A stretch of DNA of 64,000 nucleotides from Methanomassiliicoccales archaeon (GCA_004377185.1 SOIM01000058.1:247-64246), one strand, 5' to 3'; positions 1-64,000 are shown, numbered from the stretch's first letter. The notes: generated by a model from the letters alone, not told the origin. A program made the numbers and translations.

Positions 1-2421
1 GGGTATGCGAAGGGATTGGTATACGTAGTTCAGCATGACGATGCAACTTTCGAAGTGAAGAATTTCGCAGATGTCAGAGTGAGAATCGACGATTATGTTC
101 AATTGTTGAGTCCACACCCGCTTGATATGCCCAATACCACCACTCAGGACGGAGGATTGACTCTTCTTACTATCGCTCCACACAGTGAAGTGAGTTTCAA
201 TTATGGGGATCCCGCATGGATCGAGCTACCTCCTCCCCTCTGGTGGTGCACAGAGCAGTATCAAGCGATTGAGGGTGGAGTTGCGGTGACCCTGGGTGGA
301 GAAGTGCTACCTTACGCCCTTCAGAACAAGCTCATGTTGCCAAGGGAGTTGAGACAGCAAGCGATATGGGACCACCAGTGGGACAACCCGGTCGTAGTGG
401 TCGGGAAGACACCTTTGTGGAAGGAAATCCCTGAAGACAAACCGACGAGAGTGGACGTGAAGCTGGCCGTGACCAACACTGGTTTCAAAGATGCGAATAG
501 CATACTGGTCATCGACGTCATGCCACCAGGTTACTCATACGATCCAGCCGGTTTCAGTCTGGACCCAGATAGCATACAGGTGGACGATTTCGGAAATACG
601 ACATTCAAGTGGCATATCAGCTTGGACGCGGCAATATGGAGTGACCCGGGGCTGAAGGAACCCACAGAATACGACCATGAGTTCATTACGTATGTGATGA
701 GGACACCAAAGCTCGACGAAGGTAGGTACTTCCTTCCACGAGCTTACGTTGACCAGAACAACGACGGCGTGAACGACTCATATTCCGCCAAGCCTCTCTT
801 GGAGGTCTTCCATGTGAACGACCCTCCCGTCGCCGATGCGGGCGGTCCCTATGGGGGCCAGGAAGGAACCACCTTGACACTGGATGCCAGTGGCACCTCT
901 GACCCGGACGGTGATGCCCTACAATACAGATGGGACGTTGATTCGGATGGAACATGGGATACGACCTGGTCGTCCGATCCAACACTAGATGTCGAGATGG
1001 GAGACAATGTGGTGGGGAAGGCTACGGTCGAGGTGAGTGATGGTGAAGAGACTTCAATTGCTTTCGCTAGCTATAACATCGTGAATGTGGCTCCATCGCT
1101 TGCACTTACTGTGCTTCCGTCCTCAGATGAGGGCGAGGATTTGACATTCAAGGTTCGAGCGACCGACCCAGGAAGTGACGACCTCTCGTACGGATGGTGG
1201 GGCCATTGCAACGGATGGTCGTCAGTACCAATCCTTTACCCGAATGACCCTCTGGTCGTCCCGGATCCCTATCCGAGTCTAGAGGTCAACCCACGAGATG
1301 TAACCGACACCCAGGTGGTCGTATGCGGGGATGACGGAACCTTCGAGTTTGGCGTTGAAGTGGAGGATGATGATGGAAGCTTGACCTATCTCAACGGTTC
1401 TTTCGCAATTGACAACCTTCCGCCTTCACTGACCGTATCGCCTCTTTCACTATTGCAGACGGACGAGGGTATCAGCGTTACCCTGGATGCCACGGCTAGC
1501 GACGAGGGAAGCGATGATATTGTCTTCACCTGGGATTGGGAATTGGGACCCACGATCATCAATACCTTCTACAACGATGGCGTGGGACCGGATCCGCCAG
1601 AGAGCCCTGACGGAAGCTACCCGTTCACAGCTTCGGACAGTTCAACTCACACATATGGAGATGACTGCCTCTGCAACGTCAGCCTTACAGTGGCGGATGA
1701 CGACGGAGGAGTGGTGACATACACCACGACAGTAGAGGTTCACAACATTCAACCAGCCTTGGTGAGCAGCATCCAGGCGTATGCTAGAGGAAGTCTCACA
1801 TTGCGTGTCGCGGGAGAGAAATGGCATGACGTTGAGCTGAGGCTCTACGACGGAGATGTGGGAGTGGCCGTTGCCTCTATTATGCGCATGCCAGGCAGTC
1901 CCGATGAACAAAGCGTCACACTAGAGGACGTGGTCATAGACCTTATTGAAGGGAACTTCTGGGCAGTGGTGGAGTATACACCTCTGGACGACGCAATAAA
2001 CGGTCAATGGTGGGGAGCGGATCCCGCGTGGCTCATCTTTACACCCGAGGGCGGTGGGAATGAATCTAGATTACACCATACCTTCAATGTTAGGCATCCC
2101 GAGACTTGGGTTTGGACAATAGCCAACTTCAGTGCCCTGATGGTGGGGGCTGACATAACCTTCGAGGCTTCCGCTTCAGATCCTGGCAGTGATGACCTGA
2201 CATTTGACTGGGAGTGGGGAGATGGCCCTTCCACCTCAAATATCTACTACAACGATGGAGTAGGCCCCGATATCTATCCCTCGCCGGACTTGAACCCGAT
2301 GGCGGTCACTGACGCGACCACACACAGTTTCGATCTGGCGGGAACCTACACGATCACATTGACGGTAACGGATGATGACGGCACGGCCGTATCGGTGAGC
2401 ACGGACCTACACCTAGGCTAG
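1..2421 (+). CDS. Secreted repeat protein with PKD-like C-terminal modules, 5' partial. The reading frame is open to the window start.
   Basis: An 801 aa ORF with no stop between nt 1 and 16. It has repeated DPDGD / GSDDL.F.WDWG(D)G...YYNDGVGPD modules (PKD-like) and many N-x-S/T sequons. The same C-terminal module occurs in the 22899-26027 protein. Confidence 0.6.
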   Translation, partial: GYAKGLVYVVQHDDATFEVKNFADVRVRIDDYVQLLSPHPLDMPNTTTQDGGLTLLTIAPHSEVSFNYGDPAWIELPPPLWWCTEQYQAIEGGVAVTLGGEVLPYALQNKLMLPRELRQQAIWDHQWDNPVVVVGKTPLWKEIPEDKPTRVDVKLAVTNTGFKDANSILVIDVMPPGYSYDPAGFSLDPDSIQVDDFGNTTFKWHISLDAAIWSDPGLKEPTEYDHEFITYVMRTPKLDEGRYFLPRAYVDQNNDGVNDSYSAKPLLEVFHVNDPPVADAGGPYGGQEGTTLTLDASGTSDPDGDALQYRWDVDSDGTWDTTWSSDPTLDVEMGDNVVGKATVEVSDGEETSIAFASYNIVNVAPSLALTVLPSSDEGEDLTFKVRATDPGSDDLSYGWWGHCNGWSSVPILYPNDPLVVPDPYPSLEVNPRDVTDTQVVVCGDDGTFEFGVEVEDDDGSLTYLNGSFAIDNLPPSLTVSPLSLLQTDEGISVTLDATASDEGSDDIVFTWDWELGPTIINTFYNDGVGPDPPESPDGSYPFTASDSSTHTYGDDCLCNVSLTVADDDGGVVTYTTTVEVHNIQPALVSSIQAYARGSLTLRVAGEKWHDVELRLYDGDVGVAVASIMRMPGSPDEQSVTLEDVVIDLIEGNFWAVVEYTPLDDAINGQWWGADPAWLIFTPEGGGNESRLHHTFNVRHPETWVWTIANFSALMVGADITFEASASDPGSDDLTFDWEWGDGPSTSNIYYNDGVGPDIYPSPDLNPMAVTDATTHSFDLAGTYTITLTVTDDDGTAVSVSTDLHLG

Positions 2422-2484
2422 CCACAAATCCGAAAAGACTTAAGAATCGTTTTGAATTAGCCTTAGAGGAAGCGGGGTGGAAGA

Positions 2485-2679
2485 TTGGAGTGTAACATAG
2501 AACTCAACAAAGAGAACTGCAATTGCACCTATGAACCGTGCAGCAGGAAGGGAAAGTGTTGTGAGTGTCTGAAATACCACTGGAACATGGGCGAGTTGCC
2601 GGCATGCGTTTTTCCTGACGATGTGGAGAGGACCTACGATAGGTCGATACAACGATTCATTCAGGTCTACTCAAAGTGA
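2485..2679 (+). CDS. Small cysteine-rich protein (CxC...CCxC motifs) from a conserved uncharacterised family.
   Basis: 64 aa [35 protein letters not shown]... with eight Cys in a regular pattern and no TM segment. It lies immediately upstream of the wHTH-ATPase gene. Confidence 0.45.
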
Positions 2680-2750
2680 GCTCATCAGAGTTCTGGAGGA
2701 CTGGTTGGGTTAACTATATATCGACATCACCCAATATATTCCCGAGACTA

Positions 2751-3968
2751 ATGGCAAAAAAGGGTGGCCGGCTCGCTGATAGAACAATCACGATTAACGA
2801 GAAAATCCTCATTCACCTGAAGGAGAGTCCCCCTCTAAGAGATTCTATGGATGCACCATATGCTCTGACCCAGCATGGGATCTCAGAGAATGTGGGGATC
2901 AGGATCAATCATGTGTCCAGGGCAATGAAGGCTCTTAGGAAGGACGGTTTTGTGGAGGAGGTTTCAGCAAGAGTGAGGGGAGAGGTCAGAAAGAGAAAGG
3001 GCTACACGCTCACGGACAGCGGGCTTTCCAAATCCGAAAAGCTCAAGAAGAAAGTGGCCTCCAAGATAGTCCTGTTGAGGAAGGATGGGGTTGACAAAGA
3101 GCTCCCGGTCGATGAAGCACTGGAAGAGATGGGAAATGCTACCACGACCGCCCTTTTGAGAATGGTGGATTCTGAAGGGGTTGTCGATGTCTCGGAGGAA
3201 GAGAAAGAGGAGAAGCTCGTAGCATTCTCCAAAGGACTGCCGAAGGAAGAGCCCTTCTTTGGAAGAAGGGGGGAACTGGCGGTTCTGGAAGAATGGCTCG
3301 AGTCCCGGAAGGAGAAGATACTCTCCCTTGCAGGCAGCAGAGGCATGGGAAAGACCTCCCTAGCGCTGCGTGCGTATCACGAATGGATACCGAAAAGGAA
3401 CACCTTTTGGTTCTCCTTTCAAGAGTGGGAGACCGGGGCGAGTTTCCTCGAAGCATTGTCCTACTTCTTCAAGGATATGGGAAAAGTCCACCTGACAAAC
3501 CACATGAAACCCGGCAAAAAGATCGATCTGTGGGAGGTCTCGGGCAGTGTGGAAAGGGATCTAGGTGAGGGCAAGAATGTGCTGATCCTGGACGAATATC
3601 CGAGTAGGGGTAAGGAAACGGAAACCCTCCTGTCGATCATCATGGAGGCGGTAGCCAGAGCTGAGAACACCAAGATGCTCATCACCCAATCCGCTCGATC
3701 GGTTCCAAACCAGCGGGAGTACCTCGCAAGAGGAGTACTGGCAGAAATGGACCTACTGGGCCTGGACAAGAAAAGCTGCGAGCAGCTCCTTTCGAGAAAG
3801 ATAAGCTCCTCAGAGTTCGACAAGATCTACCGCCTGACCGAGGGGAATCCGCTTCACGTGAAGTTGATGGAAGCGGGCAAAGTGGAGGAGCTGATAGACA
3901 CCAAGGACTATACACCTGAGGAACTGGCCCTCCTAAAATACATGAAGATCATCAAAGGAACTAAATGA
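2751..3968 (+). CDS. Winged-helix DNA-binding domain fused to an archaeal-type P-loop ATPase (Arch_ATPase/AAA family).
   Basis: Walker A motif LAGSRGMGKTSLA and a Walker B-like LILDEY. The N-terminal ~90 aa look like a wHTH (TITINEKILIHLKE...GYTLTDSG). Start placed at internal MAKKGG, M26 of the 2676 ORF. Confidence 0.7.
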   Translation: MAKKGGRLADRTITINEKILIHLKESPPLRDSMDAPYALTQHGISENVGIRINHVSRAMKALRKDGFVEEVSARVRGEVRKRKGYTLTDSGLSKSEKLKKKVASKIVLLRKDGVDKELPVDEALEEMGNATTTALLRMVDSEGVVDVSEEEKEEKLVAFSKGLPKEEPFFGRRGELAVLEEWLESRKEKILSLAGSRGMGKTSLALRAYHEWIPKRNTFWFSFQEWETGASFLEALSYFFKDMGKVHLTNHMKPGKKIDLWEVSGSVERDLGEGKNVLILDEYPSRGKETETLLSIIMEAVARAENTKMLITQSARSVPNQREYLARGVLAEMDLLGLDKKSCEQLLSRKISSSEFDKIYRLTEGNPLHVKLMEAGKVEELIDTKDYTPEELALLKYMKIIKGTK

Positions 3969-4671
3969 CCCTCGCGACCTGGAAATGATTATCCTTATAC
4001 TCGAGCGTGAAGTAGCCAGTGTCGTGATCCACGCCCCTCATCTTCACGCACCGGATCCTTCTGTACACGTCCGTGTCTCCCACCCTGTCCATGGTCAGGT
4101 ACAGGATGCCGTCTGCCAAGTAATCCTCGTCATAGACAATGTTCTGATCGGGGGAGACCTCAGATATCACAAAGGTGGTCACGCCCAGGGCCTTCAGCCA
4201 ACCGAAAAAGTGGAACATCTCCGTTCTCCGGTTCTTCAGATTGGAGATCGTCTCCAGGACCGGGAGCGAATCTATCACGAGAAGTTCGTAGCCCAGATCC
4301 TCCCTCAGGTCAACGAGGTGTTTCTTTATTATCTCCATCCAGTGGGAACCTTCTTCCATGGACTCCGACATGTCTCCCATCTGTTTGATGCCCTTCCTGA
4401 TCTTGGAGAAGTCTTGTATGGTCAGACTCCCTTCAACCTCTGCCGGATCCATCCCAAGCTGTCCCATGTGAAACTCTATGCTCTTTCTGTCTTGCTCAAG
4501 GGTCACGTACAGGCTCCGAACTCCGTCATTCTTGGCATGATTGTACAGTATGTTGTAGGCCAGACTGGACTTCATGGTGCCAGGAGGCCCGGAGATGAGA
4601 ACCACATGTCCCTCTGGTACCCCTTTGATTTCCTGGTCAAAACCCTCCACATAGAGCTTGTAGAGCTTCAT
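3961..4671 (-). CDS. KaiC/RadA-like RecA-superfamily ATPase (single KaiC domain, COG0467 type).
   Basis: Walker A motif VVLISGPPGTMKSSLAYN and Walker B LLVIDSL. The length and motifs fit archaeal KaiC-domain proteins. Start placed at internal MKLYKLYVEGF. The gene is convergent with the ATPase above. Confidence 0.75.
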   Translation of the reverse strand: MKLYKLYVEGFDQEIKGVPEGHVVLISGPPGTMKSSLAYNILYNHAKNDGVRSLYVTLEQDRKSIEFHMGQLGMDPAEVEGSLTIQDFSKIRKGIKQMGDMSESMEEGSHWMEIIKKHLVDLREDLGYELLVIDSLPVLETISNLKNRRTEMFHFFGWLKALGVTTFVISEVSPDQNIVYDEDYLADGILYLTMDRVGDTDVYRRIRCVKMRGVDHDTGYFTLEYKDNHFQVARVI

Positions 4672-5149
4672 CAGCGTTCGAGTAGGACGGTCGGTATAAA
4701 AAGGTTTTTGGATTATTCTCATCGACCAGTGTCAGGTGTTTGGCACAGTTGCGCAGAACCGTGTGACCTTCTGCTGTCAGCGTTACCGACCTTCTGCTGT
4801 CGTCGTTCAGTTTTGTTGTTACTGTGTATTGGGCTACGTCTAGGGCTTCCACGTTGACGTCCGTCCATGCCCTCTTGAGGCATGGGTAGGGAATGAAGAG
4901 GGCGAAGCAGAGTCCCCAGTGGTCGTGCTTCTTTATCTTCACGTTGAGTATTACCGGTGGGCTGTTCTCCCTTATGAAGGGGTTGAACTGGCTGTCCATC
5001 ATGGACTGGTTGTTTCCGTAGATTGCCACGTAGTCCTGTACCGAGTCGGTCTTGGAGTTGACCGGGTCCATCTCGTCTATGTCCGTTATTCCGTCCTCGT
5101 CTATGTCGGCATTTGGTAGATGGTATACAAGGGGGTGAACACCTACCAC
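4637..5149 (-). CDS. Hypothetical protein with an acidic Ca-binding-like DxDxDG stretch.
   Basis: 170 aa ORF with a DIDEDGITDIDEMD motif resembling thrombospondin-type3 or dockerin calcium sites. It has no signal peptide, and its 3' end overlaps the KaiC-like gene start by about 35 nt. Weak call. Confidence 0.25.
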   Translation of the reverse strand: MVGVHPLVYHLPNADIDEDGITDIDEMDPVNSKTDSVQDYVAIYGNNQSMMDSQFNPFIRENSPPVILNVKIKKHDHWGLCFALFIPYPCLKRAWTDVNVEALDVAQYTVTTKLNDDSRRSVTLTAEGHTVLRNCAKHLTLVDENNPKTFLYRPSYSNADEALQALCGGF

Positions 5150-5416
5150 AGTTCATATACCCGCAAATCAATAATTACAAAGAACCTCTAGGAGAAGGGG
5201 GAGGTTGCCTGTAAGGGCAAAAGAGGAGGGGAGTAAGAGCGAGCTGAAGCCTGGTCCCACAAGGACAGGCTTCCACCCAATTTTCATCGTGCTTTTTTCG
5301 AAACCCTTATGTTCTGCATCTTGTTTTATTGCGACTACCCGGAGTGAGGAGGCAGAAGTATAGAGGGAAAGAAGGTCAGGCTGCGACCGCTGGAGAGGAC
5401 CCACCTGCCACAATCG

Positions 5417-5899
5417 GTGGAGTGGCTCAACGATTCCGAGATTATGAGGCTACTCGGGAGAAGGTCTCCGCTATCAATGGCGGAAGAGGAGAAGTGGTAC
5501 GAGGAGTATCTGAAGGCTGGGAAGAGCAAGATATTCGCAATAATCTCGAAGGATGGCACCCACATCGGAAATATCGGCATCCACAACACCGACCACGTGA
5601 ACAGAAGGGCAACGCTTGGGATCATAATCGGTCAAAAGAGCTTGTGGGGCAAGGGATACGGTTCGGATGCCATAACGACCGCACTGAGATACGCCTTCAA
5701 AGACCTGGGGCTCCACAAAGTGTCCCTCAAGGTCTTCAGTAACAACGTGAGGGCTGTGAGCTCGTACGAGAAGTGTGGCTTCAAGAAGGAAGGCGTGGAG
5801 AGGGAGCAGGTCTTCAAGGATGGGAAGTTCCAAGATCTACTGGTCATGTCCACACTGGACCGGGAATTCGATGAACTGGTGAAGAAAGGGGTGGAATAG
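5417..5899 (+). CDS. GNAT family N-acetyltransferase (RimJ/RimL-like).
   Basis: GNAT acetyl-CoA-binding core (IGQKSLWGKGYGSDAITTALRYAFKDLGLHKVSLKVFSNNVRAVSSYEKCGF). The N-terminal RLRPLE..L..W motif is encoded upstream of the first ATG/GTG/TTG in frame (see findings). Confidence 0.8.
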   Translation: MEWLNDSEIMRLLGRRSPLSMAEEEKWYEEYLKAGKSKIFAIISKDGTHIGNIGIHNTDHVNRRATLGIIIGQKSLWGKGYGSDAITTALRYAFKDLGLHKVSLKVFSNNVRAVSSYEKCGFKKEGVEREQVFKDGKFQDLLVMSTLDREFDELVKKGVE

Positions 5900-5941
5900 G
5901 CCCCACAAAAAGGCTATAGGCGATTTCACCTTTCCATACTC

Positions 5942-6436
5942 ATGCAAAAAATCACAATCAGGCTCAAGCGTCCGCCGGACGGCATCGAGAACTGGGAACA
6001 GGAGTTGCTTCTCGATTCTCCCGACCTCATCGTGTCCGAGTTTCATTTCACTGACCTTGAACAGCCCACGGTATTGGATGGCGAGACCATAGCAGAGAAT
6101 GGGTACCGTTGCATCGTGTTTGAGTTCACCAGAGAATGGTATGAGGTTCTCAAGATCTGGAACAAGGAAGGTAGGCTGACCGGTTATTATTGCAACATCA
6201 ACACCCTGCCCGAGAGATTCGAAGGCGGATACACGATAACGGATCTGTTCCTTGACCTCTGGGTCTTTCCTGACCTGAGGTACAGGGTTTTGGATGAAGA
6301 TGAGTTCAAGACCGCAATCGCAGAAGGGTGGATAAGTAAGGAAATGGCGGAAAATGCTCAGAAGATTCTGGCTCAGTTGTTGGAAAGGGTCGAGAAGGGT
6401 GAGTTCCCTCCTGATGTCGTCAAAGAATACGATTGA
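5942..6436 (+). CDS. DUF402 (FomD/Ntdp-like nucleoside phosphatase fold) family protein.
   Basis: Contains the DUF402-like motif GYYCNINTLPE...TITDLFLDLWVFPD...VLDEDEF...A...G.IS typical of this family. Confidence 0.65.
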   Translation: MQKITIRLKRPPDGIENWEQELLLDSPDLIVSEFHFTDLEQPTVLDGETIAENGYRCIVFEFTREWYEVLKIWNKEGRLTGYYCNINTLPERFEGGYTITDLFLDLWVFPDLRYRVLDEDEFKTAIAEGWISKEMAENAQKILAQLLERVEKGEFPPDVVKEYD

Positions 6437-6439
6437 GCA

Positions 6440-7552
6440 TCAGATCTCTATGAGTTCCCTATCTGCCGTGGTCAACAGCTCGTAACCATCTTTCTTCACG
6501 ACTATGTCGTCCTCTATTCTCACTCCGCCGTAGCCGGGGATGTACACACCGGGTTCGATGGTGAAGACCATGTTCCTCTTCAGTATTAGATCAACACCTG
6601 GACCCAGGCCTGCTCCGTCATGCGCCGCAAGACCTATGCTGTGCCCCAGGCCGTGAGTGAAACGTCCCTTGAACTTGGTCCTGTTTATGTATTTGCTGGC
6701 CGCCTCATGCACGACCTTCCCCTTCTGGCCTTCTTTCAACTTGGCGAAAGACTTCATCTGGGCTTTTCTCACCGTCTCGTACATGGCCTTCTGCTTCTTC
6801 GTGGCCTTACCTACGACAAATGTCCTGGTTAGGTCGGATCCGTATTTCTTGTACAACGCACCGAAGTCCAGGAGGACAAAATCTCCTCTCTTTATCTTCC
6901 TGTCGCCTACCGAATAGTGGGGCTCGGCCGTGTTGGGTCCGGATGATGCTATGGTATCGAAGAACGGGCCAGTTGCGCCTTTCTTGGCCATCAGATAGTT
7001 CAGCTCCGACCCGATCTCATATTCCCTCACGCCAATGTCAATGAAAGGAATGATCTCTTTCACCACCTCTGATGCGATCCTCCCAGCCTTGGACAGCAGT
7101 TTCAGCTCCTTCGAATCCTTCACCAATCGAGCCTTCATGATCGCCTCGGAAACGTCAATCAGTTCCGCCTTAGGAGCCTTCTTCTGTATGTCAACAAAGC
7201 TGCGATGGGTCATCTCGGCTCCATTGACCCCGATCTTCTTCGAGCCTCTGAGGAACCTCTTCATCTTCTTCTCCCGCTCCTCCCTGCTCTTCATGATTGC
7301 CACGGGCAAGCCGGAGCCTTTGGCGGTTTCCGCCTCAAGGAGGGAGGTCAATATCTGGACCGAACCGTCAGGGCGCAAGAACGCGGTCGAACCTTCCATA
7401 ACACCCTGGGTCAGGCCTGTCACATAGAAGAAAGAGCGGTCAACGTAGGGCTCGGTGGCCGTTTGTATTACAATGATGTCAACCTTGTCCTTCACGTTCC
7501 TGAATATCCTCTTGATCCTTCCTTTCATTTGAATCGGTTCCAAATCCGCCAC
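6440..7552 (-). CDS. M24 family Xaa-Pro aminopeptidase/dipeptidase.
   Basis: Pita-bread fold motifs FVLLDFGALYKKYGSDLTRTF, HGLGHSIGLAAHDG and VFTIEPGVYIPGYGGVRIEDDI. Confidence 0.85.
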   Translation of the reverse strand: MADLEPIQMKGRIKRIFRNVKDKVDIIVIQTATEPYVDRSFFYVTGLTQGVMEGSTAFLRPDGSVQILTSLLEAETAKGSGLPVAIMKSREEREKKMKRFLRGSKKIGVNGAEMTHRSFVDIQKKAPKAELIDVSEAIMKARLVKDSKELKLLSKAGRIASEVVKEIIPFIDIGVREYEIGSELNYLMAKKGATGPFFDTIASSGPNTAEPHYSVGDRKIKRGDFVLLDFGALYKKYGSDLTRTFVVGKATKKQKAMYETVRKAQMKSFAKLKEGQKGKVVHEAASKYINRTKFKGRFTHGLGHSIGLAAHDGAGLGPGVDLILKRNMVFTIEPGVYIPGYGGVRIEDDIVVKKDGYELLTTADRELIEI

Positions 7553-7620
7553 AGATAGTTAAAGATTCTGGACGGTGCCATCAACAAACATTATTAGTGG
7601 GTAGCCGATAGCAGTGAGGA

Positions 7621-7968
7621 ATGGTCAGGAGAAAGAGAGGGGAGGAAAGGAAGATAGCGACGGAAAGGATCAACGTTCTCTTCAGCCTGGCCGAGAAGTA
7701 TGCACTGGAAGGGAAGGAACAACGCGCTAACAGGTACGCACAGTTGGCCTGGAGGATCGGCATGAGGTACAACGTGTCTGTGCCCGGATATCTGAAGAAG
7801 AGATACTGCAGGGGATGCCGCACTTATCTTCGGCCAGGTATTAACAGCAGGGTCCGTTTGACGGGGGACAGGATCACGATTACGTGCAAGACTTGTGGCA
7901 GGTTCTACCGCTTCCCTTTCTTGAGGGAGAGGAGAGCTAGGCCTCGTAGTACTTGCGGAAGCGTGTGA
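7621..7968 (+). CDS. rnp4: RNase P protein component 4 (Rpr2/RPP21).
   Basis: N-terminal helices ATERINVLFSLAEKYALEG...RYAQLAWRI, then a zinc ribbon CRGCRTYLRPGINSRVRL...ITCKTCG. ATG start confirmed at 7621. Confidence 0.8.
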   Translation: MVRRKRGEERKIATERINVLFSLAEKYALEGKEQRANRYAQLAWRIGMRYNVSVPGYLKKRYCRGCRTYLRPGINSRVRLTGDRITITCKTCGRFYRFPFLRERRARPRSTCGSV

Positions 7969-8128
7969 CGTATCCAGCGATCCTATTTCTCATCCGATGT
8001 GTTTTCACGTCCGTAAGCTCTTGGACTTTTTGCTTGTTGTGTTCAAAGTCGTCCGTGAATTCCTCAGGGAACCTTTTCACTAGTTCGATCGCTACCCGTT
8101 TGATGTACGTCGGTCTTACGCTTCCCAC
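7937..8128 (-). CDS. rps17e: 30S ribosomal protein eS17 (S17e).
   Basis: Reads GSVRPTYIKRVAIELVKRFPEEFTDDFEHNKQKVQELTDVKTHRMRNRIAGYVTR. The track ORF (to 8257) is over-extended. A GTG at 8126-8128 gives a ~63 aa product matching the family length. Convergent with rnp4 and overlaps its end. Confidence 0.85.
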   Translation of the reverse strand: MGSVRPTYIKRVAIELVKRFPEEFTDDFEHNKQKVQELTDVKTHRMRNRIAGYVTRFRKYYEA

Positions 8129-8410
8129 ATTTATCGCTCCATATAGGATGTCGCAAAGCCAACAGAATACGAGTGATATTAATAAAGGTTGCCATTGCTG
8201 GTCATTGTCTGAACAGAACACATTTTTTCCTACTGCGGACTTTGCGGAGAGCTCCAATAAGAAGTCCCGAATCCCCTTCCGAGGTAATTTGTGCTAATTC
8301 CGGCACTGGGAACCATAACCTTCAAATATAAGACCCTTTATTCGGGAAAATTGCGGAGATAGAAGGAGACCAATTCCTTCCTCCGCCAGACCTATGAGTG
8401 GGAGAGCACT

Positions 8411-8578
8411 ATGGAAGAGTCTTTGTGCCACATTGAGTTCTTGAAAAAAGCTTCAACATATCTCGCAAGAGTGCAGAGCGAGCTGGGGGGACTGAGGGAG
8501 TATCGCAGCAGTACGTTCGAAGAAGTGCTGGAACAGGTGATAATCGACCTGCAGGAGGAGTTTGAGTCCACTGGGTGA
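8411..8578 (+). CDS. Small hypothetical protein (55 aa, helical).
   Basis: ATG at 8411 gives MEESLCHIEFLKKASTYLARVQSELGGLREYRSSTFEEVLEQVIIDLQEEFESTG. Its stop TGA shares the sequence TGATCA with the stop of the convergent M29 peptidase. Not in the ORF track (<60 aa). Confidence 0.3.
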   Translation: MEESLCHIEFLKKASTYLARVQSELGGLREYRSSTFEEVLEQVIIDLQEEFESTG

Positions 8579-9709
8579 TCAGAGGAACCTCTTTTCCAAC
8601 TTCCCTCTTTTCATCAGAACTGTTGGCTTGCCCCCTTTGTAAGCGGTTATAGTGGGTTTGTAGATAATTCCATCCAGATGTATCATCGCTTTCGCGTCCT
8701 CGTCATAGTTCGAGCCCAAGGCTATGTGACAGGTTCCGAAGACCTTCTCGTCCTCCAGGATGTTCCCAACAATCTTGGCTTTTGGATTCAGGCCGATGCC
8801 GAACTCGCCCAGGTTCCTTGCATTCCTCGCGTACTGGGTCGCCTGGACCTTTGTGAACTTACCCTCTTCTGCCATTGACATTGCGCTTTGCTCTCCTCTC
8901 TTCACCGCTTTTCTCAACACCCTAGCCTCTTTCTTGCCTTTGATCTTGATTGCGAAGCCTTCCTCCACTTCGACCTCGACTGGATCTTGGATAATGAGTT
9001 CGCCATTTCCCGTTGCCATGCTCCCGTCGAAGACAATTGTGCCCTCTGAATTGCCGAGTTCTGGGGATACGTAGACCTCACCCGAGGGGAGGTTTCCACC
9101 TCTGCCAGGCTTACGAAAATCTCCGTCATCTCTTCGTGCTTTTCTTCCTTTCAGACCAATCTTGATGTCCATACCGGCTGCCGTTCTTGCCACGAGGTGA
9201 TCGGACGCGTCCAGTACCCTCTTCAATTTTGCGACCCTCCTTCGCAGGTCTTGGTAGCTTATGGGAACCGTTCTCTTGAACATGTCCAGGCTGACACTTG
9301 GTGACCAGAAGGACCTGATTTTCTTCTCTTCCAGAAGGTATCTGAATATGTGGTCGTAGTCCTTTTCTGTGCCGGAATAGAGCTTCTTCAGGCCGAACCT
9401 GTCCTTACCCAGCTTCTTGTGGCTGATGGAGATGACGACATCTGGATTGGATTGGATGGCTTTGATGACCGAGTCCTCTGCAAGGTCCATCTGCGTTCTT
9501 ACAGGTTGAACAACGAGAATGGGAGTCCCTTTTGAGATGAGAGTGGCGTCATACAGCGCATGTGATATTGTCAATACGTCCTCGTCCGGGTTTGTGATTA
9601 TGAGAACACGTTCGCCGGGTTTGAGCCCCATCACATCCGTCATCGCGATTCTGGCTGCTCTCTTGACTTTGCTGTCAAGCTTGATCGTTGTCTCAAACCT
9701 GGTGGCCAT
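8579..9709 (-). CDS. M29 family aminopeptidase (AmpS / aminopeptidase T-like).
   Basis: 376 aa with the M29 thermophilic metalloprotease architecture, including EFGIGLNPKA...GNILEDEKVFGTCHIALGSNY and VSPELGNSEGTIVFDGSMA. Confidence 0.8.
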   Translation of the reverse strand: MATRFETTIKLDSKVKRAARIAMTDVMGLKPGERVLIITNPDEDVLTISHALYDATLISKGTPILVVQPVRTQMDLAEDSVIKAIQSNPDVVISISHKKLGKDRFGLKKLYSGTEKDYDHIFRYLLEEKKIRSFWSPSVSLDMFKRTVPISYQDLRRRVAKLKRVLDASDHLVARTAAGMDIKIGLKGRKARRDDGDFRKPGRGGNLPSGEVYVSPELGNSEGTIVFDGSMATGNGELIIQDPVEVEVEEGFAIKIKGKKEARVLRKAVKRGEQSAMSMAEEGKFTKVQATQYARNARNLGEFGIGLNPKAKIVGNILEDEKVFGTCHIALGSNYDEDAKAMIHLDGIIYKPTITAYKGGKPTVLMKRGKLEKRFL

Positions 9710-9761
9710 GAAGTCAACTCCTGCAGTCTGCGCGCCTAATCCAATTCCGCAAACACAGCGT

Positions 9762-10550
9762 TTACTTGCCTTTGAACTCCGGGGGTCTCTTCTCCATGAA
9801 AGCCTTCAAGCCTTCCTCTTTGTCCTCAGTCGAGAAAGCCAGACTCACAAGCTCTCTCTCGTAAGCTAGACCATCATCCAGGCCCACCTCAAGAGCTCGG
9901 TTAATAGCCGATTTGGCAAGTCCTACAGCCAATGGTCCCTTGCTGGATATTTCCGTGGCCAGAGCTTTGGCTTCGTTCATCAGCTCGGCCTGGGGAACCA
10001 CCTTGTTCACGAGACCAATTCTCTCAGCTTCCTCTGCCTTGATCATCTTGCCAGTGAATACGAGCTCGCAGGCCCTGCCCTTTCCCAAGAGCTTCGTGAG
10101 TCTTTGAGTTCCACCAAATCCGGGGAATATGCCCAAACTGACTTCAGGTACGCCCAACTTCGCATTGTCCGAAGCCAATCTGATGTCACAAGCAATTGCC
10201 AACTCGCAACCGCCGCCAAGAGCAAACCCGTTCACCGCGGCAATCGTGGGCTTCTCCATCTTGGCGAACATGCCCATGATATGATGACCCAGCATAGTGA
10301 ACTGCCTCATTTGCATCGGTGTTTTCCCTATCATTTCCTTTATGTCCGCGCCTGCAACAAACGCCTTCTCTCCAGCACCCGTTACGATCACTACAAGTAC
10401 GTTCTCGTCCTGCGAGACGACCTCGGCCGCCCTCTTCAGCCCATCCAGTACGTCAGAGTTCAGTGCATTCAGCGCATCTGGTCGGTTCACGGTTACGATC
10501 GCGATCTTGTTCTCCTTTTCCACCGTCACGACATCGCTCATTGTGCTCAC
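9762..10550 (-). CDS. Enoyl-CoA hydratase (crotonase family, short-chain).
   Basis: Crotonase motifs [12 protein letters not shown] and [17 protein letters not shown], with oxyanion-hole residues present. Confidence 0.85.
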
Positions 10551-11413
10551 CTACTGTAGTCGTACACACCCTTACCAGTCTTTCTTCCTAGCCTTCCCGC
10601 CCTCACATATTTTCTGAGCAAAGGAGAGGGCCTGAACTTTGGATCACCGGTTTCCTTGTAGAGAACCTCCATCACGAAGAGACCAACCTCCAACCCAGTG
10701 TAGTCCGCCAGCTCCAGTGGACCCATGGGCATGTTCGTGCCCAGTTTCATGGCCTTGTCTATGTCTTCCGCGCTTGCTGCCCCTTCCATCAAGAGGTTGA
10801 ATGCCTCGTTCATCATGGGAACCAGAAGTCTGTTGACCACGAATCCGGGGGATTCCTTCACCTCCACAGGCTCCTTACCAAGCTTCACACTGAATTCCTT
10901 GGCGAACTGCACCGTCTCATCCGAAGTCTCCGAACCGCGTATAATCTCGACCAACTTCATCACTGGCGCTGGGTTGAAGAAGTGCATTCCCACGAACTTG
11001 TCCGGTCTCGATGTGGCAGACCCTATCTCGGTGACGCTCAACGAGGAAGTATTGCTGGCGAACACCACGTCCGGAGGGCACACCTCGTCCGCTTCCTTGA
11101 ACACCTCCTTCTTCAGATCCATGTTCTCTATCACGGCCTCGATCACCAGTTGGGCACCTTCCAAGGCTTCCTTCATGTCCACCGTCCCGTGTATCTTGGA
11201 AACGATCGCGTCCACGTCCTCCTGGGCCATCTTTCCCTTTTCGACCCTCTTCTGAAGGGGTCTCTTTATCCTTTCAAATCCTCCTTGGACGAATCTCTCT
11301 TCGATATCCCTCATGGATACTTCGTAGCCTGCAACCGAGCAAGTTTGAGCAATGCCAGCCCCCATAGTGCCAGCGCCCAAAATACACACTTTCTTTACAT
11401 CCTCTAACCTCAT
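10547..11413 (-). CDS. hbd: 3-hydroxyacyl-CoA (3-hydroxybutyryl-CoA) dehydrogenase.
   Basis: Rossmann motif [15 protein letters not shown] and a C-terminal 3HCDH domain. ATG at 11411-11413 is preceded by GGAGG. The track ORF is over-extended upstream. Its stop overlaps the crotonase start. Confidence 0.85.
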
Positions 11414-11519
11414 TTCCTCCCCTCTTTCAAATGACGAGTCGGGGAATGAGTGAGGGCAATATAATTGTTTCTTATGGCTACAAAGAGAGAATCCGGCTCT
11501 GCAGGTCCGCGATTTCGTA

Positions 11520-11960
11520 CTACTTCTTGGGTTCCCACCGGAACCAAACCCTGCCATCTTCCAGATTGATTATCTTCAGCTTCATCTCCTGGCCCACTTC
11601 CAAGTCCTCGAAGTGTGCATCATCTATTCTCGCCAGCACGCTCATGGGTAGCCCGTCCAACTCCACTATGCCTATCGAGAACGGTGCGTCCTGCTCCAGA
11701 CCAAGAGGAACGCCGTAGAAAACCTCGGTGAACGCGAACAGCTTCCCTTCCTGTGGCAGATCTATCCAATCCATCTCATTCCCACTGCAATGCGGACAGA
11801 CAATTCTCGGCTGCCAGAGTATTTCCCCACATTTCTTGCATTTGGTGGTGGTGAACTTCCCTTCCTTCAGATTCTCGAAAAAGCTATGAATCTGGGTGAA
11901 TTCTTCTGTCTGCAGCGGATAGAAATCCAGAATGTAGGGCATATCAATCTTGACCATCAT
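11520..11960 (-). CDS. DUF35 Zn-ribbon/OB-fold protein (thiolase/HMGCS scaffold subunit).
   Basis: Zn-ribbon [20 protein letters not shown] followed by an OB-fold. ATG at 11958-11960 overlaps the thiolase stop TGA (ATGA) and is preceded by GGAGGGGTGG. Confidence 0.8.
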
Positions 11961-13123
11961 CCACCCCTCCCTAGTACGAGGACACTGTGAACGTTCGCGT
12001 TGCCGCTCAGATTGTGAGTGAGTGCACAATCTCCTCCCACATATCTCTCCTTGGGTACTTCGCCTCTGAACTGTTCGATTACCTCCACCACTTGAGCGAT
12101 GGATGTCGCACCGAGCGGATGACCCGTTCCCAAGAGCCCCCCGTGAGTGTTGATGGGCAACTTCCCGCCTATGTACGGACTACCGTCCTCGATGTACTTC
12201 CCACCCTCTCCCTTTTCGCACATTCCGCCATCCTCATAGATTATGATCTCCGAAATGGTGAAGCAGTCATGCACTTCCGCGAAACTGAGGTCTTTGATCT
12301 CCTTCCCGGCCATCTTCAGCGCGTTCCGGAAAGCGACCTTCAGCGGTTCCCAGGTTGTCAAGTTCGGGAGGTTCGTAACCAAGCTGCCCATATTGCACTG
12401 CCCCATTCCCTCGATGTAAACGGGGGTATCGGTGAACTCCTTCGCCCTCTCCGCGCTTGTCATGACAATTCCGCCAGCACCGTCCGTTATGCCGGAGCAA
12501 TCGAGCAGCCTGATGGGACTGGCTATCATGACGGAATCCATTACTTGATCGAGAGTGAACGTTTTCTGAAAGTGCCCCAGGGGGTTGGTGGACGAGTTGT
12601 CATGGTTCTTGACCGAGACCATCGCGATCTGCTCCCTTGTGGTGCCGTACTCGTACATGTGCCTCTGCATTATCATCGCGAAGAAGGGTGGAGCGGACAT
12701 GCCGTTCACACCGTCCCATTCCCGGTCCATAACGGCAGCCATCGTGGTCTGGGCCTCCGCCATGCTGGGGGTGTTCATCTTCTCAACGCCCATGACCAAT
12801 GCTATGTCGGTAATCCCGGCAACTATGGAACCGTACGCGGCTCTCATCGCAGCCTGGCCGGATGCGCAAGCCAGCTCGGTTCTCATGATGATGTTGCTAG
12901 GCTGAACCCCGACCTGCTCTGCAACAACGGGTGCCGGGTAGCACTGGAAGGCGAATCTATCGGACCCTGCAGTCCCCAAGAAGAGACTGTCAACATCTTT
13001 CCTGTCCAGATTGGGAATGTCGTCAAATACAGCTTTACCAGCTTCTTGTGCAAGTTCCTTGTACGTTGCTTTCCTAACACCAAACTTGGCTAGTCCTCCT
13101 CCAACTATGGCGACTTTGTTCAC
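11957..13123 (-). CDS. Archaeal-type thiolase (acetyl-CoA C-acetyltransferase family).
   Basis: Active-site Cys in ELACASGQAAMRAAY and C-terminal HGGLLGTGHPLGATS...NLSGNA. GTG start at 13121-13123 (VNKVAIVGGG) with an AGGGGG SD-like element upstream. Confidence 0.85.
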   Translation of the reverse strand: MNKVAIVGGGLAKFGVRKATYKELAQEAGKAVFDDIPNLDRKDVDSLFLGTAGSDRFAFQCYPAPVVAEQVGVQPSNIIMRTELACASGQAAMRAAYGSIVAGITDIALVMGVEKMNTPSMAEAQTTMAAVMDREWDGVNGMSAPPFFAMIMQRHMYEYGTTREQIAMVSVKNHDNSSTNPLGHFQKTFTLDQVMDSVMIASPIRLLDCSGITDGAGGIVMTSAERAKEFTDTPVYIEGMGQCNMGSLVTNLPNLTTWEPLKVAFRNALKMAGKEIKDLSFAEVHDCFTISEIIIYEDGGMCEKGEGGKYIEDGSPYIGGKLPINTHGGLLGTGHPLGATSIAQVVEVIEQFRGEVPKERYVGGDCALTHNLSGNANVHSVLVLGRGG

Positions 13124-13320
13124 CTCAATACCCCCTTTCCCTCGGTCATTGGGGGAGGCATATTTAATCTCTATGATATAGGCCAACTATGTCTCAGTCC
13201 TGAAACAACTGAGAGGTTTCCGCCCCCAAACTACTGGGTCCGAGCAGTCCTTATCAAATCTGATTTTTTGAGAGTTAATTCAAAAGCCAACCCTGGTCAT
13301 AATTATCGTCGGTCAGTAGC

Positions 13321-13614
13321 TTGTTCGAACCATTGTCTCCGTCCACGCTTGCCGAAATCAAGAGGATAAAGAAGAAATGCGAGCAGAAGCTGGATAGGAA
13401 TCCTTCTGATCTGGATGCCATGTTCACGCTCGCAGCAGCCATGGCGAGGCTTGGGGACCTAGATCTGGCAATAGACATGATAGAGGGTCTTCTTGCGGTG
13501 AACCCAGCATATCCGGGAGGACTAAGACTTCTTGCAACGCTTCATAAGATGCATGGTAATGACGAGAAATCGAGGGAGTGTTACGAGAAGGCACTGGCTT
13601 TAGGCGAGGTCTGA
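13321..13614 (+). CDS. Small TPR-repeat protein.
   Basis: 97 aa with two or three TPR-like helical pairs (AMFTLAAAMARLGDLDLAIDMIEGLLAVNPAYPGGLRLLATLHKMHGNDEKSRECYEKALAL). TTG start in the track; the true start is uncertain. Confidence 0.45.
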   Translation: MFEPLSPSTLAEIKRIKKKCEQKLDRNPSDLDAMFTLAAAMARLGDLDLAIDMIEGLLAVNPAYPGGLRLLATLHKMHGNDEKSRECYEKALALGEV

Positions 13615-14123
13615 GCAAGAACCTATCCCAGGACACCTTTTTTCTCGGATTGTTTCTGGTACAGCTCCGCTACCCTGGCAAGAGTATCCACTTCTTGTGC
13701 GACTATTTACAACATCCTGTGGCTGGGGGATGAGATACTGCAGATCTCCACTATGGAATACAGCTCGTGTGTGAAATGCATGCTGGGAGCTTTCGAAGGG
13801 GGCTGGAGATACTCACAGAAGTGGTAGTGACGCACATATCTCCGAGAACCGGGGAAAACAACGCTCATTGAGCCGGCAAACAAGAAATGTCAGTTCTCTC
13901 ATTGTTCTACCACACATCCAAGCCAAGCGAAAGAAAAGGATAGCGAACCTCCTACCGGGCCAACAGCGAGAGGAGGAGATCGATCTCCAGAGGGAGTGGC
14001 TCCCGCTCGGCAGAATTTCTTCACTGCTTTGACGTATTCCCCGTCCGGACGGAAGTGCCTGCAATTGTCCAAAACGAACATCACTCCTGCAGAATGCGTA
14101 CTGTGTTCAAATGAATCGAAGCA

Positions 14124-14672
14124 CTAACCAAGCAGACCAGCTTGGGTCAGTTCCTCTGTGACCTTCTCTACAGCCCTCTCTACGTCCTGCGGCTTCCTTG
14201 CACCGGTGCAGACCAACTTTCCCGAGCCGAACAGAAGAAGTACAACTTTCGGGTCATCCAGCCTGTAAATCAATCCGGGAAACTGCTCTGGTTCATATTC
14301 AATCCTTTTCAAACTCAGGCTAATAGCTATCGCGTTCAAATTTATCTTCATTTCCAGGTCGGAAGAAGCAACTATGTTCTGAACCTCAATCTCAGGGTCC
14401 TTTTCGATTTTTATCCCAATCTTTTCGATCTTCTTTGCAACGTTGCTGATTGCCAGTTTCACTTGCCCCAAGCTCTTGGCTCCCGTGCATATGACTTTCC
14501 CGCTTCGGAAAAGAAGAGTGGCTGTCTTCGGCTCTTTCAACCTGTAGATCAACCCAGGAAAATGTTTGGGATCGTATTTGGCTTCAGTCAGGGCAAGTGC
14601 TATTGCCTCAAGGTCGAGCTCACTTCCAAAAGAGGTCGAAGCGACAATGTTTTCTATCTTTATTTTGGCCAA
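14124..14672 (-). CDS. tbp: TATA-box binding protein.
   Basis: Two direct TBP repeats (ENIVASTSFGSELDLEAIALAL...FPGLIYRL...LLFRSGKVICTGAKS and QNIVASSDLEMKINLNAIAISL...FPGLIYRL...LLFGSGKLVCTGARK). TTG start preceded by GGAGG. Confidence 0.95.
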   Translation of the reverse strand: MAKIKIENIVASTSFGSELDLEAIALALTEAKYDPKHFPGLIYRLKEPKTATLLFRSGKVICTGAKSLGQVKLAISNVAKKIEKIGIKIEKDPEIEVQNIVASSDLEMKINLNAIAISLSLKRIEYEPEQFPGLIYRLDDPKVVLLLFGSGKLVCTGARKPQDVERAVEKVTEELTQAGLLG

Positions 14673-14981
14673 CTAGTGCCTCCAACAAAGGAATCCATCG
14701 GTTTTGTAGCATGACGTCATTCAAATACTTTAAACCATTGATGATTCTCTCAGAATATTAGGTGAGGTCTCACCATATGCTTCTTCCCCCAGGCATGGAA
14801 AACTCGGCGGAATAGCGTTCTCTGAAGCAGATATCTCTTTTTTCTCTCGACCCGACAAGAGAGATTGGGATCTCCTCCGTGGATTTGTGGGGATCGGAAC
14901 CCAACTATGGTGACCGTGTTTGGTCCGCAGTTTTCTTACGATTGCGGGAAGGTGAGCACACCCTCACGTGTGGGTGTCAAG

Positions 14982-14989
14982 TTTAAATA
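14982..14989 (+). promoter_or_regulatory. Archaeal TATA box (TTTAAATA) for the MarC-family gene, leaderless arrangement.
   Basis: TTTAAATA lies about 26 nt upstream of the probable ATG at 15015 (MIDFALSV...). Confidence 0.4.
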
Positions 14990-15014
14990 GCCGATGTGGC
15001 TTCAGCCGTCAGCG

Positions 15015-15659
15015 ATGATAGACTTCGCTCTTTCGGTCTTTGCAGCGATATTCGCCATAGTCAATCCAGTGGGAAATCTCACATTCTTCGTCGCACTCAC
15101 CGAGGGGTACACCGAGGAGCTCAAGAGGAAAGTGATAAACAAGGTCATACTGGTTGCCTCTGTGACCCTCTTGATCTTCGCACTCGCTGGCAACTACATA
15201 TTCATGATATTTCACACGTCAATACCAGCCTTCAGGATCGCTGGTGGAGTTCTTCTCTTTTCAATAGCTTTTGTAATGGTTTGGGGAGGAAGACCGGGTA
15301 CGAAACTCACTGAAAAGGACAGGTCTGAGGCTCTCGAAAAAGAGGTGGTCGGAGCAGTTCCTTTGGGAATCCCAATGTTCGCAGGGCCTGGGGCCATTAC
15401 AACGGTGATGGTATACATGGCGGATGCCTCCTCGCCTGGTTTGGATCTTGTCAAGATAGGGATCATACTATTGGCTATCATGGCGACGATGGCGGCCTCC
15501 TATGTTCTGCTCGTGCACAGCGGTGTGATTGCAAGAAGGATGGGGCGAATAGGAGCGGTTGCGTTTTCCAGAATCATGGGCCTCATACTCGCAGCCATAG
15601 CCGTGCAGATAATCGTGATTGGTATATTCGGCGTCGTTGACTTGTATTATTTGAGATAG
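15015..15659 (+). CDS. MarC family (UPF0056) integral membrane protein.
   Basis: Six predicted TM helices with the conserved MarC N-terminus FALSVFAAIFAIVNPVGNLTFFVALTEG and C-terminal SRIMGLILAAIAVQIIV. Confidence 0.8.
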   Translation: MIDFALSVFAAIFAIVNPVGNLTFFVALTEGYTEELKRKVINKVILVASVTLLIFALAGNYIFMIFHTSIPAFRIAGGVLLFSIAFVMVWGGRPGTKLTEKDRSEALEKEVVGAVPLGIPMFAGPGAITTVMVYMADASSPGLDLVKIGIILLAIMATMAASYVLLVHSGVIARRMGRIGAVAFSRIMGLILAAIAVQIIVIGIFGVVDLYYLR

Positions 15660-15897
15660 AAAGATCACTTCCTTGTGAAGGAGATTTCCGTGGATTGGAG
15701 TGGACAGGATCTTAATCTGATACGGACAGAATCCTGTGGAAACCTGTTTCTGCCACAATTATCTCCTTGTTATATCCTGTTCCCAATCCGAAATTCTCAC
15801 AGAGTTTGCGGACAACCTCAGTCATGCACTAATCATTGGGCCTTTCGCAAAAACCATTATAAGCACCGTGTAGATTCAATTATGAGGATGCCTAGGA

Positions 15898-17670
15898 ATG
15901 AACAACAGGAGGACGAGTCTGTTCATAACGTTTCTCGTATTTGCGAGCACACTCTGTGCCAGTTTGGCTTTCGTACCGACAAATCTGAAGGCCACCACTC
16001 GATTTGTGGGTGGGACCAATCCTGGCAATTACACAACAATACAAGAGGCCATAAATGATTCGCAGTCTGGCGATGTTGTCTACGTCTACAACGGAACCTA
16101 TCATGAGCATCTCATCGTTGACAAATCAATCTCCCTGATCGGTGAAGAGAGGGGCACAACCATAATAGACGGTGATGGAAGCGGGGACGTTGTCAATGTG
16201 ACTTCTGATTGGGTGAACATCACTGGGTTCACGGTGAAAAACAGCGGACCTGACGGAGGTGACGCGGGAATAGAGCTGTATCACGTTCAGAACTGCAAGG
16301 TCACAAACAATACAGTCACAATTGACACTTATGGGATTTTTCTTGATTCATCCGCTAACAACACAATCTACAATAACACAGCTTCGCACGACCGCAGTGG
16401 CATAGTGCTCTTTTGGTCTTTCGACAACACGGTTATCAGCAACACTCTTACTCCAGACAGTACGAATGGTATCTTCCTTTACAGCTCTGAGAACAATACA
16501 ATTGCTAACAACACCTCTATAGACAACGGATACGGCATCTATTTCTGGTTCGCCATAAACAACACGGTAGCTGGCAACAACATATCTTTAAGCACTGGCA
16601 CAGGCATCTTGCTCTTCTGGTCCTACGGCAATGTCCTTTATCATAACAACTTCATCAATAATTCAAACCACGCCAGGGACAACGGGGTCAATACCTGGGA
16701 CGATGGATATCCTTCAGGGGGCAATTACTGGGACAACTACACGGGTTCCGACCAATTCTCCGGTCCCAACCAAGACCAACCGGGAAGCGACACTATTGGT
16801 GATTCAGCTCTTCTGATAGATTCTGACAGTCGGGATAGGTATCCGCTGATGTTCCCCTATGGAATGCCACCGCCTGGACCGCCGCCGATGTTGCGTGCCA
16901 CCTTGAGCGGCAGAGACATGGAAAACGTCACGCTGACTTGGTCTCTCTCCTCGGACGATGGGTCGGGTTACAAGTCAGTCATTGGTTACATGATCTACAG
17001 AAACGCATCTTATCATCCTGAGGGACTGGGCTACGGACAATACACGACCTTACCCAACGGAACTTCGGAGTTCATGGATGTTTTTGTCGGTGAAGGAGAT
17101 CCAAACAATTACTTCTACCAAGTATGCGCTTTGGATGTGAAGAACCAGAGCACGTGTGGGGAGAATCAGGTGGCCAAGTTCACTCGCACATTGGCACTGG
17201 GACCAAATCTTATTTCAATCCCATTGATTCAGTTAGATGAAAATGTAGAAACTGTTCTCCAAACGGTCTCGTTCGACAGAGCATGGTCATATGACGGTTT
17301 CAATCAGGAGTGGAAGTCCTTCATTAAATCAAAACCTTATCATGGAGGGCTCACCAGTGTGAATCATACGAGGGGGCTGTGGATGAATGTCACCCGGGAC
17401 TCAAATCTCACAGTCGCGGGAGTGGTTCCCTCAGCATCAAGAATCATTCTGAAAGCGGGATGGAATCTTGTCGGCTTCCCATCTTTTGATGAGAACCTTA
17501 CTGTCGCGGACCTCAAATTGAGTATAGTTGTGGAAAGAGTGGAAGAGTTTGATGCTTTGGCTACCCCATATTTCCTCAGATTGATGTTGGGTGGGGACAT
17601 CCTAGAGACAGGATATGCCTATTGGTTGAATGTGGTGGCTGAGACAACTTGGATAGTGCGAAATGAGTGA
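15898..17670 (+). CDS. Secreted NosD-like parallel beta-helix repeat surface protein (paralog 1, no C-terminal TM anchor).
   Basis: Signal peptide, then the TRFVGGTNPGNYTTIQEAINDSQSGDVVYVYNGTY and SLIGEERGTTIIDG modules. About ten NNTI/SxN beta-helix repeats, then YPSGGNYWDNYTGSDQFSGPNQDQPGSDTIGD...DRYPLM and an FN3-like domain. Dense in N-glycosylation sequons. Confidence 0.8.
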   Translation: MNNRRTSLFITFLVFASTLCASLAFVPTNLKATTRFVGGTNPGNYTTIQEAINDSQSGDVVYVYNGTYHEHLIVDKSISLIGEERGTTIIDGDGSGDVVNVTSDWVNITGFTVKNSGPDGGDAGIELYHVQNCKVTNNTVTIDTYGIFLDSSANNTIYNNTASHDRSGIVLFWSFDNTVISNTLTPDSTNGIFLYSSENNTIANNTSIDNGYGIYFWFAINNTVAGNNISLSTGTGILLFWSYGNVLYHNNFINNSNHARDNGVNTWDDGYPSGGNYWDNYTGSDQFSGPNQDQPGSDTIGDSALLIDSDSRDRYPLMFPYGMPPPGPPPMLRATLSGRDMENVTLTWSLSSDDGSGYKSVIGYMIYRNASYHPEGLGYGQYTTLPNGTSEFMDVFVGEGDPNNYFYQVCALDVKNQSTCGENQVAKFTRTLALGPNLISIPLIQLDENVETVLQTVSFDRAWSYDGFNQEWKSFIKSKPYHGGLTSVNHTRGLWMNVTRDSNLTVAGVVPSASRIILKAGWNLVGFPSFDENLTVADLKLSIVVERVEEFDALATPYFLRLMLGGDILETGYAYWLNVVAETTWIVRNE

Positions 17671-17847
17671 ACGAGCATTCTATCACAAGGTCGAGCCAGA
17701 ACTGTCGTTGTTGATGGGCAATCTGTCTTTCGATGGATTATTCGTGTGCTTTCAATGCCCTAATCCTCACACTTCTGTCATCCTTGACAATGAAGGATGA
17801 CGTTTCCAATTGGAATCCTCTGAAACCTTCATAATCCAAAAAGTACA

Positions 17848-18744
17848 CTATCCCTGAGCCAGCTCAAGTCTCTTCTCCACAAACTCCTCCATTTTCGCGA
17901 TAGCTTCCTCATCCCCCAGTAGGTGCTTGAATCTCCCCTGCAGTTCCAAATACTCCCTCACTGGCTTCCTTTTCTTCGGCAGATGCTGGAACGTCCTTTT
18001 CCCATTCTCATATTCGAAGAGGATTACGAACCCTGTTTGAACGGCCAACTTGGCCAACTTCACCGAATATCGGGGTTCGGTCCGCCATCCCGCAGGACAT
18101 GAAGAAAACACGTGAATGTAACTCGGTCCCCTCACCGTCGCAGCCTTCTTCACCTTGTCTATGAGATCCAAAGGATAACCGATAGATGCGGTCGCAACAT
18201 AAGGAGTGTTGTGAGCTATCATTATCTCGGGTACGTCCTTTCTCATCTCCATTGGCCTGTTCTCACCTTTGATAACACTCCCGACCGGCGTGGTGCTCGT
18301 GGCAGCTCCGAAGGGCGTGGTCCCGCTCCTCTGGCCACCCGTGTTCATGTAGCTCTCGTTGTCGTAGCACAGATAGATGAAATCATGACCTCTCTCAACC
18401 GCACCAGACAAGGAACCCATTCCAATATCTGCAGTACCACCATCCCCAGCGACGACCAGGAGATTGGTCCCATCTCTCTTTCCAAGAATGTCAAGGGCTT
18501 GTTCAATGCCTGACATAACGGCTGGTCCATTTTCGAAAAGTACGTGGAAATGGGGAACCTTGGGGACAGCCATCTGCATGATGACCGCCATGCATCCCGT
18601 AGAGTTGATGACTATCGTGTTCGGGCCCAAGGCTTTGAGAGCGTGGCGAAGGGTCAGTATCGCTCCGCAACCGGCGCACGAGAGACTGCCGTAATGCAGG
18701 AATTCCTCGTTCGTGAGGTCCTTTATCTTTGTCTTCTTTGTCAT
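17848..18744 (-). CDS. porB: Pyruvate/2-oxoacid:ferredoxin oxidoreductase beta subunit (TPP-binding).
   Basis: TPP motif GDGGTADIGMGSLSGAVERGHDFIYLCYDNESYMNTGGQ. Last gene of the porGDAB operon. Confidence 0.9.
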   Translation of the reverse strand: MTKKTKIKDLTNEEFLHYGSLSCAGCGAILTLRHALKALGPNTIVINSTGCMAVIMQMAVPKVPHFHVLFENGPAVMSGIEQALDILGKRDGTNLLVVAGDGGTADIGMGSLSGAVERGHDFIYLCYDNESYMNTGGQRSGTTPFGAATSTTPVGSVIKGENRPMEMRKDVPEIMIAHNTPYVATASIGYPLDLIDKVKKAATVRGPSYIHVFSSCPAGWRTEPRYSVKLAKLAVQTGFVILFEYENGKRTFQHLPKKRKPVREYLELQGRFKHLLGDEEAIAKMEEFVEKRLELAQG

Positions 18745-18753
18745 TTGAGCACC

Positions 18754-19935
18754 TCAATCGTAGATCCTGGCATCCGGCCAGTTGACGGTCTCCACTTCCT
18801 CTCCTCTGAGCGCTTTCTCGGCAATCTTGTGAATCTTCATTATCGTCTCAGGCGTGATGTCTTTCCCGCCCAGACCCACGATGAAGTTCAGGCATTTCGG
18901 TCTCTCATCCAAAGGATACAGAGCCCTCGTAACATCGGGAAAGAGCATGCCAGCCGTACCATATCCGATATCCCTGTCAATGACCGCAACCACCTTGGCG
19001 TTCCTGCAGACCTCGATGATCTCCTTGTCCGGGAAGGGACGGAAGACCCTTATCTTCAGCAGACCCGCGCTCTCTCCATTCTCCCTTAGCTCGTTCACGG
19101 TCCACTGGGTTGTGCTTGTCAAGGACCCCAGTCCCACGAACACGATGTCAGCATCTTCCACCATATGATTCTCAACCAACCCATAAGGACGGTCGAACAG
19201 TTCGTTGTACTCTCTGGCAACATCTTCCATCGTCTTTCTCGATTCCAAAAGGGCTTTGTGCTTCTTGTATTCAAAGTCGGGATACCAGTCTGGATATACG
19301 ACCTCTCCGAATTGAAGGGGTTCTTTCGGATCCAAAAGGGGTCTGTTGGAGCCATTGAGCTCAGGCAGGAACATGTCCGCCTGCTCTTGAGTGAGAACGT
19401 CCATCCTCTCCGCCACGTGAGAGACGATAAACCCGTCATAGCAGACCATCGCTGGCAACAGAACCTTCTCGTCCTCGCAGATCTTGTACGCCTGCAGAAT
19501 GTTATCAAACACTTCCTGGGCGTTCGCTGCGTAGATCTGAATCCAACCGCTGTCCCTGTTCACCATGCTGTCCTGATGGTCCGCCCATATGTTCACCGGC
19601 ATGGACAGCGTTCGGTTCGCGATGCACATCACCGCGGGTACCCTCATCCCTGAGGCGAAATACAGGACCTCGGACATCAGTTGCAGACCTTGGGAGGAGC
19701 TGGCGGTGAATGTCCTTGCCCCCACGAGGGACGCACCTACGACGGCTGAAAGGGCGCTGTGCTCGCTTTCCACCCGGATAATGCTTGCTTCCATTTCGCC
19801 ATTGTTTACGAATTGGGAGATGTATTCAACAGTGGAAGTCTGAGGGGTTACTGGATATGCTGCCACGACCTGCGCTCTCGCCAGTCTTGCCGCCTCAGCA
19901 GCGGCCCTGTTCCCGGTGAAGAACTGCTCAGTCAC
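18754..19935 (-). CDS. porA: Pyruvate/2-oxoacid:ferredoxin oxidoreductase alpha subunit.
   Basis: 393 aa with N-terminal AAYPVTPQTS...ESEHSALSAVVGASLVGARTFTASSSQGL, typical of PorA. Confidence 0.9.
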   Translation of the reverse strand: MTEQFFTGNRAAAEAARLARAQVVAAYPVTPQTSTVEYISQFVNNGEMEASIIRVESEHSALSAVVGASLVGARTFTASSSQGLQLMSEVLYFASGMRVPAVMCIANRTLSMPVNIWADHQDSMVNRDSGWIQIYAANAQEVFDNILQAYKICEDEKVLLPAMVCYDGFIVSHVAERMDVLTQEQADMFLPELNGSNRPLLDPKEPLQFGEVVYPDWYPDFEYKKHKALLESRKTMEDVAREYNELFDRPYGLVENHMVEDADIVFVGLGSLTSTTQWTVNELRENGESAGLLKIRVFRPFPDKEIIEVCRNAKVVAVIDRDIGYGTAGMLFPDVTRALYPLDERPKCLNFIVGLGGKDITPETIMKIHKIAEKALRGEEVETVNWPDARIYD

Positions 19936-20218
19936 TTTCCTCCCTCACCATGATTATTGCCTCTACAGGGCATTCTTCAGCGCAGATCCCGCAACCCTTG
20001 CAGTATTTGAGATTGATCTCAATCTTGTCTCCGTCCCTCTTTATGCACGCGTCCGGACAAACGAGCCAGCAGATGTCGCAGTTGGTACATTTCTCTTCAT
20101 CCACTTCGGGCCTCTCGCTTCTCCAAGCACCAGTCAGGTTGTCCTCGCTCCATCCCGGCTCGAACACCAAGGTGCTCTTGGCCTTCTTTATGAACTTCTC
20201 GTGCTTCTCCAGACCCAT
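19928..20218 (-). CDS. porD: Pyruvate:ferredoxin oxidoreductase delta subunit (2x[4Fe-4S] ferredoxin).
   Basis: Two CxxCxxCxxxCP motifs (CTNCDICWLVCP and CKGCGICAEECP). Overlaps the porA start. Confidence 0.9.
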   Translation of the reverse strand: MGLEKHEKFIKKAKSTLVFEPGWSEDNLTGAWRSERPEVDEEKCTNCDICWLVCPDACIKRDGDKIEINLKYCKGCGICAEECPVEAIIMVREESD

Positions 20219-20226
20219 TTCATTAC

Positions 20227-20811
20227 CTACAGTTTCTTGATTGAGTTGAACGCTTCCTCCGCAGCTTTCATATTATCTTCGGCAGCAGTGGGGAATCTCT
20301 TCCCAATTGCCTTTTCCACATTCTTCATTTCCACTAACTCAGTAGCCTTCGAGAAAGCTCCAAGCATAGTGGTGTTGGTTATCGGCCTGCCAAGGATCCT
20401 TGTAGAAATCTCGGTCGCGTCCAGCGTCCAGATCTCATAGCCGCTGCCTGTGAGTTTGTATCCGTACTTCCCTTCCGTCAGGACTTCCTCGATTTCGTTA
20501 GGAGAATGCTGGGTGTTGAATATCATCTTTCCCTCGCCTTCGAAACCAAGGAGTATGTTGATAAAATGCCAGATCGTGGGATCGAATACGCATAATGTCT
20601 CTGGGGTAGTGACCGCACATCTGAGAAGGATTGGCTTGTCGGATATCCTCAGCGAACAAATGGACGGCCCTCCTCTTCTCTCAGGACCAAAGGTTGGAAT
20701 GGACTGGGCATACTTCCCTCCGTGGGCAGCAGCCTCGGACAGCAGATTACCAGCGGTTACGATTCCCTGCCCTCCTCTGCCGAACAGCTTAATCTCATGA
20801 AGTTCTTCCAT
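20227..20811 (-). CDS. porG: Pyruvate:ferredoxin oxidoreductase gamma subunit.
   Basis: FGRGGQGIVTAGNLL motif of the POR gamma domain. Start placed at internal MEELHEIKLFG. Confidence 0.85.
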   Translation of the reverse strand: MEELHEIKLFGRGGQGIVTAGNLLSEAAAHGGKYAQSIPTFGPERRGGPSICSLRISDKPILLRCAVTTPETLCVFDPTIWHFINILLGFEGEGKMIFNTQHSPNEIEEVLTEGKYGYKLTGSGYEIWTLDATEISTRILGRPITNTTMLGAFSKATELVEMKNVEKAIGKRFPTAAEDNMKAAEEAFNSIKKL

Positions 20812-20862
20812 AACAGCCATCTGACAAATTTCGATGAGCATATATAAGGTTTGTTGGGTGCG

Positions 20863-22797
20863 CTAGATTGCCTTCCCAATACCTTCAATCGCGTCCGGGT
20901 TCTCGACCGAAGACAGGTCACCCAGTTCCTCGCCGAGGTACTTCGCCCTGATTATCCTCCTGACGATCTTTGCGGATCTGGTCTTGGGCAGGTCCTTTAC
21001 GAACTTCAGTTCATCTGGTCTTAGAGGTTTTCCAAGCTTGTTGGCGACCTGCGTTCTGAGCTCTTCTCTCAATTCATCGCTTGCCGAGAAGCCCGGTGTC
21101 AGAACGACGAAGGTGATCACCGCTTCCCCCTTGATGTCGTGCGGAACACCAATGGCCGCAGCTTCCGAAACCGCATCATGGTCAATCAAAGCAGATTCGA
21201 CCTCAGCCGGGCCAGTTCGCCTACCAGCAACTTTGATGACGTCATCTGACCTTCCATGCAATGACCAAAACCCATCCTCATCCACATATGCCCAATCGCC
21301 ATGATACCAAACATCTGGCCATTCGGACCAATATGTCTCTATGTACCTATCAGGATCCTTCCAGAATCCTCTCGTCATCGATGGTGAGGGCTTAAGAGCT
21401 ACCAAATGCCCCATCTGCTGTCTAACAGGTTTTCCCTCATCATCGAAGCAATCGATTGCCATACCCAGGCCAGGGCCTCTGAGGGTGCACGGTTTCAAGG
21501 CCGTGATAGGTAACGGTGAGAGGAAACAGCCCACGATCTCAGTCCCACCAGAGATGTTGATTATCGGCAACTTCCTCTTTCCTATGACCTCGAAGAACCA
21601 GTTCCAGGATTCTGGGTCCCACGGTTCTCCCGTCGAGCCAAGAAATTTCAAACTGCTCAGGTCGTGCTTCGTGACCCACTCATCTCCGAACCTCATGAGC
21701 ATTCGGATGGCAGTTGGTGATACCCCAAGGTGGGTGATCTTGTGCCTCTCAATCATATCCCACAACCTGTCTGGCTCCGGATGGTTCGGAGCTCCTTCAA
21801 AGATGAACAGGCTGCCACCCAGACTATGCACACCAATAATCTCCCAAGGACCCATCATCCAGCCGATGTCGCTGAGCCAGAAGAACATAGTGTCCTGCTT
21901 TACGTCGAAGAAATAGCCCAATTCCTTCACGATCTGTGCCAGGCAACCACCGTGAGTGTGTACTGCCCCTTTCGGTTTTCCCGTTGTTCCAGAAGTGTAG
22001 ATTAGAAGCGCGTAGTCCTCGGAATCCATCCTCTCGGTCGGGCAGTCCGCGGGTTGGTTCTCCAGGAAATCGTCCCACCAGACGTCCCTCTTTTCGTTCC
22101 ACGGAGTCTCGATCCCCAGCCTCTTCAACACAACAACTCTCTCAACAGATGGTAGGTTCTCCAGCGCCCTGTCTGCTTCGGGTTTGATGGATATCTGTCT
22201 TCCTCTACGATAAGAGCCATCGGCCGTGAAGAGAACCTTGGATTCTGCATCTGCCAGACGAGAAGCGAGAGCGGTGCCGCCATAGCCGGAGAATACTGGG
22301 ATGACGACAGCACCTATCTTCATCACCGCATAGAAGGCGATCACGATCTCCATGGACATGGGCATGTAGATACCTACAGTGTCCCCTTTTCTGACGCCCT
22401 CGGCCCTGAGCGCATTGGCGCATCTGTTCACCTGTTCGTACATATCGTGATAGGTCATCTTCCGGATTTCCCCGTCCTCCCCTTCCCATACCAGTGCGGT
22501 GTGACCCTTGAGATCGGAGTCAGCGTGCTTGTCGATGCAGTTGTGGACCACGTTCACCTTTCCGCCCAGATACCATTTGGCCCATTGTATTCCTTTCGAA
22601 GTGTCCAAGACTTGATGATAGGGTTCGTACCATTCGATGTTCAGGTCCTCCATGATCGCGTCCCAAAACCACTCTAGTTCATCGGTGGAGCGTTTTATGA
22701 GCTCGTCATAGTCCTTGATCCCGTGCTTGTCCATGAAGCGCTTGATGTTGGAATCATCCACGTAGTCCCCTGTAGGTTCCCAGACAATTTCAGACAT
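20863..22797 (-). CDS. acs: Acetyl-CoA synthetase (AMP-forming).
   Basis: 644 aa with AMP-binding motifs YTSGTTGKPKG and GWMMGPW, a C-terminal lid, and the conserved N-terminus EPTGDYVDDSNIKRFMDKHGI. Confidence 0.9.
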   Translation of the reverse strand: MSEIVWEPTGDYVDDSNIKRFMDKHGIKDYDELIKRSTDELEWFWDAIMEDLNIEWYEPYHQVLDTSKGIQWAKWYLGGKVNVVHNCIDKHADSDLKGHTALVWEGEDGEIRKMTYHDMYEQVNRCANALRAEGVRKGDTVGIYMPMSMEIVIAFYAVMKIGAVVIPVFSGYGGTALASRLADAESKVLFTADGSYRRGRQISIKPEADRALENLPSVERVVVLKRLGIETPWNEKRDVWWDDFLENQPADCPTERMDSEDYALLIYTSGTTGKPKGAVHTHGGCLAQIVKELGYFFDVKQDTMFFWLSDIGWMMGPWEIIGVHSLGGSLFIFEGAPNHPEPDRLWDMIERHKITHLGVSPTAIRMLMRFGDEWVTKHDLSSLKFLGSTGEPWDPESWNWFFEVIGKRKLPIINISGGTEIVGCFLSPLPITALKPCTLRGPGLGMAIDCFDDEGKPVRQQMGHLVALKPSPSMTRGFWKDPDRYIETYWSEWPDVWYHGDWAYVDEDGFWSLHGRSDDVIKVAGRRTGPAEVESALIDHDAVSEAAAIGVPHDIKGEAVITFVVLTPGFSASDELREELRTQVANKLGKPLRPDELKFVKDLPKTRSAKIVRRIIRAKYLGEELGDLSSVENPDAIEGIGKAI

Positions 22798-22898
22798 GAA
22801 TGGCCTCCCTTCATTTGTAAGAGAAATCTGGTATATTAACGCTATTGAGATTCACAGGAAATAGAAGTTGAACTTCCCTTTGTCACAACCTAAGAGAA

Positions 22899-25800
22899 TT
22901 ATCCTCTGTCGGCAACGATTTCCAAAGCATATGAAATCTCACCAGAATCGTCATCGAAAAGTGTGAGCACTAGATTGTAAGTACCTCTGTCCCAGTAAGC
23001 ATGTCGTACACTATCGGTGACCAGAACAGGATACACTCCCTCGGAACTTGGGTAGGGATCTGGATTCACGCCATCATTGTAGTATATATGACTCTCAAGA
23101 GTCCCATCTCCGAAGTCCCAAAGGAAAGCAAGGTCATCGCTGCCTGGATCACTCCCAGTCGCTGAGAAATCTACCAACGCAGCAGGCACTCCATCTCCGT
23201 TGTTCAGAGCGTCCGCTATGTCCTTTGCTCTTTCCAGTTCTGTTGTATCGTTAGTGTTCAGGATTATTTCCTCTGTTTCTTGAAGAGCCTCGGCCACAGT
23301 CGTTGCGTCCGTCAGATTGGGCAGATTGACAGGTGTCGACATTGACAATCCTTTCTTCACGACGATGTTGGACAGCAGAGCTAAGGCTTGTTGCTTGGCC
23401 TTGACGAGCATGTCATCTTCGCTTTCTTGAAAGAGAAGGGAACAATACTCCTCTCTGGATTGAAGAGTGAAAACTTGGGAATGATTGACTATTTCCGTCA
23501 CGTCTTTGCCTGTTATCCCAACATGATCTGCATATGGCTCTTCGATTGTGCACTGATGAGACCAATATCCTTTTGTTCGGGGATCGGTGTAATTTGCCGT
23601 ATAATTCGTGAATTCGATTGTAGGTGGCAGATTCTTAACGAGAACGTGAGCTTCGTCGTAGGCAACGTTGCCAGCTTCATCCACTACCCTCAAGGTGACA
23701 GTATAGTTGCCGTCGTCACCATACCGGAAAATCGGAGTTGGCCCCATTGCATCCACATCATTGGTGAGGTTTCCGTCCCCGTCAGAATCGAGGTAGTTGT
23801 TCATGTCCCATTCGTACGACTCTATTGCTACCCGTCCTAGAACAGTTCTTGCGTAATAGACCTCATATTCTCCTTCCCTGTTATCTATCCAAACCACATG
23901 GGAGTGCCCGTACTCATCAACGCCAAGTGATGGCCCTCCTTGCCAGGTATCATTTCTGCCGTGATTAGTTACGAGGACCCGACGAGAAGAATTATGCTGG
24001 CCTTCCTCAAACTCTGAGAACCATACGTTGTAGTCTTTGCTTGACTTGAAGAATTCTATCCACGCGATTCTGGGAATATCGTCGGGACCAATCGCTATCG
24101 ATGCCATGACAAGGTGTGCGCCCGTTCTGGCATGTTCATCACTTCTAACAAAGATACTTTCCTCGAACGTAGTACCTCCATCATTGGATTTGGAATACAT
24201 CAGTCTTTGAGTGACTTCATGGTAACTCCTTTCAAGCCACACAACATGAGGATTCCCAGAGGAATCAACATCCATGCTACCGATAACTTCATCCATTTTT
24301 CCCGTTTCCCCGTGCACTTTCAAGTTGGCACTGAAGGTTAATCCCCCGTCCTCGGATTTGGAATAGAAGACGTCAAGTTGGGCGTCTTCTCCAATCCTTC
24401 GCCCTGGCCACGCCACATGTATATTGTCGAATCTGTCAACAACCATTCTTGAAAGGAGACAACGAAGGCTAGCGTCTGACACGTCAAGGTCAGTCACCCG
24501 AGTAAGTTTTCCAAAGGACATTCCGCTGTCTTCTGATGTTAAATGATAGAGGTATTCCTTCATTCCAAGAGTCAACAAATGGATATTTCTTTCACTATCG
24601 ACCGAAAGTCCGCAAGAAATGTTCTGCAATAGCACGATGTGAGGCTCGTCGAAAGAAGCCCCGCCGTTCGTAGACTTGCTATAGAATATTGCCGAGCGAT
24701 ATCCACCTTCATCCACGCTTGTCCACACGACGTGAATCGTCCCGTCATCGTCAAGATCAAATCTGGGATTGAGCGTAGTCGCACCTGATTGTATCTTTGT
24801 CACGTTCATTATTTGGACATTTGGACCAAAAGTGAGACCACCGTCTACAGACTTGGAGTAAAAAAGGACAGCGTACATACTATGTTCAGCCGATTCCGTC
24901 CATATGGTATGGATTGTCCCGTTCTTGTCAATATGCATTTGAGGCTCACGGTGGAATCCTAAGAAGTGAGGATGATCCTCGCTCACCCTTAGGTTCTCGG
25001 AGAATATCCTTTCTACCCAGGAACCTACTGAATAAGAGCCGTCAAATTTCGCTGTCTCACCTTCAAATATTGTTTGATTTGGCCCAGCATCAGCTATTGG
25101 CCCTCCACAAGCACCAATAAGAATCTCAGCTGGCCCGATTCCATAGTACTTCGAAAAATTCACTTCATAAAACCAAATGTAGTACAAACCGGCAGGCACT
25201 TGTTCGCCCGAGGGTGGCACGGGAGGCGGTCCAAGCTCATATATCTGATATGTCTGGTTCCACACACCAGTTTGCGGACCCTCGAAATAGTACATTTGAT
25301 CAGCACGATTGACAGGCTTCACTATGGATTCATTCTTCTCATTCGTGATCGCGTAAAACAGTTCCGGAAAAGATCCAACTGCGGGTACCCAGATTCTACC
25401 CTCCACTGTGATAACAACATCTTCCCCAATTTCATAGCAATATTTGTCGGTTGACACTTCGATTGTCTCAGGGCCCTCACAGCCTCCTATTCTGAATTCC
25501 TTCGAATTTCCGATCAGGTGCACTTCGTCACCCACCCTCATTCTCCCTCCGGCCCACGCATTGTAAATCCCCTCTGGAACCTGCTCCCAACTTGGGGGTA
25601 ACATGTAAAACTCATCACCTTCCTCGCCCAAAGAATAGATGAGGTATGTCTGGTTCCAGACAAAATCCACACTTTCTCCAGGTTCCAATAGGAAATCGTC
25701 GACCACAATAGTCGCAACTATGATCATTACCGGTTCCATTCTCACCCAAGAACCATTGATGCCTGAGATCGTGTAGTAGGGATTCATCTGGTCGTCCCAA

Positions 25801-26027
25801 ATCGAGTGGTCAGGCCAAGAGGGTGGTACTCCTAGAAATGCAATCGTCTCATCTCCTGTGTTGGTAAGTGTTATCGTAACCATTTCACCCAAAGCATAGC
25901 AGTCCTTGTCCGTAGTTACCGTAACAGAGGCTTCATCCAATCCCACCTCCTCATGGAGATAGAACATGGGAAACAAGAGTAGCCCTACTATAGCAATGCA
26001 CATGAACACTACACGTCTGTAGATCAT
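22899..26027 (-). CDS. Giant secreted protein with BNR/Asp-box repeats and a C-terminal PKD-like module.
   Basis: 1042 aa with an N-terminal signal/TM and at least five S-x-D-x-G-x-(T/S)-F repeats (YSKSVDGGLTFG, YSKSTNGGASF, TSEDSGMSFG, YSKSEDGGLTFS, YSKSNDGGTTFE). The C-terminus GSDPGSDDLAFLWDFGDG...YYNDGVNPDPYPS matches the module in the 1-2421 protein. Confidence 0.7.
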   Translation of the reverse strand: MIYRRVVFMCIAIVGLLLFPMFYLHEEVGLDEASVTVTTDKDCYALGEMVTITLTNTGDETIAFLGVPPSWPDHSIWDDQMNPYYTISGINGSWVRMEPVMIIVATIVVDDFLLEPGESVDFVWNQTYLIYSLGEEGDEFYMLPPSWEQVPEGIYNAWAGGRMRVGDEVHLIGNSKEFRIGGCEGPETIEVSTDKYCYEIGEDVVITVEGRIWVPAVGSFPELFYAITNEKNESIVKPVNRADQMYYFEGPQTGVWNQTYQIYELGPPPVPPSGEQVPAGLYYIWFYEVNFSKYYGIGPAEILIGACGGPIADAGPNQTIFEGETAKFDGSYSVGSWVERIFSENLRVSEDHPHFLGFHREPQMHIDKNGTIHTIWTESAEHSMYAVLFYSKSVDGGLTFGPNVQIMNVTKIQSGATTLNPRFDLDDDGTIHVVWTSVDEGGYRSAIFYSKSTNGGASFDEPHIVLLQNISCGLSVDSERNIHLLTLGMKEYLYHLTSEDSGMSFGKLTRVTDLDVSDASLRCLLSRMVVDRFDNIHVAWPGRRIGEDAQLDVFYSKSEDGGLTFSANLKVHGETGKMDEVIGSMDVDSSGNPHVVWLERSYHEVTQRLMYSKSNDGGTTFEESIFVRSDEHARTGAHLVMASIAIGPDDIPRIAWIEFFKSSKDYNVWFSEFEEGQHNSSRRVLVTNHGRNDTWQGGPSLGVDEYGHSHVVWIDNREGEYEVYYARTVLGRVAIESYEWDMNNYLDSDGDGNLTNDVDAMGPTPIFRYGDDGNYTVTLRVVDEAGNVAYDEAHVLVKNLPPTIEFTNYTANYTDPRTKGYWSHQCTIEEPYADHVGITGKDVTEIVNHSQVFTLQSREEYCSLLFQESEDDMLVKAKQQALALLSNIVVKKGLSMSTPVNLPNLTDATTVAEALQETEEIILNTNDTTELERAKDIADALNNGDGVPAALVDFSATGSDPGSDDLAFLWDFGDGTLESHIYYNDGVNPDPYPSSEGVYPVLVTDSVRHAYWDRGTYNLVLTLFDDDSGEISYALEIVADRG

Positions 26028-26152
26028 TCTTCCCTCCCTCTTCTCGTCCCAGTATGTTTGAAAAGATATGAAAACCGGCAGTATAATACACTTTCGTTTT
26101 GAGGTGGCATGATTGTCTTGAAGATTGGCTAAGCAAGTGGAATAGATCTTAC

Positions 26153-27277
26153 CTACTCGATTTCCTTGATTCTCCTTGCGATCGCAGTCCCAACCTCACT
26201 GCATTTCGAGCTTCCGCCCAAATCATAGGTCAGGACCTTCCCTTCTTCTAAAACATCCACGATGGCTTGTCCCACTTTCTTAGCAGCGGCCATCAGATTG
26301 TGGTCGTTCTTCTGCGACCCAATCCAATCAAGCATCATCTTCGTTGCGGATATGGCCGCAACGGGATTCACCTTGTCCTTTCCAGCATGCCTCGGAGCAC
26401 TGCCGTGAATTGGTTCGAACATGGCATGATAGTCCCCTATATTGCCGCCCGCTGCCATACCCATCCCTCCTTCCAGAACGCTGGCCAGGTCGGTCGCGAT
26501 ATCTCCGAACATGTTGGGGCAGACCGCGACATCAAACCATTCAGGGTTTCGAATGATCCACTGCGTGAAGGCATCGATGTAGGCGTAGTCCTTGTTCACC
26601 TCAGGGTATTTCTCCGCGATCTCGTCATAGACCCGCCTGAACAATCTGCAGCCGGCCATCACATTGCTCTTGTCCACGCACGTCACCCGCTTCTTTCCAT
26701 CATGCGGAGCACCGTTCCTTCTCATGCAAAGCTCGAAGGCGAATTTGATCACCCTCTTTGCCCCCTTTCGAGTGATGACCCTGGAATCCACCGCCAATTC
26801 CTGGATTCCGCCCCTCTCCAGATATCCGCGAGCTGGGGTATAGCAGCCCTCGGTGTTCTCCCTCACCGTCACGAAATCGACCTTTCCAGGCTTCCATACG
26901 CTCCTGAACTCGTTCGAGATCTTCTGTTTAACGTTGGGTAGGAGCTTGGTCGGGCGGACGTTCGCGTACAGGTCCAGGCCGAATCTCAGACCGAAGACAA
27001 CGGATGTCCCTGCCAAGTCACCGCTGGGCAGAACGGCCTCAGGATAACCGATGGCGCCCAACAGTATCGCGTCCGCTTCTTTCTTGCAGACCTCGAAGGC
27101 TTCTTCAGGCCACTCTTCTCCGCTCTCCAGATAGTACTCCCCCCCACAAGGATATGTCAGCCTCTCGAAATCCAAGGGAAAGCCCTCTTCTATTGCCTCC
27201 AAGATTTTGATGGCTTCCCAAATGACCTCTTTGCCGATCCCATCGCCGGGCAGGACGACAATCTTGTACTTGCTCAT
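26153..27277 (-). CDS. 3-isopropylmalate / homoisocitrate dehydrogenase family (beta-decarboxylating).
   Basis: IVVLPGDGIGKEV N-terminus and the IDH/IMDH family fold. Distal gene of the leuA-C-D-B-like cluster. Confidence 0.85.
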   Translation of the reverse strand: MSKYKIVVLPGDGIGKEVIWEAIKILEAIEEGFPLDFERLTYPCGGEYYLESGEEWPEEAFEVCKKEADAILLGAIGYPEAVLPSGDLAGTSVVFGLRFGLDLYANVRPTKLLPNVKQKISNEFRSVWKPGKVDFVTVRENTEGCYTPARGYLERGGIQELAVDSRVITRKGAKRVIKFAFELCMRRNGAPHDGKKRVTCVDKSNVMAGCRLFRRVYDEIAEKYPEVNKDYAYIDAFTQWIIRNPEWFDVAVCPNMFGDIATDLASVLEGGMGMAAGGNIGDYHAMFEPIHGSAPRHAGKDKVNPVAAISATKMMLDWIGSQKNDHNLMAAAKKVGQAIVDVLEEGKVLTYDLGGSSKCSEVGTAIARRIKEIE

Positions 27278-27777
27278 CCTCTTTCCCCCAATATCAGCTT
27301 GACCTTCTCAACAAGACCTCCCGCTTCCAATATCCCTAGTACGTTCTCAGGTAGCGGGTTCGTCTTGATAATATTTCCTGAAGATGTCTCGATTTCGCCC
27401 TTCTCGAGATCGACTTTGATTTCATCTGCTTCCTCCACGGCATCATAGAGCTCACTGCTTTCCAGAACAGAAAGTCCCACATTGATCGCATTCCTGAAGA
27501 ATATCCTGGCAAAGGATTTCGCAACGACGAGGGACACGCCCGCTGCCTTGAGAGCGACGGGTGCGTGCTCCCTGCTTGACCCACATCCGAAGTTCCTGCC
27601 GGCCACGATGATGTCTCCTTTCTGCACTCTATCTGGGAAATCTGGCTTCTTGTTTTCCAGTACGTGCTTTGCGAGTTCTTCTGGGTTCTGGATGGTGAGA
27701 TAGGGACTAGGGGTGATGTCATCCGTATTGATGTTGTCTCCGAACTTCCAGATCTTGCCAGAGAATGTTGTCTCCAT
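27274..27777 (-). CDS. Aconitase-family small subunit (LeuD / homoaconitase small subunit).
   Basis: GDNINTDDITP and IVAGRNFGCGSSREHA motifs. Start probably at internal METTFSGKIW. Confidence 0.85.
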   Translation of the reverse strand: METTFSGKIWKFGDNINTDDITPSPYLTIQNPEELAKHVLENKKPDFPDRVQKGDIIVAGRNFGCGSSREHAPVALKAAGVSLVVAKSFARIFFRNAINVGLSVLESSELYDAVEEADEIKVDLEKGEIETSSGNIIKTNPLPENVLGILEAGGLVEKVKLILGERG

Positions 27778-27778
27778 C

Positions 27779-29047
27779 TTACACACTCCTTGGATCCGTT
27801 ATTTCGCCATACAACGCGGAGGCTGCCACGGTCCACGGGGAACCCAAATACACAAAGGATTCAGGACTGCCCATTCTCGCCACGAAATTCCTGTTTGTAG
27901 AGCTTATACAAGCCTCTCCAGCGGCCAGCAGACCACCGTGACCTCCGAAACAAGGACCGCAACTGGGAGCGCATATCGTCGCATTCGCGTCCAGGAATAT
28001 GTCAAACAGACCCTCTTCCATCGCCTGCATGTAGATACTCTGAGAAGCGGGCATGACGATCATTCTGACATCTTTGTGTACCTTCTCCCCTTTGAGTATT
28101 TCTGCAGCCGCCCTCAGATCTTCTATCCTTCCGTTCGTACAAGAGCCCAGGAAGGCCTGCTGCACCTTCACGTTCTTGAGCTCGCTCACACCCTTCACGT
28201 TGTCCACATTGGGAGGGCAGGCAACCTGCGGTTCCAGATCAGTGATATCGAATTCCCTTTCTTCCTGGTACTCCGCGTCCTCATCGGAAAGGACGGGTTC
28301 GTATTGCTTTCCCGTCCATGACAGATATTCTCTGGTTTTGTCGTCTGGAGCTATGATTCCTGTCTTAGCCCCCATCTCGGTGGTCATGTTGCAGATCGCT
28401 AAACGATGAAAGATTCCGATTGATTCTATCGTTGAACCAGTGAATTCGACCGCCTTGTAGATCGCTCCGTCAACCTTGAAGTCTCTGATAACCTTTAGAA
28501 TGATGTCCTTACCGTCCATCCTGTTGCCCAGGGACCCATTCACAACCACCTTGACATTCTCAGGAACCTTCAGCCAGAGTTCTCCAAGAGCGAATACTGC
28601 CGCCATCTCGGTGAAACCTATTCCAGTGGCAAAAGCTCCCAGAGCACCTGTTGTAGGGGTGTGCGAATCCGTACCGACCACAAGCATTCCAGGCAACACC
28701 CAACCGCCTTCGGCCAGGATCTGATGCGCAATCCCTCCTCTCCCTACGTCCAAGAAATTGTCGATGCCTTGTTCTCGTACGAACTTCCTTATTGCCTTGT
28801 GAAGGCTGGCGCTCCTGACGTCAGATGCAGGGACCCAGTGATCTAGAATCACGACGATCTTGTCCTTGTCCCAGACCTTCTCAGCACCCATCTCCTCGAA
28901 TGCCGAAATCACGAACGTACAGGCCTCATGGCTCATGGCCAGGTCTACCTTCGCATCGACTATATCCCCTGGCCTAACGCTTTCCTTGCCGCTTGCTTTT
29001 GCAAGTATCTTCTCTGAAAGGGTCATTCCCATAATACATACCTTCAA
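27779..29047 (-). CDS. Aconitase-family large subunit (LeuC / homoaconitase large subunit).
   Basis: LAMSHEAC, GIAHQILAEGG, GTDSHTPTTGALGAF and FLGSCTNGRIEDL motifs with the three cluster cysteines. Confidence 0.85.
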   Translation of the reverse strand: MKVCIMGMTLSEKILAKASGKESVRPGDIVDAKVDLAMSHEACTFVISAFEEMGAEKVWDKDKIVVILDHWVPASDVRSASLHKAIRKFVREQGIDNFLDVGRGGIAHQILAEGGWVLPGMLVVGTDSHTPTTGALGAFATGIGFTEMAAVFALGELWLKVPENVKVVVNGSLGNRMDGKDIILKVIRDFKVDGAIYKAVEFTGSTIESIGIFHRLAICNMTTEMGAKTGIIAPDDKTREYLSWTGKQYEPVLSDEDAEYQEEREFDITDLEPQVACPPNVDNVKGVSELKNVKVQQAFLGSCTNGRIEDLRAAAEILKGEKVHKDVRMIVMPASQSIYMQAMEEGLFDIFLDANATICAPSCGPCFGGHGGLLAAGEACISSTNRNFVARMGSPESFVYLGSPWTVAASALYGEITDPRSV

Positions 29048-29048
29048 T

Positions 29049-30296
29049 CTACTTCGGGGGTTCTATGCCAGTGTTCTTCGCTATATCCCAAAACTCTCTG
29101 TCCGATATGCCTCGCCTTTCATCTTCCCTTTCCCTGAATATCTTGATGAACTCGACCTGCTCCTTCTTGCCTTTATGCTCTGCCATCTCCTTTATTCCTT
29201 CAACGAGCTTGGTCATCTGCTCCGGGGTGGCAGTGATGCCAGCTTTCTCCAGTTTGTCCGCGACCGCGGCCTGACCCGTATGCTTACCAAAGATGAACCT
29301 TCTGGTTCTGCCGATCGTCTCGCAGTCAATGGGCTCGTAGGTAAGAGTCTTCTTGAGAACGCCATCTGCGTGGATGCCAGACTCGTGAGAGAACGCGTTG
29401 TAGCCAACAATCGGCTTGTTGATCGCAATCGGGATCCCAGAGATCTCCTCAACCGTTCTGGAGAGTTCGTATATCTTGCTCAGGTCTATACCAGTACGAT
29501 AATCATATAACATCTCCAAGCCCAGGACAAGTTCTTCGAAGGAAGCGTTGCCGCTCCTTTCTCCTATGCCGTTGACGGTGGTATGAGGAATCTCCACTCC
29601 GCACTCTATCGCTGCTAACGTATTGGCGACCGCCATTCCCAAGTCGTTGTGGCAGTGTACCGACAGTTGGACTGGTTTGAATCTTTTCTTGATCTCTCCG
29701 ATCCACCACTGCATCGCGGAAGGTGTCATTACACCTACAGTGTCACAAAGAACAGCTCTCTGGGCGCCTGCTTCGGTACATGCATTGTAGAGCTCGGTGA
29801 CGAAATCCAGATCTGCTCTGACCGTATCTTCGGTGACAAAAGAAACCTTCAGGCCATGGTCCCTGGCATACTGAACTGACTCCACGGAGATATCCAAGAC
29901 CTTCTCCCTGGTCATCTGCAACTTGTATTTCAAATGTAAATCGCTGCAGGCCACGAAAATGCTGGTCTCGTCCACGTCCGCCTCCACGCAGGCATCGATG
30001 TCCGATCTCACCGTCCTCGCAGCGCCTATTATGGTCGCCTTCAACCCTTCATTGGCAACAGCCTTGACGGCCTTGAACTCCTCCTTCGAGACGACCGGGA
30101 TGCCCACATCCATTATGCCCACGCCCATGTCGTCCAGCATCTTGGCGATCTTGAGCTTCTCATCGACGGTGAAAAAGACTCCGGGGGTCTGCTCCCCGTC
30201 CCTCAGAGTCTCCTCCCAGATAACCACTTTCTCGGGAAGTCCCTTGATCACTTCCTTCTCGAGGACGTAATTTCGTACGAGCTTTTCCTCCTCCAT
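29049..30296 (-). CDS. Short-type 2-isopropylmalate / homocitrate / citramalate synthase family enzyme (no LeuA regulatory domain).
   Basis: DRE-TIM aldolase motifs LRDGEQTPG, HCHNDLGMAVANTLAAIECG and SHESGIHADG. Only 415 aa, so it lacks the LeuA C-terminal allosteric domain. Confidence 0.8.
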   Translation of the reverse strand: MEEEKLVRNYVLEKEVIKGLPEKVVIWEETLRDGEQTPGVFFTVDEKLKIAKMLDDMGVGIMDVGIPVVSKEEFKAVKAVANEGLKATIIGAARTVRSDIDACVEADVDETSIFVACSDLHLKYKLQMTREKVLDISVESVQYARDHGLKVSFVTEDTVRADLDFVTELYNACTEAGAQRAVLCDTVGVMTPSAMQWWIGEIKKRFKPVQLSVHCHNDLGMAVANTLAAIECGVEIPHTTVNGIGERSGNASFEELVLGLEMLYDYRTGIDLSKIYELSRTVEEISGIPIAINKPIVGYNAFSHESGIHADGVLKKTLTYEPIDCETIGRTRRFIFGKHTGQAAVADKLEKAGITATPEQMTKLVEGIKEMAEHKGKKEQVEFIKIFREREDERRGISDREFWDIAKNTGIEPPK

Positions 30297-30474
30297 AATC
30301 CTACCCCCTTTGGAGATAAGCTGTAGAATGGGATATTCGTAATTAAATCTGATGTGAGAACTGATGTCATTGTTTGCTGTGCACGTTCGCGGTTGATATT
30401 GGCTCTGTCAGTCCGCTCAGTTACAAGAAAAGATATTTATGCCGAATAGGCAATGGGTATGATAGGTGCACTGA

Positions 30475-30705
30475 ATGCGAGACAAGGTGGAAGAGGTCCT
30501 GGAGAAGAACATAAGACCAGCTCTTAGAGCGGACGGAGGAGATATCGAGCTCGTGGAAGTCAACGAGGAAGCGGGTGAGGTCAAGGTCAGACTGCAAGGA
30601 GCCTGTGCTGGATGTCCGCTTTCCCAGATGACCAGCCTGACAGTGGTTGAAAGAATTCTGAGACAGGAGATTCCAGAGATCAAGAAAGTGACGACCGTGA
30701 CTTAG
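30475..30705 (+). CDS. NifU-like (Nfu C-terminal domain) Fe-S cluster protein.
   Basis: IRPALRADGGDIELVEV...VKVRLQGACAGCPLSQMT motif. Divergent from the synthase gene. Confidence 0.75.
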   Translation: MRDKVEEVLEKNIRPALRADGGDIELVEVNEEAGEVKVRLQGACAGCPLSQMTSLTVVERILRQEIPEIKKVTTVT

Positions 30706-30777
30706 GTCGTGTGAGTTCTTCAGAAATAAGATTCCATCGGAACATTTATTAACTAGTTCGATTCCATATTTTGAGAC

Positions 30778-31728
30778 ATGGACGTGGAGGGGAACGTCCG
30801 GAGAATCGTCGTGCCCACACCTTTACCGTTAGGAGGGACGAACCTTTATCTGGTCAAGGAGAAACCAATCACTCTGATAGACACGGGGCCGGACACCGAA
30901 GACACCAAAGCGGATCTCAAGTTTGGTCTGGCTAAGATTGGTCTGAAGCTCAAGGACGTGGAGAGGATCGTTCTTACACACGGACACGTAGATCACTGCG
31001 GATTGGCTCATGAGTTCGTAGAAATATCCAACCCCGAGATATTGGCTCACGAGAAGGACAGGGACATCATTGAGGATTTTGGCTCAGCTGTAGAGAAGAG
31101 GTTCGAGGATTGCGGTGAACTGTTTGGCAGCACGGGCGCTCCACCCGAGACTTTCCAAGTCATCCGGGAGTTTCTGGACTTCCTGGGATCCCTCACCCAT
31201 CCATGCGAGATTACCAGGACGCTCAAGGACAAGGACAAGATAGAGTTCGAAAGCGGAGCCTTTGGTGTTCTGTACACGCCTGGACACTCGTCCGGATCAA
31301 TAAGCCTGCAGTCAGGAGACACACTATTCAGCGGAGACGCGCTGCTGGTCGAGAACTCCCCGTGCTCGGTTTTCGGAGGAGCGGACAAGAAATCCGTTGG
31401 ACTGGATGACTTTTTGGACTCTATGGAGAAGCTCTCCAAGCTGGGAGCGAGAAAGGCATATCCTGGACACGGCGAACCGTTTGAGAACGTGAAGGAGAAG
31501 ATAAAGGGGATGCAATCGGCCTACGAAGCCAAAAAGGAGACAATACTGGACTACCTTAGTAAGGAAGAACTCACAGCGTTCGAACTTATGAATCGGGTCT
31601 TCGGGATAATATCCATAGAACAGGTTCTCATGGGGCTTGGGGAAATCCTGGGACATTTGGAAATACTAGCAAAAGAGAAGGCGGTCGAGACAAAAGAGAA
31701 GGAAGGCCTCATCTACTACAAGGTCTAA
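30778..31728 (+). CDS. MBL-fold metallo-hydrolase.
   Basis: HxHxDH motif VLTHGHVDHCGLAHEF, plus downstream TPGHSSGS and YPGHGEPF. Confidence 0.8.
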   Translation: MDVEGNVRRIVVPTPLPLGGTNLYLVKEKPITLIDTGPDTEDTKADLKFGLAKIGLKLKDVERIVLTHGHVDHCGLAHEFVEISNPEILAHEKDRDIIEDFGSAVEKRFEDCGELFGSTGAPPETFQVIREFLDFLGSLTHPCEITRTLKDKDKIEFESGAFGVLYTPGHSSGSISLQSGDTLFSGDALLVENSPCSVFGGADKKSVGLDDFLDSMEKLSKLGARKAYPGHGEPFENVKEKIKGMQSAYEAKKETILDYLSKEELTAFELMNRVFGIISIEQVLMGLGEILGHLEILAKEKAVETKEKEGLIYYKV

Positions 31729-31792
31729 CCCTGGATTCAGCCCGACAAAGGTTTAATAACCGTCTCGCTTTTTCTCATTCAGGACGGAAAGC

Positions 31793-32242
31793 ATGAAGAG
31801 GATTTCACGCGACGAGTATTACATGAACATAGCCATTGATGTCTCCAAAAGGGCCACTTGCACACGGAGGCAGATAGGATCCGTCGTAGTGAACGGGGAT
31901 GAGATAAAGAGCACTGGGTACAATGGAAATCCTCGAGGTCTGCCACACTGCGATGAGATAGGTTGTATAAGGGACGAACAGAACATACCCTCAGGAGAGA
32001 GAATGGAGGTCTGTACTGCCGTTCATGCCGAACAGAACGCCCTGCTCCAGGCTGGAAAGGGGGCGAAGGGTGCCGTCCTCTACACAACAATCGTGCCCTG
32101 CAACACATGCGCCAAGATGATCATCAACGCTGGCATAGAGAGAGTTGTATATTTGGATGGGTATCCGGAGACGATGGGACTGGATCTTCTTCAGCAGGCT
32201 GGGATACCAGTGGAGAAGCTGGATCTGGAAGGACACGAGTAG
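31793..32242 (+). CDS. dCMP deaminase (cytidine/deoxycytidylate deaminase family).
   Basis: Zinc-binding HAEQNAL and PCNTCAKMI motifs with the dCMP deaminase-type N-terminus YYMNIAIDVSKRATCTRRQIGSVVV. Confidence 0.85.
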   Translation: MKRISRDEYYMNIAIDVSKRATCTRRQIGSVVVNGDEIKSTGYNGNPRGLPHCDEIGCIRDEQNIPSGERMEVCTAVHAEQNALLQAGKGAKGAVLYTTIVPCNTCAKMIINAGIERVVYLDGYPETMGLDLLQQAGIPVEKLDLEGHE

Positions 32243-32372
32243 CTCCTGACATTTCTGGAAAGTGGAATCTTGATTTGTCATTTCCCAGTCTATCGATCGG
32301 GTGTTTTGGCTGTGAAATGGGTCAATTCCAAACAATTGTCTTAGAAATACTCATCAAGAGATTCCCAGCACA

Positions 32373-32592
32373 GGTTAACCTTGTTTATGGTTAACCTTTT
32401 GGAGTGTGGCCAGTGGTTGATTTCTAGAGGAGTTGACCTTGTTTAAGGTTAACTTCCTAGAGCAGAATATTCAACTATTTCCAGTCGAGTTAACCTTGTT
32501 TAAGGTTAACCTTTTGGAGTGTGGCCAGTGGTTGATCTATAGAGGAGTTAACCTTGTTTAAGGTTAACTTCCAAAAGAAGTTCAACAAGCCA
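32373..32592. repeat. Tandem duplication of a ~110 nt unit, each with two 9 bp-arm palindromes (GTTAACCTT-GTTT-AAGGTTAAC) flanking a conserved 36 nt spacer.
   Basis: Four palindrome copies at about 32373, 32434, 32489 and 32545, two of them perfect. The spacer TTTTGGAGTGTGGCCAGTGGTTGATYTMTAGAGGAG occurs twice. The repeat lies between the convergent 3' ends of the dCMP deaminase and radical SAM genes. Confidence 0.75.
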
Positions 32593-32600
32593 AGCTACTT

Positions 32601-33479
32601 TTAGAACATATCAGAAGGAAGGTCATTTCCAAGGAGGCCCACGGCATCCGCTTTGCATTTTGCACAGTGCCTCATCTGAGGAATGGTCGCTTCACAATAG
32701 TCCCTGACCAGCTTCACCTCTTTGCTGGTGGGCGGCCGATATCCCTCGAAAGCTGAACCTTCCACAGGAATCAGTGGCATTACGTTCAACGTATGAGCCC
32801 CGAGGTCGGACGCCTTCTTCGCAATCTTTGGTATCTGGTCGTCGTTTATTCCAGGTATGAAAACGGAGTTTATTTTCACCAACATACCCGAGTTCACGAA
32901 CAGCTCCACGGCCTGCCATTGATTCTGTGACAGGACCTTGAAACCGAACTCGCCCTTGAACACGTTCCCGTTCCACCGCACCCAGGAATAGATCTTCTTC
33001 CCAACTGATGGGTCCACGGCAGCAATGGAAACGGTGGCAAACTGCAATCCCAACTCTTTGAGCCTGTCTATGTAGATGGGCGCCAAAAGCCCGTTCGTAG
33101 CAAGGCATAGGAGCATATATGGATGTAACTTCTTGACCATTTCCAGCGTCTCAAAGGTCTCCTCGTTCGCCAAAGGTTCACCAGGACCAGCTATGCCCAC
33201 TACACTGAGATTGTCCAGCTTGCTTCTGACGATCCGGACCCTCCTGACCGCCTCGAAAGGTGTCAGAATCCCCGAAGTAACTCCAGGCCTGTTCTCGTTC
33301 GGGCAGTCGAACTTTCTGTTGCAGTAGTTGCATTGTATGTTGCAGTCGGGAGCCACGGGCAGATGGATTCTGGCGAACTCACAGGAAGCCGAGAAGTTAT
33401 AGCAAGGATGATTGGCTGCCAGCTGAGGAGAAAATGGATCGCCCACTTTCCCGGGGTTCCCCTCGCTCATAAGGAACAT
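32601..33479 (-). CDS. NifB-type radical SAM protein (stand-alone radical SAM domain).
   Basis: HPCY...FARIHLPVAPDCNIQCNYCNRKFDC is the canonical NifB CxxxCxxC context. C-terminal CAKCKADAVG. No other nif genes are in the window. Confidence 0.75.
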   Translation of the reverse strand: MFLMSEGNPGKVGDPFSPQLAANHPCYNFSASCEFARIHLPVAPDCNIQCNYCNRKFDCPNENRPGVTSGILTPFEAVRRVRIVRSKLDNLSVVGIAGPGEPLANEETFETLEMVKKLHPYMLLCLATNGLLAPIYIDRLKELGLQFATVSIAAVDPSVGKKIYSWVRWNGNVFKGEFGFKVLSQNQWQAVELFVNSGMLVKINSVFIPGINDDQIPKIAKKASDLGAHTLNVMPLIPVEGSAFEGYRPPTSKEVKLVRDYCEATIPQMRHCAKCKADAVGLLGNDLPSDMF

Positions 33480-34687
33480 CAGATGTGATTTCCCTTATTT
33501 GCTTTTTGCATTTCGAACTTCGCACCTCGTTCTGGATTGCTCCTCAAGCCGGCCAAAGCAAGCAAGAACAGCAGGGCGCAAACCGCTCCTGCCACCAAGA
33601 AGACCCCTCTCACCCCCAGGATAAGCGCGATCGGACCGAAGATCACTGGAGATAGGAACTGTCCGATAACACCGAACGTTCCGAGGTAAGAGATGATCCT
33701 TCCGCGTATTGAGATGTGTCCCATCTCACCTACCCAGATCATGATCGCAGGACCAATCATTCCTTGACCGATGCCGAATAGTACGATCGACGCAGCTACG
33801 AAATAAGGTGAGAAGGCCTGGGAGATGAGGGTGAACCCAATTGCCCAGAGGGACAATGCAATGAGAACGATCATCCTGAATGAGAGCCTTGATCTAATCC
33901 TTCCGTACAGCAGAGATGTGGATCCTGCCGAGATCGCCATGGTCGCGATGAACAGACTGATATGGAACGGGTCTATGATGCCGAATTCCTCCACGAGCGG
34001 GGGAATGAATATCACATTCACATACAGAAGGGTCATCGCCAAGAACATGAGTCCGTAGAGGACGACGAGTATGGGTTTATCTCTCAGAACTCTCAAGACC
34101 GAACCGCCTCTGGCAGAAGCTGAGGTCTCTTCCCTGCGTGTCTCAGGTACCGTCACTAGGGTGACAACAGCAAGAAAGATGCCCAAGAAGTAAACGGCAA
34201 AAGGCAGATTCCAGGAGATCCCACCCAGAAGACCCCCGATCAACGGCCAGACGAGGCCTCCGAAGGATTGGGCGCTACCTCGCCATCCCATGATCTTGTC
34301 TCTTTCCGCTTCCTGATACAAGTTCAGGATCATCACGGTTATTGAGTTCAGGATCGCTGCAACCGCAATACCAAGGACCGCCCTACTTGCAATCAGCACC
34401 CAGTAGGATGAGATGAACAATCCAGAACCACCGGCCAAGCCGTAGAGAACCAAACCGAAAATGAAAGGCTTCTTAGTACCTATCTTGTCGATAATGACTC
34501 CGAACACGGGACTGAAGAAGGCGATGAGAAGTGCGTGAGCGGTTATGATGAAGCCCACGGAAGCTGTGTCAACGCCCAATCCTTCCCGCATCAGGTTCAA
34601 CACGGGAGCTATGATCGCCCCCGCCATCACTGTAAGAGTCGCGGAAACCAGTACGATCCACAAAGTGTATCTGTTGAAAATCCTCAC
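33479..34687 (-). CDS. MFS transporter.
   Basis: 402 aa with 12 predicted TM helices and MFS motifs between TM2 and TM3. Its stop overlaps the radical SAM start by 1 nt. Confidence 0.8.
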   Translation of the reverse strand: MRIFNRYTLWIVLVSATLTVMAGAIIAPVLNLMREGLGVDTASVGFIITAHALLIAFFSPVFGVIIDKIGTKKPFIFGLVLYGLAGGSGLFISSYWVLIASRAVLGIAVAAILNSITVMILNLYQEAERDKIMGWRGSAQSFGGLVWPLIGGLLGGISWNLPFAVYFLGIFLAVVTLVTVPETRREETSASARGGSVLRVLRDKPILVVLYGLMFLAMTLLYVNVIFIPPLVEEFGIIDPFHISLFIATMAISAGSTSLLYGRIRSRLSFRMIVLIALSLWAIGFTLISQAFSPYFVAASIVLFGIGQGMIGPAIMIWVGEMGHISIRGRIISYLGTFGVIGQFLSPVIFGPIALILGVRGVFLVAGAVCALLFLLALAGLRSNPERGAKFEMQKANKGNHI

Positions 34688-34760
34688 GACCGTTGAAAAA
34701 CTCCTTCGATTAAAAACGTTTGCCGTTGGGTGGGTCGATTTGAAACAGACTGCTGCACCT

Positions 34761-34769
34761 ATTTGGGAA
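34761..34769 (+). promoter_or_regulatory. Archaeal TATA box (TTATTTATA) for the V4R gene.
   Basis: About 27 nt upstream of the first in-frame ATG (34796, NGGMMMDK), which implies a leaderless transcript. Confidence 0.4.
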
Positions 34770-34795
34770 TTATTTATACTCCAAAGACTTACTGG

Positions 34796-35320
34796 AATGG
34801 GGGAATGATGATGGACAAGGCCGAGAACATTGCTGAGAATCTAAAATTCGATCCCGACAATGGAGAGCTTTCTTTCAAGGGGATCAGATACATGCTGATT
34901 AGACCTGAGACTATTATGCAGCTCCAGAAGAATGTTGAGAGAGAGCTCGGAGAGGATGCATCCCGTGTAATAGCCAGAGGGGGGTTTGAGGGCGGATCAC
35001 TATCCACAAAAGCATACAAAGAGAAGTTCGGCCTCAGTAACGAAGAGATCGTTGACTACATGTGCGACATGGGCTCATCAATAGGATGGGGCAGATTCAG
35101 ATTGATTGAGTTGAGCAAGAAACATTTGATTGTGGAGGTGGCCAATTCTCCTTTTGCCGAGGTCTATGGGTCATCCCAGAACGGAGTATGCCACATGATC
35201 AGAGGGGTCCTGGCCGGGCTGGGAAGAACTGTTTTGGAATCAGATGTAGAATCCATCGAAGAGAAGTGCGTATCGAAAGGGGACGATGTCTGCAGGTTCG
35301 TCATAAAGAGAGTGGATTGA
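34796..35320 (+). CDS. V4R (4-vinyl reductase) domain small-molecule-binding protein.
   Basis: V4R-like C-terminal half with conserved Cys/His (GSSQNGVCHMIRGVLAGLGRTV...CVSKGDDVCRF). Divergent from the hyuBA operon. Confidence 0.65.
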   Translation, partial: NGGMMMDKAENIAENLKFDPDNGELSFKGIRYMLIRPETIMQLQKNVERELGEDASRVIARGGFEGGSLSTKAYKEKFGLSNEEIVDYMCDMGSSIGWGRFRLIELSKKHLIVEVANSPFAEVYGSSQNGVCHMIRGVLAGLGRTVLESDVESIEEKCVSKGDDVCRFVIKRVD

Positions 35321-35326
35321 GGCGGT

Positions 35327-37003
35327 TCACTTCTTCGAATACCCGTATTCCCGCTTTGCGCTTCTCAAGGAGATCTTACCATCCAGTAGGTCCTTTTCCA
35401 CCAGTTCTCTGTCTCTTTTGCGGGGATTTCCGTAACCTCCTCCGCCGGGCAACCTCAGGCTGACGATATCCCATTTGTTGAGGAAGCTCACTCCTTTGGA
35501 CCTGGCTCTCCTCTCGCCCTTGTTGTCAATCAGATAGAATCTTCCCTTTGTCCCTTCCTTTCCACCGAACAATCCGAAAGGTGGTCTCTCCTGAGTATCC
35601 CCGTATCGCGCCCAAGATACATTGTCCACCAGGAACATTATGTCCCTCCTCAGACCCATGGCACCCCTGTGCTTGCCCGGGCCACCGCTGTCCTGGATGA
35701 GTTCGAACCGTTCTATTCTCACGGGATATTCGAGTTCTATTGCCTCGATCGGGGTATTCATGAACCTGGCCAAATGAGAATCCTGCCCGTCCTTTCCATC
35801 CACAGTGGGCAAAGCACCGGCGCCACCGCCCTGGATGTCGGTGTAGACCCACCTCTTGCCCTTGTAGTAACCGCTGAACCCGCATGTGGAGATCTGTCCA
35901 TGGCTTCCGGCCATCACCTTGTCAGGTGCGGCTTTGGCCAGCGCCTGGAGCATGGCTTCCACAATCTTCTGGGAGCAGTTCGTCCTGGCCGCTACAGCCG
36001 AAGGAAGCGTGGGGTTGACTATCAATCCTTCTTGAGCATCTATTTCCACCGGTCTGTAGCATCCTGAATTGGGCGGTACGTGAGGATCCGCCACAGCGAT
36101 CATGGTGTAAAACACAGCAGCGTAAGTAGTGGCGATCGGGCAGTTGATGTTCCCCCTCACCTGTTTGCTGGTTCCCTTGAAATCCACCTTCGCAGTATCG
36201 TCTTTTATGTGTATGTTAACCTGAACAGGAATCAGGTCATCGGTCACGCCATCGTTGTCTATGACCGCCTTTCCGCTGTAGTTGCCATCGGGCAGGTTCC
36301 TCAATCCTTCCCTCATTCGGGTCTCGGAATAGTTCATCAACCGCCTGACGCAGTTGTGCACCACGTCCACGCCGTACTTCCTGTAGACATTCTGGATCTT
36401 CTTTATCCCCACGTAGTTGGACGCGACCTGCGCTTTGATGTCCCCGATCGTGTTGTCCGGCACCCTGATGTTGTTCCTGATTATGGCGAAGACGTCCTCG
36501 TTCTCCTTGTACCTCTTGTAGAGCTTCACCATCGGGATTCTCAGTCCTTCTTGGTAAATCTCGGTCATACCGCCGGCCACGCCTCCGGGGACCATACCAC
36601 CCATGTCCGATTGATGGGCGATCGTTCCAACAAAACCAACCAGATTCTTCCCATAATGTACAGGTGCGAATGTCTGAACATCCATTATGTGCTGACCGCC
36701 CATATACGGGTCGTTCGAGATTATCACATCCCCTGGGTGCAGATCCTTTGGACCGAAGTGCCTGGCCAGCGTCTTCATCGTCAATTCAAAACCGGTGAGC
36801 AGCATTGGGGCGTGATGTGCCTGTGCAATTGTATCCCCTTTATCGTCAAAGATCGCGCACGTAATGTCCATTATCTCCTTGATGATGGGGGACCTGGCTG
36901 TTCTTACCAGAGTATAGCCCATCTCATCGGCAATCTGCTCCATAGCGAAACGGATGACCTGCATGGTGATCGGGTCCGCGGTGTACTTCATTCTCTTTGC
37001 CAT
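35327..37003 (-). CDS. Hydantoinase B / oxoprolinase family protein (HyuB-like).
   Basis: 558 aa Hydantoinase_B fold. Its stop overlaps the start region of the hyuA-like gene. Confidence 0.85.
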   Translation of the reverse strand: MAKRMKYTADPITMQVIRFAMEQIADEMGYTLVRTARSPIIKEIMDITCAIFDDKGDTIAQAHHAPMLLTGFELTMKTLARHFGPKDLHPGDVIISNDPYMGGQHIMDVQTFAPVHYGKNLVGFVGTIAHQSDMGGMVPGGVAGGMTEIYQEGLRIPMVKLYKRYKENEDVFAIIRNNIRVPDNTIGDIKAQVASNYVGIKKIQNVYRKYGVDVVHNCVRRLMNYSETRMREGLRNLPDGNYSGKAVIDNDGVTDDLIPVQVNIHIKDDTAKVDFKGTSKQVRGNINCPIATTYAAVFYTMIAVADPHVPPNSGCYRPVEIDAQEGLIVNPTLPSAVAARTNCSQKIVEAMLQALAKAAPDKVMAGSHGQISTCGFSGYYKGKRWVYTDIQGGGAGALPTVDGKDGQDSHLARFMNTPIEAIELEYPVRIERFELIQDSGGPGKHRGAMGLRRDIMFLVDNVSWARYGDTQERPPFGLFGGKEGTKGRFYLIDNKGERRARSKGVSFLNKWDIVSLRLPGGGGYGNPRKRDRELVEKDLLDGKISLRSAKREYGYSKK

Positions 37004-39066
37004 TACCTACCACCCCCCACCTTGACAAGGATGTTTCCATATGCGTCCACCTCTCCCGTTGAATCTGGAATGAGGACTGACGTGGACATTCTCTCTTCCA
37101 CGATGCACGGACCTTTCAACACATTGCCGTACCTGAGCTTGGACCTGTCGTAGATGTTGGTGCTCCTGAAGCCAGTCTCGTCGAAGAAGACCTTTTTCTT
37201 TCCTTTCAGTGCTTGTTTAGCATCCTTTGTCGATTTCTTCATCTTGGGCATCTTCAGTTTAGGGGATTTACCAACGGCTCTGACCCTGATGTTGACTATC
37301 TCGATCTCTTCATCCGGCGAACTGTATTGGTAGACTTCCTGGTGCAGTTTGCTGAAATCATTCATCACTTTCTTCATTTCTTTGGTGGTCATTCTCTCGC
37401 TTCTCTTGACGGGGATGTTCAGCTCATAGGACTGGCCTTGGTACCTCATATCCGCTGTCCAGAGGATCTTGGATTGCTTTTCGCCCACCCCTTCGGCTTT
37501 CAACTGCCTCCTGGCCTTTCTTTCCATCTTGAGGAATTCCCGTGCGAGCCTCTTGGGATCGAGGTCTGCCACAGATTGTTTGAAGGTTCTCCAGTAATCG
37601 TGCCTCGTGTCAGATATCAGCAGACCGAAGGCGGAGAAGTTACCAGGAAGCATGGGTATGACAACCCTCGGGATTCCGATCTCCCTCGCGAGCTGAACTG
37701 CATGAAGAGGTCCAGCACCACCAAAAGCCACCAGCCCGAAGTCCCTCACATCATGACCTTTCTCTGTGGAACTGACGCTGATTCCCTTGACCATGTTGGC
37801 ATTTACGACCCTGATCATCCCGCTTGCAGACTCTTCAACGCTCCATCCGAGCTCCTTTGAGATGTGTTCATTGATCGCTTTCTCTGCCAGTTTATGGTCA
37901 AGGTTCATCCCTCCTCCCAGGAAATACTCCGGATTCAGTCTCCCGAGGACAAGGTTTGCATCAGTGACTGTGGGTTTTGTACCGCCCAGAGAATAGCAGG
38001 CTGGACCCGGATCGGAACCAGCGCTTTGAGGACCCACATTGAGAATACCACCGACATCGAGCCAGGCGATACTTCCACCCCCTGCTCCAATGCCTCCGAC
38101 ATCTACGACGGGTATCTTCACGGGAAAGCCTTCGAATTTGCCTTCGGTCGAGATTGTGGGTTCTCCTCGCTCAATCAAACATATGTCGAAGCTTGTCCCT
38201 CCCATATCAACTGACAGGGCATCTGGATTCTTCGTGTGCTCTGCTATGTAGGACCCGGAGATCGCTCCGCCAGCAGGGCCTGAGTTCACGATACTGACCG
38301 CCATCCCGATTGCGGATTCGGGCGTCATCATGCCTCCACCGACCTGCATTATGCGGAGGTCCACCTTTCCGTACTTCTTGTTCAGCTTCTTATGCAGTGT
38401 TTGGAGATATCTGTCCAGGATCGGCTGGAGGTAGGCGTTTATGACCGTCGTTGAACTCCTCTCATACTCCCTGAACTCGGGACTGACCTCTGAGGATAGT
38501 GATACATAGGCCTTGGGATGGATTTCGTTGATCACCTTGGCGATTCTCTTCTCATGCTTTGGATTGAGGAATGAGAACAGAAGGGATACTGCAATGGATT
38601 CCACTTTCTCTCTCTTGAAGAATTTGACGACCTTCTGAACAGCCTCCTCGTCCAGGGGTCTGATGACCTTACCGTTTCGGTCCACTCTTTCCGGGACGCC
38701 CTTTCTCCATCTTCTCGGGACCAAAGGTTCCGGATTGCGAGCATAGAAATCGTACAGACCTTCCTTTGGTCTTTGGAACCTTCCTATCTCAAGGACATCA
38801 ACAAAACCATCAGTTGTGATCAAACCGGTTCTTGCACCTTTTCTCTGAATGAGAGCGTTGGTACCGATGGTTGTTCCGTGAACCACGTAATCCACGTCTT
38901 TCATCGTGGCTCCGCCCATCTTCAGGACTCTTCCGATTCCCTTCATGACGCCCACGGACAGGTTCTTTGGAGTTGTGAGAACCTTCTCGTAAGTGGTCTC
39001 TCCAGTCTTATCATCAATCAATACGAAATCTGTGAACGTTCCTCCGACATCGATGCCCAGTCTCAT
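37003..39066 (-). CDS. Hydantoinase A / oxoprolinase family protein (HyuA-like).
   Basis: LGIDVGGTFTDFVLID actin-like ATPase N-terminus. Start placed at internal MRLGIDVGG. Confidence 0.85.
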   Translation of the reverse strand: MRLGIDVGGTFTDFVLIDDKTGETTYEKVLTTPKNLSVGVMKGIGRVLKMGGATMKDVDYVVHGTTIGTNALIQRKGARTGLITTDGFVDVLEIGRFQRPKEGLYDFYARNPEPLVPRRWRKGVPERVDRNGKVIRPLDEEAVQKVVKFFKREKVESIAVSLLFSFLNPKHEKRIAKVINEIHPKAYVSLSSEVSPEFREYERSSTTVINAYLQPILDRYLQTLHKKLNKKYGKVDLRIMQVGGGMMTPESAIGMAVSIVNSGPAGGAISGSYIAEHTKNPDALSVDMGGTSFDICLIERGEPTISTEGKFEGFPVKIPVVDVGGIGAGGGSIAWLDVGGILNVGPQSAGSDPGPACYSLGGTKPTVTDANLVLGRLNPEYFLGGGMNLDHKLAEKAINEHISKELGWSVEESASGMIRVVNANMVKGISVSSTEKGHDVRDFGLVAFGGAGPLHAVQLAREIGIPRVVIPMLPGNFSAFGLLISDTRHDYWRTFKQSVADLDPKRLAREFLKMERKARRQLKAEGVGEKQSKILWTADMRYQGQSYELNIPVKRSERMTTKEMKKVMNDFSKLHQEVYQYSSPDEEIEIVNIRVRAVGKSPKLKMPKMKKSTKDAKQALKGKKKVFFDETGFRSTNIYDRSKLRYGNVLKGPCIVEERMSTSVLIPDSTGEVDAYGNILVKVGGGR

Positions 39067-39162
39067 CTCTTTCCTCCCCTTCAGCAAAGCAATTCCAGAG
39101 ATTGGTTGAGAAAAGGAAAAACGGTATTTGTAGTTATCCGAGTGAAGAAAGACAGTAAAGCG

Positions 39163-42075
39163 TTAGTCTGAAGAATGTTCCGTGGTCTCGGGAGGTTCCA
39201 CACCTTCAGGTCTTTGTCTTCTTCTCAGTAAGAAGTAGAGTACCGAAAGTACGATAGCCAAAGAGACAACTGCTGCGACAACCGCCAACCACAGCCAATC
39301 TTCCTCAGGCTCTATTGGAGGAGGTGGGACAGGATTGTCAACAACTACTGATATGCTAACTTCAATCGAATAGTCCTCCCCATCATATGAACGGACATGT
39401 ACAGTATGATCCCCATTAGAGACAGTTGTTGTGTTCCATTCGTAACTCCATGATGTGGTGCCTGTCACTTCAATCCAAGAAGTACTGTCTATCCTAATCT
39501 CAACTTTCTCAACCGTCCCATCAATATCAGAAGCAGTGCCGTTCACGGTGATTGTGCCTGAAATCGCAGCTCCGTTAATTGGATCTGTAACGTTGCAGGT
39601 TGGGGGTTGGTTCTCAGGAGTTGCATTCGCCTCATTTGATCTTAGGCCTTCACCGAGCATATTGGTTGCGGTAACCTCATAATAGTACGTCTGGCCGTTT
39701 GTCAAACCAGTGTCCGTATGGGTGAGGACCTTGCCAATCTGCACAAGAAAAGCCTCCTCGCCCGATGCATCCCCTCGATATATTGTGTAATTCGTTATCG
39801 AGCGACCTCCGTTTTCCGAAGGTTGATCCCACGCAAGCGTTACTTCTCCGTTCCCAGGTGTTGCCTCAAGATTCCGTGGTTCTGATGGAGATGATGGGAA
39901 AGCAGGAACCACAAGAGGATACCAGTCCTTGTTCAATCCTCCCGGTATGTCATAGGGTACATCGCCTATTCCATCACTACCTGTCTGATCCTGATCTGGG
40001 CCGCTGTAGATGTCAGCGACAATGTAGTAAGCCCAGAAGTTACCACCCCATGGATAGCTGGTATTCCAGAAGTTGATGCCACTGTCAAAGGCGTGAGTTG
40101 TACTATCGCCAAAGATGTTATGATAAATGGTATTGAGCGCAGAGTGGCTGAGGGAAATGCCAATTTCATTGTTATCGAACGTATTATTCACAACAACATT
40201 CTCATGACAATCCCAGAGGTAGGCTCCATATTCATGATTCCAAATGACGGTATTGTTGCTGATGATAGTTCTCTTTGAATGGTTGAGAAGTATCCCGTTC
40301 AGTTTGTTCGACCTCACCGTGTTGTTTGCAATCAGGTTGTCAGAATTGCCGGTGGAATAGAAGTGAATGCCGTTCTCCTCGTTCGAGGCCAAGAAATTGC
40401 CAGTTATCGTATTATTCTGGTTCCATGAACTGAGTCTTATGCCATCGCGGCTATTCCCGTTCAGGCTGTTGTTCAAAATCGCGTTGCCATCAGAATATGA
40501 AAGGTATACCCCGTAAGAGTTGTCCGAGACTCTGTTGTCAACTACGATGTTGTTTTCGGAGAAGTAGAGAAATACGCCTCTGCTGTTCGAGTATGCAGTG
40601 TTCGTGTAAATGTTGCTGCGATTGGAACGATATAGGTGTATTCCGCTTCCTTTGCTCAAGTTGGCAGTGTTGTTGGCTATTTGAATGTTTGATGAGAAAC
40701 CAGCAGTAATCCCAGTATTGCCATTGCTGACATTCTGGTTCTCTATGACCACGCCTGAACAATTCGCAAGTATCACTTGCCCGGCACCAGATGGAACAGT
40801 TCCACCAGTGACATTCTTCCAATAGTAGAGAGGTTTGCTATTGACGGTGTTTGAAGTGTCGATGATATGGGTGTTCCAGTATTCAAGAGAGTCACCAGAC
40901 AGAGTAACCCCATTCTCCACCATTTGATTTTCAGTAAGTTTGTTCCTAACAGAACGTGCGCTGGCAATCCCCGTCCCGTTATTAAAGGACGCAGTGTTGC
41001 CAGTCAGGGTATTGTCGTTGGCGATCTCAAGGTAAAACCCATCCCAATTGTTGAAGGACGCATTGTTGTCAACAAACATGTTGTTGTTGGAGTCATCGAG
41101 CTCGAAGCCGTCCCCGTTGAGGACCACAGTGTTATTGAAAACATAGTTCTCATGGGATTGCACAAACCATATACCCCAGAGTATGTTTGATGCCACCGTA
41201 TTGTTCGCAATGTAGTTCTTTGACGAGAAGGCGATTTCCATCCCCGTGGTACTGTTGTCGATGTTCTGGTTCTCCACAACCACACCAGTGCAATTAGCCA
41301 AAATCACGTGACCAGCATCTGCAGGGACAGTTCCGCCGACAGCATTCTTGAGATATCGTACGGGCTTCCCGCTCACTGTGTTAGAAGCGTCGATTGTATG
41401 TGAGCTCCAGTGCTCCACGTCTTGACCATACATATAGAGTCCATTTCCGATCATCACATTGCCGGTAAGAGTATTGTTATAGGAACGAATGAGAGATATC
41501 CCATCATAGAAGTTCCAAGAGATGGTGTTGCCTGCGATAACGTTATCATTGGATTGATGGATGGTAATACCGCTTTCATTGTTCGAAATCACACTATTGT
41601 TGATGATAGTGTTGTTATGTGATTGATAGAGACTGATTCCCACAAGGTAGTAGGAAATGGTGTTATTGGTGATGGAACAGTTCTCCACATTCATCAATGA
41701 CATTGCAGGTGCAAAATCGTCATTCTTCGTCAGGGTGAATCCCGTGACGTTGACCCAATCGGTCTGCACTTCTATCCCACCCCAGTCGTAATTGCCACCG
41801 ATAATAGTCGTGTCTTTGTTCTCGCCAACAAGGCTAATGGGAGTTCTTATCCTTACAAATTCATTGTATGTCCCGTTGTACACGAAAACAGTATCACCAG
41901 GATTCGCATCATCCACTGCTCCCTGTATCGTCGTATAGTTTCCAGGACCACCTCCGCCAACGAAAAGAGTGACTGCTCTCGCATTCTCTGGCAGGACTGA
42001 CAAGATTGCACAGAAGCCACCTGCTACGACAAAAAAGGACACGATCAGACTCGCTTTTCCCCTCTTCATGCCCAA
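39163..42075 (-). CDS. NosD-like parallel beta-helix surface protein with FN3 and Ig-like domains and a C-terminal TM anchor (paralog 2).
   Basis: Signal peptide and the VTLFVGGGGPGNYTTIQGAVDDANPGDTVFVYNGTY module, followed by more than 25 beta-helix repeats and YPWGGNFW...GPDQDQTGSDGIGDVPY. The C-terminus has FN3, an Ig-like domain and EEDWLWLAVVAAVVSLAIVLSVLYFLLRRRQR. Confidence 0.8.
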   Translation of the reverse strand: MGMKRGKASLIVSFFVVAGGFCAILSVLPENARAVTLFVGGGGPGNYTTIQGAVDDANPGDTVFVYNGTYNEFVRIRTPISLVGENKDTTIIGGNYDWGGIEVQTDWVNVTGFTLTKNDDFAPAMSLMNVENCSITNNTISYYLVGISLYQSHNNTIINNSVISNNESGITIHQSNDNVIAGNTISWNFYDGISLIRSYNNTLTGNVMIGNGLYMYGQDVEHWSSHTIDASNTVSGKPVRYLKNAVGGTVPADAGHVILANCTGVVVENQNIDNSTTGMEIAFSSKNYIANNTVASNILWGIWFVQSHENYVFNNTVVLNGDGFELDDSNNNMFVDNNASFNNWDGFYLEIANDNTLTGNTASFNNGTGIASARSVRNKLTENQMVENGVTLSGDSLEYWNTHIIDTSNTVNSKPLYYWKNVTGGTVPSGAGQVILANCSGVVIENQNVSNGNTGITAGFSSNIQIANNTANLSKGSGIHLYRSNRSNIYTNTAYSNSRGVFLYFSENNIVVDNRVSDNSYGVYLSYSDGNAILNNSLNGNSRDGIRLSSWNQNNTITGNFLASNEENGIHFYSTGNSDNLIANNTVRSNKLNGILLNHSKRTIISNNTVIWNHEYGAYLWDCHENVVVNNTFDNNEIGISLSHSALNTIYHNIFGDSTTHAFDSGINFWNTSYPWGGNFWAYYIVADIYSGPDQDQTGSDGIGDVPYDIPGGLNKDWYPLVVPAFPSSPSEPRNLEATPGNGEVTLAWDQPSENGGRSITNYTIYRGDASGEEAFLVQIGKVLTHTDTGLTNGQTYYYEVTATNMLGEGLRSNEANATPENQPPTCNVTDPINGAAISGTITVNGTASDIDGTVEKVEIRIDSTSWIEVTGTTSWSYEWNTTTVSNGDHTVHVRSYDGEDYSIEVSISVVVDNPVPPPPIEPEEDWLWLAVVAAVVSLAIVLSVLYFLLRRRQRPEGVEPPETTEHSSD

Positions 42076-42317
42076 GCATCCTCAGAAGTAAAGCTATGTT
42101 GGCTTTGATAATGTTTTTGGTACACGTCTTTGTAAGTCTCGAAAAAACCCGTATATGAGACACGCTCCGAATCGTATCTCCAGAGACCAGATATCCATCG
42201 CAACAACCATTTTATACTCAGTTCAGGATTTCGCAGACGTCGGTCAAAGGGGAGAGGAGGTCTGAAGAACCAGTCCGTTTTGGAAGGCCCTCCCTAAGAG
42301 GTCAAAGGGGCTTCACC

Positions 42318-43457
42318 ATGGACTTCGAATTCGATGAGGAACATGAGCTTTTACGCAAGAGCCTAGAGAAATTCGTCGAGAAGGAGGTCGTTCCCGTGGC
42401 TCAGGAACTGGATGAGAGGGGTAAATTTCCCAGAGAGCTGTTCAGGAAGGCAGGGGAGTTGGGCTTCTTCGGCATAAAGTATCCCAAGAAATATGGCGGT
42501 TCCGAAGGCGACAACATCATGTTCTGCATCCTTTGCGAGGAGCTGGCGAAAGGTTCACTCAGCTTTGGTGCTGGGGTCATGATGCAGTCCCTGCAGAGCA
42601 TCCATTTCCCCTACAAGTATGGTAGCGAGGAGCAGAGGCAGGAAATCGTCGTGCCCGCCATTAAAGGAGAGAAACTTGGTGCCTTCGCCCTAACCGAGCC
42701 GGACGCTGGTACGGATCTAGGATCCTTAAGGACCACAGCGGACAAGGACGGTGACGAGTACGTTCTGAACGGTACGAAGGCGTGGACCACCAACGCCCAG
42801 GTCGCGGATTTCTTCACCGTCTTGGCTGTCACGGACAAGGAAAAGAAACTGAAAGGCGTGGATTTCTTCTTGGTTGAAAGGGACAATCCCGGCCTGACGG
42901 TGGGCAAGGATGTGCAGAAACTTGGACTGAGGGGGACCGAGACAGCAGAGCTGATTCTCGAAGACTGCCGCATACCTAAAGAGAACCTACTTGGAGAGGA
43001 AGGGACAGGTTATGATTCTCTCATGGATATCCTCGCAGAGATACGCATAATGACTGGGGCACTAGCTGTCGGGCTTGCTCGCTCCGCACTAGATATGGGA
43101 GTGAGATACGCCAATGAGCGCGTACAGTTCGGAAGACCTATCGGAAAGTTCCAAGCGATAAGGATGAAATTGGCGGATGTTGCCACTGAACTGGAGGCTG
43201 CAAAGCTTCTCGTATACTACTCGGCCTGGTTGCTGGACAAGGGAAAGGAATGCGGGAAAGAGGCGGCCATGGCAAAGCTTTTCGCGACCGAGATGGCTGT
43301 CAAAGCAACGGACGAAGCTTCCAGGGTGTTCGCAAGCTATGGCTTCTCAATGGAATATCCCATTCAAATGCTCCTCAGGGACGCAAGATTCCTAATCATC
43401 GGAGGAGGAACATCAGAAATCCTCAAGCTCATAATCGGAAGAGAATTGGGATTGTGA
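42318..43457 (+). CDS. Acyl-CoA dehydrogenase (short/branched-chain type).
   Basis: ACAD motifs GAFALTEPDAGTDLGSL, catalytic-base region YANERVQFGRPIG, and C-terminal IGGGTSEI. Confidence 0.9.
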   Translation: MDFEFDEEHELLRKSLEKFVEKEVVPVAQELDERGKFPRELFRKAGELGFFGIKYPKKYGGSEGDNIMFCILCEELAKGSLSFGAGVMMQSLQSIHFPYKYGSEEQRQEIVVPAIKGEKLGAFALTEPDAGTDLGSLRTTADKDGDEYVLNGTKAWTTNAQVADFFTVLAVTDKEKKLKGVDFFLVERDNPGLTVGKDVQKLGLRGTETAELILEDCRIPKENLLGEEGTGYDSLMDILAEIRIMTGALAVGLARSALDMGVRYANERVQFGRPIGKFQAIRMKLADVATELEAAKLLVYYSAWLLDKGKECGKEAAMAKLFATEMAVKATDEASRVFASYGFSMEYPIQMLLRDARFLIIGGGTSEILKLIIGRELGL

Positions 43458-43461
43458 TCAC

Positions 43462-43923
43462 ATGGCCTACAAATTCAAAGGCAAGAAGTTCGAAGAGTTC
43501 GAGATAGGGCAGGAGTTCACGACAGCCGCCAGGACGATTACCGAGGGAGATGTTTCCACGTTCGCAGGTTTGTCGGGTGACTTCAACCCACTGCATACGG
43601 ACGAGGAATACGGAAAGAGAACCCCCTTCGGAGGGAGGATCGCCCACGGATTGCTGGCTGTTGCGGTCTCTACCGGGCAAGCGAATCAGTTGGGGATCTT
43701 CGAGGGCACGACAATAGCTCTGCTGAGCATGAGCTTCAAGTATACCGGTGCAGCGAAATTCGGTGATACCATTCATACCGTTCTCAAGGTTGCCGAGAAG
43801 AAGGAGACGAGTTCGCCAGATAGAGGGATAGTGACCTTTGATGTGACCACTCTCAATCAGAGAAATGAATCCATCGTTGAGGGTCAATGGGTTGTTATGC
43901 TTCAAAGGGAGGAGGGTTCATGA
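43462..43923 (+). CDS. MaoC-like (R)-specific enoyl-CoA hydratase (hot-dog fold).
   Basis: TEGDVSTFAGLSGDFNPLHTDEEY...RIAHGLL motif. Confidence 0.85.
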   Translation: MAYKFKGKKFEEFEIGQEFTTAARTITEGDVSTFAGLSGDFNPLHTDEEYGKRTPFGGRIAHGLLAVAVSTGQANQLGIFEGTTIALLSMSFKYTGAAKFGDTIHTVLKVAEKKETSSPDRGIVTFDVTTLNQRNESIVEGQWVVMLQREEGS

Positions 43924-44663
43924 GACTGAAGGAAAGAGTTGCGATAGTCACTGGAGGGGGAAGTGGCATAGGAGAAGCCACCGTTCTGCGATTTGTCGAG
44001 GAAGGGGCCAAAGTGGCGATAGTCGATGTTGTCCTGGAAGGGGCGAACAGAGTTGCTGAAGCTGCGAAGGAGAAAGGCGGAGAGGTGCTCGTACAGCAGA
44101 CAAACATATGCAAGAAGGATGAAGTGGACAAGATGGTGGCTGCCACACTGGATCAGTTCGGTAAACTGGATATTCTGATCAACAACGCGGGAATAAACCG
44201 GGACGCGATTGCAAAGAAAATGACGGAAGAGCAGTGGGATCAGGTGATGGACGTTAACCTAAAAGGGACGTTCTTATGCTCACAAGCTGCTTCGATTCCC
44301 ATGATGGAACAGAACTACGGAAGGATAGTGAACACCGCTTCCATCGGTGCTTTGGGAAACATCGGTCAGGCGAACTATGCAGCATCGAAAGCAGGAGTGA
44401 TGGGGCTTACAAAGACTCTCGCACTTGAGCTGGCAAGGTACAACATCACCGTGAATTGTGTCTCACCAGGAGCAACAAAGACGCCGATGACTGCCAAGAT
44501 GCCTCCAGAATTCGCAGAGAAGCTCACCAAGAAGATACCTTTGAGAAGATTTGCGGAAGCAATAGAGCTGGCCAATGCGCACCTGTTCTTTGCAAGCGAA
44601 GAGTCGAGCTACGTAACGGGGCAGATAGTGTTCGTGGACGGAGGTATAAGCTTAGGGTTCTGA
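43920..44663 (+). CDS. SDR family 3-oxoacyl-(ACP/CoA) reductase (FabG-like).
   Basis: TGGGSGIGEA, NNAG and Y..ASKAG motifs. ATG at 43920 overlaps the MaoC stop (ATGA). Confidence 0.85.
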   Translation: MRLKERVAIVTGGGSGIGEATVLRFVEEGAKVAIVDVVLEGANRVAEAAKEKGGEVLVQQTNICKKDEVDKMVAATLDQFGKLDILINNAGINRDAIAKKMTEEQWDQVMDVNLKGTFLCSQAASIPMMEQNYGRIVNTASIGALGNIGQANYAASKAGVMGLTKTLALELARYNITVNCVSPGATKTPMTAKMPPEFAEKLTKKIPLRRFAEAIELANAHLFFASEESSYVTGQIVFVDGGISLGF

Positions 44664-44675
44664 AGAGGAAATATC

Positions 44676-46082
44676 ATGGTCGGAATAGTCTCGTACGGAG
44701 TGTATCTCCCCAGCTACCAGATGCCTGCTGAAGTACTGCAGAAAGCATGGGGAAAGCCCGCTGGAAAGGGCACCAAGGTGATATCGTCCTACGATGAGGA
44801 CAGTTTGACGATGGCCGTGGCAGCATCCTTGAAATGCCTTGCCGATGTTGACCTCCAGAAGGTGGATGCACTCTATTTCGCATCTACCACGCCTCCCTAT
44901 GGAGAGAAGATGAATGCGAGCGTTGTTGCGACCGCTTTGGACCTCGGCAGACACGCATTCACGATGGACATCGGTTCTTCCTTGCGCTCTGGTTCGAACG
45001 CACTGAAGGTTGCGCTGGATGCCGTCCCTTCGGGATCGAGTAACATATTGATTGTGGCCTCGGATTGCAGGCTTGCGGAACCTGGAACATATCTCGAACC
45101 GTTCTTGGGAGATGGGGCGACAGCCCTTCTGGTTGGAAAGGACAACACGATCGCGGAGATAACAGCACATCACTCCGTCTTCGATGGTTATCCAGACGTT
45201 TGGAGAAAGCAGGATGAGAGATTCCTCCGACACGATGATGTTCGATATTCCAGGAGCGAGGACTATGCCAGGAACATGAAGGAGGCCGTGGAAGGTCTCT
45301 TCGTTGAAGGAGGTTTCAAACCCGGGGACTTCTCGAAAGCGGTTCTCTTCTCACCAGATCCTAGGAGCCACGGCATATTGGCAAAGAGTCTGGGTCTTAC
45401 GCCCGAGCAGGTTCAGGATCCATTACTGGACAGGACAGGAATAATCGGTTCCGGTCACGGTCTGATGATGCTGTCTGCAACACTGGACCAAGCAAAACCT
45501 GACGATTTGATATTGTTCGCGAACTACGGGGACGGTGCGGATGCGTTTGCGTTGAAGGTCACGGATGCCATTGAGAACAAGGGATCATTGTCGGAAATCG
45601 AGAAGGAGAGAAGATCGATCAGTTCCTACACGAAGTATCTATCGTTCAGGGAACTCGTGGGCAGCCACGAACCATCAACAACGTTCTCGGCAATTCCGCT
45701 TCTGCGCAGAGAGGAGGAACTGAGCATAAGACTGCACGGAAAGAAATGCAGGGAATGCGGAACAGTAATGACTTTGGATATCCAAACGTGCCCTCACTGC
45801 AGGACGGCTGAGGAATTCGAGGATATAAAGCTCTCAAAGAAAGGAAAGATCGTGACATACAGCCAGGAGTACTACTACCCAACACCAGAACCTCCAGTTA
45901 CAATGGCCGTGGTTGATCTCGAAGGAGGGGGGAGAATCCTTGCTCAAATGACGGATTCAACAGCGGATGAGGTCAAGGTTGATATGCCAGTGGAGATGAC
46001 GTTCAGGAAACTCCATGAAGGAGGAGGGTTCATAAACTACTCCTGGAAGTGCCGTCCCGTCCGCGAAGGGGGGAGCGGATGA
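44676..46082 (+). CDS. Fusion protein of an HMG-CoA-synthase-like condensing-enzyme domain (N, ~340 aa) and a DUF35 Zn-ribbon/OB-fold domain (C, ~120 aa).
   Basis: N-terminal VGIVSYGVYLPSYQMPAEVLQKAWGK matches the archaeal HMGCS N-terminus. The C-terminus has CRECGTVMTLDIQTCPHCRT plus an OB-fold (KIVTYSQ...MAVVDLEGGGRILAQMTD). The expected ACY Cys motif is not evident (region reads DIGSSLRSGSNAL). Confidence 0.75.
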   Translation: MVGIVSYGVYLPSYQMPAEVLQKAWGKPAGKGTKVISSYDEDSLTMAVAASLKCLADVDLQKVDALYFASTTPPYGEKMNASVVATALDLGRHAFTMDIGSSLRSGSNALKVALDAVPSGSSNILIVASDCRLAEPGTYLEPFLGDGATALLVGKDNTIAEITAHHSVFDGYPDVWRKQDERFLRHDDVRYSRSEDYARNMKEAVEGLFVEGGFKPGDFSKAVLFSPDPRSHGILAKSLGLTPEQVQDPLLDRTGIIGSGHGLMMLSATLDQAKPDDLILFANYGDGADAFALKVTDAIENKGSLSEIEKERRSISSYTKYLSFRELVGSHEPSTTFSAIPLLRREEELSIRLHGKKCRECGTVMTLDIQTCPHCRTAEEFEDIKLSKKGKIVTYSQEYYYPTPEPPVTMAVVDLEGGGRILAQMTDSTADEVKVDMPVEMTFRKLHEGGGFINYSWKCRPVREGGSG

Positions 46083-47263
46083 CCTTCAAAGACAAGATCG
46101 CGATCATTGGCGCTGGCTGCACCAAGTTCGGAGAGAACTTCAGCATGAGCTACGGCGATATGGTGTACGAAGCCGCAAAGGAAGCGTTCAATGATGCTGG
46201 AGTGGAAGGAAAGGACATCGATGCCGCTTGGCTAGGTACTGCCTTTCCAGATGCTGGCGTTTACAAAGGTAGGTCTGGAATGGATCTGGCTGAGCCCCTA
46301 GGCTTGTTCGATATTCCCATAACGAGAGTTTCAAATTACTGTGCCACGGGGGGAGATGCATTTAGAAATGGGTGCAACAGCCTACTTTCGGGTGAGAGTG
46401 ATCTGGTGCTTGCTCTAGGTGCGGAGAAGCTTAGAGATAGGACACCTCAAGACAGTATCGTAAGAATGATGGTCGATACTGGCCATCCAATCTATCAGAA
46501 GGGTTTCACAGCTGCCGGGACTTTCGCTGTTGTGGGCACGAGATACATGCATGTCTATGGAGATATTACAGAACAGCTTGCGAAAATATCAGTGAAGAAC
46601 CACTACCACGGTTCGTTGAACCCCAAAGCCCACTATCAGAAACCGATAACACTGGAAAAGGCGTTGAAATCGCCCATGGTTGCATTCCCGGTCAATCTCA
46701 TGGGGAGTTGTCCGACCACGGATGGATCTGCCGCAGTTGTAATGACAAGGGCGGAGGACGCAAAGAAGTACACGGACGACCATGTTCTCCTCAAGGGATA
46801 CTCACTTTCCATCTCCACTGGGTGGGACCTTCCCTTCTACGATCCGGATTACGATTTCCTTGGTTACCGAGCTACGCAGGTGGCTGGAGAAAAAGCCTAC
46901 AAACAAGCGGGAATCGAGAACCCGTTCAAGGAGCTGGACCTGGCCGAGATGCATGATTGCTTCAACGTGGTGGAGTTCATCACCTACGAAGATTTGGGAT
47001 TATGTGACAAGGGCAAAGCGAGGGAGCTTGTGGACAGTGAGGTAACCACTTTGGGCGGAGAACTGCCGGTCAATGTGAGCGGAGGTCTGTTAAGTTGCGG
47101 ACATCCAGTTGGTGCGACAGGAGTAAGAATGCTATATGAGCTCACCAAACAACTCCAAGGAAAGGCGGAGAAAAGACAGGTGGAGAATGCAAGACTGGCA
47201 TTGGCTCACAATATCGGAGGCCCCGGTGCAGTAGCATCAATTACAATCCTCGGAGCGAGGTAG
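46079..47263 (+). CDS. SCP-x-type thiolase (thiolase partner of the DUF35/HMGCS complex).
   Basis: Catalytic Cys in SNYCATGGDAF and C-terminal GGLLSCGHPVGATG. ATG overlaps the fusion-gene stop (ATGA) and is preceded by GGGGGGAG. Confidence 0.85.
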   Translation: MTFKDKIAIIGAGCTKFGENFSMSYGDMVYEAAKEAFNDAGVEGKDIDAAWLGTAFPDAGVYKGRSGMDLAEPLGLFDIPITRVSNYCATGGDAFRNGCNSLLSGESDLVLALGAEKLRDRTPQDSIVRMMVDTGHPIYQKGFTAAGTFAVVGTRYMHVYGDITEQLAKISVKNHYHGSLNPKAHYQKPITLEKALKSPMVAFPVNLMGSCPTTDGSAAVVMTRAEDAKKYTDDHVLLKGYSLSISTGWDLPFYDPDYDFLGYRATQVAGEKAYKQAGIENPFKELDLAEMHDCFNVVEFITYEDLGLCDKGKARELVDSEVTTLGGELPVNVSGGLLSCGHPVGATGVRMLYELTKQLQGKAEKRQVENARLALAHNIGGPGAVASITILGAR

Positions 47264-47267
47264 GAAC

Positions 47268-47666
47268 ATGAAGAAGAATCCCATAAGGGTCCTAATCGCA
47301 AAGCCTGGCTTGGACGGACATGACAGGGGAGCGAAGGTCGTTGCCCTGGCGCTGAAGCAAGCGGGAATGGAGGTCATCTATACCGGGCTTAGACAAACGG
47401 TGGACCAGATCACGAACACCGCTCTCCAAGAAGATGTACAAGTAGTAGGTTTGAGCATCCTGTCCGGTGCGCATCTACCAATCACCAAGAAGCTATTGCA
47501 GAAGATGAAGAAGGAAGGACTGGAGGAGATGATGGTCTTGGTGGGAGGGAACGTACCAAAAGCGGACATCGCCAAAATGAAGAAACTGGGTGTCAAAGAG
47601 GTCTTCCCAACCGGATCAAGATTTGAAGATATCGTTTCGTTCATCCAATCAAACGTTCCAAATTAG
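47268..47666 (+). CDS. B12-binding small subunit of a split methylmalonyl-CoA-mutase-family acyl-CoA mutase.
   Basis: DxHxxG B12-binding motif (LDGHDRGAKVVA) and a Rossmann-like fold, 132 aa. Confidence 0.85.
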   Translation: MKKNPIRVLIAKPGLDGHDRGAKVVALALKQAGMEVIYTGLRQTVDQITNTALQEDVQVVGLSILSGAHLPITKKLLQKMKKEGLEEMMVLVGGNVPKADIAKMKKLGVKEVFPTGSRFEDIVSFIQSNVPN

Positions 47667-47697
47667 TTGGTTCATCCAATTTCACAAGGTGTGAGAG

Positions 47698-49305
47698 ATG
47701 AAGAAGAAGAAGATAGAACTGCCAGATGTTGTGCTCGAATCTGGAATCAAGGTGAAACCCATCTATGGACCGGAGGATGTGAAGGATATAGATTTCAAGG
47801 AGGACATAGGAGCACCGGGAGAGTATCCGTTCACGAGAGGGATTCACAAGTACATGTACAGGTTCCGCCCCTTCACGATGAGGCAGTACTCTGGCTTTGC
47901 GACAGCCACAGAAACGAACAAGCGGTTCAAGTACCTCATCAAGCACGGACAGACTGGATTGAATGTTGCCTTTGACCTGCCTACTCAGTGCGGGCTGGAT
48001 TCTGATGACCCATTGGCGGAAGGAGAGGTCGGTAGGGTTGGGATGGCGATTGACACTTTGAGAGACATGGAAGATGCATTCAAAGGAATCCCACTTGACA
48101 AGATCAGCACTTCGCTGACGATCAACTCCATGGCCCCAATAATGCTGGCAATGTATGTGACTGTTGCAGAGAAGCAGGGTGTTCCGCCGGAAGAGGTCAG
48201 AGGGACGCTGCAGAATGATATCCTCAAGGAGTACATTGGACGGGGGACCTGGGTGTTCCCGGTCGAACCTTCCATCAAGTTGATAGGAGATACGATTGAG
48301 TACTGTTCAAAGAACCTACCGAAATACTACCCAGTAAGCGTGTGCGGGTATCATATAAGAGAGTCAGGGGCCAATCCAGTTCAAGAGATAGCATATGCGT
48401 TTCTCATAGCGAAGGCTTACATTCAACATGTTCTGGATAGAGGACTGGATGTGGATGATTTCGTTCCAAGATTCTCGTTCAACTTCGACATTCACGGTAA
48501 CCTTTTCGAACAGATAGCGAAGTTCAGAGCCGCAAGAAGACTGTGGGCGAGGATTGTCAAGGAAGACCTGGGTGCCAAGAACCCGAAATCCATGCAAATG
48601 AAGATGATAGCTGGCGGAGGTGGAGGAGGATTAACGATAGAACAGCCGGAGAACAACATTGTGAGAGGAGCGTACTACGCTTTGATCTCCGCTCTGAGCG
48701 GTACCCAGACGATGGCGCTGTGCTCTTATGATGAAGCATACACCATACCCTCCGAGAAGGCAGCTGTGATCTCACTCAGGACGATGCAGATACTCCTAGA
48801 TGAGATGGGATTGCGAGATACAGTCGACCCACTGGCAGGTTCCTATTACATCGAAAGCCTTACCTCTGAACTTGAGAAGAAAATCGTGGACATGATGGAG
48901 AAGGTTGAGAAAAAAGGTGGAATCGTAAAGGCGGTTGCGGACGGATACATTCAGAATGAAGTTGCCAAGCAGGCCTTTCTGTTGGAGAAGGGAATACAGG
49001 AAGGAAAGATCATCAAAGTAGGCGTGAACAAATACCAGGCGGAGGAGGAAGAGAGGGAGATAGAGTTCCACGATTACAAGGCAGAGGAGGCTGAAGTGCA
49101 GATCAAGAGGCTCAAGAAGGTGAAGAAGGATAGGGATGACTCCAAGGTTGCCAAGGCCCTCAAGGAACTCAAGAAAGCTGCTGAAACGGACGAGAACTTG
49201 ATGGATTATGTGATTGATGCGGTCAGAGCCTATGCGACGGTCGGGGAGATAACCTCAACGATGAAGGAAGTCTACGGAGAGTTCAAAGAACCTGTGAGAT
49301 TGTAG
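47698..49305 (+). CDS. Acyl-CoA mutase large (catalytic TIM-barrel) subunit, MCM family.
   Basis: FTMRQYSGFATATETNKRFKYLIKHGQTGLNVAFDLPTQCGLDSD and GGGGGLTIEQPENNIVR regions typical of MCM alpha N-domains. Confidence 0.9.
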   Translation: MKKKKIELPDVVLESGIKVKPIYGPEDVKDIDFKEDIGAPGEYPFTRGIHKYMYRFRPFTMRQYSGFATATETNKRFKYLIKHGQTGLNVAFDLPTQCGLDSDDPLAEGEVGRVGMAIDTLRDMEDAFKGIPLDKISTSLTINSMAPIMLAMYVTVAEKQGVPPEEVRGTLQNDILKEYIGRGTWVFPVEPSIKLIGDTIEYCSKNLPKYYPVSVCGYHIRESGANPVQEIAYAFLIAKAYIQHVLDRGLDVDDFVPRFSFNFDIHGNLFEQIAKFRAARRLWARIVKEDLGAKNPKSMQMKMIAGGGGGGLTIEQPENNIVRGAYYALISALSGTQTMALCSYDEAYTIPSEKAAVISLRTMQILLDEMGLRDTVDPLAGSYYIESLTSELEKKIVDMMEKVEKKGGIVKAVADGYIQNEVAKQAFLLEKGIQEGKIIKVGVNKYQAEEEEREIEFHDYKAEEAEVQIKRLKKVKKDRDDSKVAKALKELKKAAETDENLMDYVIDAVRAYATVGEITSTMKEVYGEFKEPVRL

Positions 49306-50502
49306 GTGGATAGTATGAAACCCCTTCTGGACGGAGTAAGAATCCTGGACATGTCACAGATGCTGGCAGGTCCGTATTGCTCAATGTTGATGGCTGATTT
49401 GGGAGCGGAAGTGATTAAGATCGAGAGCCCTGGTGAAGGAGACAGAATCAGGCAGATGGGCATCTACAGGATTGGTGGACAGAGCGCATATTTCCTCAGC
49501 ATAAACAGGAACAAGAAGAGCGTTACGTTGAACCTCAAGTCAGAGAAGGGGAGAGAAATATTCTACGAACTTGTGAAGAAGTCGGATGTTGTGTTCGACA
49601 ACCTTAGACCTGCAACATTACAGAAGCTGGGAGCGAGTTACGAACACGTGAAAGGACACAATCCTAAGATTATTTCATGCTCCATTACTGCTTTCGGACC
49701 GGACGGGCCATACGCTGACCACCCAGCTTTTGACCTGACACTACAGGCGATATCTGGAGCTATGTCCTACACTGGAGAACCTGGTCGACCTCCCGTGAGA
49801 ATGGGATTGCCAATGGGTGATCTGGCAGGTGCACTGATGGCGGCCTTTTCAATCTCTTCGGCCTTGTACAAGAGAGAGAAGACGGGAGAAGGCTGCAAGT
49901 TGGATATCAGTCTCTTGGACAGTGTCGTGTCGCTTCACACTTACGTCGTTCAATACCTTGTGGCAGGATCTCCTATACCTGAACAGATAGGTTCGGGACA
50001 TATCTCAGTCGTTCCGTACGGTGCGTTCAAGACCGCTGACGGATGGATTACCATTGCCATTTTCACCGAAAGGTTCTGGGAGAACTTCTGCAACATTCTG
50101 GGAGTGCCAGAGCTGGCAAAGGACCCAAGATTCACGACCAACAACGACAGGAGCAAAAACCGAGGGGTTCTAATCCCAATGATTGAAGAGAAACTCATAG
50201 CAAAGACAACAGATGAATGGGTGGAAATCCTCAGCAAGGAAAGAATCCCGTGCGGAGCTCTGAACACAATGGACAAGGTTCTGCAAGATGAACAGCTGAG
50301 ACATCGGGACATGATCGTGGCGGTTGAGATTCCAGAGGGTGGTAAGACGGAGATGCTAGGAAATCCAGTCAAAGCGAAGGATATGGACCAGATGTATCGA
50401 TTCTCTCCGGAACTTGGTGAGCATACGGAGCAAATCCTGACAGAAATTCTAGGACTAGAAGAACTAGAAATTAACGAACTCAGAGACAATGGAATCATAT
50501 AG
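49306..50502 (+). CDS. Family III CoA-transferase (CaiB/BaiF/BbsEF type).
   Basis: N-terminal GVRILDMSQMLAGPYCSMLMADLGAEVIKIE with the catalytic Asp region. Its start abuts the mutase stop. Confidence 0.85.
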   Translation: MDSMKPLLDGVRILDMSQMLAGPYCSMLMADLGAEVIKIESPGEGDRIRQMGIYRIGGQSAYFLSINRNKKSVTLNLKSEKGREIFYELVKKSDVVFDNLRPATLQKLGASYEHVKGHNPKIISCSITAFGPDGPYADHPAFDLTLQAISGAMSYTGEPGRPPVRMGLPMGDLAGALMAAFSISSALYKREKTGEGCKLDISLLDSVVSLHTYVVQYLVAGSPIPEQIGSGHISVVPYGAFKTADGWITIAIFTERFWENFCNILGVPELAKDPRFTTNNDRSKNRGVLIPMIEEKLIAKTTDEWVEILSKERIPCGALNTMDKVLQDEQLRHRDMIVAVEIPEGGKTEMLGNPVKAKDMDQMYRFSPELGEHTEQILTEILGLEELEINELRDNGII

Positions 50503-50555
50503 GTTGATTCTGGAACATGGGGTTTTCACTTTGATTCTTGGGCGGGGATTCAAAT

Positions 50556-50588
50556 CCCTCCATCGGCTTCTGTAGGATTTGAACTCTA
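50556..50588 (-). repeat. 33 nt element CCCTCCATCGGCTTCTGTAGGATTTGAACTCTA (copy 1), made of the stop codon plus the immediate 3' flank of a beta-helix paralog.
   Basis: Identical to 55596-55628. The last 3 nt are the TAG stop of the 50586-53375 gene. Contains a 5 bp-stem hairpin, TGTAG-N10-CTACA. Confidence 0.7.
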
Positions 50589-53342
50589 CAAACGATTTTC
50601 AGAATCTTCCTCAGATGGCGTCTCTGGTTGATCTTCCTCTTTGGATTTCTTCTTTCTGAGAAGAGCGAAGGTGACTAGTAATAGGGCAATCAATAGAGCG
50701 ATTGTCACGACAACTGCTATCCACAACCAATCTTGATCGGGTTCTTGTGAGGACGATGGAACAGGGTTGTCTACAATTACCGTTACGTTTGTTACAGTTG
50801 AGTAGTTAGATCCATCGTAGGAACGAGCATAGATTGTGTAATTGCCGTTTGGTACAGCTGTTGTATCCCAGTCATAGCTCCACGTTGTGGTGCCTGTGAC
50901 TTCTATCCACGAGGTTATGTTTATTCGAATCTCTACTTTCTCGACTGCTCCGTCAGGATCCGAGGCGGTGCCGCTAATCGTATAAATGCTTAACAAAGTG
51001 GAGCCTGGACTTGGAGCATTAATTGTACAGGTTGGGGGTCGGTTTTCAAGTGCGGTGACTTCAACTTGCCTGGCAGTGTAGTTTATCAGTCCACCTGTAT
51101 CTTCGACCTCGAGGCGGACTGTGTAGTCCCCTGGAGTGGAATACTGATGTTGGGCTGTCTTTGTGGTCGACCATGTTGTGTCCCATATACCGTCATCCTC
51201 CCAATCCCAGCGGACCACCAGATCGGCAACAGAATCTTCGTAATCTGAGGATGAAGAGGCGTTCACCGTGAAGATTGTGCTCACATTTCCACCAATAGGT
51301 GAGAGTGTGAAATGGGCGGTCGGCGGACGGTTTGGGATGGGCGTAAAGGTGACATTCACAGACGAGATCTCAGAGGGGTTTCCGGAATTATCCCAAGCAC
51401 AGGCTTCTATAAGGTTTGGGCCGGAATTGAGATCAAAAGAGGTGTTCCATGACGATGTCCCCATGGCATCTGACCAGAATCCTCCATTCAATCGCACTTT
51501 CACATCTTGAAGACCACTGCCACCGACGTCAAAGGCTGTACCAGTCACATTGATGCGGGGAGATTCGAAGTTCTGTCCCTCGGTAGGTGATACTATGGAC
51601 AAATAGGGTGGGAATGTGTCACCGCCGTGGGCGACCATGAGGGGATAATCATCCTGTATGTCTACGTCGATGAGGTAAGGAGTGTCTCCAATGCCATCCG
51701 GGTCTGGGCACACATCTTGGTTTGGGCCACTACAGTCATCCACACCAGTGTAATCGGACCAATAATTGCCACCCGAAGGGTAGTTGATGTTCCACCAGTT
51801 GATATCAGTGTCGTCATGCGGCTTGTCGTGAGCCTGTTGTGCATTCTGTATGATGTTGTTATGAAAAATAGTGTTGTTGTGGGAGGCGTATATAGATATG
51901 CCGTATTGGCGATTCGACAAGATGATATTGCCAGTTATGGTGTTTCTTTTGGAAAGAATAAGGGAGATTCCGTCCTCGTTGTTCGAGTACGCTTTGTTGT
52001 CTATGATTGTATTGAAGGCGGAAAGACCAAGGTTGATGCCATCGCCGTCGTTGTAGAAGGCGATGTTGTTGTTGATGATGATGTCAGAGGAGATGTCAAG
52101 GATGATGCCATTATTCCCATTCGAGTAGACAGTGTTGTTCGAGATGTTGCTGTCACGAGATTCTTCAACGTAGATGCCTTCACCGTTATCGAATGCGGTA
52201 TTATTGGTGACACTGCAACGGGAGGACTCATCGATGTGGAGGCCCTCACTGTTATCGAATGCGGTATTATTGGTGACTAGATTGTCGTCAGACATGTACA
52301 GAAAGATGCCAGCCGTGTTGTTCCGAACGGAGTTGTTGGCAACCCTATTGCCTGATGAAAAGCCGAGTAGGATTCCCACAGAAGCGTTGGTGATGTTTTG
52401 GTTCTCCACAACCACGTTCGAGCAGTTTGCAAGTATCACTTGCCCAGCATTCTGAGGGATTGTTCCTCCATTGGCGTTCTTCCAATAGTAGATGGGTCTG
52501 CCATCTATAGTGCTAGAGGTGTCGATAGAATGACTGTTCCAGTGCTCCAGCAAATCGCCTCGAATTTGAATTCCATTCTTAACCATCACGTTGCTACTGA
52601 TCGAACTATTGCCAGCATAATACAGCATGATCCCTACTTTGCTATTCGAGATGTTGTTGCCTACGACGGTGATGTTGTAGGATTGGCCAAGAGAGATGCC
52701 GTGCACCCGATTGTCTGAGATAGTGTTGTTGGCAACGATATTGTCGTCGGAATCGGTGAGAGTAATGCCAAACCAATTGCTCAAAGATACGATGTTGTTT
52801 ACTATGATATTGTCGTCGGAATCGGTGAGTGCAATGGCTTTCCAATTGCTCAAAGATACGATGTTGTTTACTATGATATTCTTGTCAGAAAAGTCGAGAT
52901 AAATGCCGTACTCGTTGCTGAAAACGATATTGTTGGCTACGAAGCACATCTGAACAGAATTGAGTGAGATTCCTGCGTCGGGCCAAAAAGACCCGCTGTT
53001 TGTTACGGTGAATCCCGTGACATTTGCCCAGTCAGCGGTTATGTGGATCGCATCCAAGATTCCACGACCGTCAATTATGGTTGTGTTTCTGTCCTCCCCT
53101 ATCAATGAGAGGGATTCATGGAGAATTATGTTCTCTGAATATGTCCCGTTGTAGACATAGACAGTGTCGCCTGGTCCTGCGTCATCTATCGCGTCCTGTA
53201 TCCTGGTGTAGTTTCCCGGACCCATTCCGCCCACGTAGAGAGTAGAGGCACTTGCATTTGAAGGAATGAGCGAAACGACGAAGCTGAATGAGCCGAGTAT
53301 CACGAGAAACACGGTTGTCAAGGTGAGTTCTGTCCTTTTCAT
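50586..53342 (-). CDS. NosD-like parallel beta-helix surface protein with PKD and Ig-like domains and a C-terminal TM anchor (paralog 3).
   Basis: Has the STLYVGGMGPGNYTRIQDAIDDAGPGDTVYVYNGTY module, beta-helix repeats, YPSGGNYWSDYTGVDDCSGPNQDVCPDPDGIGDTPY, a PKD domain (WDWEDDGIWDT) and an Ig-like domain. The C-terminus has DQDWLWIAVVVTIALLIALLLVTFALLRKKKSK plus an acidic tail. Confidence 0.8.
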   Translation of the reverse strand: MKRTELTLTTVFLVILGSFSFVVSLIPSNASASTLYVGGMGPGNYTRIQDAIDDAGPGDTVYVYNGTYSENIILHESLSLIGEDRNTTIIDGRGILDAIHITADWANVTGFTVTNSGSFWPDAGISLNSVQMCFVANNIVFSNEYGIYLDFSDKNIIVNNIVSLSNWKAIALTDSDDNIIVNNIVSLSNWFGITLTDSDDNIVANNTISDNRVHGISLGQSYNITVVGNNISNSKVGIMLYYAGNSSISSNVMVKNGIQIRGDLLEHWNSHSIDTSSTIDGRPIYYWKNANGGTIPQNAGQVILANCSNVVVENQNITNASVGILLGFSSGNRVANNSVRNNTAGIFLYMSDDNLVTNNTAFDNSEGLHIDESSRCSVTNNTAFDNGEGIYVEESRDSNISNNTVYSNGNNGIILDISSDIIINNNIAFYNDGDGINLGLSAFNTIIDNKAYSNNEDGISLILSKRNTITGNIILSNRQYGISIYASHNNTIFHNNIIQNAQQAHDKPHDDTDINWWNINYPSGGNYWSDYTGVDDCSGPNQDVCPDPDGIGDTPYLIDVDIQDDYPLMVAHGGDTFPPYLSIVSPTEGQNFESPRINVTGTAFDVGGSGLQDVKVRLNGGFWSDAMGTSSWNTSFDLNSGPNLIEACAWDNSGNPSEISSVNVTFTPIPNRPPTAHFTLSPIGGNVSTIFTVNASSSSDYEDSVADLVVRWDWEDDGIWDTTWSTTKTAQHQYSTPGDYTVRLEVEDTGGLINYTARQVEVTALENRPPTCTINAPSPGSTLLSIYTISGTASDPDGAVEKVEIRINITSWIEVTGTTTWSYDWDTTAVPNGNYTIYARSYDGSNYSTVTNVTVIVDNPVPSSSQEPDQDWLWIAVVVTIALLIALLLVTFALLRKKKSKEEDQPETPSEEDSENRL

Positions 53343-53379
53343 TGCCTTTCCTCTAATTGTGAGACCTACCCGCATGCCC

Positions 53380-55515
53380 CTAACGTTTCATTCGGGGAGG
53401 TGGGGGAGGCGGTGGCAGTTCTTCATCCGGTGGTGGTGGAGGTACCTCTTCTACCTCTTCCATAGGTGGGGGAGGCGGTAATGTCTCTTCATACGTCACT
53501 TCAGGTTGCGGCTCCTTCTCGACCGCTGGTGGTTTCCTTCTTCGTCTTGTCGCAACTATCGCCAATGCTGCTATCAAAATGACCAGAACAATCAGAACGG
53601 GGATAAGCCACATCCAGTCCTGAACCGGCCTCGGGTTGTCCACAGTTACGGATATCGATGATGTCTCAGAATAGTCCTCACCATCGTACGACCGCACCTG
53701 GATTGTATGCTCTCCATTCGACACTCCCGTGGTGTCCCAGTTGTAGGACCATGAATCGGTTCCCGTGGCAGTCTCCCAGCTTCCGTCATCTATTCTTATC
53801 TCGATTCTCTCAACGGTCCCATCCGAATCTGATGATGCCCCTTCTACAGTGCACGTTCCGGAGACTATCGTTCCCGACTCTAGTGATGTGATCTCACACG
53901 TGGGTTCCAGGTTATTCGGGGCCACGTTCACCCAGTTGGTCCACTGGCTCTCGCCCACAGCGTTCTTCGCACTAATCCTGTAATAATAGTTCTGCCTGTT
54001 AGTGACATCATTGTCCGTGTATTCCTGGACGTTCCCAACCTCGGTAAGGAACTCAATGCCTCCGATGGATGTGTCTCGGTAGATTACGTAGTTCGTGATG
54101 GGTGACCCACCGTCGTACGCTGGCGCACTCCAGGTGAGCAAGACCTGATTGTTTCTTCCACTTGCTGTCAAATCCCTAGGCTTGTATGGTGGATACGGAG
54201 GCGACGTTAATGGTGAATTCATCAGAGGATACCTGTCCTGGTTGGTTCCGCCGGTTACGTTGTATGGTAAGTCCCCTATCTCGTCATATCCCGGCTGGTC
54301 CTGGTTCGGACCGCTCCTCTCATCGTCGCCCGTATAATCTCCCCAGTAGTTACCTCCCGATGGATATCCGTTGTCCCAGTAGTTGAGGCCCATGAAGTCA
54401 AGACCTTCGATGTCATGATTGCCCACGATTGTGTTGTGGTAGATGTTGTTATACCAGGACATCCAGACTTTGAAGCCGTCATGATCGTTGTCCCTGACAT
54501 CGTTTCTCACAAGGATGGTCCTGTTGGACATGTACAGCCCTATTCCAGTTTCGGAGTTTTCCGTCGCCAGGTTGTTCATGACCACATTGTCATCCGAGTA
54601 AGCGAGATTCATCCCATAGTAGTTCTGAAAGACCGTGTTGTTCTCTATCGTGTTGTTGTTTGCCTTGTGCACATATATGCCGTTCTTGGTCGCACCAGAG
54701 ACCGCGTTGTTGGCTATGGTGTTCCTTGACCCGTACCACAGCTCTATCCCCTTTTCACCGTTCACGGCGGTATTGTTCTGCAAAAGGTTGTACTCGTCGT
54801 TTCCAACATAGAAATTCCCTGTGTTGTTCACCGCTGTGTTATTGACTATCACGTTTCTGGGTCCGCTGGTTGAGATTCCATAATAGTTGTCTGATGCGTA
54901 GTTCTCGACCAGAGTGTTGTCCGATGAACCTCCTACGTTGATTCCGAACATACTGTTCCCGGAGGCAGTGTTGAAGGTTATTGTGTTGTTATCAGAGAAG
55001 ACGAGGAACATCCCATCCTCGTTGTCCTGCATTGTGTTCCCGGTGATGGTGTTGTGGTGTGATCGGAACAGTTCCAGGCCACCGCTGTTGTTGTGGATGA
55101 TGTTGTCTGCGATGGTGCAGTAATCTGCCAAGCTAATATCGATTCCAGCATCACCACCGCCTGGACCGCCATTCCTTATTGTGAAACCTGTGACACTGAC
55201 CCAGTCATCGGAGATTCGAATGACTGTCGAGCTCCCTCCGCCATCAATTATCGTGGTATTCTTATCTTCCCCCTCGAGATTGAGCCTTTTCGATATGGTC
55301 AGATGCTCATTGTATGTCCCGCTATACACGTAGACAATACTCCCGATGGGGGCCGCGTCCACCGCACCCTGAATCGTAGTGTAATTGCCAGGTCCAGGCC
55401 CACCCACATAGAGAGTTGCCGCTTTGGCATTCTCAGGAAGGATTGTGACTGCAAATGCGAATGCGCTCGCTAAGACTGTGACTATCACGACTATACAAGT
55501 ATCCCTGCGATGCAT
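53380..55515 (-). CDS. NosD-like parallel beta-helix surface protein with FN3 and Ig-like domains, a TM anchor and a polyproline cytoplasmic tail (paralog 4).
   Basis: Has the ATLYVGGPGPGNYTTIQGAVDAAPIGSIVYVYSGTY module and YPSGGNYWGDYTGDDERSGPNQDQPGYDEIGDLPY, followed by FN3 and an Ig-like domain. The C-terminus has QDWMWLIPVLIVLVILIAALAIVATRRRRK plus TLPPPPPMEEVEEVPPPPPDEELPPPPPPPRMKR. Confidence 0.8.
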   Translation of the reverse strand: MHRRDTCIVVIVTVLASAFAFAVTILPENAKAATLYVGGPGPGNYTTIQGAVDAAPIGSIVYVYSGTYNEHLTISKRLNLEGEDKNTTIIDGGGSSTVIRISDDWVSVTGFTIRNGGPGGGDAGIDISLADYCTIADNIIHNNSGGLELFRSHHNTITGNTMQDNEDGMFLVFSDNNTITFNTASGNSMFGINVGGSSDNTLVENYASDNYYGISTSGPRNVIVNNTAVNNTGNFYVGNDEYNLLQNNTAVNGEKGIELWYGSRNTIANNAVSGATKNGIYVHKANNNTIENNTVFQNYYGMNLAYSDDNVVMNNLATENSETGIGLYMSNRTILVRNDVRDNDHDGFKVWMSWYNNIYHNTIVGNHDIEGLDFMGLNYWDNGYPSGGNYWGDYTGDDERSGPNQDQPGYDEIGDLPYNVTGGTNQDRYPLMNSPLTSPPYPPYKPRDLTASGRNNQVLLTWSAPAYDGGSPITNYVIYRDTSIGGIEFLTEVGNVQEYTDNDVTNRQNYYYRISAKNAVGESQWTNWVNVAPNNLEPTCEITSLESGTIVSGTCTVEGASSDSDGTVERIEIRIDDGSWETATGTDSWSYNWDTTGVSNGEHTIQVRSYDGEDYSETSSISVTVDNPRPVQDWMWLIPVLIVLVILIAALAIVATRRRRKPPAVEKEPQPEVTYEETLPPPPPMEEVEEVPPPPPDEELPPPPPPPRMKR

Positions 55516-55595
55516 ACCCTCAGAGCCTCCAATAACGCATCGGTTGACTAGTTCATAATGCTTTTCCCCGTCGGCTTTGAAACTGAACTTTGAAA

Positions 55596-55628
55596 CCCTC
55601 CATCGGCTTCTGTAGGATTTGAACTCTA
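55596..55628 (-). repeat. 33 nt element CCCTCCATCGGCTTCTGTAGGATTTGAACTCTA (copy 2).
   Basis: Identical to copy 1. The last 3 nt are the TAG stop of the 55626-56966 gene. It lies between that gene and the start of paralog 4. Confidence 0.7.
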
Positions 55629-56876
55629 AGTATGTTCTCCAGACTCCTCTATGAGAGAAGTATCAGCAGCTTCTTCACCCTTTTCCTTCTTCTTCCTTCC
55701 AAAAAGCACTAACAAAGTCAGAAAGCCGATAAGTACTACGGCTACTAGCACCAAAAGCCATACTTCTTCAAGAACGGATTCCTCATGATCGTAGAATGGA
55801 TAGCGATCCTTGCTGTCTCCCCACCCAATACTGTAAGGTGAGTCAGCTATGCCATCACTACCAGGCTGATCTTGATCAGGGCCACTCTTCTCGTCAACTC
55901 CACCATAGTCGCTCCAGTAGTTGCCGCCCGATGGATATCCATTATCCCACTGGTTGCGATAGCCATCATCGAATGCCTGGTCCTTGTTGTTGAGGAAATG
56001 ATTATGGTAGACTGAGTTGTCGTTTGAGGAACCAAGACCAATACCGAACCTGCTGTTCAAAGAAATCGTATTGTTGAAAATAGTGTTGCCGTCACTCCCT
56101 TCAACTTGGATACCGACCTCATTCTCAGAAAAAGTGCTATTGGCAATCCAGTTACCGCTCGAGAGATAAAGAAGTATTCCTTTTTTTGTGTTCGAGGCGG
56201 TCAGATTCTCAATCGTATTGTAAGAGCTGTAGTGCGTCAAGACCATGCCGTGTCCGCTGTTCAAGGCGCGGTTATCTGCAATATAGTTATAACTCGACCG
56301 TTCAAGTCGGATGCCGTCCCAGGTGTTCGAGAAGTCGCTGCTGATGATTGAGTTGTTGTGAGAGTCAATAAGACTAATGCCGTGTCTGCCGTCCGAAGCC
56401 GAGATGTTGATGATTGTGTTGTTGTCTGAGGAATCAAGGATCAGACCGACATCATTGCTCATGGCAACAATATTCGTAATAGAACAATTCTCAGAATCGA
56501 GAAGTTCTATTCCAGCATCTCCTATGCGCGATCCGCTATCTGATACTGTGAATTCTGTGATATTGACCCAATCCGCAGAAACATGAACTACATCTCCAGT
56601 TCCTTCACCTATGATCGATGTCGTTCTTCTATCCTCCCCAGCAAGGGTGAGAGGTTTGTCAATCGCAAGATTTTCATGATACACTCCGTTGGAGACATAG
56701 ACAATATCACCAGGTTTTGCGTTGCCTATGGCATCTTGTATCGTTGTGTAGTTGCCAGGACCTGTTCCACCAACGTATAGAGTAGTTGCCTCCACCTTCT
56801 GAAACATAAGCATGGAGCCAACATAAAAAGTGCCGACACAGACCACGAGCGCAATGGACAGACTTGCTCTTTTCAT
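55626..56876 (-). CDS. NosD-like parallel beta-helix surface protein, short form with a TM anchor (paralog 5).
   Basis: Has the TTLYVGGTGPGNYTTIQDAIGNAKPGDIVYVSNGVY module and YPSGGNYWSDYGGVDEKSGPDQDQPGSDGIADSPY...DRYPF. The C-terminus has EEVWLLVLVAVVLIGFLTLLVLFGRKKKEKGEE. Start placed at internal MKRASLSIAL. Confidence 0.75.
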   Translation of the reverse strand: MKRASLSIALVVCVGTFYVGSMLMFQKVEATTLYVGGTGPGNYTTIQDAIGNAKPGDIVYVSNGVYHENLAIDKPLTLAGEDRRTTSIIGEGTGDVVHVSADWVNITEFTVSDSGSRIGDAGIELLDSENCSITNIVAMSNDVGLILDSSDNNTIINISASDGRHGISLIDSHNNSIISSDFSNTWDGIRLERSSYNYIADNRALNSGHGMVLTHYSSYNTIENLTASNTKKGILLYLSSGNWIANSTFSENEVGIQVEGSDGNTIFNNTISLNSRFGIGLGSSNDNSVYHNHFLNNKDQAFDDGYRNQWDNGYPSGGNYWSDYGGVDEKSGPDQDQPGSDGIADSPYSIGWGDSKDRYPFYDHEESVLEEVWLLVLVAVVLIGFLTLLVLFGRKKKEKGEEAADTSLIEESGEHT

Positions 56877-57113
56877 CCTATTCCTCTTCCATCCCACCAT
56901 CTTCTCTGTTGGAATTATGGAGAGAATATGTATTTGTGATTTCTGGTACAGCCTTTTGTGTATCATAGAGAATGCTCTCCTAGCACAGATATCCTCGAGA
57001 GAAAATGATGATAGAGCAAGGTTCCTGCTGGTTCTGGGCTGAAATCATCGAAGTAGATAGGGACTGAGTGTTCCGACATATTCAGCATCCGCCAATGGGA
57101 AACTCAGACACTA

Positions 57114-57262
57114 CTAGGACTCGACCTTACCTATCACGACCCTTTCCGGGTCAATCTCTTCTCTGAGAATCTAGAGCTCATCCTCCGTCGGCGGTCCCAG
57201 TTGTTCAAGTTCATCGACCACAGGGGGCTCGAAATCCATGTTCTCCAAGACTTGGACTAGGT
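57114..57262 (-). pseudogene. Fragment (3' end, ~48 codons, with an in-frame stop) of a glutaconate-CoA-transferase B-subunit paralog.
   Basis: The minus strand encodes LVQVLENMDFEPPVVDELEQLGPPTEDEL*ILREEIDPERVVIGKVES*. This matches the C-terminus of the intact gene at 60276-61082 (FVLDNMEFEPVVAGTLEELGPPTEEELKVLREEIDPDRVVIGRVD). There is no upstream continuation of the homology. Confidence 0.6.
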
Positions 57263-57388
57263 CTACAGGTTCTCGCCTGAGGTTGGGAAACGTAGAGGCG
57301 GATATTGGTGAATCTTATTGGTCTTGAGCAAGAGGAAATCCAGCGACTGATGATGGATAGAATAATATGAGAGGGTGCAAATCTAGAT

Positions 57389-58132
57389 ATGAGCGGTAGA
57401 TATGCCTGCCCACTTAAATCCCTGTCTGAAGGAGGCGATGCAGAGAACATGACAGTTCAGCTGTATATCCGACCACCGGCTGATTCGTGCAAGGAAATAG
57501 TCAGTGACATATACAAGGGACTTACCGAACTGGGATGGACAAACACAAAGTCGGTGCTCTATAGCAGCAATCAAGACGAACCAGTTGAGAACACTCCTGG
57601 GTCAGTGTATTTGGTGACTAGACCTGTCGAAGCAAAAAGAAGGTGGCGAGTACCACATGAATCAGTTCATGTGGAGTTCATGAAGGGTGAACAACGTTTT
57701 CTAATGTTTGTGGGTGTGGAATATCAGTACACGATTGAACTTGTGTTCTACGAAACTCTGTTTGAGCAGGGAAGAGGATTGGATGAGCTGAAAGATCTCT
57801 TTTCAATGCTGTCGTTACCTGAGGGCACTCATGTCCGAGGAGACGGACCCAGCGAAATCTACGGCGATGAAAAGACATGGAGGTTCAAGGGTGATCGGCT
57901 ATGGGAAGCCTACTTCTATATCGATCAAGTGAAGACATTACGATGGTCCAGAATCGTTAGTTGCTTTCCAGAGCTGGCGAAGAACGAACTGGCACGAATT
58001 GGAGACAAACACATTGTTGCGATGGGTGAGTCGCCCTATATTGAGGAGAAGGAAAGAGTGAGGGTATTTCCGTCCAAAAAGGAAAGGAAATCTGGAGTGC
58101 CAAAGTGGTATCGGGGAGAAAGAAGACCGTGA
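57389..58132 (+). CDS. Hypothetical protein.
   Basis: 247 aa ORF with protein-like composition and no recognisable motifs. It lies within the segment bounded by the gctB-like fragment and the intact gene. Confidence 0.4.
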   Translation: MSGRYACPLKSLSEGGDAENMTVQLYIRPPADSCKEIVSDIYKGLTELGWTNTKSVLYSSNQDEPVENTPGSVYLVTRPVEAKRRWRVPHESVHVEFMKGEQRFLMFVGVEYQYTIELVFYETLFEQGRGLDELKDLFSMLSLPEGTHVRGDGPSEIYGDEKTWRFKGDRLWEAYFYIDQVKTLRWSRIVSCFPELAKNELARIGDKHIVAMGESPYIEEKERVRVFPSKKERKSGVPKWYRGERRP

Positions 58133-58143
58133 ATACGAGCGCA

Positions 58144-60204
58144 TTATCTTTGTTTTCTCCGCCAGCCTCTGAGAAGAAGACGAATTGTGATTAGATTAAG
58201 TGAGACCATGGCAGCCAGCAAGAGGATAGCCTCCCAAAACCAATCCTCCTGTGCTTTTGGTGTATTGTCAACCAACAGAATGATTGAGACTTCGTTCGAA
58301 TAGCGGAAGCCATCATGGGAACGAGCATAGAGAGTGTGTTTTCCATCAGAGACATGTGATGTGTTCCACGGAAATGTCCATGAAGTAGTTCCATCCGTCT
58401 GTACCCATTCGCCATCATCAATTCTGACCTCGACTGCCCATATGATCCCGTCGGAGTCGAAAGCTGTTCCGAAAATGATGTGGGTACCATGGATCTCAGC
58501 TCCAGCAGGAGGACCAGTTATATTGCACAACGGGATGTTGTCTGTAAAAGGCTCAAGAGGAAGCTTAACGGGTTTCATGAAGGGATACCAGTCCTTAACG
58601 AAGCTTTCCTGAATCACATATGGCACATCACCAATTCCATCGCGCCCTGGGCCATCTTGGAATGGCCCATTCTTCTCATCAACGCCTTCATAGTCGCTCC
58701 AAAAGTTGCCCCCGGATGGGTATCCACTTGACCATGAATTGGTCCTAGTGCCGGGGTGAGTTTGAATCGAATTGTTTACGAAGTTGTTCTGAAAAATCAA
58801 ATTGCCTCCAGAATCCCAAAGATAGATCCCATAAAAGCGGTTGGAGGTAACACTGTTACCGCTCACAACATTGCTGTCTGAGTTGATGAGATGTATGCCG
58901 TGACTGTTGTTTGAAATGGAGTTGTTGACAATCTGATTCTCTTTTGAGTAATGAAGAGCGATGCCATGGCCATCGTTCCCGTGGATGTTGTTCCCAGACA
59001 GCCAACTTCCTTCTGAGAAGTAGAGTATCAAGCCAGCCGATCTCGACATGCTAACAATGTTGGACTCAACAACATTGCCAAACGACCGGCCGATGTTGAT
59101 GCCGACGGTGCTGTATAAGGCAGTGTTATTCTTCACAGTGTTGTTGTCAGAATAAAACAGACTTATAGCTTCCTGATTCTCTGATGCAGCATTGTGAATG
59201 ATGGTGTTGTTCTCAGAATATGCAAGGCTGATACCATCGAAGTTTCCTGAAACTAGGTTGTCAGAAATCACGTTGCCTGAGGAGAAGCCAAGCTGAATTC
59301 CTAGGGAAACATTACTTAAAGACAAACCCTCGACAAGCACATTAGAACAATTGGCCAGTATGACCTGTCCTGCATTCGATGGAACAGAGCCATGGATAAC
59401 ATTACTCGAGTAATAGAGAGTTCTTCCATTGACGATGTTTGAAGAGCCAATGGTATGAGAATTCCAATACTCGAGAGAGTTTCCCTCAAGGAGGATTCCG
59501 TTGTTTGTCAGAACGTTGCTTGTTATAGTGGTAGTTGTGGTATCTTGGAGATAAATCCCATACCAGCTGTCTGAGATCACATTGCTAGCAATAGAGTTGT
59601 CACCTGAGTCGCGGATATGAATTCCGTAGAATGAGTTCGAAAGCCAGTTGTTGCTTATCCAGTTGTTGTTGGAATGGGAGAGGAGGATGCCACTCTTGGT
59701 GAAAAAGGTGTTGGTTAACGAGTTGTAGTTGGAGTGTTTGAGATGAACCCCAGGATAGCCTTGAGATATGACTATACTATCAATGGTGCAATTATCCGCG
59801 TTTTCGAGTTCCAGTCCAACGGCCCATTTGTCTGTGATTGTGAGTCCAGTGATGTTAACCCAGTCAGCAGTAACTAGTATGACGTAAAGTTTCGAGCCAG
59901 ATCCAAGTATGGTCAAGTCCTTGTCCTCTCCAACGAGTGAGAGTGTCTTGTTCACCAGTACACTCTCCTCATAGGTCCCGGCGAAGATGAAAACAGAATC
60001 ACCGGGGCTGGCAGCGTCCACGGCGCTCTGAATTGTCGTATAGTTTCCGGGCCCTGATCCTCCGACATACAGAGTGGGGGCTGTGACAATTCCTGGCAAA
60101 GCAAGCAAGACAACATGAAAGGTGCCCACCAGAAAGAGAAGGCAAACAATCAACCTGGATTTCTTGTCTAAACATTCCACAACGACGTCTTTTTGTCCCA
60201 TCAA
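58144..60204 (-). CDS. NosD-like parallel beta-helix surface protein with an Ig-like domain and a C-terminal TM anchor (paralog 6).
   Basis: Has the PTLYVGGSGPGNYTTIQSAVDAASPGDSVFIFAGTY module, beta-helix repeats and YPSGGNFWSDYEGVDEKNGPFQDGPGRDGIGDVPY. The C-terminus has EDWFWEAILLLAAMVSLNLITIRLLLRGWRRKQR. Confidence 0.8.
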   Translation of the reverse strand: MMGQKDVVVECLDKKSRLIVCLLFLVGTFHVVLLALPGIVTAPTLYVGGSGPGNYTTIQSAVDAASPGDSVFIFAGTYEESVLVNKTLSLVGEDKDLTILGSGSKLYVILVTADWVNITGLTITDKWAVGLELENADNCTIDSIVISQGYPGVHLKHSNYNSLTNTFFTKSGILLSHSNNNWISNNWLSNSFYGIHIRDSGDNSIASNVISDSWYGIYLQDTTTTTITSNVLTNNGILLEGNSLEYWNSHTIGSSNIVNGRTLYYSSNVIHGSVPSNAGQVILANCSNVLVEGLSLSNVSLGIQLGFSSGNVISDNLVSGNFDGISLAYSENNTIIHNAASENQEAISLFYSDNNTVKNNTALYSTVGINIGRSFGNVVESNIVSMSRSAGLILYFSEGSWLSGNNIHGNDGHGIALHYSKENQIVNNSISNNSHGIHLINSDSNVVSGNSVTSNRFYGIYLWDSGGNLIFQNNFVNNSIQTHPGTRTNSWSSGYPSGGNFWSDYEGVDEKNGPFQDGPGRDGIGDVPYVIQESFVKDWYPFMKPVKLPLEPFTDNIPLCNITGPPAGAEIHGTHIIFGTAFDSDGIIWAVEVRIDDGEWVQTDGTTSWTFPWNTSHVSDGKHTLYARSHDGFRYSNEVSIILLVDNTPKAQEDWFWEAILLLAAMVSLNLITIRLLLRGWRRKQR

Positions 60205-60275
60205 TGGTTCAAGTGAGACTGCGGATACTTCAACGTTGCGTGGTACCTACCACAAACATACCAGAAAACGGAATT

Positions 60276-61082
60276 CTAGTCAACCCGTCCGATCACTACC
60301 CTGTCTGGATCTATCTCTTCCCTCAGAACCTTGAGCTCTTCTTCCGTCGGTGGTCCAAGTTCTTCCAGAGTACCAGCGACCACAGGCTCAAACTCCATAT
60401 TATCCAAAACAAACTCCTTGGTGACCCCTGTGCAGAGCCCAATCAATCGCATCACTCTAGTTTCCTCATCAAAATCGAAAAGAGCCTTTGATGTGACAAC
60501 CCTATGAGGTCCACTACCTCTCGGCAGACCTGCTTTCTCTCTCGCACCAGGCCCATCCAAGTAACCAGGAGAAGTTATGTAATCCACCCGCTCCAGGAAC
60601 CTCCTCTTCTCATGCTGCATCAACACAACAGTCTTCCAGCAGAGGGATGCGACCTCGTTCCCACCACCACTGCCAGTGAACCTCTTCTTGGGCCTTTCGT
60701 AGTCCTTGCCAATCATAGTTGAGTTTATGTTTCCGTACTTGTCGATCTGCGCTGCCCCCAAGAATCCATAGTCAATCAATCCGATCTGCGCCTGTGCCAT
60801 CATTCGGTTCATCGACATCCAAGAGTAGGACCTGTAGCTGTTCCTCGCGTCCGCCATCATGTTTCTCTTGAAGGGTGTTGCAACCTCAGGTCCAATAGCT
60901 CCGTACTCGTACACTTGACAGATATTTGGTGAGTACAACTTCTGAGCTAGAATAGCAGCGATCTGGGGCATTCCGTAACCCACGAAAACCGTTCGGTTGT
61001 CCTCTATCAGCCTAGCGGAAAGGCATATCATCTGTTCAACATCGGTATACGTCTTGCTCAATAGTATCCCTCCTTGATCCAT
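60276..61082 (-). CDS. CoA-transferase beta subunit (glutaconate CoA-transferase GctB-like, family I).
   Basis: 268 aa with SGGG and the catalytic Glu region RFTGSGGGNEVASL, typical of family I CoA-transferase B subunits. Confidence 0.8.
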   Translation of the reverse strand: MDQGGILLSKTYTDVEQMICLSARLIEDNRTVFVGYGMPQIAAILAQKLYSPNICQVYEYGAIGPEVATPFKRNMMADARNSYRSYSWMSMNRMMAQAQIGLIDYGFLGAAQIDKYGNINSTMIGKDYERPKKRFTGSGGGNEVASLCWKTVVLMQHEKRRFLERVDYITSPGYLDGPGAREKAGLPRGSGPHRVVTSKALFDFDEETRVMRLIGLCTGVTKEFVLDNMEFEPVVAGTLEELGPPTEEELKVLREEIDPDRVVIGRVD

Positions 61083-62035
61083 TCGCGCTCCTTCAGTTCC
61101 TCCATTCTCTTCTCACCCCCCACTAGCTCCATGTACTCCTCGTGACCCGATGTTGAATGAACGTATTTGTCGATGTATTCGGCCAGCTCCTCTAGGCTTC
61201 TGGCGGCAAAGAACTCCTCCAAGTGCTCGGAATCGTACGCATACAGACCAGGTACAGTTCCAGGGTGTGCACCGTAGGGAGCAACCACAACAGCATTCAC
61301 CATGTAGTAAGGAATGGTCGTCTTGCCTGGATCTTTCTTTATTTCCTCCGTAGTGATGATTTCCTCTGTGGATAGAATGACGTTCTTGGATGCGGCTGCG
61401 GTCTCTAGGGGTGTAATGCTCGGACCGTACACTCTGGCGTTTCCATAAACATCGCATTGGTTCACATGAATGATGGCAACGTCTGGATTTATCGCCGGGA
61501 CCAAACAGACTTTCTTCTTTGTGAATGGGTCCTCAACCACTTTTGCACCAGAATGTTTGAACGTGTCAGTTCCTAAGAGAGAACGAGCAGGTAGGAAAGG
61601 TACGCCCATCGCTCCAGCCAGATGCCTCAAAGCAAGAGTGCCGTTTGACCAATCAATCGTTTTCACAATCCCTTTCTCAATTGCTTCGAACAAAGGTCTT
61701 CCAAGACCTGCAAAACCCACATCGATCTTAGATACACAGCCCCCACCGACCAGAAGTGTGGTGTCCAACAACGTGAACTTCGCAGCTATCCACAGGTCCT
61801 TCTTCTTCTGCCTGACTATCTCCCTCTCGATGGACATCGGGCCCCTTACCATGGAGCTGAGGTCATAACTGATGTAGTCCCCGTCCTTCACGTACTTCTT
61901 CACAGCTTCGTGCTCGTCTATGACCTTCTCTTCCAAAGCCCGTGTCTTATTGTCCCTCATCCATTCTCTTACGTCATCCATATCCTGCAGAAGCACCTCG
62001 CCTATTCCAGATTCAAGCACTTCCATATCATCCAC
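61058..62035 (-). CDS. CoA-transferase alpha subunit (glutaconate CoA-transferase GctA-like).
   Basis: 325 aa. The subunit sizes (325/268) fit GctA/GctB better than AtoD/AtoA. It overlaps the B subunit start. Confidence 0.8.
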   Translation of the reverse strand: MDDMEVLESGIGEVLLQDMDDVREWMRDNKTRALEEKVIDEHEAVKKYVKDGDYISYDLSSMVRGPMSIEREIVRQKKKDLWIAAKFTLLDTTLLVGGGCVSKIDVGFAGLGRPLFEAIEKGIVKTIDWSNGTLALRHLAGAMGVPFLPARSLLGTDTFKHSGAKVVEDPFTKKKVCLVPAINPDVAIIHVNQCDVYGNARVYGPSITPLETAAASKNVILSTEEIITTEEIKKDPGKTTIPYYMVNAVVVAPYGAHPGTVPGLYAYDSEHLEEFFAARSLEELAEYIDKYVHSTSGHEEYMELVGGEKRMEELKEREWIKEGYY

Positions 62036-62294
62036 CTCCTACCGGGTAGGAAACGATTATCTCATCACCGTCATTCAGAACAACGTTCTTATCACCGATC
62101 TTCCCGTTCACGGCGAACAACACCTCGGGGCCATCGATACTACCTTCAATCCTGTCGCGGAACTTCCTTCCATACTTGGAACACATGAACTCTACCAGCT
62201 CTTCCAGAGCCTCACCTTCGAACTCCAGCTCCTCCTTCCTTGTTTTGGCAAGCTCCGAAAAGATTCCGAAGAACTTCACGGTGACCCGAGGCAT
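62028..62294 (-). CDS. MoaD/ThiS-family ubiquitin-like small protein (SAMP-like, C-terminal GG).
   Basis: 88 aa ending ...IIVSYPVGGG-stop, with a beta-grasp-like pattern (RVTVKFFGIFSEL...VNGK). It overlaps the gctA-like start. Confidence 0.55.
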   Translation of the reverse strand: MPRVTVKFFGIFSELAKTRKEELEFEGEALEELVEFMCSKYGRKFRDRIEGSIDGPEVLFAVNGKIGDKNVVLNDGDEIIVSYPVGGG

Positions 62295-62332
62295 CGAACC
62301 CTTACGTCACTTTTCTGATAAAAGACCTTTTC

Positions 62333-62848
62333 CTAAAGGAACTGTTCTCCACGCCACTGCAGTTCTGCCATATGCGTGGCAGGAATCCCAGTCTTTCTGC
62401 ATCTTGAGCACAGAGGATGGTCCGCTGTGAGTATCTCTCCATCTCGCTCCTTAGCAGCGATAAGCAATGAAGTATCTGTAACGCCGACTCTCTTCAGTTC
62501 TTCTGCTTCAAGAATGTCATCCTTGGACACGTAATGCTCATCCATCTGCTTCAGTTCCTCAACATTATGGTCGACAACCTTCCCAAATTCTCCACGCTTG
62601 AGCTCCATGGCCATGTTCGATACTTCCGCAAGTACGCCAGGGGTCACACAAACCTTCCTTCCAGCTAAGAACTGCACGAGCAGATCGAAATCAGTCCGAC
62701 TGTACTTGCTAACCCTTTTGAATTTTCCAATAAGACTCTCATCATAAGCTCCCACCAGCAATAGCAGCAACGGACTCGTATCAATGAGAACCGGCTTGCG
62801 AGCTCTAATCAATTTCCCGGACGTCGCTGATTTCTTCGGTTTCGTCAT
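62333..62848 (-). CDS. PIN-domain protein (VapC-like nuclease fold). Start is approximate.
   Basis: Acidic PIN residues in VLIDTSPLL, GVTDTSLLIAA and ILTAD. The track ORF is extended upstream. The start could be MTKPKK or a TTG next to the upstream small ORF stop. Confidence 0.5.
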   Translation of the reverse strand: MTKPKKSATSGKLIRARKPVLIDTSPLLLLLVGAYDESLIGKFKRVSKYSRTDFDLLVQFLAGRKVCVTPGVLAEVSNMAMELKRGEFGKVVDHNVEELKQMDEHYVSKDDILEAEELKRVGVTDTSLLIAAKERDGEILTADHPLCSRCRKTGIPATHMAELQWRGEQFL

Positions 62849-63035
62849 CGACTTTGACCTCATAGTGCCTGGGTTCTTCATCGAACACATTGGCAACCTC
62901 ACATGAGACTGTCCAAGCGTCCTCCTCATCATCGTACTCCACGGAAATAACGTCAAAGATGAACTTGCTCTTCTTTATTTCATCGAAGTATTCCCGAACC
63001 ATCTTGGATACTTCTTTGACATTCAGATTTGTCAT
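62805..63035 (-). CDS. Small acidic hypothetical protein upstream of the PIN gene (antitoxin-like position).
   Basis: 76 aa, highly acidic (VEYDDEEDAWTV...DDETEEISDVREID). ATG start. It overlaps or abuts the PIN gene. Confidence 0.35.
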   Translation of the reverse strand: MTNLNVKEVSKMVREYFDEIKKSKFIFDVISVEYDDEEDAWTVSCEVANVFDEEPRHYEVKVDDETEEISDVREID

Positions 63036-63114
63036 CTATCCACACCACCATGGGCAACGTTCGGAGAGTATAAATCGATATCGTTCTCCAAAGAGCGATT
63101 CCACAGACGAAAAC

Positions 63115-63300
63115 CTAGACTCGCCTTATGAAGGACCTCTTCTTCGGAACGAACTCCTTTCCAGCGCAGGTGTAGCAGAGCTTCTTGGATTCCTTGTAGT
63201 GTTCCCTGCAAACCGCCCCTCCGCACTTCGAGCACTTGTATACCCTTTCGAACTTCTTTGTGAGGTCTATTCTGTTCTTGCAAACCTTGCAGAGGGGCAT
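63115..63300 (-). CDS. Small zinc-ribbon protein (4 x CxxC).
   Basis: MPLCKVCKNRIDL...YKCSKCGGAVCREHYKESKKLCYTCAGKEF. Sits 6 nt downstream of the AOR gene end. Confidence 0.45.
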   Translation of the reverse strand: MPLCKVCKNRIDLTKKFERVYKCSKCGGAVCREHYKESKKLCYTCAGKEFVPKKRSFIRRV

Positions 63301-63305
63301 CGAGA

Positions 63306-64000
63306 TCACTTCTTGGCCAGGAGCTTTCTTTCTCCCAGGTCCTTGGCAACATCCTCCAGCCCTGCGTTTATCAGTTTTCGCTTGTGGGGGAGGCCTGTCT
63401 TCAAATCCCATCCACGGATTTTGTAATACCGGTCTATCATCTTATTGAGCCTCTCCTCGGGGAAGGTCTGGCCTTTGGCAGGTCCGGAAGGCAAAGGTTC
63501 TTCAATGAACCTCCTCGGAAGAGTGTCATCCTTTCTTCTAATCCCGAACCTTACGTTCAACGCTCTCTCAAGGTTGATTATCCGGTCGCCTATTTCCAGC
63601 ATTCCATAGTAATCCAGATCCATCCCAGTTGCCGCGGATATCCAATCATGGTATTTTATCGAGTGAGCGTCCTTCCTTCCTTTCGATTTGGCAAGCATCT
63701 CGGGGATGGGATAACCCGCGTAATAGGAAGCGTGCATGAACCTGCAAGTGCCCATTGAGTCAGTAATAGCACCAACGTTCTCGTGCCAGACGACCATGTT
63801 GACCTTTCCACCGTACGTTTCTTGTGTTGTTGATTCTCCAGAACCGAAGATCTCTTCACCCACTTCCTTCGGGATACGGAGCATCTCGAATACCGGGTGC
63901 GCTCTGAGATGGTCGGAACCTCTGCTCCCTACCGCGTACCCAAAACCAAAGCCCTTTGACGCTCTTGGGTCGCATACGATTGTCTCCATTCCTTTGATGG
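63306..64000 (-). CDS. Aldehyde:ferredoxin oxidoreductase (tungsten/pterin AOR family), C-terminal part. The gene continues beyond the window end.
   Basis: AOR domain 2/3 motifs DPRASKGFGFGYAVGSRGSDHLRAHP and CRFMHASYYAGYP. The frame is open at nt 64000. Confidence 0.8.
   Translation of the reverse strand, partial: IKGMETIVCDPRASKGFGFGYAVGSRGSDHLRAHPVFEMLRIPKEVGEEIFGSGESTTQETYGGKVNMVVWHENVGAITDSMGTCRFMHASYYAGYPIPEMLAKSKGRKDAHSIKYHDWISAATGMDLDYYGMLEIGDRIINLERALNVRFGIRRKDDTLPRRFIEEPLPSGPAKGQTFPEERLNKMIDRYYKIRGWDLKTGLPHKRKLINAGLEDVAKDLGERKLLAKK

Follow-up and report, generated by a model that had tools for sequence, protein, structure and literature searches.

The six beta-helix genes and their family

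The stretch of DNA analyzed here (the window, 64 kb) belongs to a MAG listed by NCBI as 'Methanomassiliicoccales archaeon' (E3J35_ tags), an uncultured Thermoplasmata archaeon. Six open reading frames reported in a preliminary description, here P1 to P6, were all present at exactly the coordinates and strands given below. Their N-termini are signal-peptide-like: the n-region is basic, the h-region hydrophobic, and a small-x-small site (mostly A-x-A) stands just before TLYVGG. Signal peptides and topology were assessed by inspection and hydropathy. Directly after this segment, each protein has the N-terminal module T(L/R)(Y/F)VGGxxPGNYTxIQxA. A post-helix module, YP(S/W)GGN(Y/F)W...GPxQD...DxI(G/A)D, was likewise found in all six, with a small insertion within the P3 copy. 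The three modules described earlier (N-terminal module, beta-helix rungs, post-helix module) are visible in the translations, the first and last of them being family-wide features of an already known protein kind.

P1 (15898..17670, plus strand, 590 aa) consists of a signal peptide, an N-cap (15997-16107), a short beta-helix, and the post-helix module (16708-16857), followed by an FN3-like region and an unnamed two-repeat C-terminal domain (17176-17667). It has no TM anchor; its best 19-aa Kyte-Doolittle value was 1.08. The other five genes are on the minus strand. P2 (39163..42075, 970 aa) has a signal peptide, an N-cap, a long beta-helix into which two copies of an EHWN-SHTID...YYWKN insert are built, the post-helix module, fn3, and Big_7; it ends with EEDWLW, a TM helix, and RRRQR (39211-39306) and an acidic tail (39166-39210). 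In P3 (50586..53375, 929 aa), a beta-helix with insert is followed by the post-helix module, a Glucodextran_B-like Ig domain, PKD, and Big_7. Its anchor, DQDWLW-TM-RKKKSK, lies at 50640-50738 and its tail, the last residues of which are EEDSENRL, at 50589-50639. P4 (53380..55515, 711 aa, NCBI E3J35_10295) combines beta-helix, post-helix module, fn3, and Big_7 with the anchor VQDWMW-TM-RRRRK (53533-53625) and an acidic polyproline tail of 50 aa (53383-53532). P5 (55626..56966, 446 aa) is the minimal member, in which the anchor, EEVWLL-TM-GRKKKEK (55680-55769, acidic tail 55629-55679), comes directly after the post-helix module; Met31 (window position 56876) is the more likely true start. P6 (58144..60204, 686 aa) has a beta-helix with insert, the post-helix module, and Big_7. 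Its QEDWFW-TM-RGWRRKQR anchor (58147-58251), the helix of which includes E, N, and R, is immediately followed by the stop codon, making P6 the only tail-less copy. Between P5 and P6, an ORF of 247 aa on the opposite strand (57389..58132, plus) had no Pfam match, and no ORF of 247 aa was among the genes called in the related clusters that were inspected; it is probably outside the system.

Pairwise protein identity among P1 to P6 was 31-45%, and likeness at the DNA level was restricted to short patches of 68-78%. Thus, as had been proposed, they are true paralogs and not assembly duplicates. They are also old, P4 shares 53-63% identity with its orthologues from other MAGs, and related MAGs again contain tandem clusters of paralogs of this kind, so the earlier characterization of the family as rapidly evolving was not borne out. 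The description of a family of six applies to the window, but the family itself is larger: the source MAG has at least 12 paralogs, including, beyond the window, a second tandem cluster of four and at least two more copies. A search at E ≤ 1e-10 yielded 2844 homologues, and those of the top 120 that bear a name were labeled Thermoplasmata, Thermoplasmatota, Methanomassiliicoccales, or Methanobacteriota archaeon. P1 to P6 are part of a paralog family that is both large and old, consists of secreted beta-helix surface proteins, and has thousands of relatives in Thermoplasmata.

Ectodomain fold and relation to NosD

The assignment as NosD-like parallel beta-helix surface proteins was supported, in addition to the signal-peptide-like N-termini, by matches of all six proteins to Pfam NosD PF05048 (107-237 bits against a threshold of 23.6; E 1e-30 to 1e-70) and Beta_helix PF13229 (69-191 bits against 25.9). 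The AF2 model of P5, the sole member modeled, showed a beta-helix with pLDDT >95 over residues 32-305. Compared with solved folds by Foldseek, this model matched AlgE4, NosD, alginate lyases, and tailspikes with a probability of 1.00, and these, together with the epimerase AlgE6, were its nearest solved folds. The fold is that of the CASH/right-handed parallel beta-helix superfamily, which includes the A-modules of the mannuronan C5-epimerases AlgE4 and AlgE6. In P1 and P5, the N-terminal cap, IQxAIxxAxxGDxIxVxxGxY, weakly matched the beginning of the Pectinesterase model, below its cutoff (about 20 bits against 27). Distal to the helix the copies differ, as had been noted: Pfam matches across P2, P3, P4, and P6 comprised Big_7 (all four), fn3 (P2 and P4), and PKD (P3).

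NosD (PF05048; NosDFY(L) complex, PDB 7o0y/7osf) has the same fold and Pfam families as P1 to P6. Sequence search recovered it as the sole solved structure (E 1.7e-6), and its identity of 22% was the highest among the top fold matches. Membership among NosD orthologues (TIGR04247) was rejected, as P1 to P6 scored 116-171 bits where the cutoff is 300. A Pfam scan of all sizeable window ORFs revealed no nosZ/nosF/nosY context, that is, no ABC transporter and no N2O reductase. Unlike NosD, the family has extra Ig, FN3, and PKD domains and a C-terminal membrane anchor, a variable number of rungs, and the inserted EHWNSHTID...YYWKN module.

The proteins had also been called sequon-rich and judged consistent with a surface or S-layer family. 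With 1.6-3.9 sequons per 100 aa, they exceed the window's cytoplasmic proteins (0-0.7), but only P1 to P3 lie above composition-matched shuffles. No S-layer Pfam family occurred among the Pfam matches of P1 to P6, and the S-layer suggestion was neither supported nor contradicted.

A C-terminal module shared by unrelated proteins

A C-terminal hydrophobic helix followed by a basic cluster is present in five of the six proteins, with best 19-aa Kyte-Doolittle values of 2.3-3.4. An anchor motif with a basic and then acidic tail had been described for five copies. Helix and basic cluster were indeed found in all proteins except P1, but P5 has W-L-L in place of W-x-W and P6 is without the acidic tail. 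A different, TM-less C-terminal domain was found in P1 and in 26 of the best 120 homologues.

Anchor statistics were compiled from 89 TM-anchored homologues picked by ectodomain similarity with the anchor ignored. Over this set the order of elements was a Pro-rich linker, an acidic patch, the boundary Trp, the hydrophobic core, a K/R cluster, and an acidic tail. Trp occupied the outer membrane boundary in 81 of the 89, in 49 of them as W-x-W. At each of six boundary positions its frequency was 16-28%, compared with 1.9% across the ectodomains and about 0% within the TM core. Lys or Arg accounted for 100, 82, 91, 75, and 63% over the five positions of the basic cluster. The two Trp are preceded by a preference for acidic residues or Gln, and the sub-motifs EPxQDWLW and S(I/V)FE(E/Q)xWFW are longer. 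In A1, which was chosen for W-x-W, W11 and W13 were the sole invariants, and mean column identity was 37%. The module of W-x-W, one TM helix, basic cluster, and acidic/Pro-rich tail is real, conserved, and so far uncatalogued.

The segment beyond the helix is substantial. Including the basic cluster its median length was 23 aa, and only four of 183 tails had 8 aa or fewer, P6 being the only one that short in the window. Glu contributed 19% and Pro 16% of the residues in these 183 tails, and PPP runs occurred in 44. Among nine P4 orthologues, the tail (mean pairwise identity 0.49) was conserved to a similar degree as the beta-helix (0.53) and the TM core (0.50), and EE(L/I)PPPPP repeats were retained. 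Tails recurrently ended in PPEEP(L/I) or EEDSENR(L/F/I), and in nine of 179 a CxxC...CxxC zinc ribbon closed the tail.

The preliminary description had suggested seeking the DWxW-TM motif beyond the window, and the module does occur in numerous further genomes of Thermoplasmata. When 1.84 billion proteins were searched with a 46-position profile built from it (E ≤ 1e-3), 248 cluster representatives were recovered, nearly all matched at the C-terminus. W-x-W stood directly ahead of the TM helix in 122 of 131 new matches, and 73 of these 122 carriers lacked both the beta-helix and Big_7. A Pfam scan of ten carriers returned BNR, fn3, P_proprotein, CarboxypepD_reg, NHL, Big_5, GH130, Big_13, and PKD domains. 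Carriers that share nothing but the module were not seen inside the window itself. The source MAG holds at least nine copies. Five are in the window, and a motif scan added P0016 and at least two in L003; P0010 also has a boundary Trp plus TM helix. In a genome-wide DNA pattern scan, all nine matches labeled Thermoplasmata or Methanobacteriota sat in the module context, and no match from other lineages combined motif, TM helix, and an acidic/Pro-rich tail after the basic cluster. Myxococcota proteins also showed a near-identical S(V/I)FE(E/Q)xWFW-TM motif. The module is a lineage-restricted, portable cassette that this lineage has attached to many unrelated ectodomains.

Membrane anchor or sorting signal

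The published attributes of tripartite sorting signals are C-terminal position, repeated occurrence within one genome, a signature motif ahead of the TM helix, a basic cluster, N-terminal signal peptides on the carriers, unrelated carriers, and homologues without the signal; the signature motif requires three near-invariant residues (Haft, bioRxiv 10.1101/2023.06.07.544157). The module displays attributes 2, 4, 5, 6, 7, and 8 of this scheme. For attribute 3, it offers two near-invariant residues, both Trp. Because a tail of median 23 aa extends beyond the helix, it departs from the scheme in C-terminal position. No Pfam or NCBIfam model, all -CTERM sorting-signal models included, reached its cutoff on the module. 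The best scores below cutoff were those of PEF-CTERM (16.5 against 23), GG_III-CTERM (15.5 against 22), GPS-CTERM (15.4 against 28), LPXTG (15.2 against 15.9), and Pfam Gram_pos_anchor (13.3 against 20); Loki- and Heimdall-CTERM gave about 10-11 bits against 20-24. A sortase or rhomboid co-occurring with the motif had been envisaged, but neither the 64-kb window nor any of six related neighborhoods contained a gene for a sortase, exosortase, rhomboid, or CPBP protein.

The earlier proposal of a distinct anchoring or sorting motif other than PGF-CTERM therefore stands as far as distinctness, conservation, modularity, and the missing match to curated signals are concerned, whereas the evidence favors anchoring over sorting, because the tails are substantial, conserved in orthologues, and sometimes closed by a zinc ribbon. 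From these sequence features, a permanent anchor is more likely than a cleaved signal. Our preferred reading, to which we assign a probability of roughly 0.6, is that the module anchors its carriers stably in type-I orientation and that its tail has a function in the cytoplasm. P1 to P6 would be Sec-secreted, probably N-glycosylated cell-surface proteins with a NosD/CASH-type right-handed parallel beta-helix ectodomain that may bind or modify glycans, and five of them would be bitopic type-I membrane proteins. After export, transfer would be stopped by the C-terminal helix (about 19-22 residues, measured from the final boundary Trp as far as the basic cluster), and four to five Arg/Lys would keep the C-terminus cytoplasmic according to the positive-inside rule. 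At the outer end, the acidic patch and W-x-W would lie in the lipid-water interface and set the helix register, and the acidic, Pro-rich tail would remain cytoplasmic as part of the mature protein.

Against a stable anchor, it can be held that the module has most of the published tripartite-signal attributes, and that the Haloferax S-layer glycoprotein was long deemed to have a plain TM anchor until its processing by ArtA was found (PMC6098224). Moreover, P6 stops exactly at the basic cluster, as classical signals do, and a conserved tail could do its work before cleavage. The module might then be a new tripartite sorting signal ('WxW-CTERM'): a Thermoplasmata intramembrane protease or transpeptidase would recognize W-x-W at the outer membrane face and remove helix and tail, and the ectodomain would be attached to a lipid or envelope component, comparable to the action of ArtA on PGF-CTERM. 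The lineage restriction in the DNA pattern scan would agree with this, as would the layout of P6. We nevertheless regard cleavage as rather unlikely in view of the two rather than three near-invariant residues, W-x-W in only 49 of 89 homologues and W-L-L in P5, the conserved tails with their occasional zinc ribbons, and the lack of a candidate enzyme in the window and the six related neighborhoods. Trp at the ends of TM helices is, besides, a general property of membrane helices and counts against a dedicated cleavage motif.

The preferred stable anchor could be refined rather than replaced if the module were a transmembrane coupling device, with an ectodomain that adheres or senses and a tail or zinc ribbon that recruits a partner in the cytoplasm, as in receptor-like or cytoskeleton-linked surface molecules; many members of the lineage have no rigid wall. 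The retained EE(L/I)PPPPP repeats, the PPP runs, the recurrent extreme C-terminal motifs, and the zinc ribbons are all consistent with such a role. Acidic/Pro-rich tails could, however, be a passive spacer or topology determinant, the partner is putative, P6 is tail-less, and the tails of P2 and P5 are short and unremarkable, so that coupling appears doubtful. It is very improbable that the W-x-W likeness reflects merely shared ancestry and generic TM composition without specific function. The paralogy of P1 to P6, sub-threshold tail matches to many generic single-pass TM families, and the Myxococcota motif could be cited for this, but the boundary Trp was kept in A1 where the rest of the anchor had diverged, and it prevailed in homologues picked without regard to the anchor. 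The presence of the module on non-homologous ectodomains already largely refutes this explanation.

Among known systems, PGF-CTERM, PEF-CTERM, VPXXXP-CTERM, CGP-CTERM, LPXTG, and Loki-/Heimdall-CTERM resemble the module in that a short motif precedes a TM helix and an Arg/Lys cluster. They, too, lie at the C-terminal end of surface proteins that bear signal peptides but are otherwise unrelated, with many copies per genome. The module differs from them by a W-x-W signature without Pro, Gly, or Cys, by the conserved tail after the basic cluster, and by the lack of a cognate enzyme in the loci examined. The adhesin-like proteins of gut methanogens (Methanobrevibacter, Methanosphaera; Flg_new of host-associated Methanomassiliicoccales) are likewise expanded, clustered, large secreted repeat or beta-helix proteins (PMC9723798). 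Their domain sets differ from those of the P1 to P6 family, and the module was not found in the parts of this literature consulted. Stable C-terminal TM anchoring is an established mode for archaeal surface proteins, as in Sulfolobus SlaB (PMC6098224) and Haloferax HVO_0844 (PMC12462473). Like P2 to P6 in the preferred reading, these have a Sec/Tat-exported ectodomain and a single C-terminal membrane helix that is retained. Unlike their anchors, the module can be recognized as a conserved cassette, marked by a Trp collar and by an acidic/Pro-rich tail, that is common to many non-homologous proteins of one lineage.

The six genes and their family

The six genes lie in the window at 15898-17670 (+, P1), 39163-42075 (-, P2), 50586-53375 (-, P3), 53380-55515 (-, P4), 55626-56966 (-, P5), and 58144-60204 (-, P6). 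The coordinates in the preliminary description proved exact, and the architecture was visible in the translations. In all six, a signal-peptide-like N-terminus led directly into T(L/R)(Y/F)VGGxxPGNYTxIQxA(V/I)...G(T/V)YxE, and Asn-rich rungs of variable number were followed by the post-helix module YP(S/W)GGN(Y/F)W...GPxQD...DxI(G/A)D. These two modules, said to be almost invariant, were indeed present in every copy and typify a class of domain that is already known. Pfam assigned NosD (PF05048) and Beta_helix (PF13229) to all six proteins, together with Big_7 in P2, P3, P4, and P6, fn3 in P2 and P4, and PKD in P3.

Pairwise protein identity was 31-45%, and DNA similarity was confined to short patches of 68-78%. 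Thus, assembly duplicates were ruled out and the genes are old paralogs. The expansion and clustering were also conserved, with tandem clusters of two and of five paralogs in related MAGs, so that the family cannot be called rapidly evolving. Its members exceed the six described: four paralogs form a second tandem cluster in the same MAG (locus L003), which has at least two further copies besides. P4 is identical to the NCBI protein E3J35_10295 from a MAG named "Methanomassiliicoccales archaeon" and matched 2844 proteins at E<=1e-10; those named in the best 120 came from Thermoplasmata-type MAGs. The beta-helix family itself is ordinary and adds a new set of members to a type of protein already known. 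The interesting part is the C-terminal cassette.

Two smaller points concern gene structure. For P5, the mechanical ORF start at 56966 adds 30 residues relative to Met31 (MKRASLS..., window 56876), the more likely start, from which the N-terminus matches the signal peptides seen in the remaining paralogs and in homologs. The beta-helix carries an insert in P2 (aa ~205-275 and ~385-455), P3 (aa ~262-330), and P6 (aa ~230-300), with the well conserved consensus G(I/L)xxxGxxLEHWNSHTIDxSNTVxGKP(V/I)YYWKNxxGGT(V/I)PxxAGQVILANCxxVxVENQN; this insert, which the preliminary description lacks, is the source of the 70-74% DNA patches that P2 and P3 share.

Anatomy and range of the C-terminal cassette

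The five copies described as anchored were confirmed to end in a strongly hydrophobic helix with a basic cluster behind it. The motif before the helix was DWLW (P2 and P3), DWMW (P4), or DWFW (P6), but VWLL in P5, which is not W-x-W. The anatomy was analyzed in the best 120 of the 2844 P4 homologs, picked by whole-protein similarity to avoid circularity. A C-terminal TM helix was present in 89 of the 120, with a Trp at the outer boundary in 81 of these 89 and W-x-W in 49. When the C-termini were aligned on the basic cluster, the resulting profile ran from a Pro-rich linker through an acidic patch, the Trp boundary, the hydrophobic core, and the K/R cluster to an acidic tail. Trp made up 16-28% per position at six boundary positions, compared with 1.9% in the ectodomains and about 0% in the TM core, and K/R reached 100, 82, 91, 75, and 63% across the five positions of the basic cluster. 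The boundary motif took two sub-consensus forms, EPxQDWLW and S(I/V)FE(E/Q)xWFW.

The 46-position anchor profile A1 was searched against 1.84 billion cluster representatives. At E<=1e-3 it detected 248 proteins, and the match lay in the extreme C-terminal region in nearly all of them. W-x-W directly preceded the TM helix in 122 of 131 new proteins, a figure that partly arises by construction because A1 was made from W-x-W sequences. Neither a beta-helix nor Big_7 was found in 73 of these 122 carriers. Domains on ten carriers comprised BNR, fn3 arrays, a proprotein-convertase P-domain, CarboxypepD_reg, NHL, Big_5, GH130, Big_13, and PKD. Archaeal marker genes (aIF5A, PUA) were found in one of the neighborhoods of two further carriers. 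A word-indexed homology search with A1 returned a single irrelevant match, the index being swamped by low-complexity words.

Taxonomic range was sampled by scanning the DNA of GTDB species genomes for [IVM]FE[EQ]xWFW codons, which gave at least 120 loci. Among the matches listed, all nine from MAGs labeled Thermoplasmata or Methanobacteriota stood in anchor context, two of these being incomplete or cut short. None from other lineages combined the motif with both a TM helix and, behind a basic cluster, a tail rich in acidic residues or Pro. Most of the listed matches were due to chance or to an unrelated conserved 43-aa C-terminus of Lachnospiraceae. The cassette thus appears to be restricted to Thermoplasmata.

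The earlier statement that the signal is not PGF-CTERM was borne out: no Pfam or NCBIfam model reached its cutoff on any tail. Membership in PGF-, PEF-, GPS-, GG_III-, Loki-, Heimdall-, and JDVT-CTERM and in LPXTG was rejected, all scores being below cutoff. A full-text literature search yielded no description of the motif, nor of the beta-helix family in Thermoplasmata. In one source a member of the family bears the label "LPXTG-motif cell wall-anchored," presumably on account of the TM helix and basic cluster. The cassette is real, modular, and absent from curated libraries.

A separate observation was made in Myxococcota MAGs (loci L051, L070, L073, L085, L098, L101, and L116, including Polyangiales, Sandaracinaceae, Bradymonadales, and others), where proteins end in S(V/I)FE(E/Q)xWFW and a TM segment rich in Gly, Ala, and Val. 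Several of these proteins have a signal-peptide-like N-terminus. The Ser lay outside the search pattern. The nine-residue juxtamembrane motif is the same as in the FEQxWFW sub-type of Thermoplasmata, in another domain of life; the tails are short and non-basic. Four of these tails were scanned without a Pfam or NCBIfam match.

Anchoring versus sorting

The module had been proposed to be a distinct C-terminal anchoring or sorting motif. It is distinct in that no curated model fits; between the two functions, the conserved tails favor anchoring. For tripartite C-terminal sorting signals, Haft lists eight attributes (bioRxiv 10.1101/2023.06.07.544157). Six were found for the module, namely multiple occurrence within a genome, a TM segment, a basic cluster, signal peptides, unrelated carriers, and homologs without the module, and it was borderline for the three invariant signature residues. 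The module does not, however, lie at the very C-terminus: counted with the basic cluster, the tail has a median length of 23 aa, and only 4 of 183 tails are no longer than 8 aa. These six attributes would fit a new cleaved sorting signal, and we keep this reading in view because P6 shows the classical layout and the Haloferax S-layer glycoprotein was likewise formerly regarded as a simple TM anchor (PMC6098224). It is nevertheless improbable. In nine P4 orthologs the tail was conserved as much as the TM core (mean pairwise identity 0.49 versus 0.50, with 0.53 for the beta-helix), a CxxC...CxxC zinc ribbon closes 9 of 179 tails, and no sortase, exosortase/archaeosortase, rhomboid, or CPBP gene was found in the window or in six related neighborhoods. 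EE(L/I)PPPPP repeats are kept in the tails of P4 orthologs, and the tail ends ...PPEEP(L/I) and ...EEDSENR(L/F/I) recur, P3 ending in EEDSENRL. To judge by its sequence, the tail does not look disposable.

Because the tail is conserved, its ends recur, zinc ribbons occur, and a processing-enzyme gene is missing nearby, we favor, at a probability of roughly 0.6, a permanent type-I anchor. The Trp collar would set the position of the helix at the outer interface of the membrane, and the tail would stay and act in the cytoplasm. Most likely, then, the cassette represents C-terminal TM anchoring of the ordinary sort in a variant form, and not a sorting system of a new kind. We consider it doubtful that the module serves as recognition element of an undiscovered sorting or processing system specific to Thermoplasmata with its own membrane enzyme, or, alternatively, that its conserved acidic-polyproline or zinc-ribbon tails link the surface proteins with a partner in the cytoplasm. 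If such coupling were true, these archaea would possess receptor-like type-I membrane glycoproteins.

Two tail types were noted besides. In P4 (window 53383-53532) and its orthologs P0002-P0006, the tail repeats the acidic polyproline unit EE(L/I)PPPPP(D/E) two or three times; we take these repeats to resemble eukaryotic proline-recognition ligands. Zinc ribbons on a long acidic cytoplasmic tail occur in the carriers P0156, P0169, P0195, P0199, P0203, P0220, P0222, P0237, and P0241 and at locus L011.

Thermoplasmata abound in guts as well as in sediments and oceans, and a conventional wall is missing from many of the members in culture. To our knowledge, little is known about how proteins are attached to their surface. 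The cassette is recognizable, portable, and searchable with a small profile, which could flag the surface proteome of the lineage, now "hypothetical" or mislabeled "LPXTG-anchored." It also makes two questions concretely testable, namely the existence of another archaeal sorting system and that of partners for the cytoplasmic tails of archaeal surface proteins.

Ectodomains and gene surroundings

AlphaFold modeled P5 confidently as a right-handed beta-helix, with pLDDT above 95 over residues 32-305, and with a long C-terminal helix; the post-helix module was poorly modeled (pLDDT about 35) despite its conservation. The closest solved folds were the A-modules of the mannuronan C5-epimerases AlgE4/AlgE6, NosD, alginate lyases, GH87 glucanase, and phage tailspikes, NosD being the sole solved protein reached by sequence search. 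Orthology to NosD was ruled out by scores of 116-171 bits against a cutoff of 300 bits and by the lack of nos gene context in the window. As to function, no more can be read than that the beta-helix probably binds or modifies glycans at the cell surface. The proteins had been called sequon-rich, and their 1.6-3.9 sequons per 100 aa did exceed the 0-0.7 of cytoplasmic proteins, but only P1-P3 surpassed composition-matched shuffles, so that the density stems partly from the Asn-rich rungs.

P1 lacks the TM anchor and ends in a two-repeat domain of ~165 aa (aa 427-590, window 17176-17667), KFTRxLxxGPNLxSIPL...GxWVNVT...AGWNLVGFPSF...GYWxxVxxxxxWxVxN-COOH, preceded by a conserved Cys pair. Pfam has no family on it, its AF2 model was mediocre (pLDDT 60.6), and Foldseek gave no match in the PDB at E<=1e-3. 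This type of end domain replaces the TM anchor in 26 of the 120 best P4 homologs, and a profile search retrieved 178 proteins, all "hypothetical," the named ones almost all from Thermoplasmata-type MAGs.

A small ORF of 99-108 aa adjoins the paralog clusters at L003 and, in related MAGs, at L125 and L126. At L003 and L125 it is followed by an aminotransferase, a copper-type P-type ATPase (HMA/E1-E2), DsbD_TM, and DUF1573; at L126, cupredoxin-like, SCO1/SenC, and Rieske genes are close by. These neighbors make a copper/redox link of the "NosD-like" proteins possible, although a role in copper maturation was rejected, the Cu-ATPase and cupredoxin neighbors of relatives being no more than suggestive and absent from the window.

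The window is archaeal, as confirmed by a TBP gene at 14124-14672. Its other genes encode commonplace metabolic functions (beta-oxidation-type enzymes, 2-oxoacid:ferredoxin oxidoreductase, leucine-type biosynthesis, and CoA transferases). ORFs of 290 aa (3985-4857, +), 247 aa (57389-58132, +, between P5 and P6), and 207 aa (62333-62956, -) had no Pfam match. Two large PKD-containing ORFs, at 16-2421 (+), running in from the window edge, and at 22899-26027 (-), with a BNR_4 region and a hydrophobic N-terminus, are probably surface proteins with neither the beta-helix nor the C-terminal anchor. The share of the surface proteome encoded in the window thus extends beyond the six paralogs.

Follow-up and report, generated by a model that had tools for sequence, protein, structure and literature searches.

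Anaerobic degradation of the plant hormone indole-3-acetate has been described for Aromatoleum aromaticum and Azoarcus evansii, whose iaa operon encodes IaaB, IaaC/E, IaaL, IaaGH and IaaF. Besides a decarboxylating acyl-CoA dehydrogenase (ACAD) with a GGG motif, the operon encodes a hydantoinase-like lactamase, a family III CoA-transferase, a B12 mutase of two subunits and a terminal beta-oxidation module, and the predicted route runs from an arylsuccinyl-CoA via benzylmalonyl-CoA and cinnamoyl-CoA to benzoyl-CoA and acetyl-CoA. Activities of IaaF (PMC8360864), IaaL and IaaB were demonstrated for the Aromatoleum enzymes only; in the literature consulted, the lactamase and IaaGH have been given their functions by assignment, not by assay. 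The iaa system was already noted in Ferroglobus and Thermoplasmatales (PMC8360864). In Ferroglobus placidus DSM 10642 the predicted iaa cluster is located at about 1.992-2.014 Mb (CP001899.1), with all genes on one strand and an RDH-family gene inside the cluster. To our knowledge, growth of F. placidus on indoleacetate has not been demonstrated.

Two further systems are related in part. The bbs operon of anaerobic toluene degradation has a layout of CoA-transferase, ACAD, hydratase, SDR and thiolase, and its benzoylsuccinyl-CoA thiolase BbsAB combines a DUF35 subunit with an SCP2-type HDxF thiolase and cleaves an aromatic 3-oxoacyl-CoA. In P. fluorescens, a fused HMGS-DUF35 polypeptide encoded beside the thiolase PfACAT has been characterised (Nat Commun 2026; PMC12960953); this complex, to which PhlACB, MucABC and the archaeal thiolase/HMGCS/DUF35 assembly are related, is degradative, i.e., acetoacetyl-CoA is cleaved and no HMG-CoA is made.

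Here we analysed a 64-kb stretch of DNA (64,000 nucleotides, referred to as the window) from a Methanomassiliicoccales archaeon. An operon in this window, together with divergent lactamase genes, probably encodes an iaa-type pathway from an indoleacetate-derived gamma-lactam to 2-aminobenzoyl-CoA and acetyl-CoA. An earlier sequence-only reading had suggested an uncharacterised archaeal pathway, whereas the locus matches the iaa system known for Ferroglobus and Thermoplasmatales (PMC8360864). Its idea of a modified, bbs-like beta-oxidation of a substituted succinyl-CoA was right, including the use of a family III CoA-transferase, a carbon-skeleton mutase and a DUF35-associated thiolase.

Operon structure and flanking genes

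ORF and domain calls confirmed eight co-directional genes on the plus strand at positions 42318-50502, encoding in this order an ACAD, a MaoC hydratase, an SDR, an HMGS-like::DUF35 fusion, an SCP2-type thiolase, the small and large subunits of a B12 mutase and a family III CoA-transferase. In the nucleotide sequence, successive genes are spaced by +4, -4 (ATGA), +12, -4 (ATGA), +4, +31 and, for the two possible starts of the CoA-transferase gene, 0 or +9 nt. Both ATGA overlaps reported earlier are present, whereas the gaps of 0-13 nt are not, as 31 nt separate the two mutase genes. These tightly packed genes form one real operon. Gene order is conserved in relatives, where the sequence-only reading had proposed to look: the same eight genes in identical order are found in two other Thermoplasmata/Methanomassiliicoccales MAGs (L005 and L006; 71-95% identity), and a Brocadiaceae contig (L007) carries the first six and ends there.

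Just upstream lie genes which belong to the system of the operon and were overlooked before. On the minus strand, 35327..37003 encodes a Hydantoinase_B-type subunit (HydB; NCBIfam CapB, 328 bits) and 37003..39087 a Hydantoinase_A-type subunit (HydA; CapA, 655 bits versus 368 bits for ApcC) of a putative ATP-dependent, IaaC/E-like lactamase. In the PDB, HydB matches N-methylhydantoinase and 5-oxoprolinase best and acetone carboxylase far less well, and the subunits are 72% (HydB) and 58% (HydA) identical to those of the F. placidus iaa cluster. HydA/B resemble lactamases rather than carboxylases and are predicted to form a 2-oxoindoleacetyl(-CoA) gamma-lactamase. In the window a NosD-like gene lies between them and the operon; in L006 the divergent HydA gene directly adjoins the ACAD gene, without a NosD gene. 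Next to HydB, 34730..35320 (plus strand) encodes a small V4R/XylR_N sensor (Pfam V4R 52 bits, XylR_N 33 bits), probably an effector-binding regulator. Its position beside HydB is conserved in L006, and F. placidus has a V4R gene of 45% identity between the lactamase and ACAD genes of its cluster.

HydA shares an actin-like ATPase fold with B12-enzyme reactivases. This fold, the frequent location of HydA/B directly 3' of the mutase gene in the same operon and the lack of MeaB beside any mutase of the type described below would fit a non-catabolic role, in which HydA/HydB take the place of MeaB and serve the mutase as an ATP-dependent reactivase or chaperone. We regard this as barely credible, since both subunits are full-length and close to true lactamases, the published lactamase assignment accounts for their presence, and in the window they are encoded on the opposite strand.

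Two more genes or gene pairs of the window are possible accessory functions. One is a two-subunit family I CoA-transferase (60276..62035, minus strand; Pfam CoA_trans, 99 and 77 bits), which L005 and L006 also have 3' of the operon (91-93% identity). A gene of the aldehyde:ferredoxin oxidoreductase family, of which the C-terminal part is found at 63306..63989 (minus strand; Pfam AFOR_C, 176 bits), is also conserved in both. Its product shares 60% identity with the AOR encoded in the F. placidus cluster and covers the C-terminal half of the AFOR_C profile only; the 5' part of the gene would lie upstream of 63989. Unlike the Aromatoleum/Azoarcus operon, the window has no binding-protein transporter, and neither an XDH-type Mo hydroxylase nor an IaaB-type ligase was found in its 64 kb, which counts against the iaa reading. 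Downstream enzymes for 2-aminobenzoyl-CoA were not seen in the window either.

The dehydrogenase, the mutase and the CoA-transferase

The ACAD (42318-43457, plus strand; three ACAD domains) carries G362-G363-G364 where the catalytic YEG is expected (RFLIIGGGTSEILKL). As the catalytic Glu is missing, the enzyme cannot act as the normal dehydrogenase it was taken for. GGG instead of YEG is the signature of the IaaF subclass of decarboxylating benzylmalonyl-CoA dehydrogenases (PMC8360864) and is present in 115 of 120 ACAD homologues. The window ACAD is 58% identical to F. placidus WP_012966786, and it is through this published IaaF orthologue that the orthology to iaa is drawn. The F. placidus locus holds orthologues of HydA, HydB, the V4R sensor, the GGG-type ACAD, the B12 small subunit, the mutase and the AOR with 45-72% identity. 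Motif and orthology point to an IaaF-type decarboxylating enzyme, for which (2-amino)benzylmalonyl-CoA would be the substrate.

The small mutase subunit (47268-47666, plus strand; TIGR00640, 149 bits) shows D16-x-H18-x-x-G21 in its translation and is 55% identical to its F. placidus counterpart. Together with the large subunit (47698-49305, plus strand; Pfam MM_CoA_mutase, 661 bits; best solved relative HcmA, 497 bits) it has the build of MCM, ICM/IcmF and HCM, i.e., a TIM-barrel large subunit and a DxHxxG B12-binding subunit. Tyr64 and Arg182, corresponding to the carboxylate-binding Tyr89 and Arg207 of MCM, are kept, as is Tyr218-His219. Unlike in all known mutase classes, however, the conserved strand H-S-Q-T-S-G-W-S (H-x-Q-T-S-G-W-S) is replaced by I304-A-G306...G311 (I-A-G-G-G-G-G-G); the F. 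placidus iaa-cluster mutase (66% identity) reads KMIAGGGGSG. A poly-Gly variant occurs in 108 of the 120 best mutase homologues and in all 69 full-length mutases recovered by a clade profile, and in a neighbour-joining tree the clade is monophyletic and apart from ScpA and the MeaB-linked mutases. MeaB was found beside none of the poly-Gly mutases, whereas it adjoins conventional mutases in L010, L013, L059 and L168. Among the 35 poly-Gly loci spanning 8 kb or more, 21 contain HydA/B, 17 an ACAD, 16 a Mo hydroxylase and 15 a family III CoA-transferase, and over all 80 loci 24 of 28 ACADs are GGG-type. IorA adjoins the cluster in at least six loci, among them L088, where it lies directly 3' of the mutase gene and scores 788 bits, above the equivalog cut-off. 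We infer that the subunits are an IaaG-like arylsuccinyl-CoA/benzylmalonyl-CoA mutase large subunit and its IaaH-like partner.

The conserved Tyr89, Arg207 and Tyr-His of MCM could also be read as a housekeeping methylmalonyl-CoA mutase, encoded with a short-chain beta-oxidation (C4-C5, e.g., isoleucine- or butyrate-derived) and a succinyl-CoA-dependent CoA-transferase. The solved structures nearest to the ACAD are butyryl-CoA dehydrogenases, the MaoC protein, SDR and thiolase resemble PhaJ, PhaB and acetoacetyl-CoA thiolase, and a methylmalonyl-CoA-epimerase-like gene is found in some related loci. This reading is nevertheless improbable given the ACAD without catalytic Glu, the replaced strand and the separation from ScpA. 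In addition, no MeaB, carboxylase or epimerase is encoded near the window mutase, and the neighbours in this clade are lactamase, Mo hydroxylase and IorA rather than propionate-pathway genes.

The CoA-transferase gene extends from 49315 (ATG) or 49306 (GTG) to 50502 on the plus strand (Pfam CoA_transf_3, 439 bits). Its product matches succinate-hydroxymethylglutarate CoA-transferase best in the PDB (282 bits versus 167 bits for BbsF), but is not closer to any single characterised enzyme than to others. The position after the mutase is also seen in L090, L103, L125, L148 and L153, whereas in F. placidus no family III CoA-transferase is found within 10 kb of the ACAD. The enzyme may be IaaL-like and catalyse succinyl-CoA:(2-aminophenyl)succinate and/or intramolecular transfer.

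At the family level the CoA-transferase, ACAD, hydratase, SDR and DUF35 plus thiolase parallel bbs, and a mutase step has been proposed for alkylsuccinyl-CoA rearrangement (PMC8360864). Both were in favour of the benzylsuccinate- or alkylsuccinate-type pathway, following fumarate addition to a hydrocarbon, which the sequence-only reading had put forward. However, neither the window nor the syntenic loci contain a glycyl-radical enzyme or activase, and BbsA (37 versus 67 bits), BbsB (173 versus 222) and BbsF (167 versus 282) score lower than other members of their families. The operon has one CoA-transferase and one SDR gene instead of the BbsEF and BbsCD pairs, a MaoC instead of a crotonase-type hydratase, and GGG where BbsG has VEG (PMC8360864); bbs has neither mutase nor lactamase, and the latter would be without a role there. 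A pathway of this kind is therefore highly improbable: the carbon-skeleton mutase stands, but we found no support for its link to alkane or alkylsuccinate metabolism.

The thiolase and its fused partner

The MaoC protein (43462-43923, plus strand; Pfam MaoC_dehydratas, 77.5 bits) matches PhaJ-type hydratases in the PDB, and its gene is syntenic in L005-L007, L087-L089 and L103. The SDR (43920-44663, plus strand; Pfam adh_short_C2, 228 bits) is FabG/acetoacetyl-CoA-reductase-like in NCBIfam. They would act as (R)-specific enoyl-CoA hydratase on 2-aminocinnamoyl-CoA and as 3-hydroxyacyl-CoA dehydrogenase, respectively. The use of MaoC and SDR for these two steps sets the locus apart from the Aromatoleum/Azoarcus operon, as does the pairing of its thiolase with a fused HMGS-like::DUF35 protein; in F. 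placidus a 3HCDH and a hotdog protein stand in their place. The thiolase (46079-47263, plus strand; NCBIfam PRK06157, 434 bits, above cut-off) keeps Cys88 (NYCATGG), His292 (HDCF) and His342 (GHPVG), motifs essential in PfACAT and BbsB (PMC12960953), and is presumably the catalytic subunit for thiolysis of 2-aminobenzoylacetyl-CoA.

The fusion gene (44676-46082, plus strand) encodes 468 amino acids, with an HMGS/PhlA-like domain up to residue ~325, a Cys4 zinc ribbon (C358, C361, C372, C375; invariant across 18 homologues) and an OB fold at 385-444 (Pfam OB_ChsH2_C, 48 bits). PDB matches are PhlA (5m3k, 1e-34), archaeal HMGS (4.5e-32), archaeal DUF35 (1.6e-17) and BbsA (1.9e-8). Pfam HMG_CoA_synt_N/C gave no match, and the N-terminal domain reaches 225 bits with NCBIfam PRK04262, under its cut-off of 244. 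The proposed union of an HMGCS-like domain and DUF35 in one polypeptide is thus confirmed. The single ORF is unbroken, and over 100 homologues of 466-475 aa share its architecture, which rules out a frameshift or assembly artefact.

The HMGS-like domain was expected to be a condensing enzyme, but none of the four catalytic residues E-C-H-N is left (T71, L103, S226 and I256 stand in their place), which suggests a catalytically inert partner of the thiolase. Among 80 genome loci, almost every fusion gene is followed by a thiolase gene. Nor does the fusion depart from known systems: it is widespread, occurring at no fewer than 590 loci of species-level genomes, and one member has been characterised (PMC12960953). 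As in the window, the HMGS domain of the P. fluorescens protein is without E-C-H-N, and its thiolase keeps Cys, HDxF and GHx. Sequence identity with the solved chains is low (9vbo_A scores 88 bits), and whereas the authors saw no pathway context, the window pair is part of a defined catabolic operon. The F. placidus thiolase also has a DUF35 partner, but as a separate 139-aa protein without HMGS-like domain.

The predicted pathway and its substrate

In the iaa-type pathway, the ATP-dependent HydA/HydB would open 2-oxindole-3-acetate to (2-aminophenyl)succinate, at the level of either the free acids or the CoA esters, and the family III CoA-transferase would make or re-position the thioester with succinyl-CoA. 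The B12 mutase would then shift the thioester carbon, giving (2-aminobenzyl)malonyl-CoA; here the six-glycine strand may provide room for the aryl group while Tyr64 and Arg182 still grip the carboxylate. Oxidation and decarboxylation at once by the GGG-type ACAD would yield 2-aminocinnamoyl-CoA, which the MaoC hydratase and SDR could convert to the 3-oxoacyl-CoA, to be cleaved by the thiolase in a putative complex with the inert HMGS-like::DUF35.

The same enzyme logic might serve another lactam or an aryl- or alkyl-substituted succinate, such as oxindole/quinolinone derivatives, phenylsuccinate-like compounds or medium-chain alkylmalonyl/alkylsuccinyl-CoA. IaaF also converts alkylmalonyl-CoAs of at least C4, if slowly (PMC8360864), so that a non-indolic substrate is possible. 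The window lacks a hydroxylase or ligase for indoleacetate, accessory genes differ widely across loci (OYE, epimerase, Mo hydroxylase, AOR), and the RDH-family gene of F. placidus also fits such a substrate. We consider it unlikely, though worth keeping in mind, as IorA lies beside the cluster in several loci, the only characterised members function in indoleacetate degradation, and a gamma-lactamase suits the oxindole ring.

The operon is most likely an archaeal copy of the described anaerobic pathway for indoleacetate, or a close aromatic relative, and no new hydrocarbon route. Its only unusual part is the thiolase partnered by a dead HMGS-like protein fused to DUF35.

Operon layout and the iaa-type assignment

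ORF calling with Pfam and NCBIfam assignment places eight ORFs, all on the + strand, between 42318 and 50502. They encode, in this order, an ACAD with all three ACAD domains, a single-domain MaoC hydratase, an SDR, a 468-aa fusion of an HMGS/FabH-like N-terminal part with a DUF35 OB fold, an SCP2-type thiolase (NCBIfam PRK06157, 434 bits, over the cut-off), a B12-binding subunit (B12s) with the DxHxxG motif, an MM_CoA_mutase large subunit (47698-49305; 661 bits) and a family III CoA-transferase (439 bits). The junctions measured along the operon are +4, -4 (ATGA), +12, -4 (ATGA), +4, +31 and 0/+9 nt. Therefore, the packed layout with ATGA overlaps described in the sequence-only reading is correct, except that the 31 nt preceding the mutase gene exceed the 0-13 nt given there for the gaps. 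The MAG given for the window is GCA_030589315.1 (Methanomassiliicoccales/Thermoplasmata), with TET89263.1 and TET89269.1 among its proteins. All eight genes are syntenic in two related MAGs with 71-95% identity, and a Brocadiaceae contig carries the first six genes of the operon before the contig ends.

In Aromatoleum aromaticum, IaaF was shown to be a decarboxylating benzylmalonyl-CoA dehydrogenase, while IaaGH is stated to be a phenylsuccinyl-CoA/benzylmalonyl-CoA mutase, IaaL an intra- and intermolecular phenylsuccinyl-CoA transferase and IaaB a ligase, all of them encoded within iaa-type operons (PMC8360864). The IaaF subclass, which takes in WP_012966786 of Ferroglobus placidus and the Thermoplasmatales protein EMR74870, is recognized by GGG replacing the catalytic YEG (PMC8360864). 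The window ACAD has this replacement, with G362-G364 lying in RFLIIGGGTSEILKL (motif region RFLIIG362GGTSEILKL). GGG is present in 115 of its 120 closest homologues, among which WP_012966786 was recovered (as P0359), and in 24 of 28 ACADs adjoining mutases of the type found in the operon. The match is poorer for methylsuccinyl-CoA dehydrogenase (6es9) and for glutaryl-CoA dehydrogenase. Weak matches of the CoA-transferase and the ACAD to succinate-glutarate transferase and glutaryl-CoA dehydrogenase had prompted the idea of a C5-dicarboxylate (ethylmalonyl-CoA/methylsuccinyl-CoA) module; this and a hypothetical glutaryl-CoA mutase were abandoned because the GGG motif marks the ACAD as IaaF-type.

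The IaaF-type ACAD is accompanied by a two-subunit B12 mutase, whose large subunit resembles the F. placidus mutase, against which it was judged, and falls into the same clade. The published F. placidus cluster is ordered OYE, RDH-like Fe-S protein, 3HCDH, thiolase, DUF35, hotdog protein, HydA, HydB, V4R, ACAD, B12s, mutase, regulator, ferredoxin and AOR. Identities between window and F. placidus proteins are 58% for HydA, 72% for HydB, 45% for V4R, 58% for the ACAD (WP_012966786), 55% for B12s, 66% for the mutase large subunit and 60% for AOR, and the F. placidus proteins carry the motifs KMIAGGGGSG (mutase) and IIGGGTSE (ACAD). Beside the OYE-type reductase, within this iaa-type cluster, lies a 406-aa Fe-S protein of the reductive-dehalogenase family (1281-2501 of the F. 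placidus locus; TIGR02486, 211 bits vs a cut-off of 160).

Judged by sequence, the eight-gene set together with HydA and HydB, the hydantoinase-like lactamase subunits, is that of anaerobic indoleacetate (iaa) degradation. The pathway suspected to be uncharacterised thus matches a described one (PMC8360864), and the operon belongs to a known type of system rather than to a new kind. It shows three minor twists: the thiolase would use a fused, inert HMGS-DUF35 protein as scaffold, MaoC and SDR replace crotonase and 3HCDH, and the entry enzymes are absent locally.

The sequence-only reading had further connected the operon with benzylsuccinate and alkylsuccinate beta-oxidation. What can be retained is the bbs-like logic, acting on a substituted succinyl-CoA; the link to alkanes and alkylsuccinates cannot, since no glycyl-radical gene lies in the window or the syntenic loci and the Bbs proteins are not the nearest relatives: Bbs chains score under other relatives of the window proteins. 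The subunit pattern is wrong as well. The bbs operon has the paired subunits BbsEF and BbsCD, whereas the window has one CoA-transferase gene and one SDR gene, and in place of BbsG with VEG and the crotonase-type BbsH it encodes the GGG ACAD and a MaoC hydratase.

The poly-Gly mutase and its neighbours

The mutase large subunit retains Tyr64 and Arg182, which correspond to the substrate-carboxylate binding Tyr89 and Arg207 of P. shermanii MCM, plus Tyr-His. However, the MCM strand H328-S-Q-T-S-G-W-S is changed to I-A-G-G-G-G-G-G. The H-x-Q-T-S-G-W-S strand is a conserved feature of MCM and HCM, and every other mutase examined has an H-x-Q-type or other non-glycine sequence at this position, never a glycine run. 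The poly-Gly strand was found in 108 of the 120 closest homologues (72-95% identity; Thermoplasmata, Anaerolineae, Aminicenantes) and, minor variants included, in all 69 full-length metagenomic mutases recovered with a clade profile. In an NJ tree the poly-Gly clade is monophyletic and stands apart from Sinorhizobium ScpA and the MeaB-neighboured mutases. No gene for the MeaB/ArgK G-protein chaperone lies near the poly-Gly mutases of the window and of 80 metagenome loci (L088-L167); a MeaB gene follows the conventional mutases of four other loci (L010, L013, L059, L168). In the plasmid collection no poly-Gly mutase was found, the best match being 52% identical. A housekeeping methylmalonyl-CoA mutase with propionate-pathway neighbours, an outcome that would have spoken against the sequence-only reading, was rejected on the replaced strand, the missing MeaB, the clade distinct from ScpA and the lactamase, ACAD and Mo hydroxylase genes as neighbours. 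By analogy with the published explanation of GGG in IaaF, we infer that the glycine strand would give room for an aryl group.

ORFs from the 80 metagenome loci were clustered, and neighbours were counted in those 35 loci that span 8 kb or more. Of these 35 loci, 21 encode HydA/B near the poly-Gly mutase, 17 an ACAD whose gene directly precedes that of the B12 small subunit, 16 a Mo hydroxylase of three subunits (XDH/4-hydroxybenzoyl-CoA-reductase-like) and 15 a family III CoA-transferase. Less frequent partners are AMP-ligases, thiolases, FadB, an OYE-type reductase and a methylmalonyl-CoA-epimerase-like gene. A true IorA (TIGR03336, 788 bits vs a cut-off of 651) is encoded directly 3' of the mutase in one locus (L088). 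Two CoA-transferase subfamilies occur in the related loci, to which the window protein is ~50% and ~30% identical. Neighbouring Mo hydroxylase, OYE and lactamase genes had prompted the idea of an N-heterocycle fermentation of the nicotinate/pyrimidine type, which was superseded by the iaa match. In the literature searched no report of a hydantoinase or oxoprolinase paired with a mutase was found.

A bacterial variant of the locus (L096-L101) lacks the ACAD and comprises Mo hydroxylase, CoA-transferase, OYE reductase, a small ferredoxin, a methylmalonyl-CoA-epimerase-like gene, mutase and HydA/B, which suggests that the downstream route or the substrate differs.

The HMGS-like::DUF35 fusion and its thiolase

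The fusion is a single ORF with more than 100 homologues of 466-475 aa, so that it is real and neither a frameshift nor an assembly artefact. For residues 2 to ~303, PhlA (1e-34) comes closest among solved structures, followed by the HMG-CoA synthase from the archaeal thiolase/HMGCS/DUF35 complex (4.5e-32); for residues ~331-464 archaeal DUF35 (1.6e-17) is closest, followed by BbsA (1.9e-8). The HMGS-like, thiolase and DUF35 modules are co-located, as in HMGS/ACAT/DUF35 thiolase complexes. In the alignment to 6esq_I the HMGS tetrad E-C-H-N is replaced by T71, L103, S226 and I256. The Cys and Glu positions, which were read in an alignment of 18 diverse homologues, are non-catalytic in all 18, and the Cys4 zinc ribbon is invariant there. 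With the tetrad gone and a score under the cut-off of the NCBIfam HMGS profile, the fusion is not a true HMG-CoA synthase, and the active condensing domain assumed at first has to be given up. The thiolase retains C88, H292-D-C-F and G341-H342-P, the motifs of the degradative SCP2 type (BbsB/PfACAT).

The fusion is encoded at no fewer than 590 loci in the species-level genomes scanned, and in nearly all of the 80 loci fetched from these genomes the thiolase gene lies directly 3' of it. A fused HMGS-DUF35 without the tetrad was published in 2026 for the P. fluorescens PfACAT/HMGS-DUF35 complex, which cleaves acetoacetyl-CoA, makes no HMG-CoA and whose thiolase requires the histidine of HDxF; for ~1000 bacterial HMGS/ACAT/DUF35 loci no pathway was given (PMC12960953). 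The number of loci, the lost tetrad and this published architecture show that the fusion is neither unique nor a condensing enzyme.

In Desulfobacterota and Chloroflexota fusion-thiolase pairs often adjoin acyl-CoA mutases (L023, L032, L051, L052, L059, L073), whose specificity positions fit no known class (e.g., RFQVGF or RSQIGF for RQY; the Arg207 equivalent is absent). A Paraburkholderia mutase from the plasmid search (L171) has FGVVCGG in the H-x-Q strand, and no fusion-thiolase pair was seen beside it. From their motifs, these mutases and the one of Paraburkholderia look like uncharacterised mutase subfamilies.

Lactamase, entry step and proposed route

HydB and HydA are encoded just upstream of the operon on the - strand (35327-39087), and a V4R/XylR_N sensor is encoded beside them on the + strand (34730-35320); in one of the syntenic MAG loci (L006) HydA is divergent and immediately beside the ACAD. 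On sequence likeness, HydA/HydB would be the two-subunit hydantoinase-like ATP-dependent gamma-lactamase of the iaa pathway. Ketone carboxylation (acetone or butanone) was rejected, since caprolactamase, N-methylhydantoinase and 5-oxoprolinase resemble both subunits far more closely than acetone/acetophenone carboxylases do.

Between the lactamase genes and the operon lies one NosD-type gene, which is found at the same position in one related MAG (L005) and is missing in the other (L006). The window holds six large NosD/parallel-beta-helix genes, some with Ig/PKD (15898-17670, 39163-42075, 50586-53375, 53380-55515, 55626-56966 and 58144-60204), which probably encode surface proteins; an exact look-up of the 53380-55515 protein gave no match on record. 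A second, conventional beta-oxidation block on the - strand (9762-13186) encodes a thiolase (409 aa), a separate DUF35 protein (146 aa), 3HCDH and crotonase. Its thiolase, DUF35 and 3HCDH are 41%, 38% and 45% identical to those of the F. placidus iaa cluster, the operon thiolase 37%. The region 17848-30296 provides a housekeeping context. It encodes a four-subunit 2-oxoacid:ferredoxin oxidoreductase with an acetyl-CoA synthetase of the AMP-forming type, as well as a leucine-type block made up of an HMGL-like synthase, both aconitase subunits (large and small) and an isopropylmalate/isocitrate dehydrogenase. A 292-aa radical-SAM protein (32601-33479, - strand) scores above the equivalog cut-off for NifB (TIGR01290, 350 bits vs 344) with a match that spans just the N-terminal radical-SAM part of the profile, and no other nif genes were seen near it.

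Neither an XDH-type hydroxylase nor an IaaB-type aryl-CoA ligase, the iaa entry enzymes, is encoded in the 64-kb window. The only candidates there are a conserved AOR-family gene at the edge, reaching from 63306 to the end of the window, and, at 60276-62035, a pair of genes for a family I CoA-transferase. Entry could possibly proceed from free 2-oxindole-3-acetate, from indoleacetyl-CoA supplied by IOR, through the AOR-family gene or the family I CoA-transferase pair, or through genes elsewhere in the genome. The substrate may also be a different lactam or an alkyl-substituted compound. For the indoleacetate-type pathway, the lactamase would open the oxindole ring of 2-oxindole-3-acetate or its CoA ester, and the CoA-transferase would form or re-position the thioester of (2-aminophenyl)succinate. 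The mutase would convert this into (2-aminobenzyl)malonyl-CoA, from which the GGG ACAD would take off CO2 and two electrons in a single step, giving 2-aminocinnamoyl-CoA. MaoC, SDR and the thiolase complex would then yield 2-aminobenzoyl-CoA and acetyl-CoA.

This coherent pathway assignment supersedes generic names such as butyryl-CoA dehydrogenase, methylmalonyl-CoA mutase and HMG-CoA synthase in an uncultured archaeal lineage, and modules of the iaa type are common among Thermoplasmata, Chloroflexota, Aminicenantes, Desulfobacterota and Brocadiaceae from sediment and the subsurface. The GGG of the ACAD and the poly-Gly strand of the mutase provide two simple diagnostics at the sequence level. 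The poly-Gly signature and absent MeaB of IaaG-type mutases, and the frequent adjacency of fusion-thiolase pairs and divergent acyl-CoA mutases in other phyla, are possibly useful by-products. The fused, inactive HMGS-DUF35/thiolase pair is now placed within a defined catabolic operon, while the only study of such a pair saw no pathway context for the P. fluorescens locus (PMC12960953). A bolder joint reading, which we consider rather improbable, is that the iaa variant of these Methanomassiliicoccales-related archaea needs neither ligase nor Mo hydroxylase and starts from tryptophan via indolepyruvate:ferredoxin oxidoreductase or from plant-derived 2-oxindole-3-acetate, and that the inert HMGS-like::DUF35 protein is a general scaffold for thiolases cleaving bulky aromatic or branched 3-oxoacyl-CoAs. 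If it were true, ~1000 'orphan' HMGS/ACAT/DUF35 loci, many of which adjoin acyl-CoA mutases of uncharacterised specificity, would gain a physiological role.
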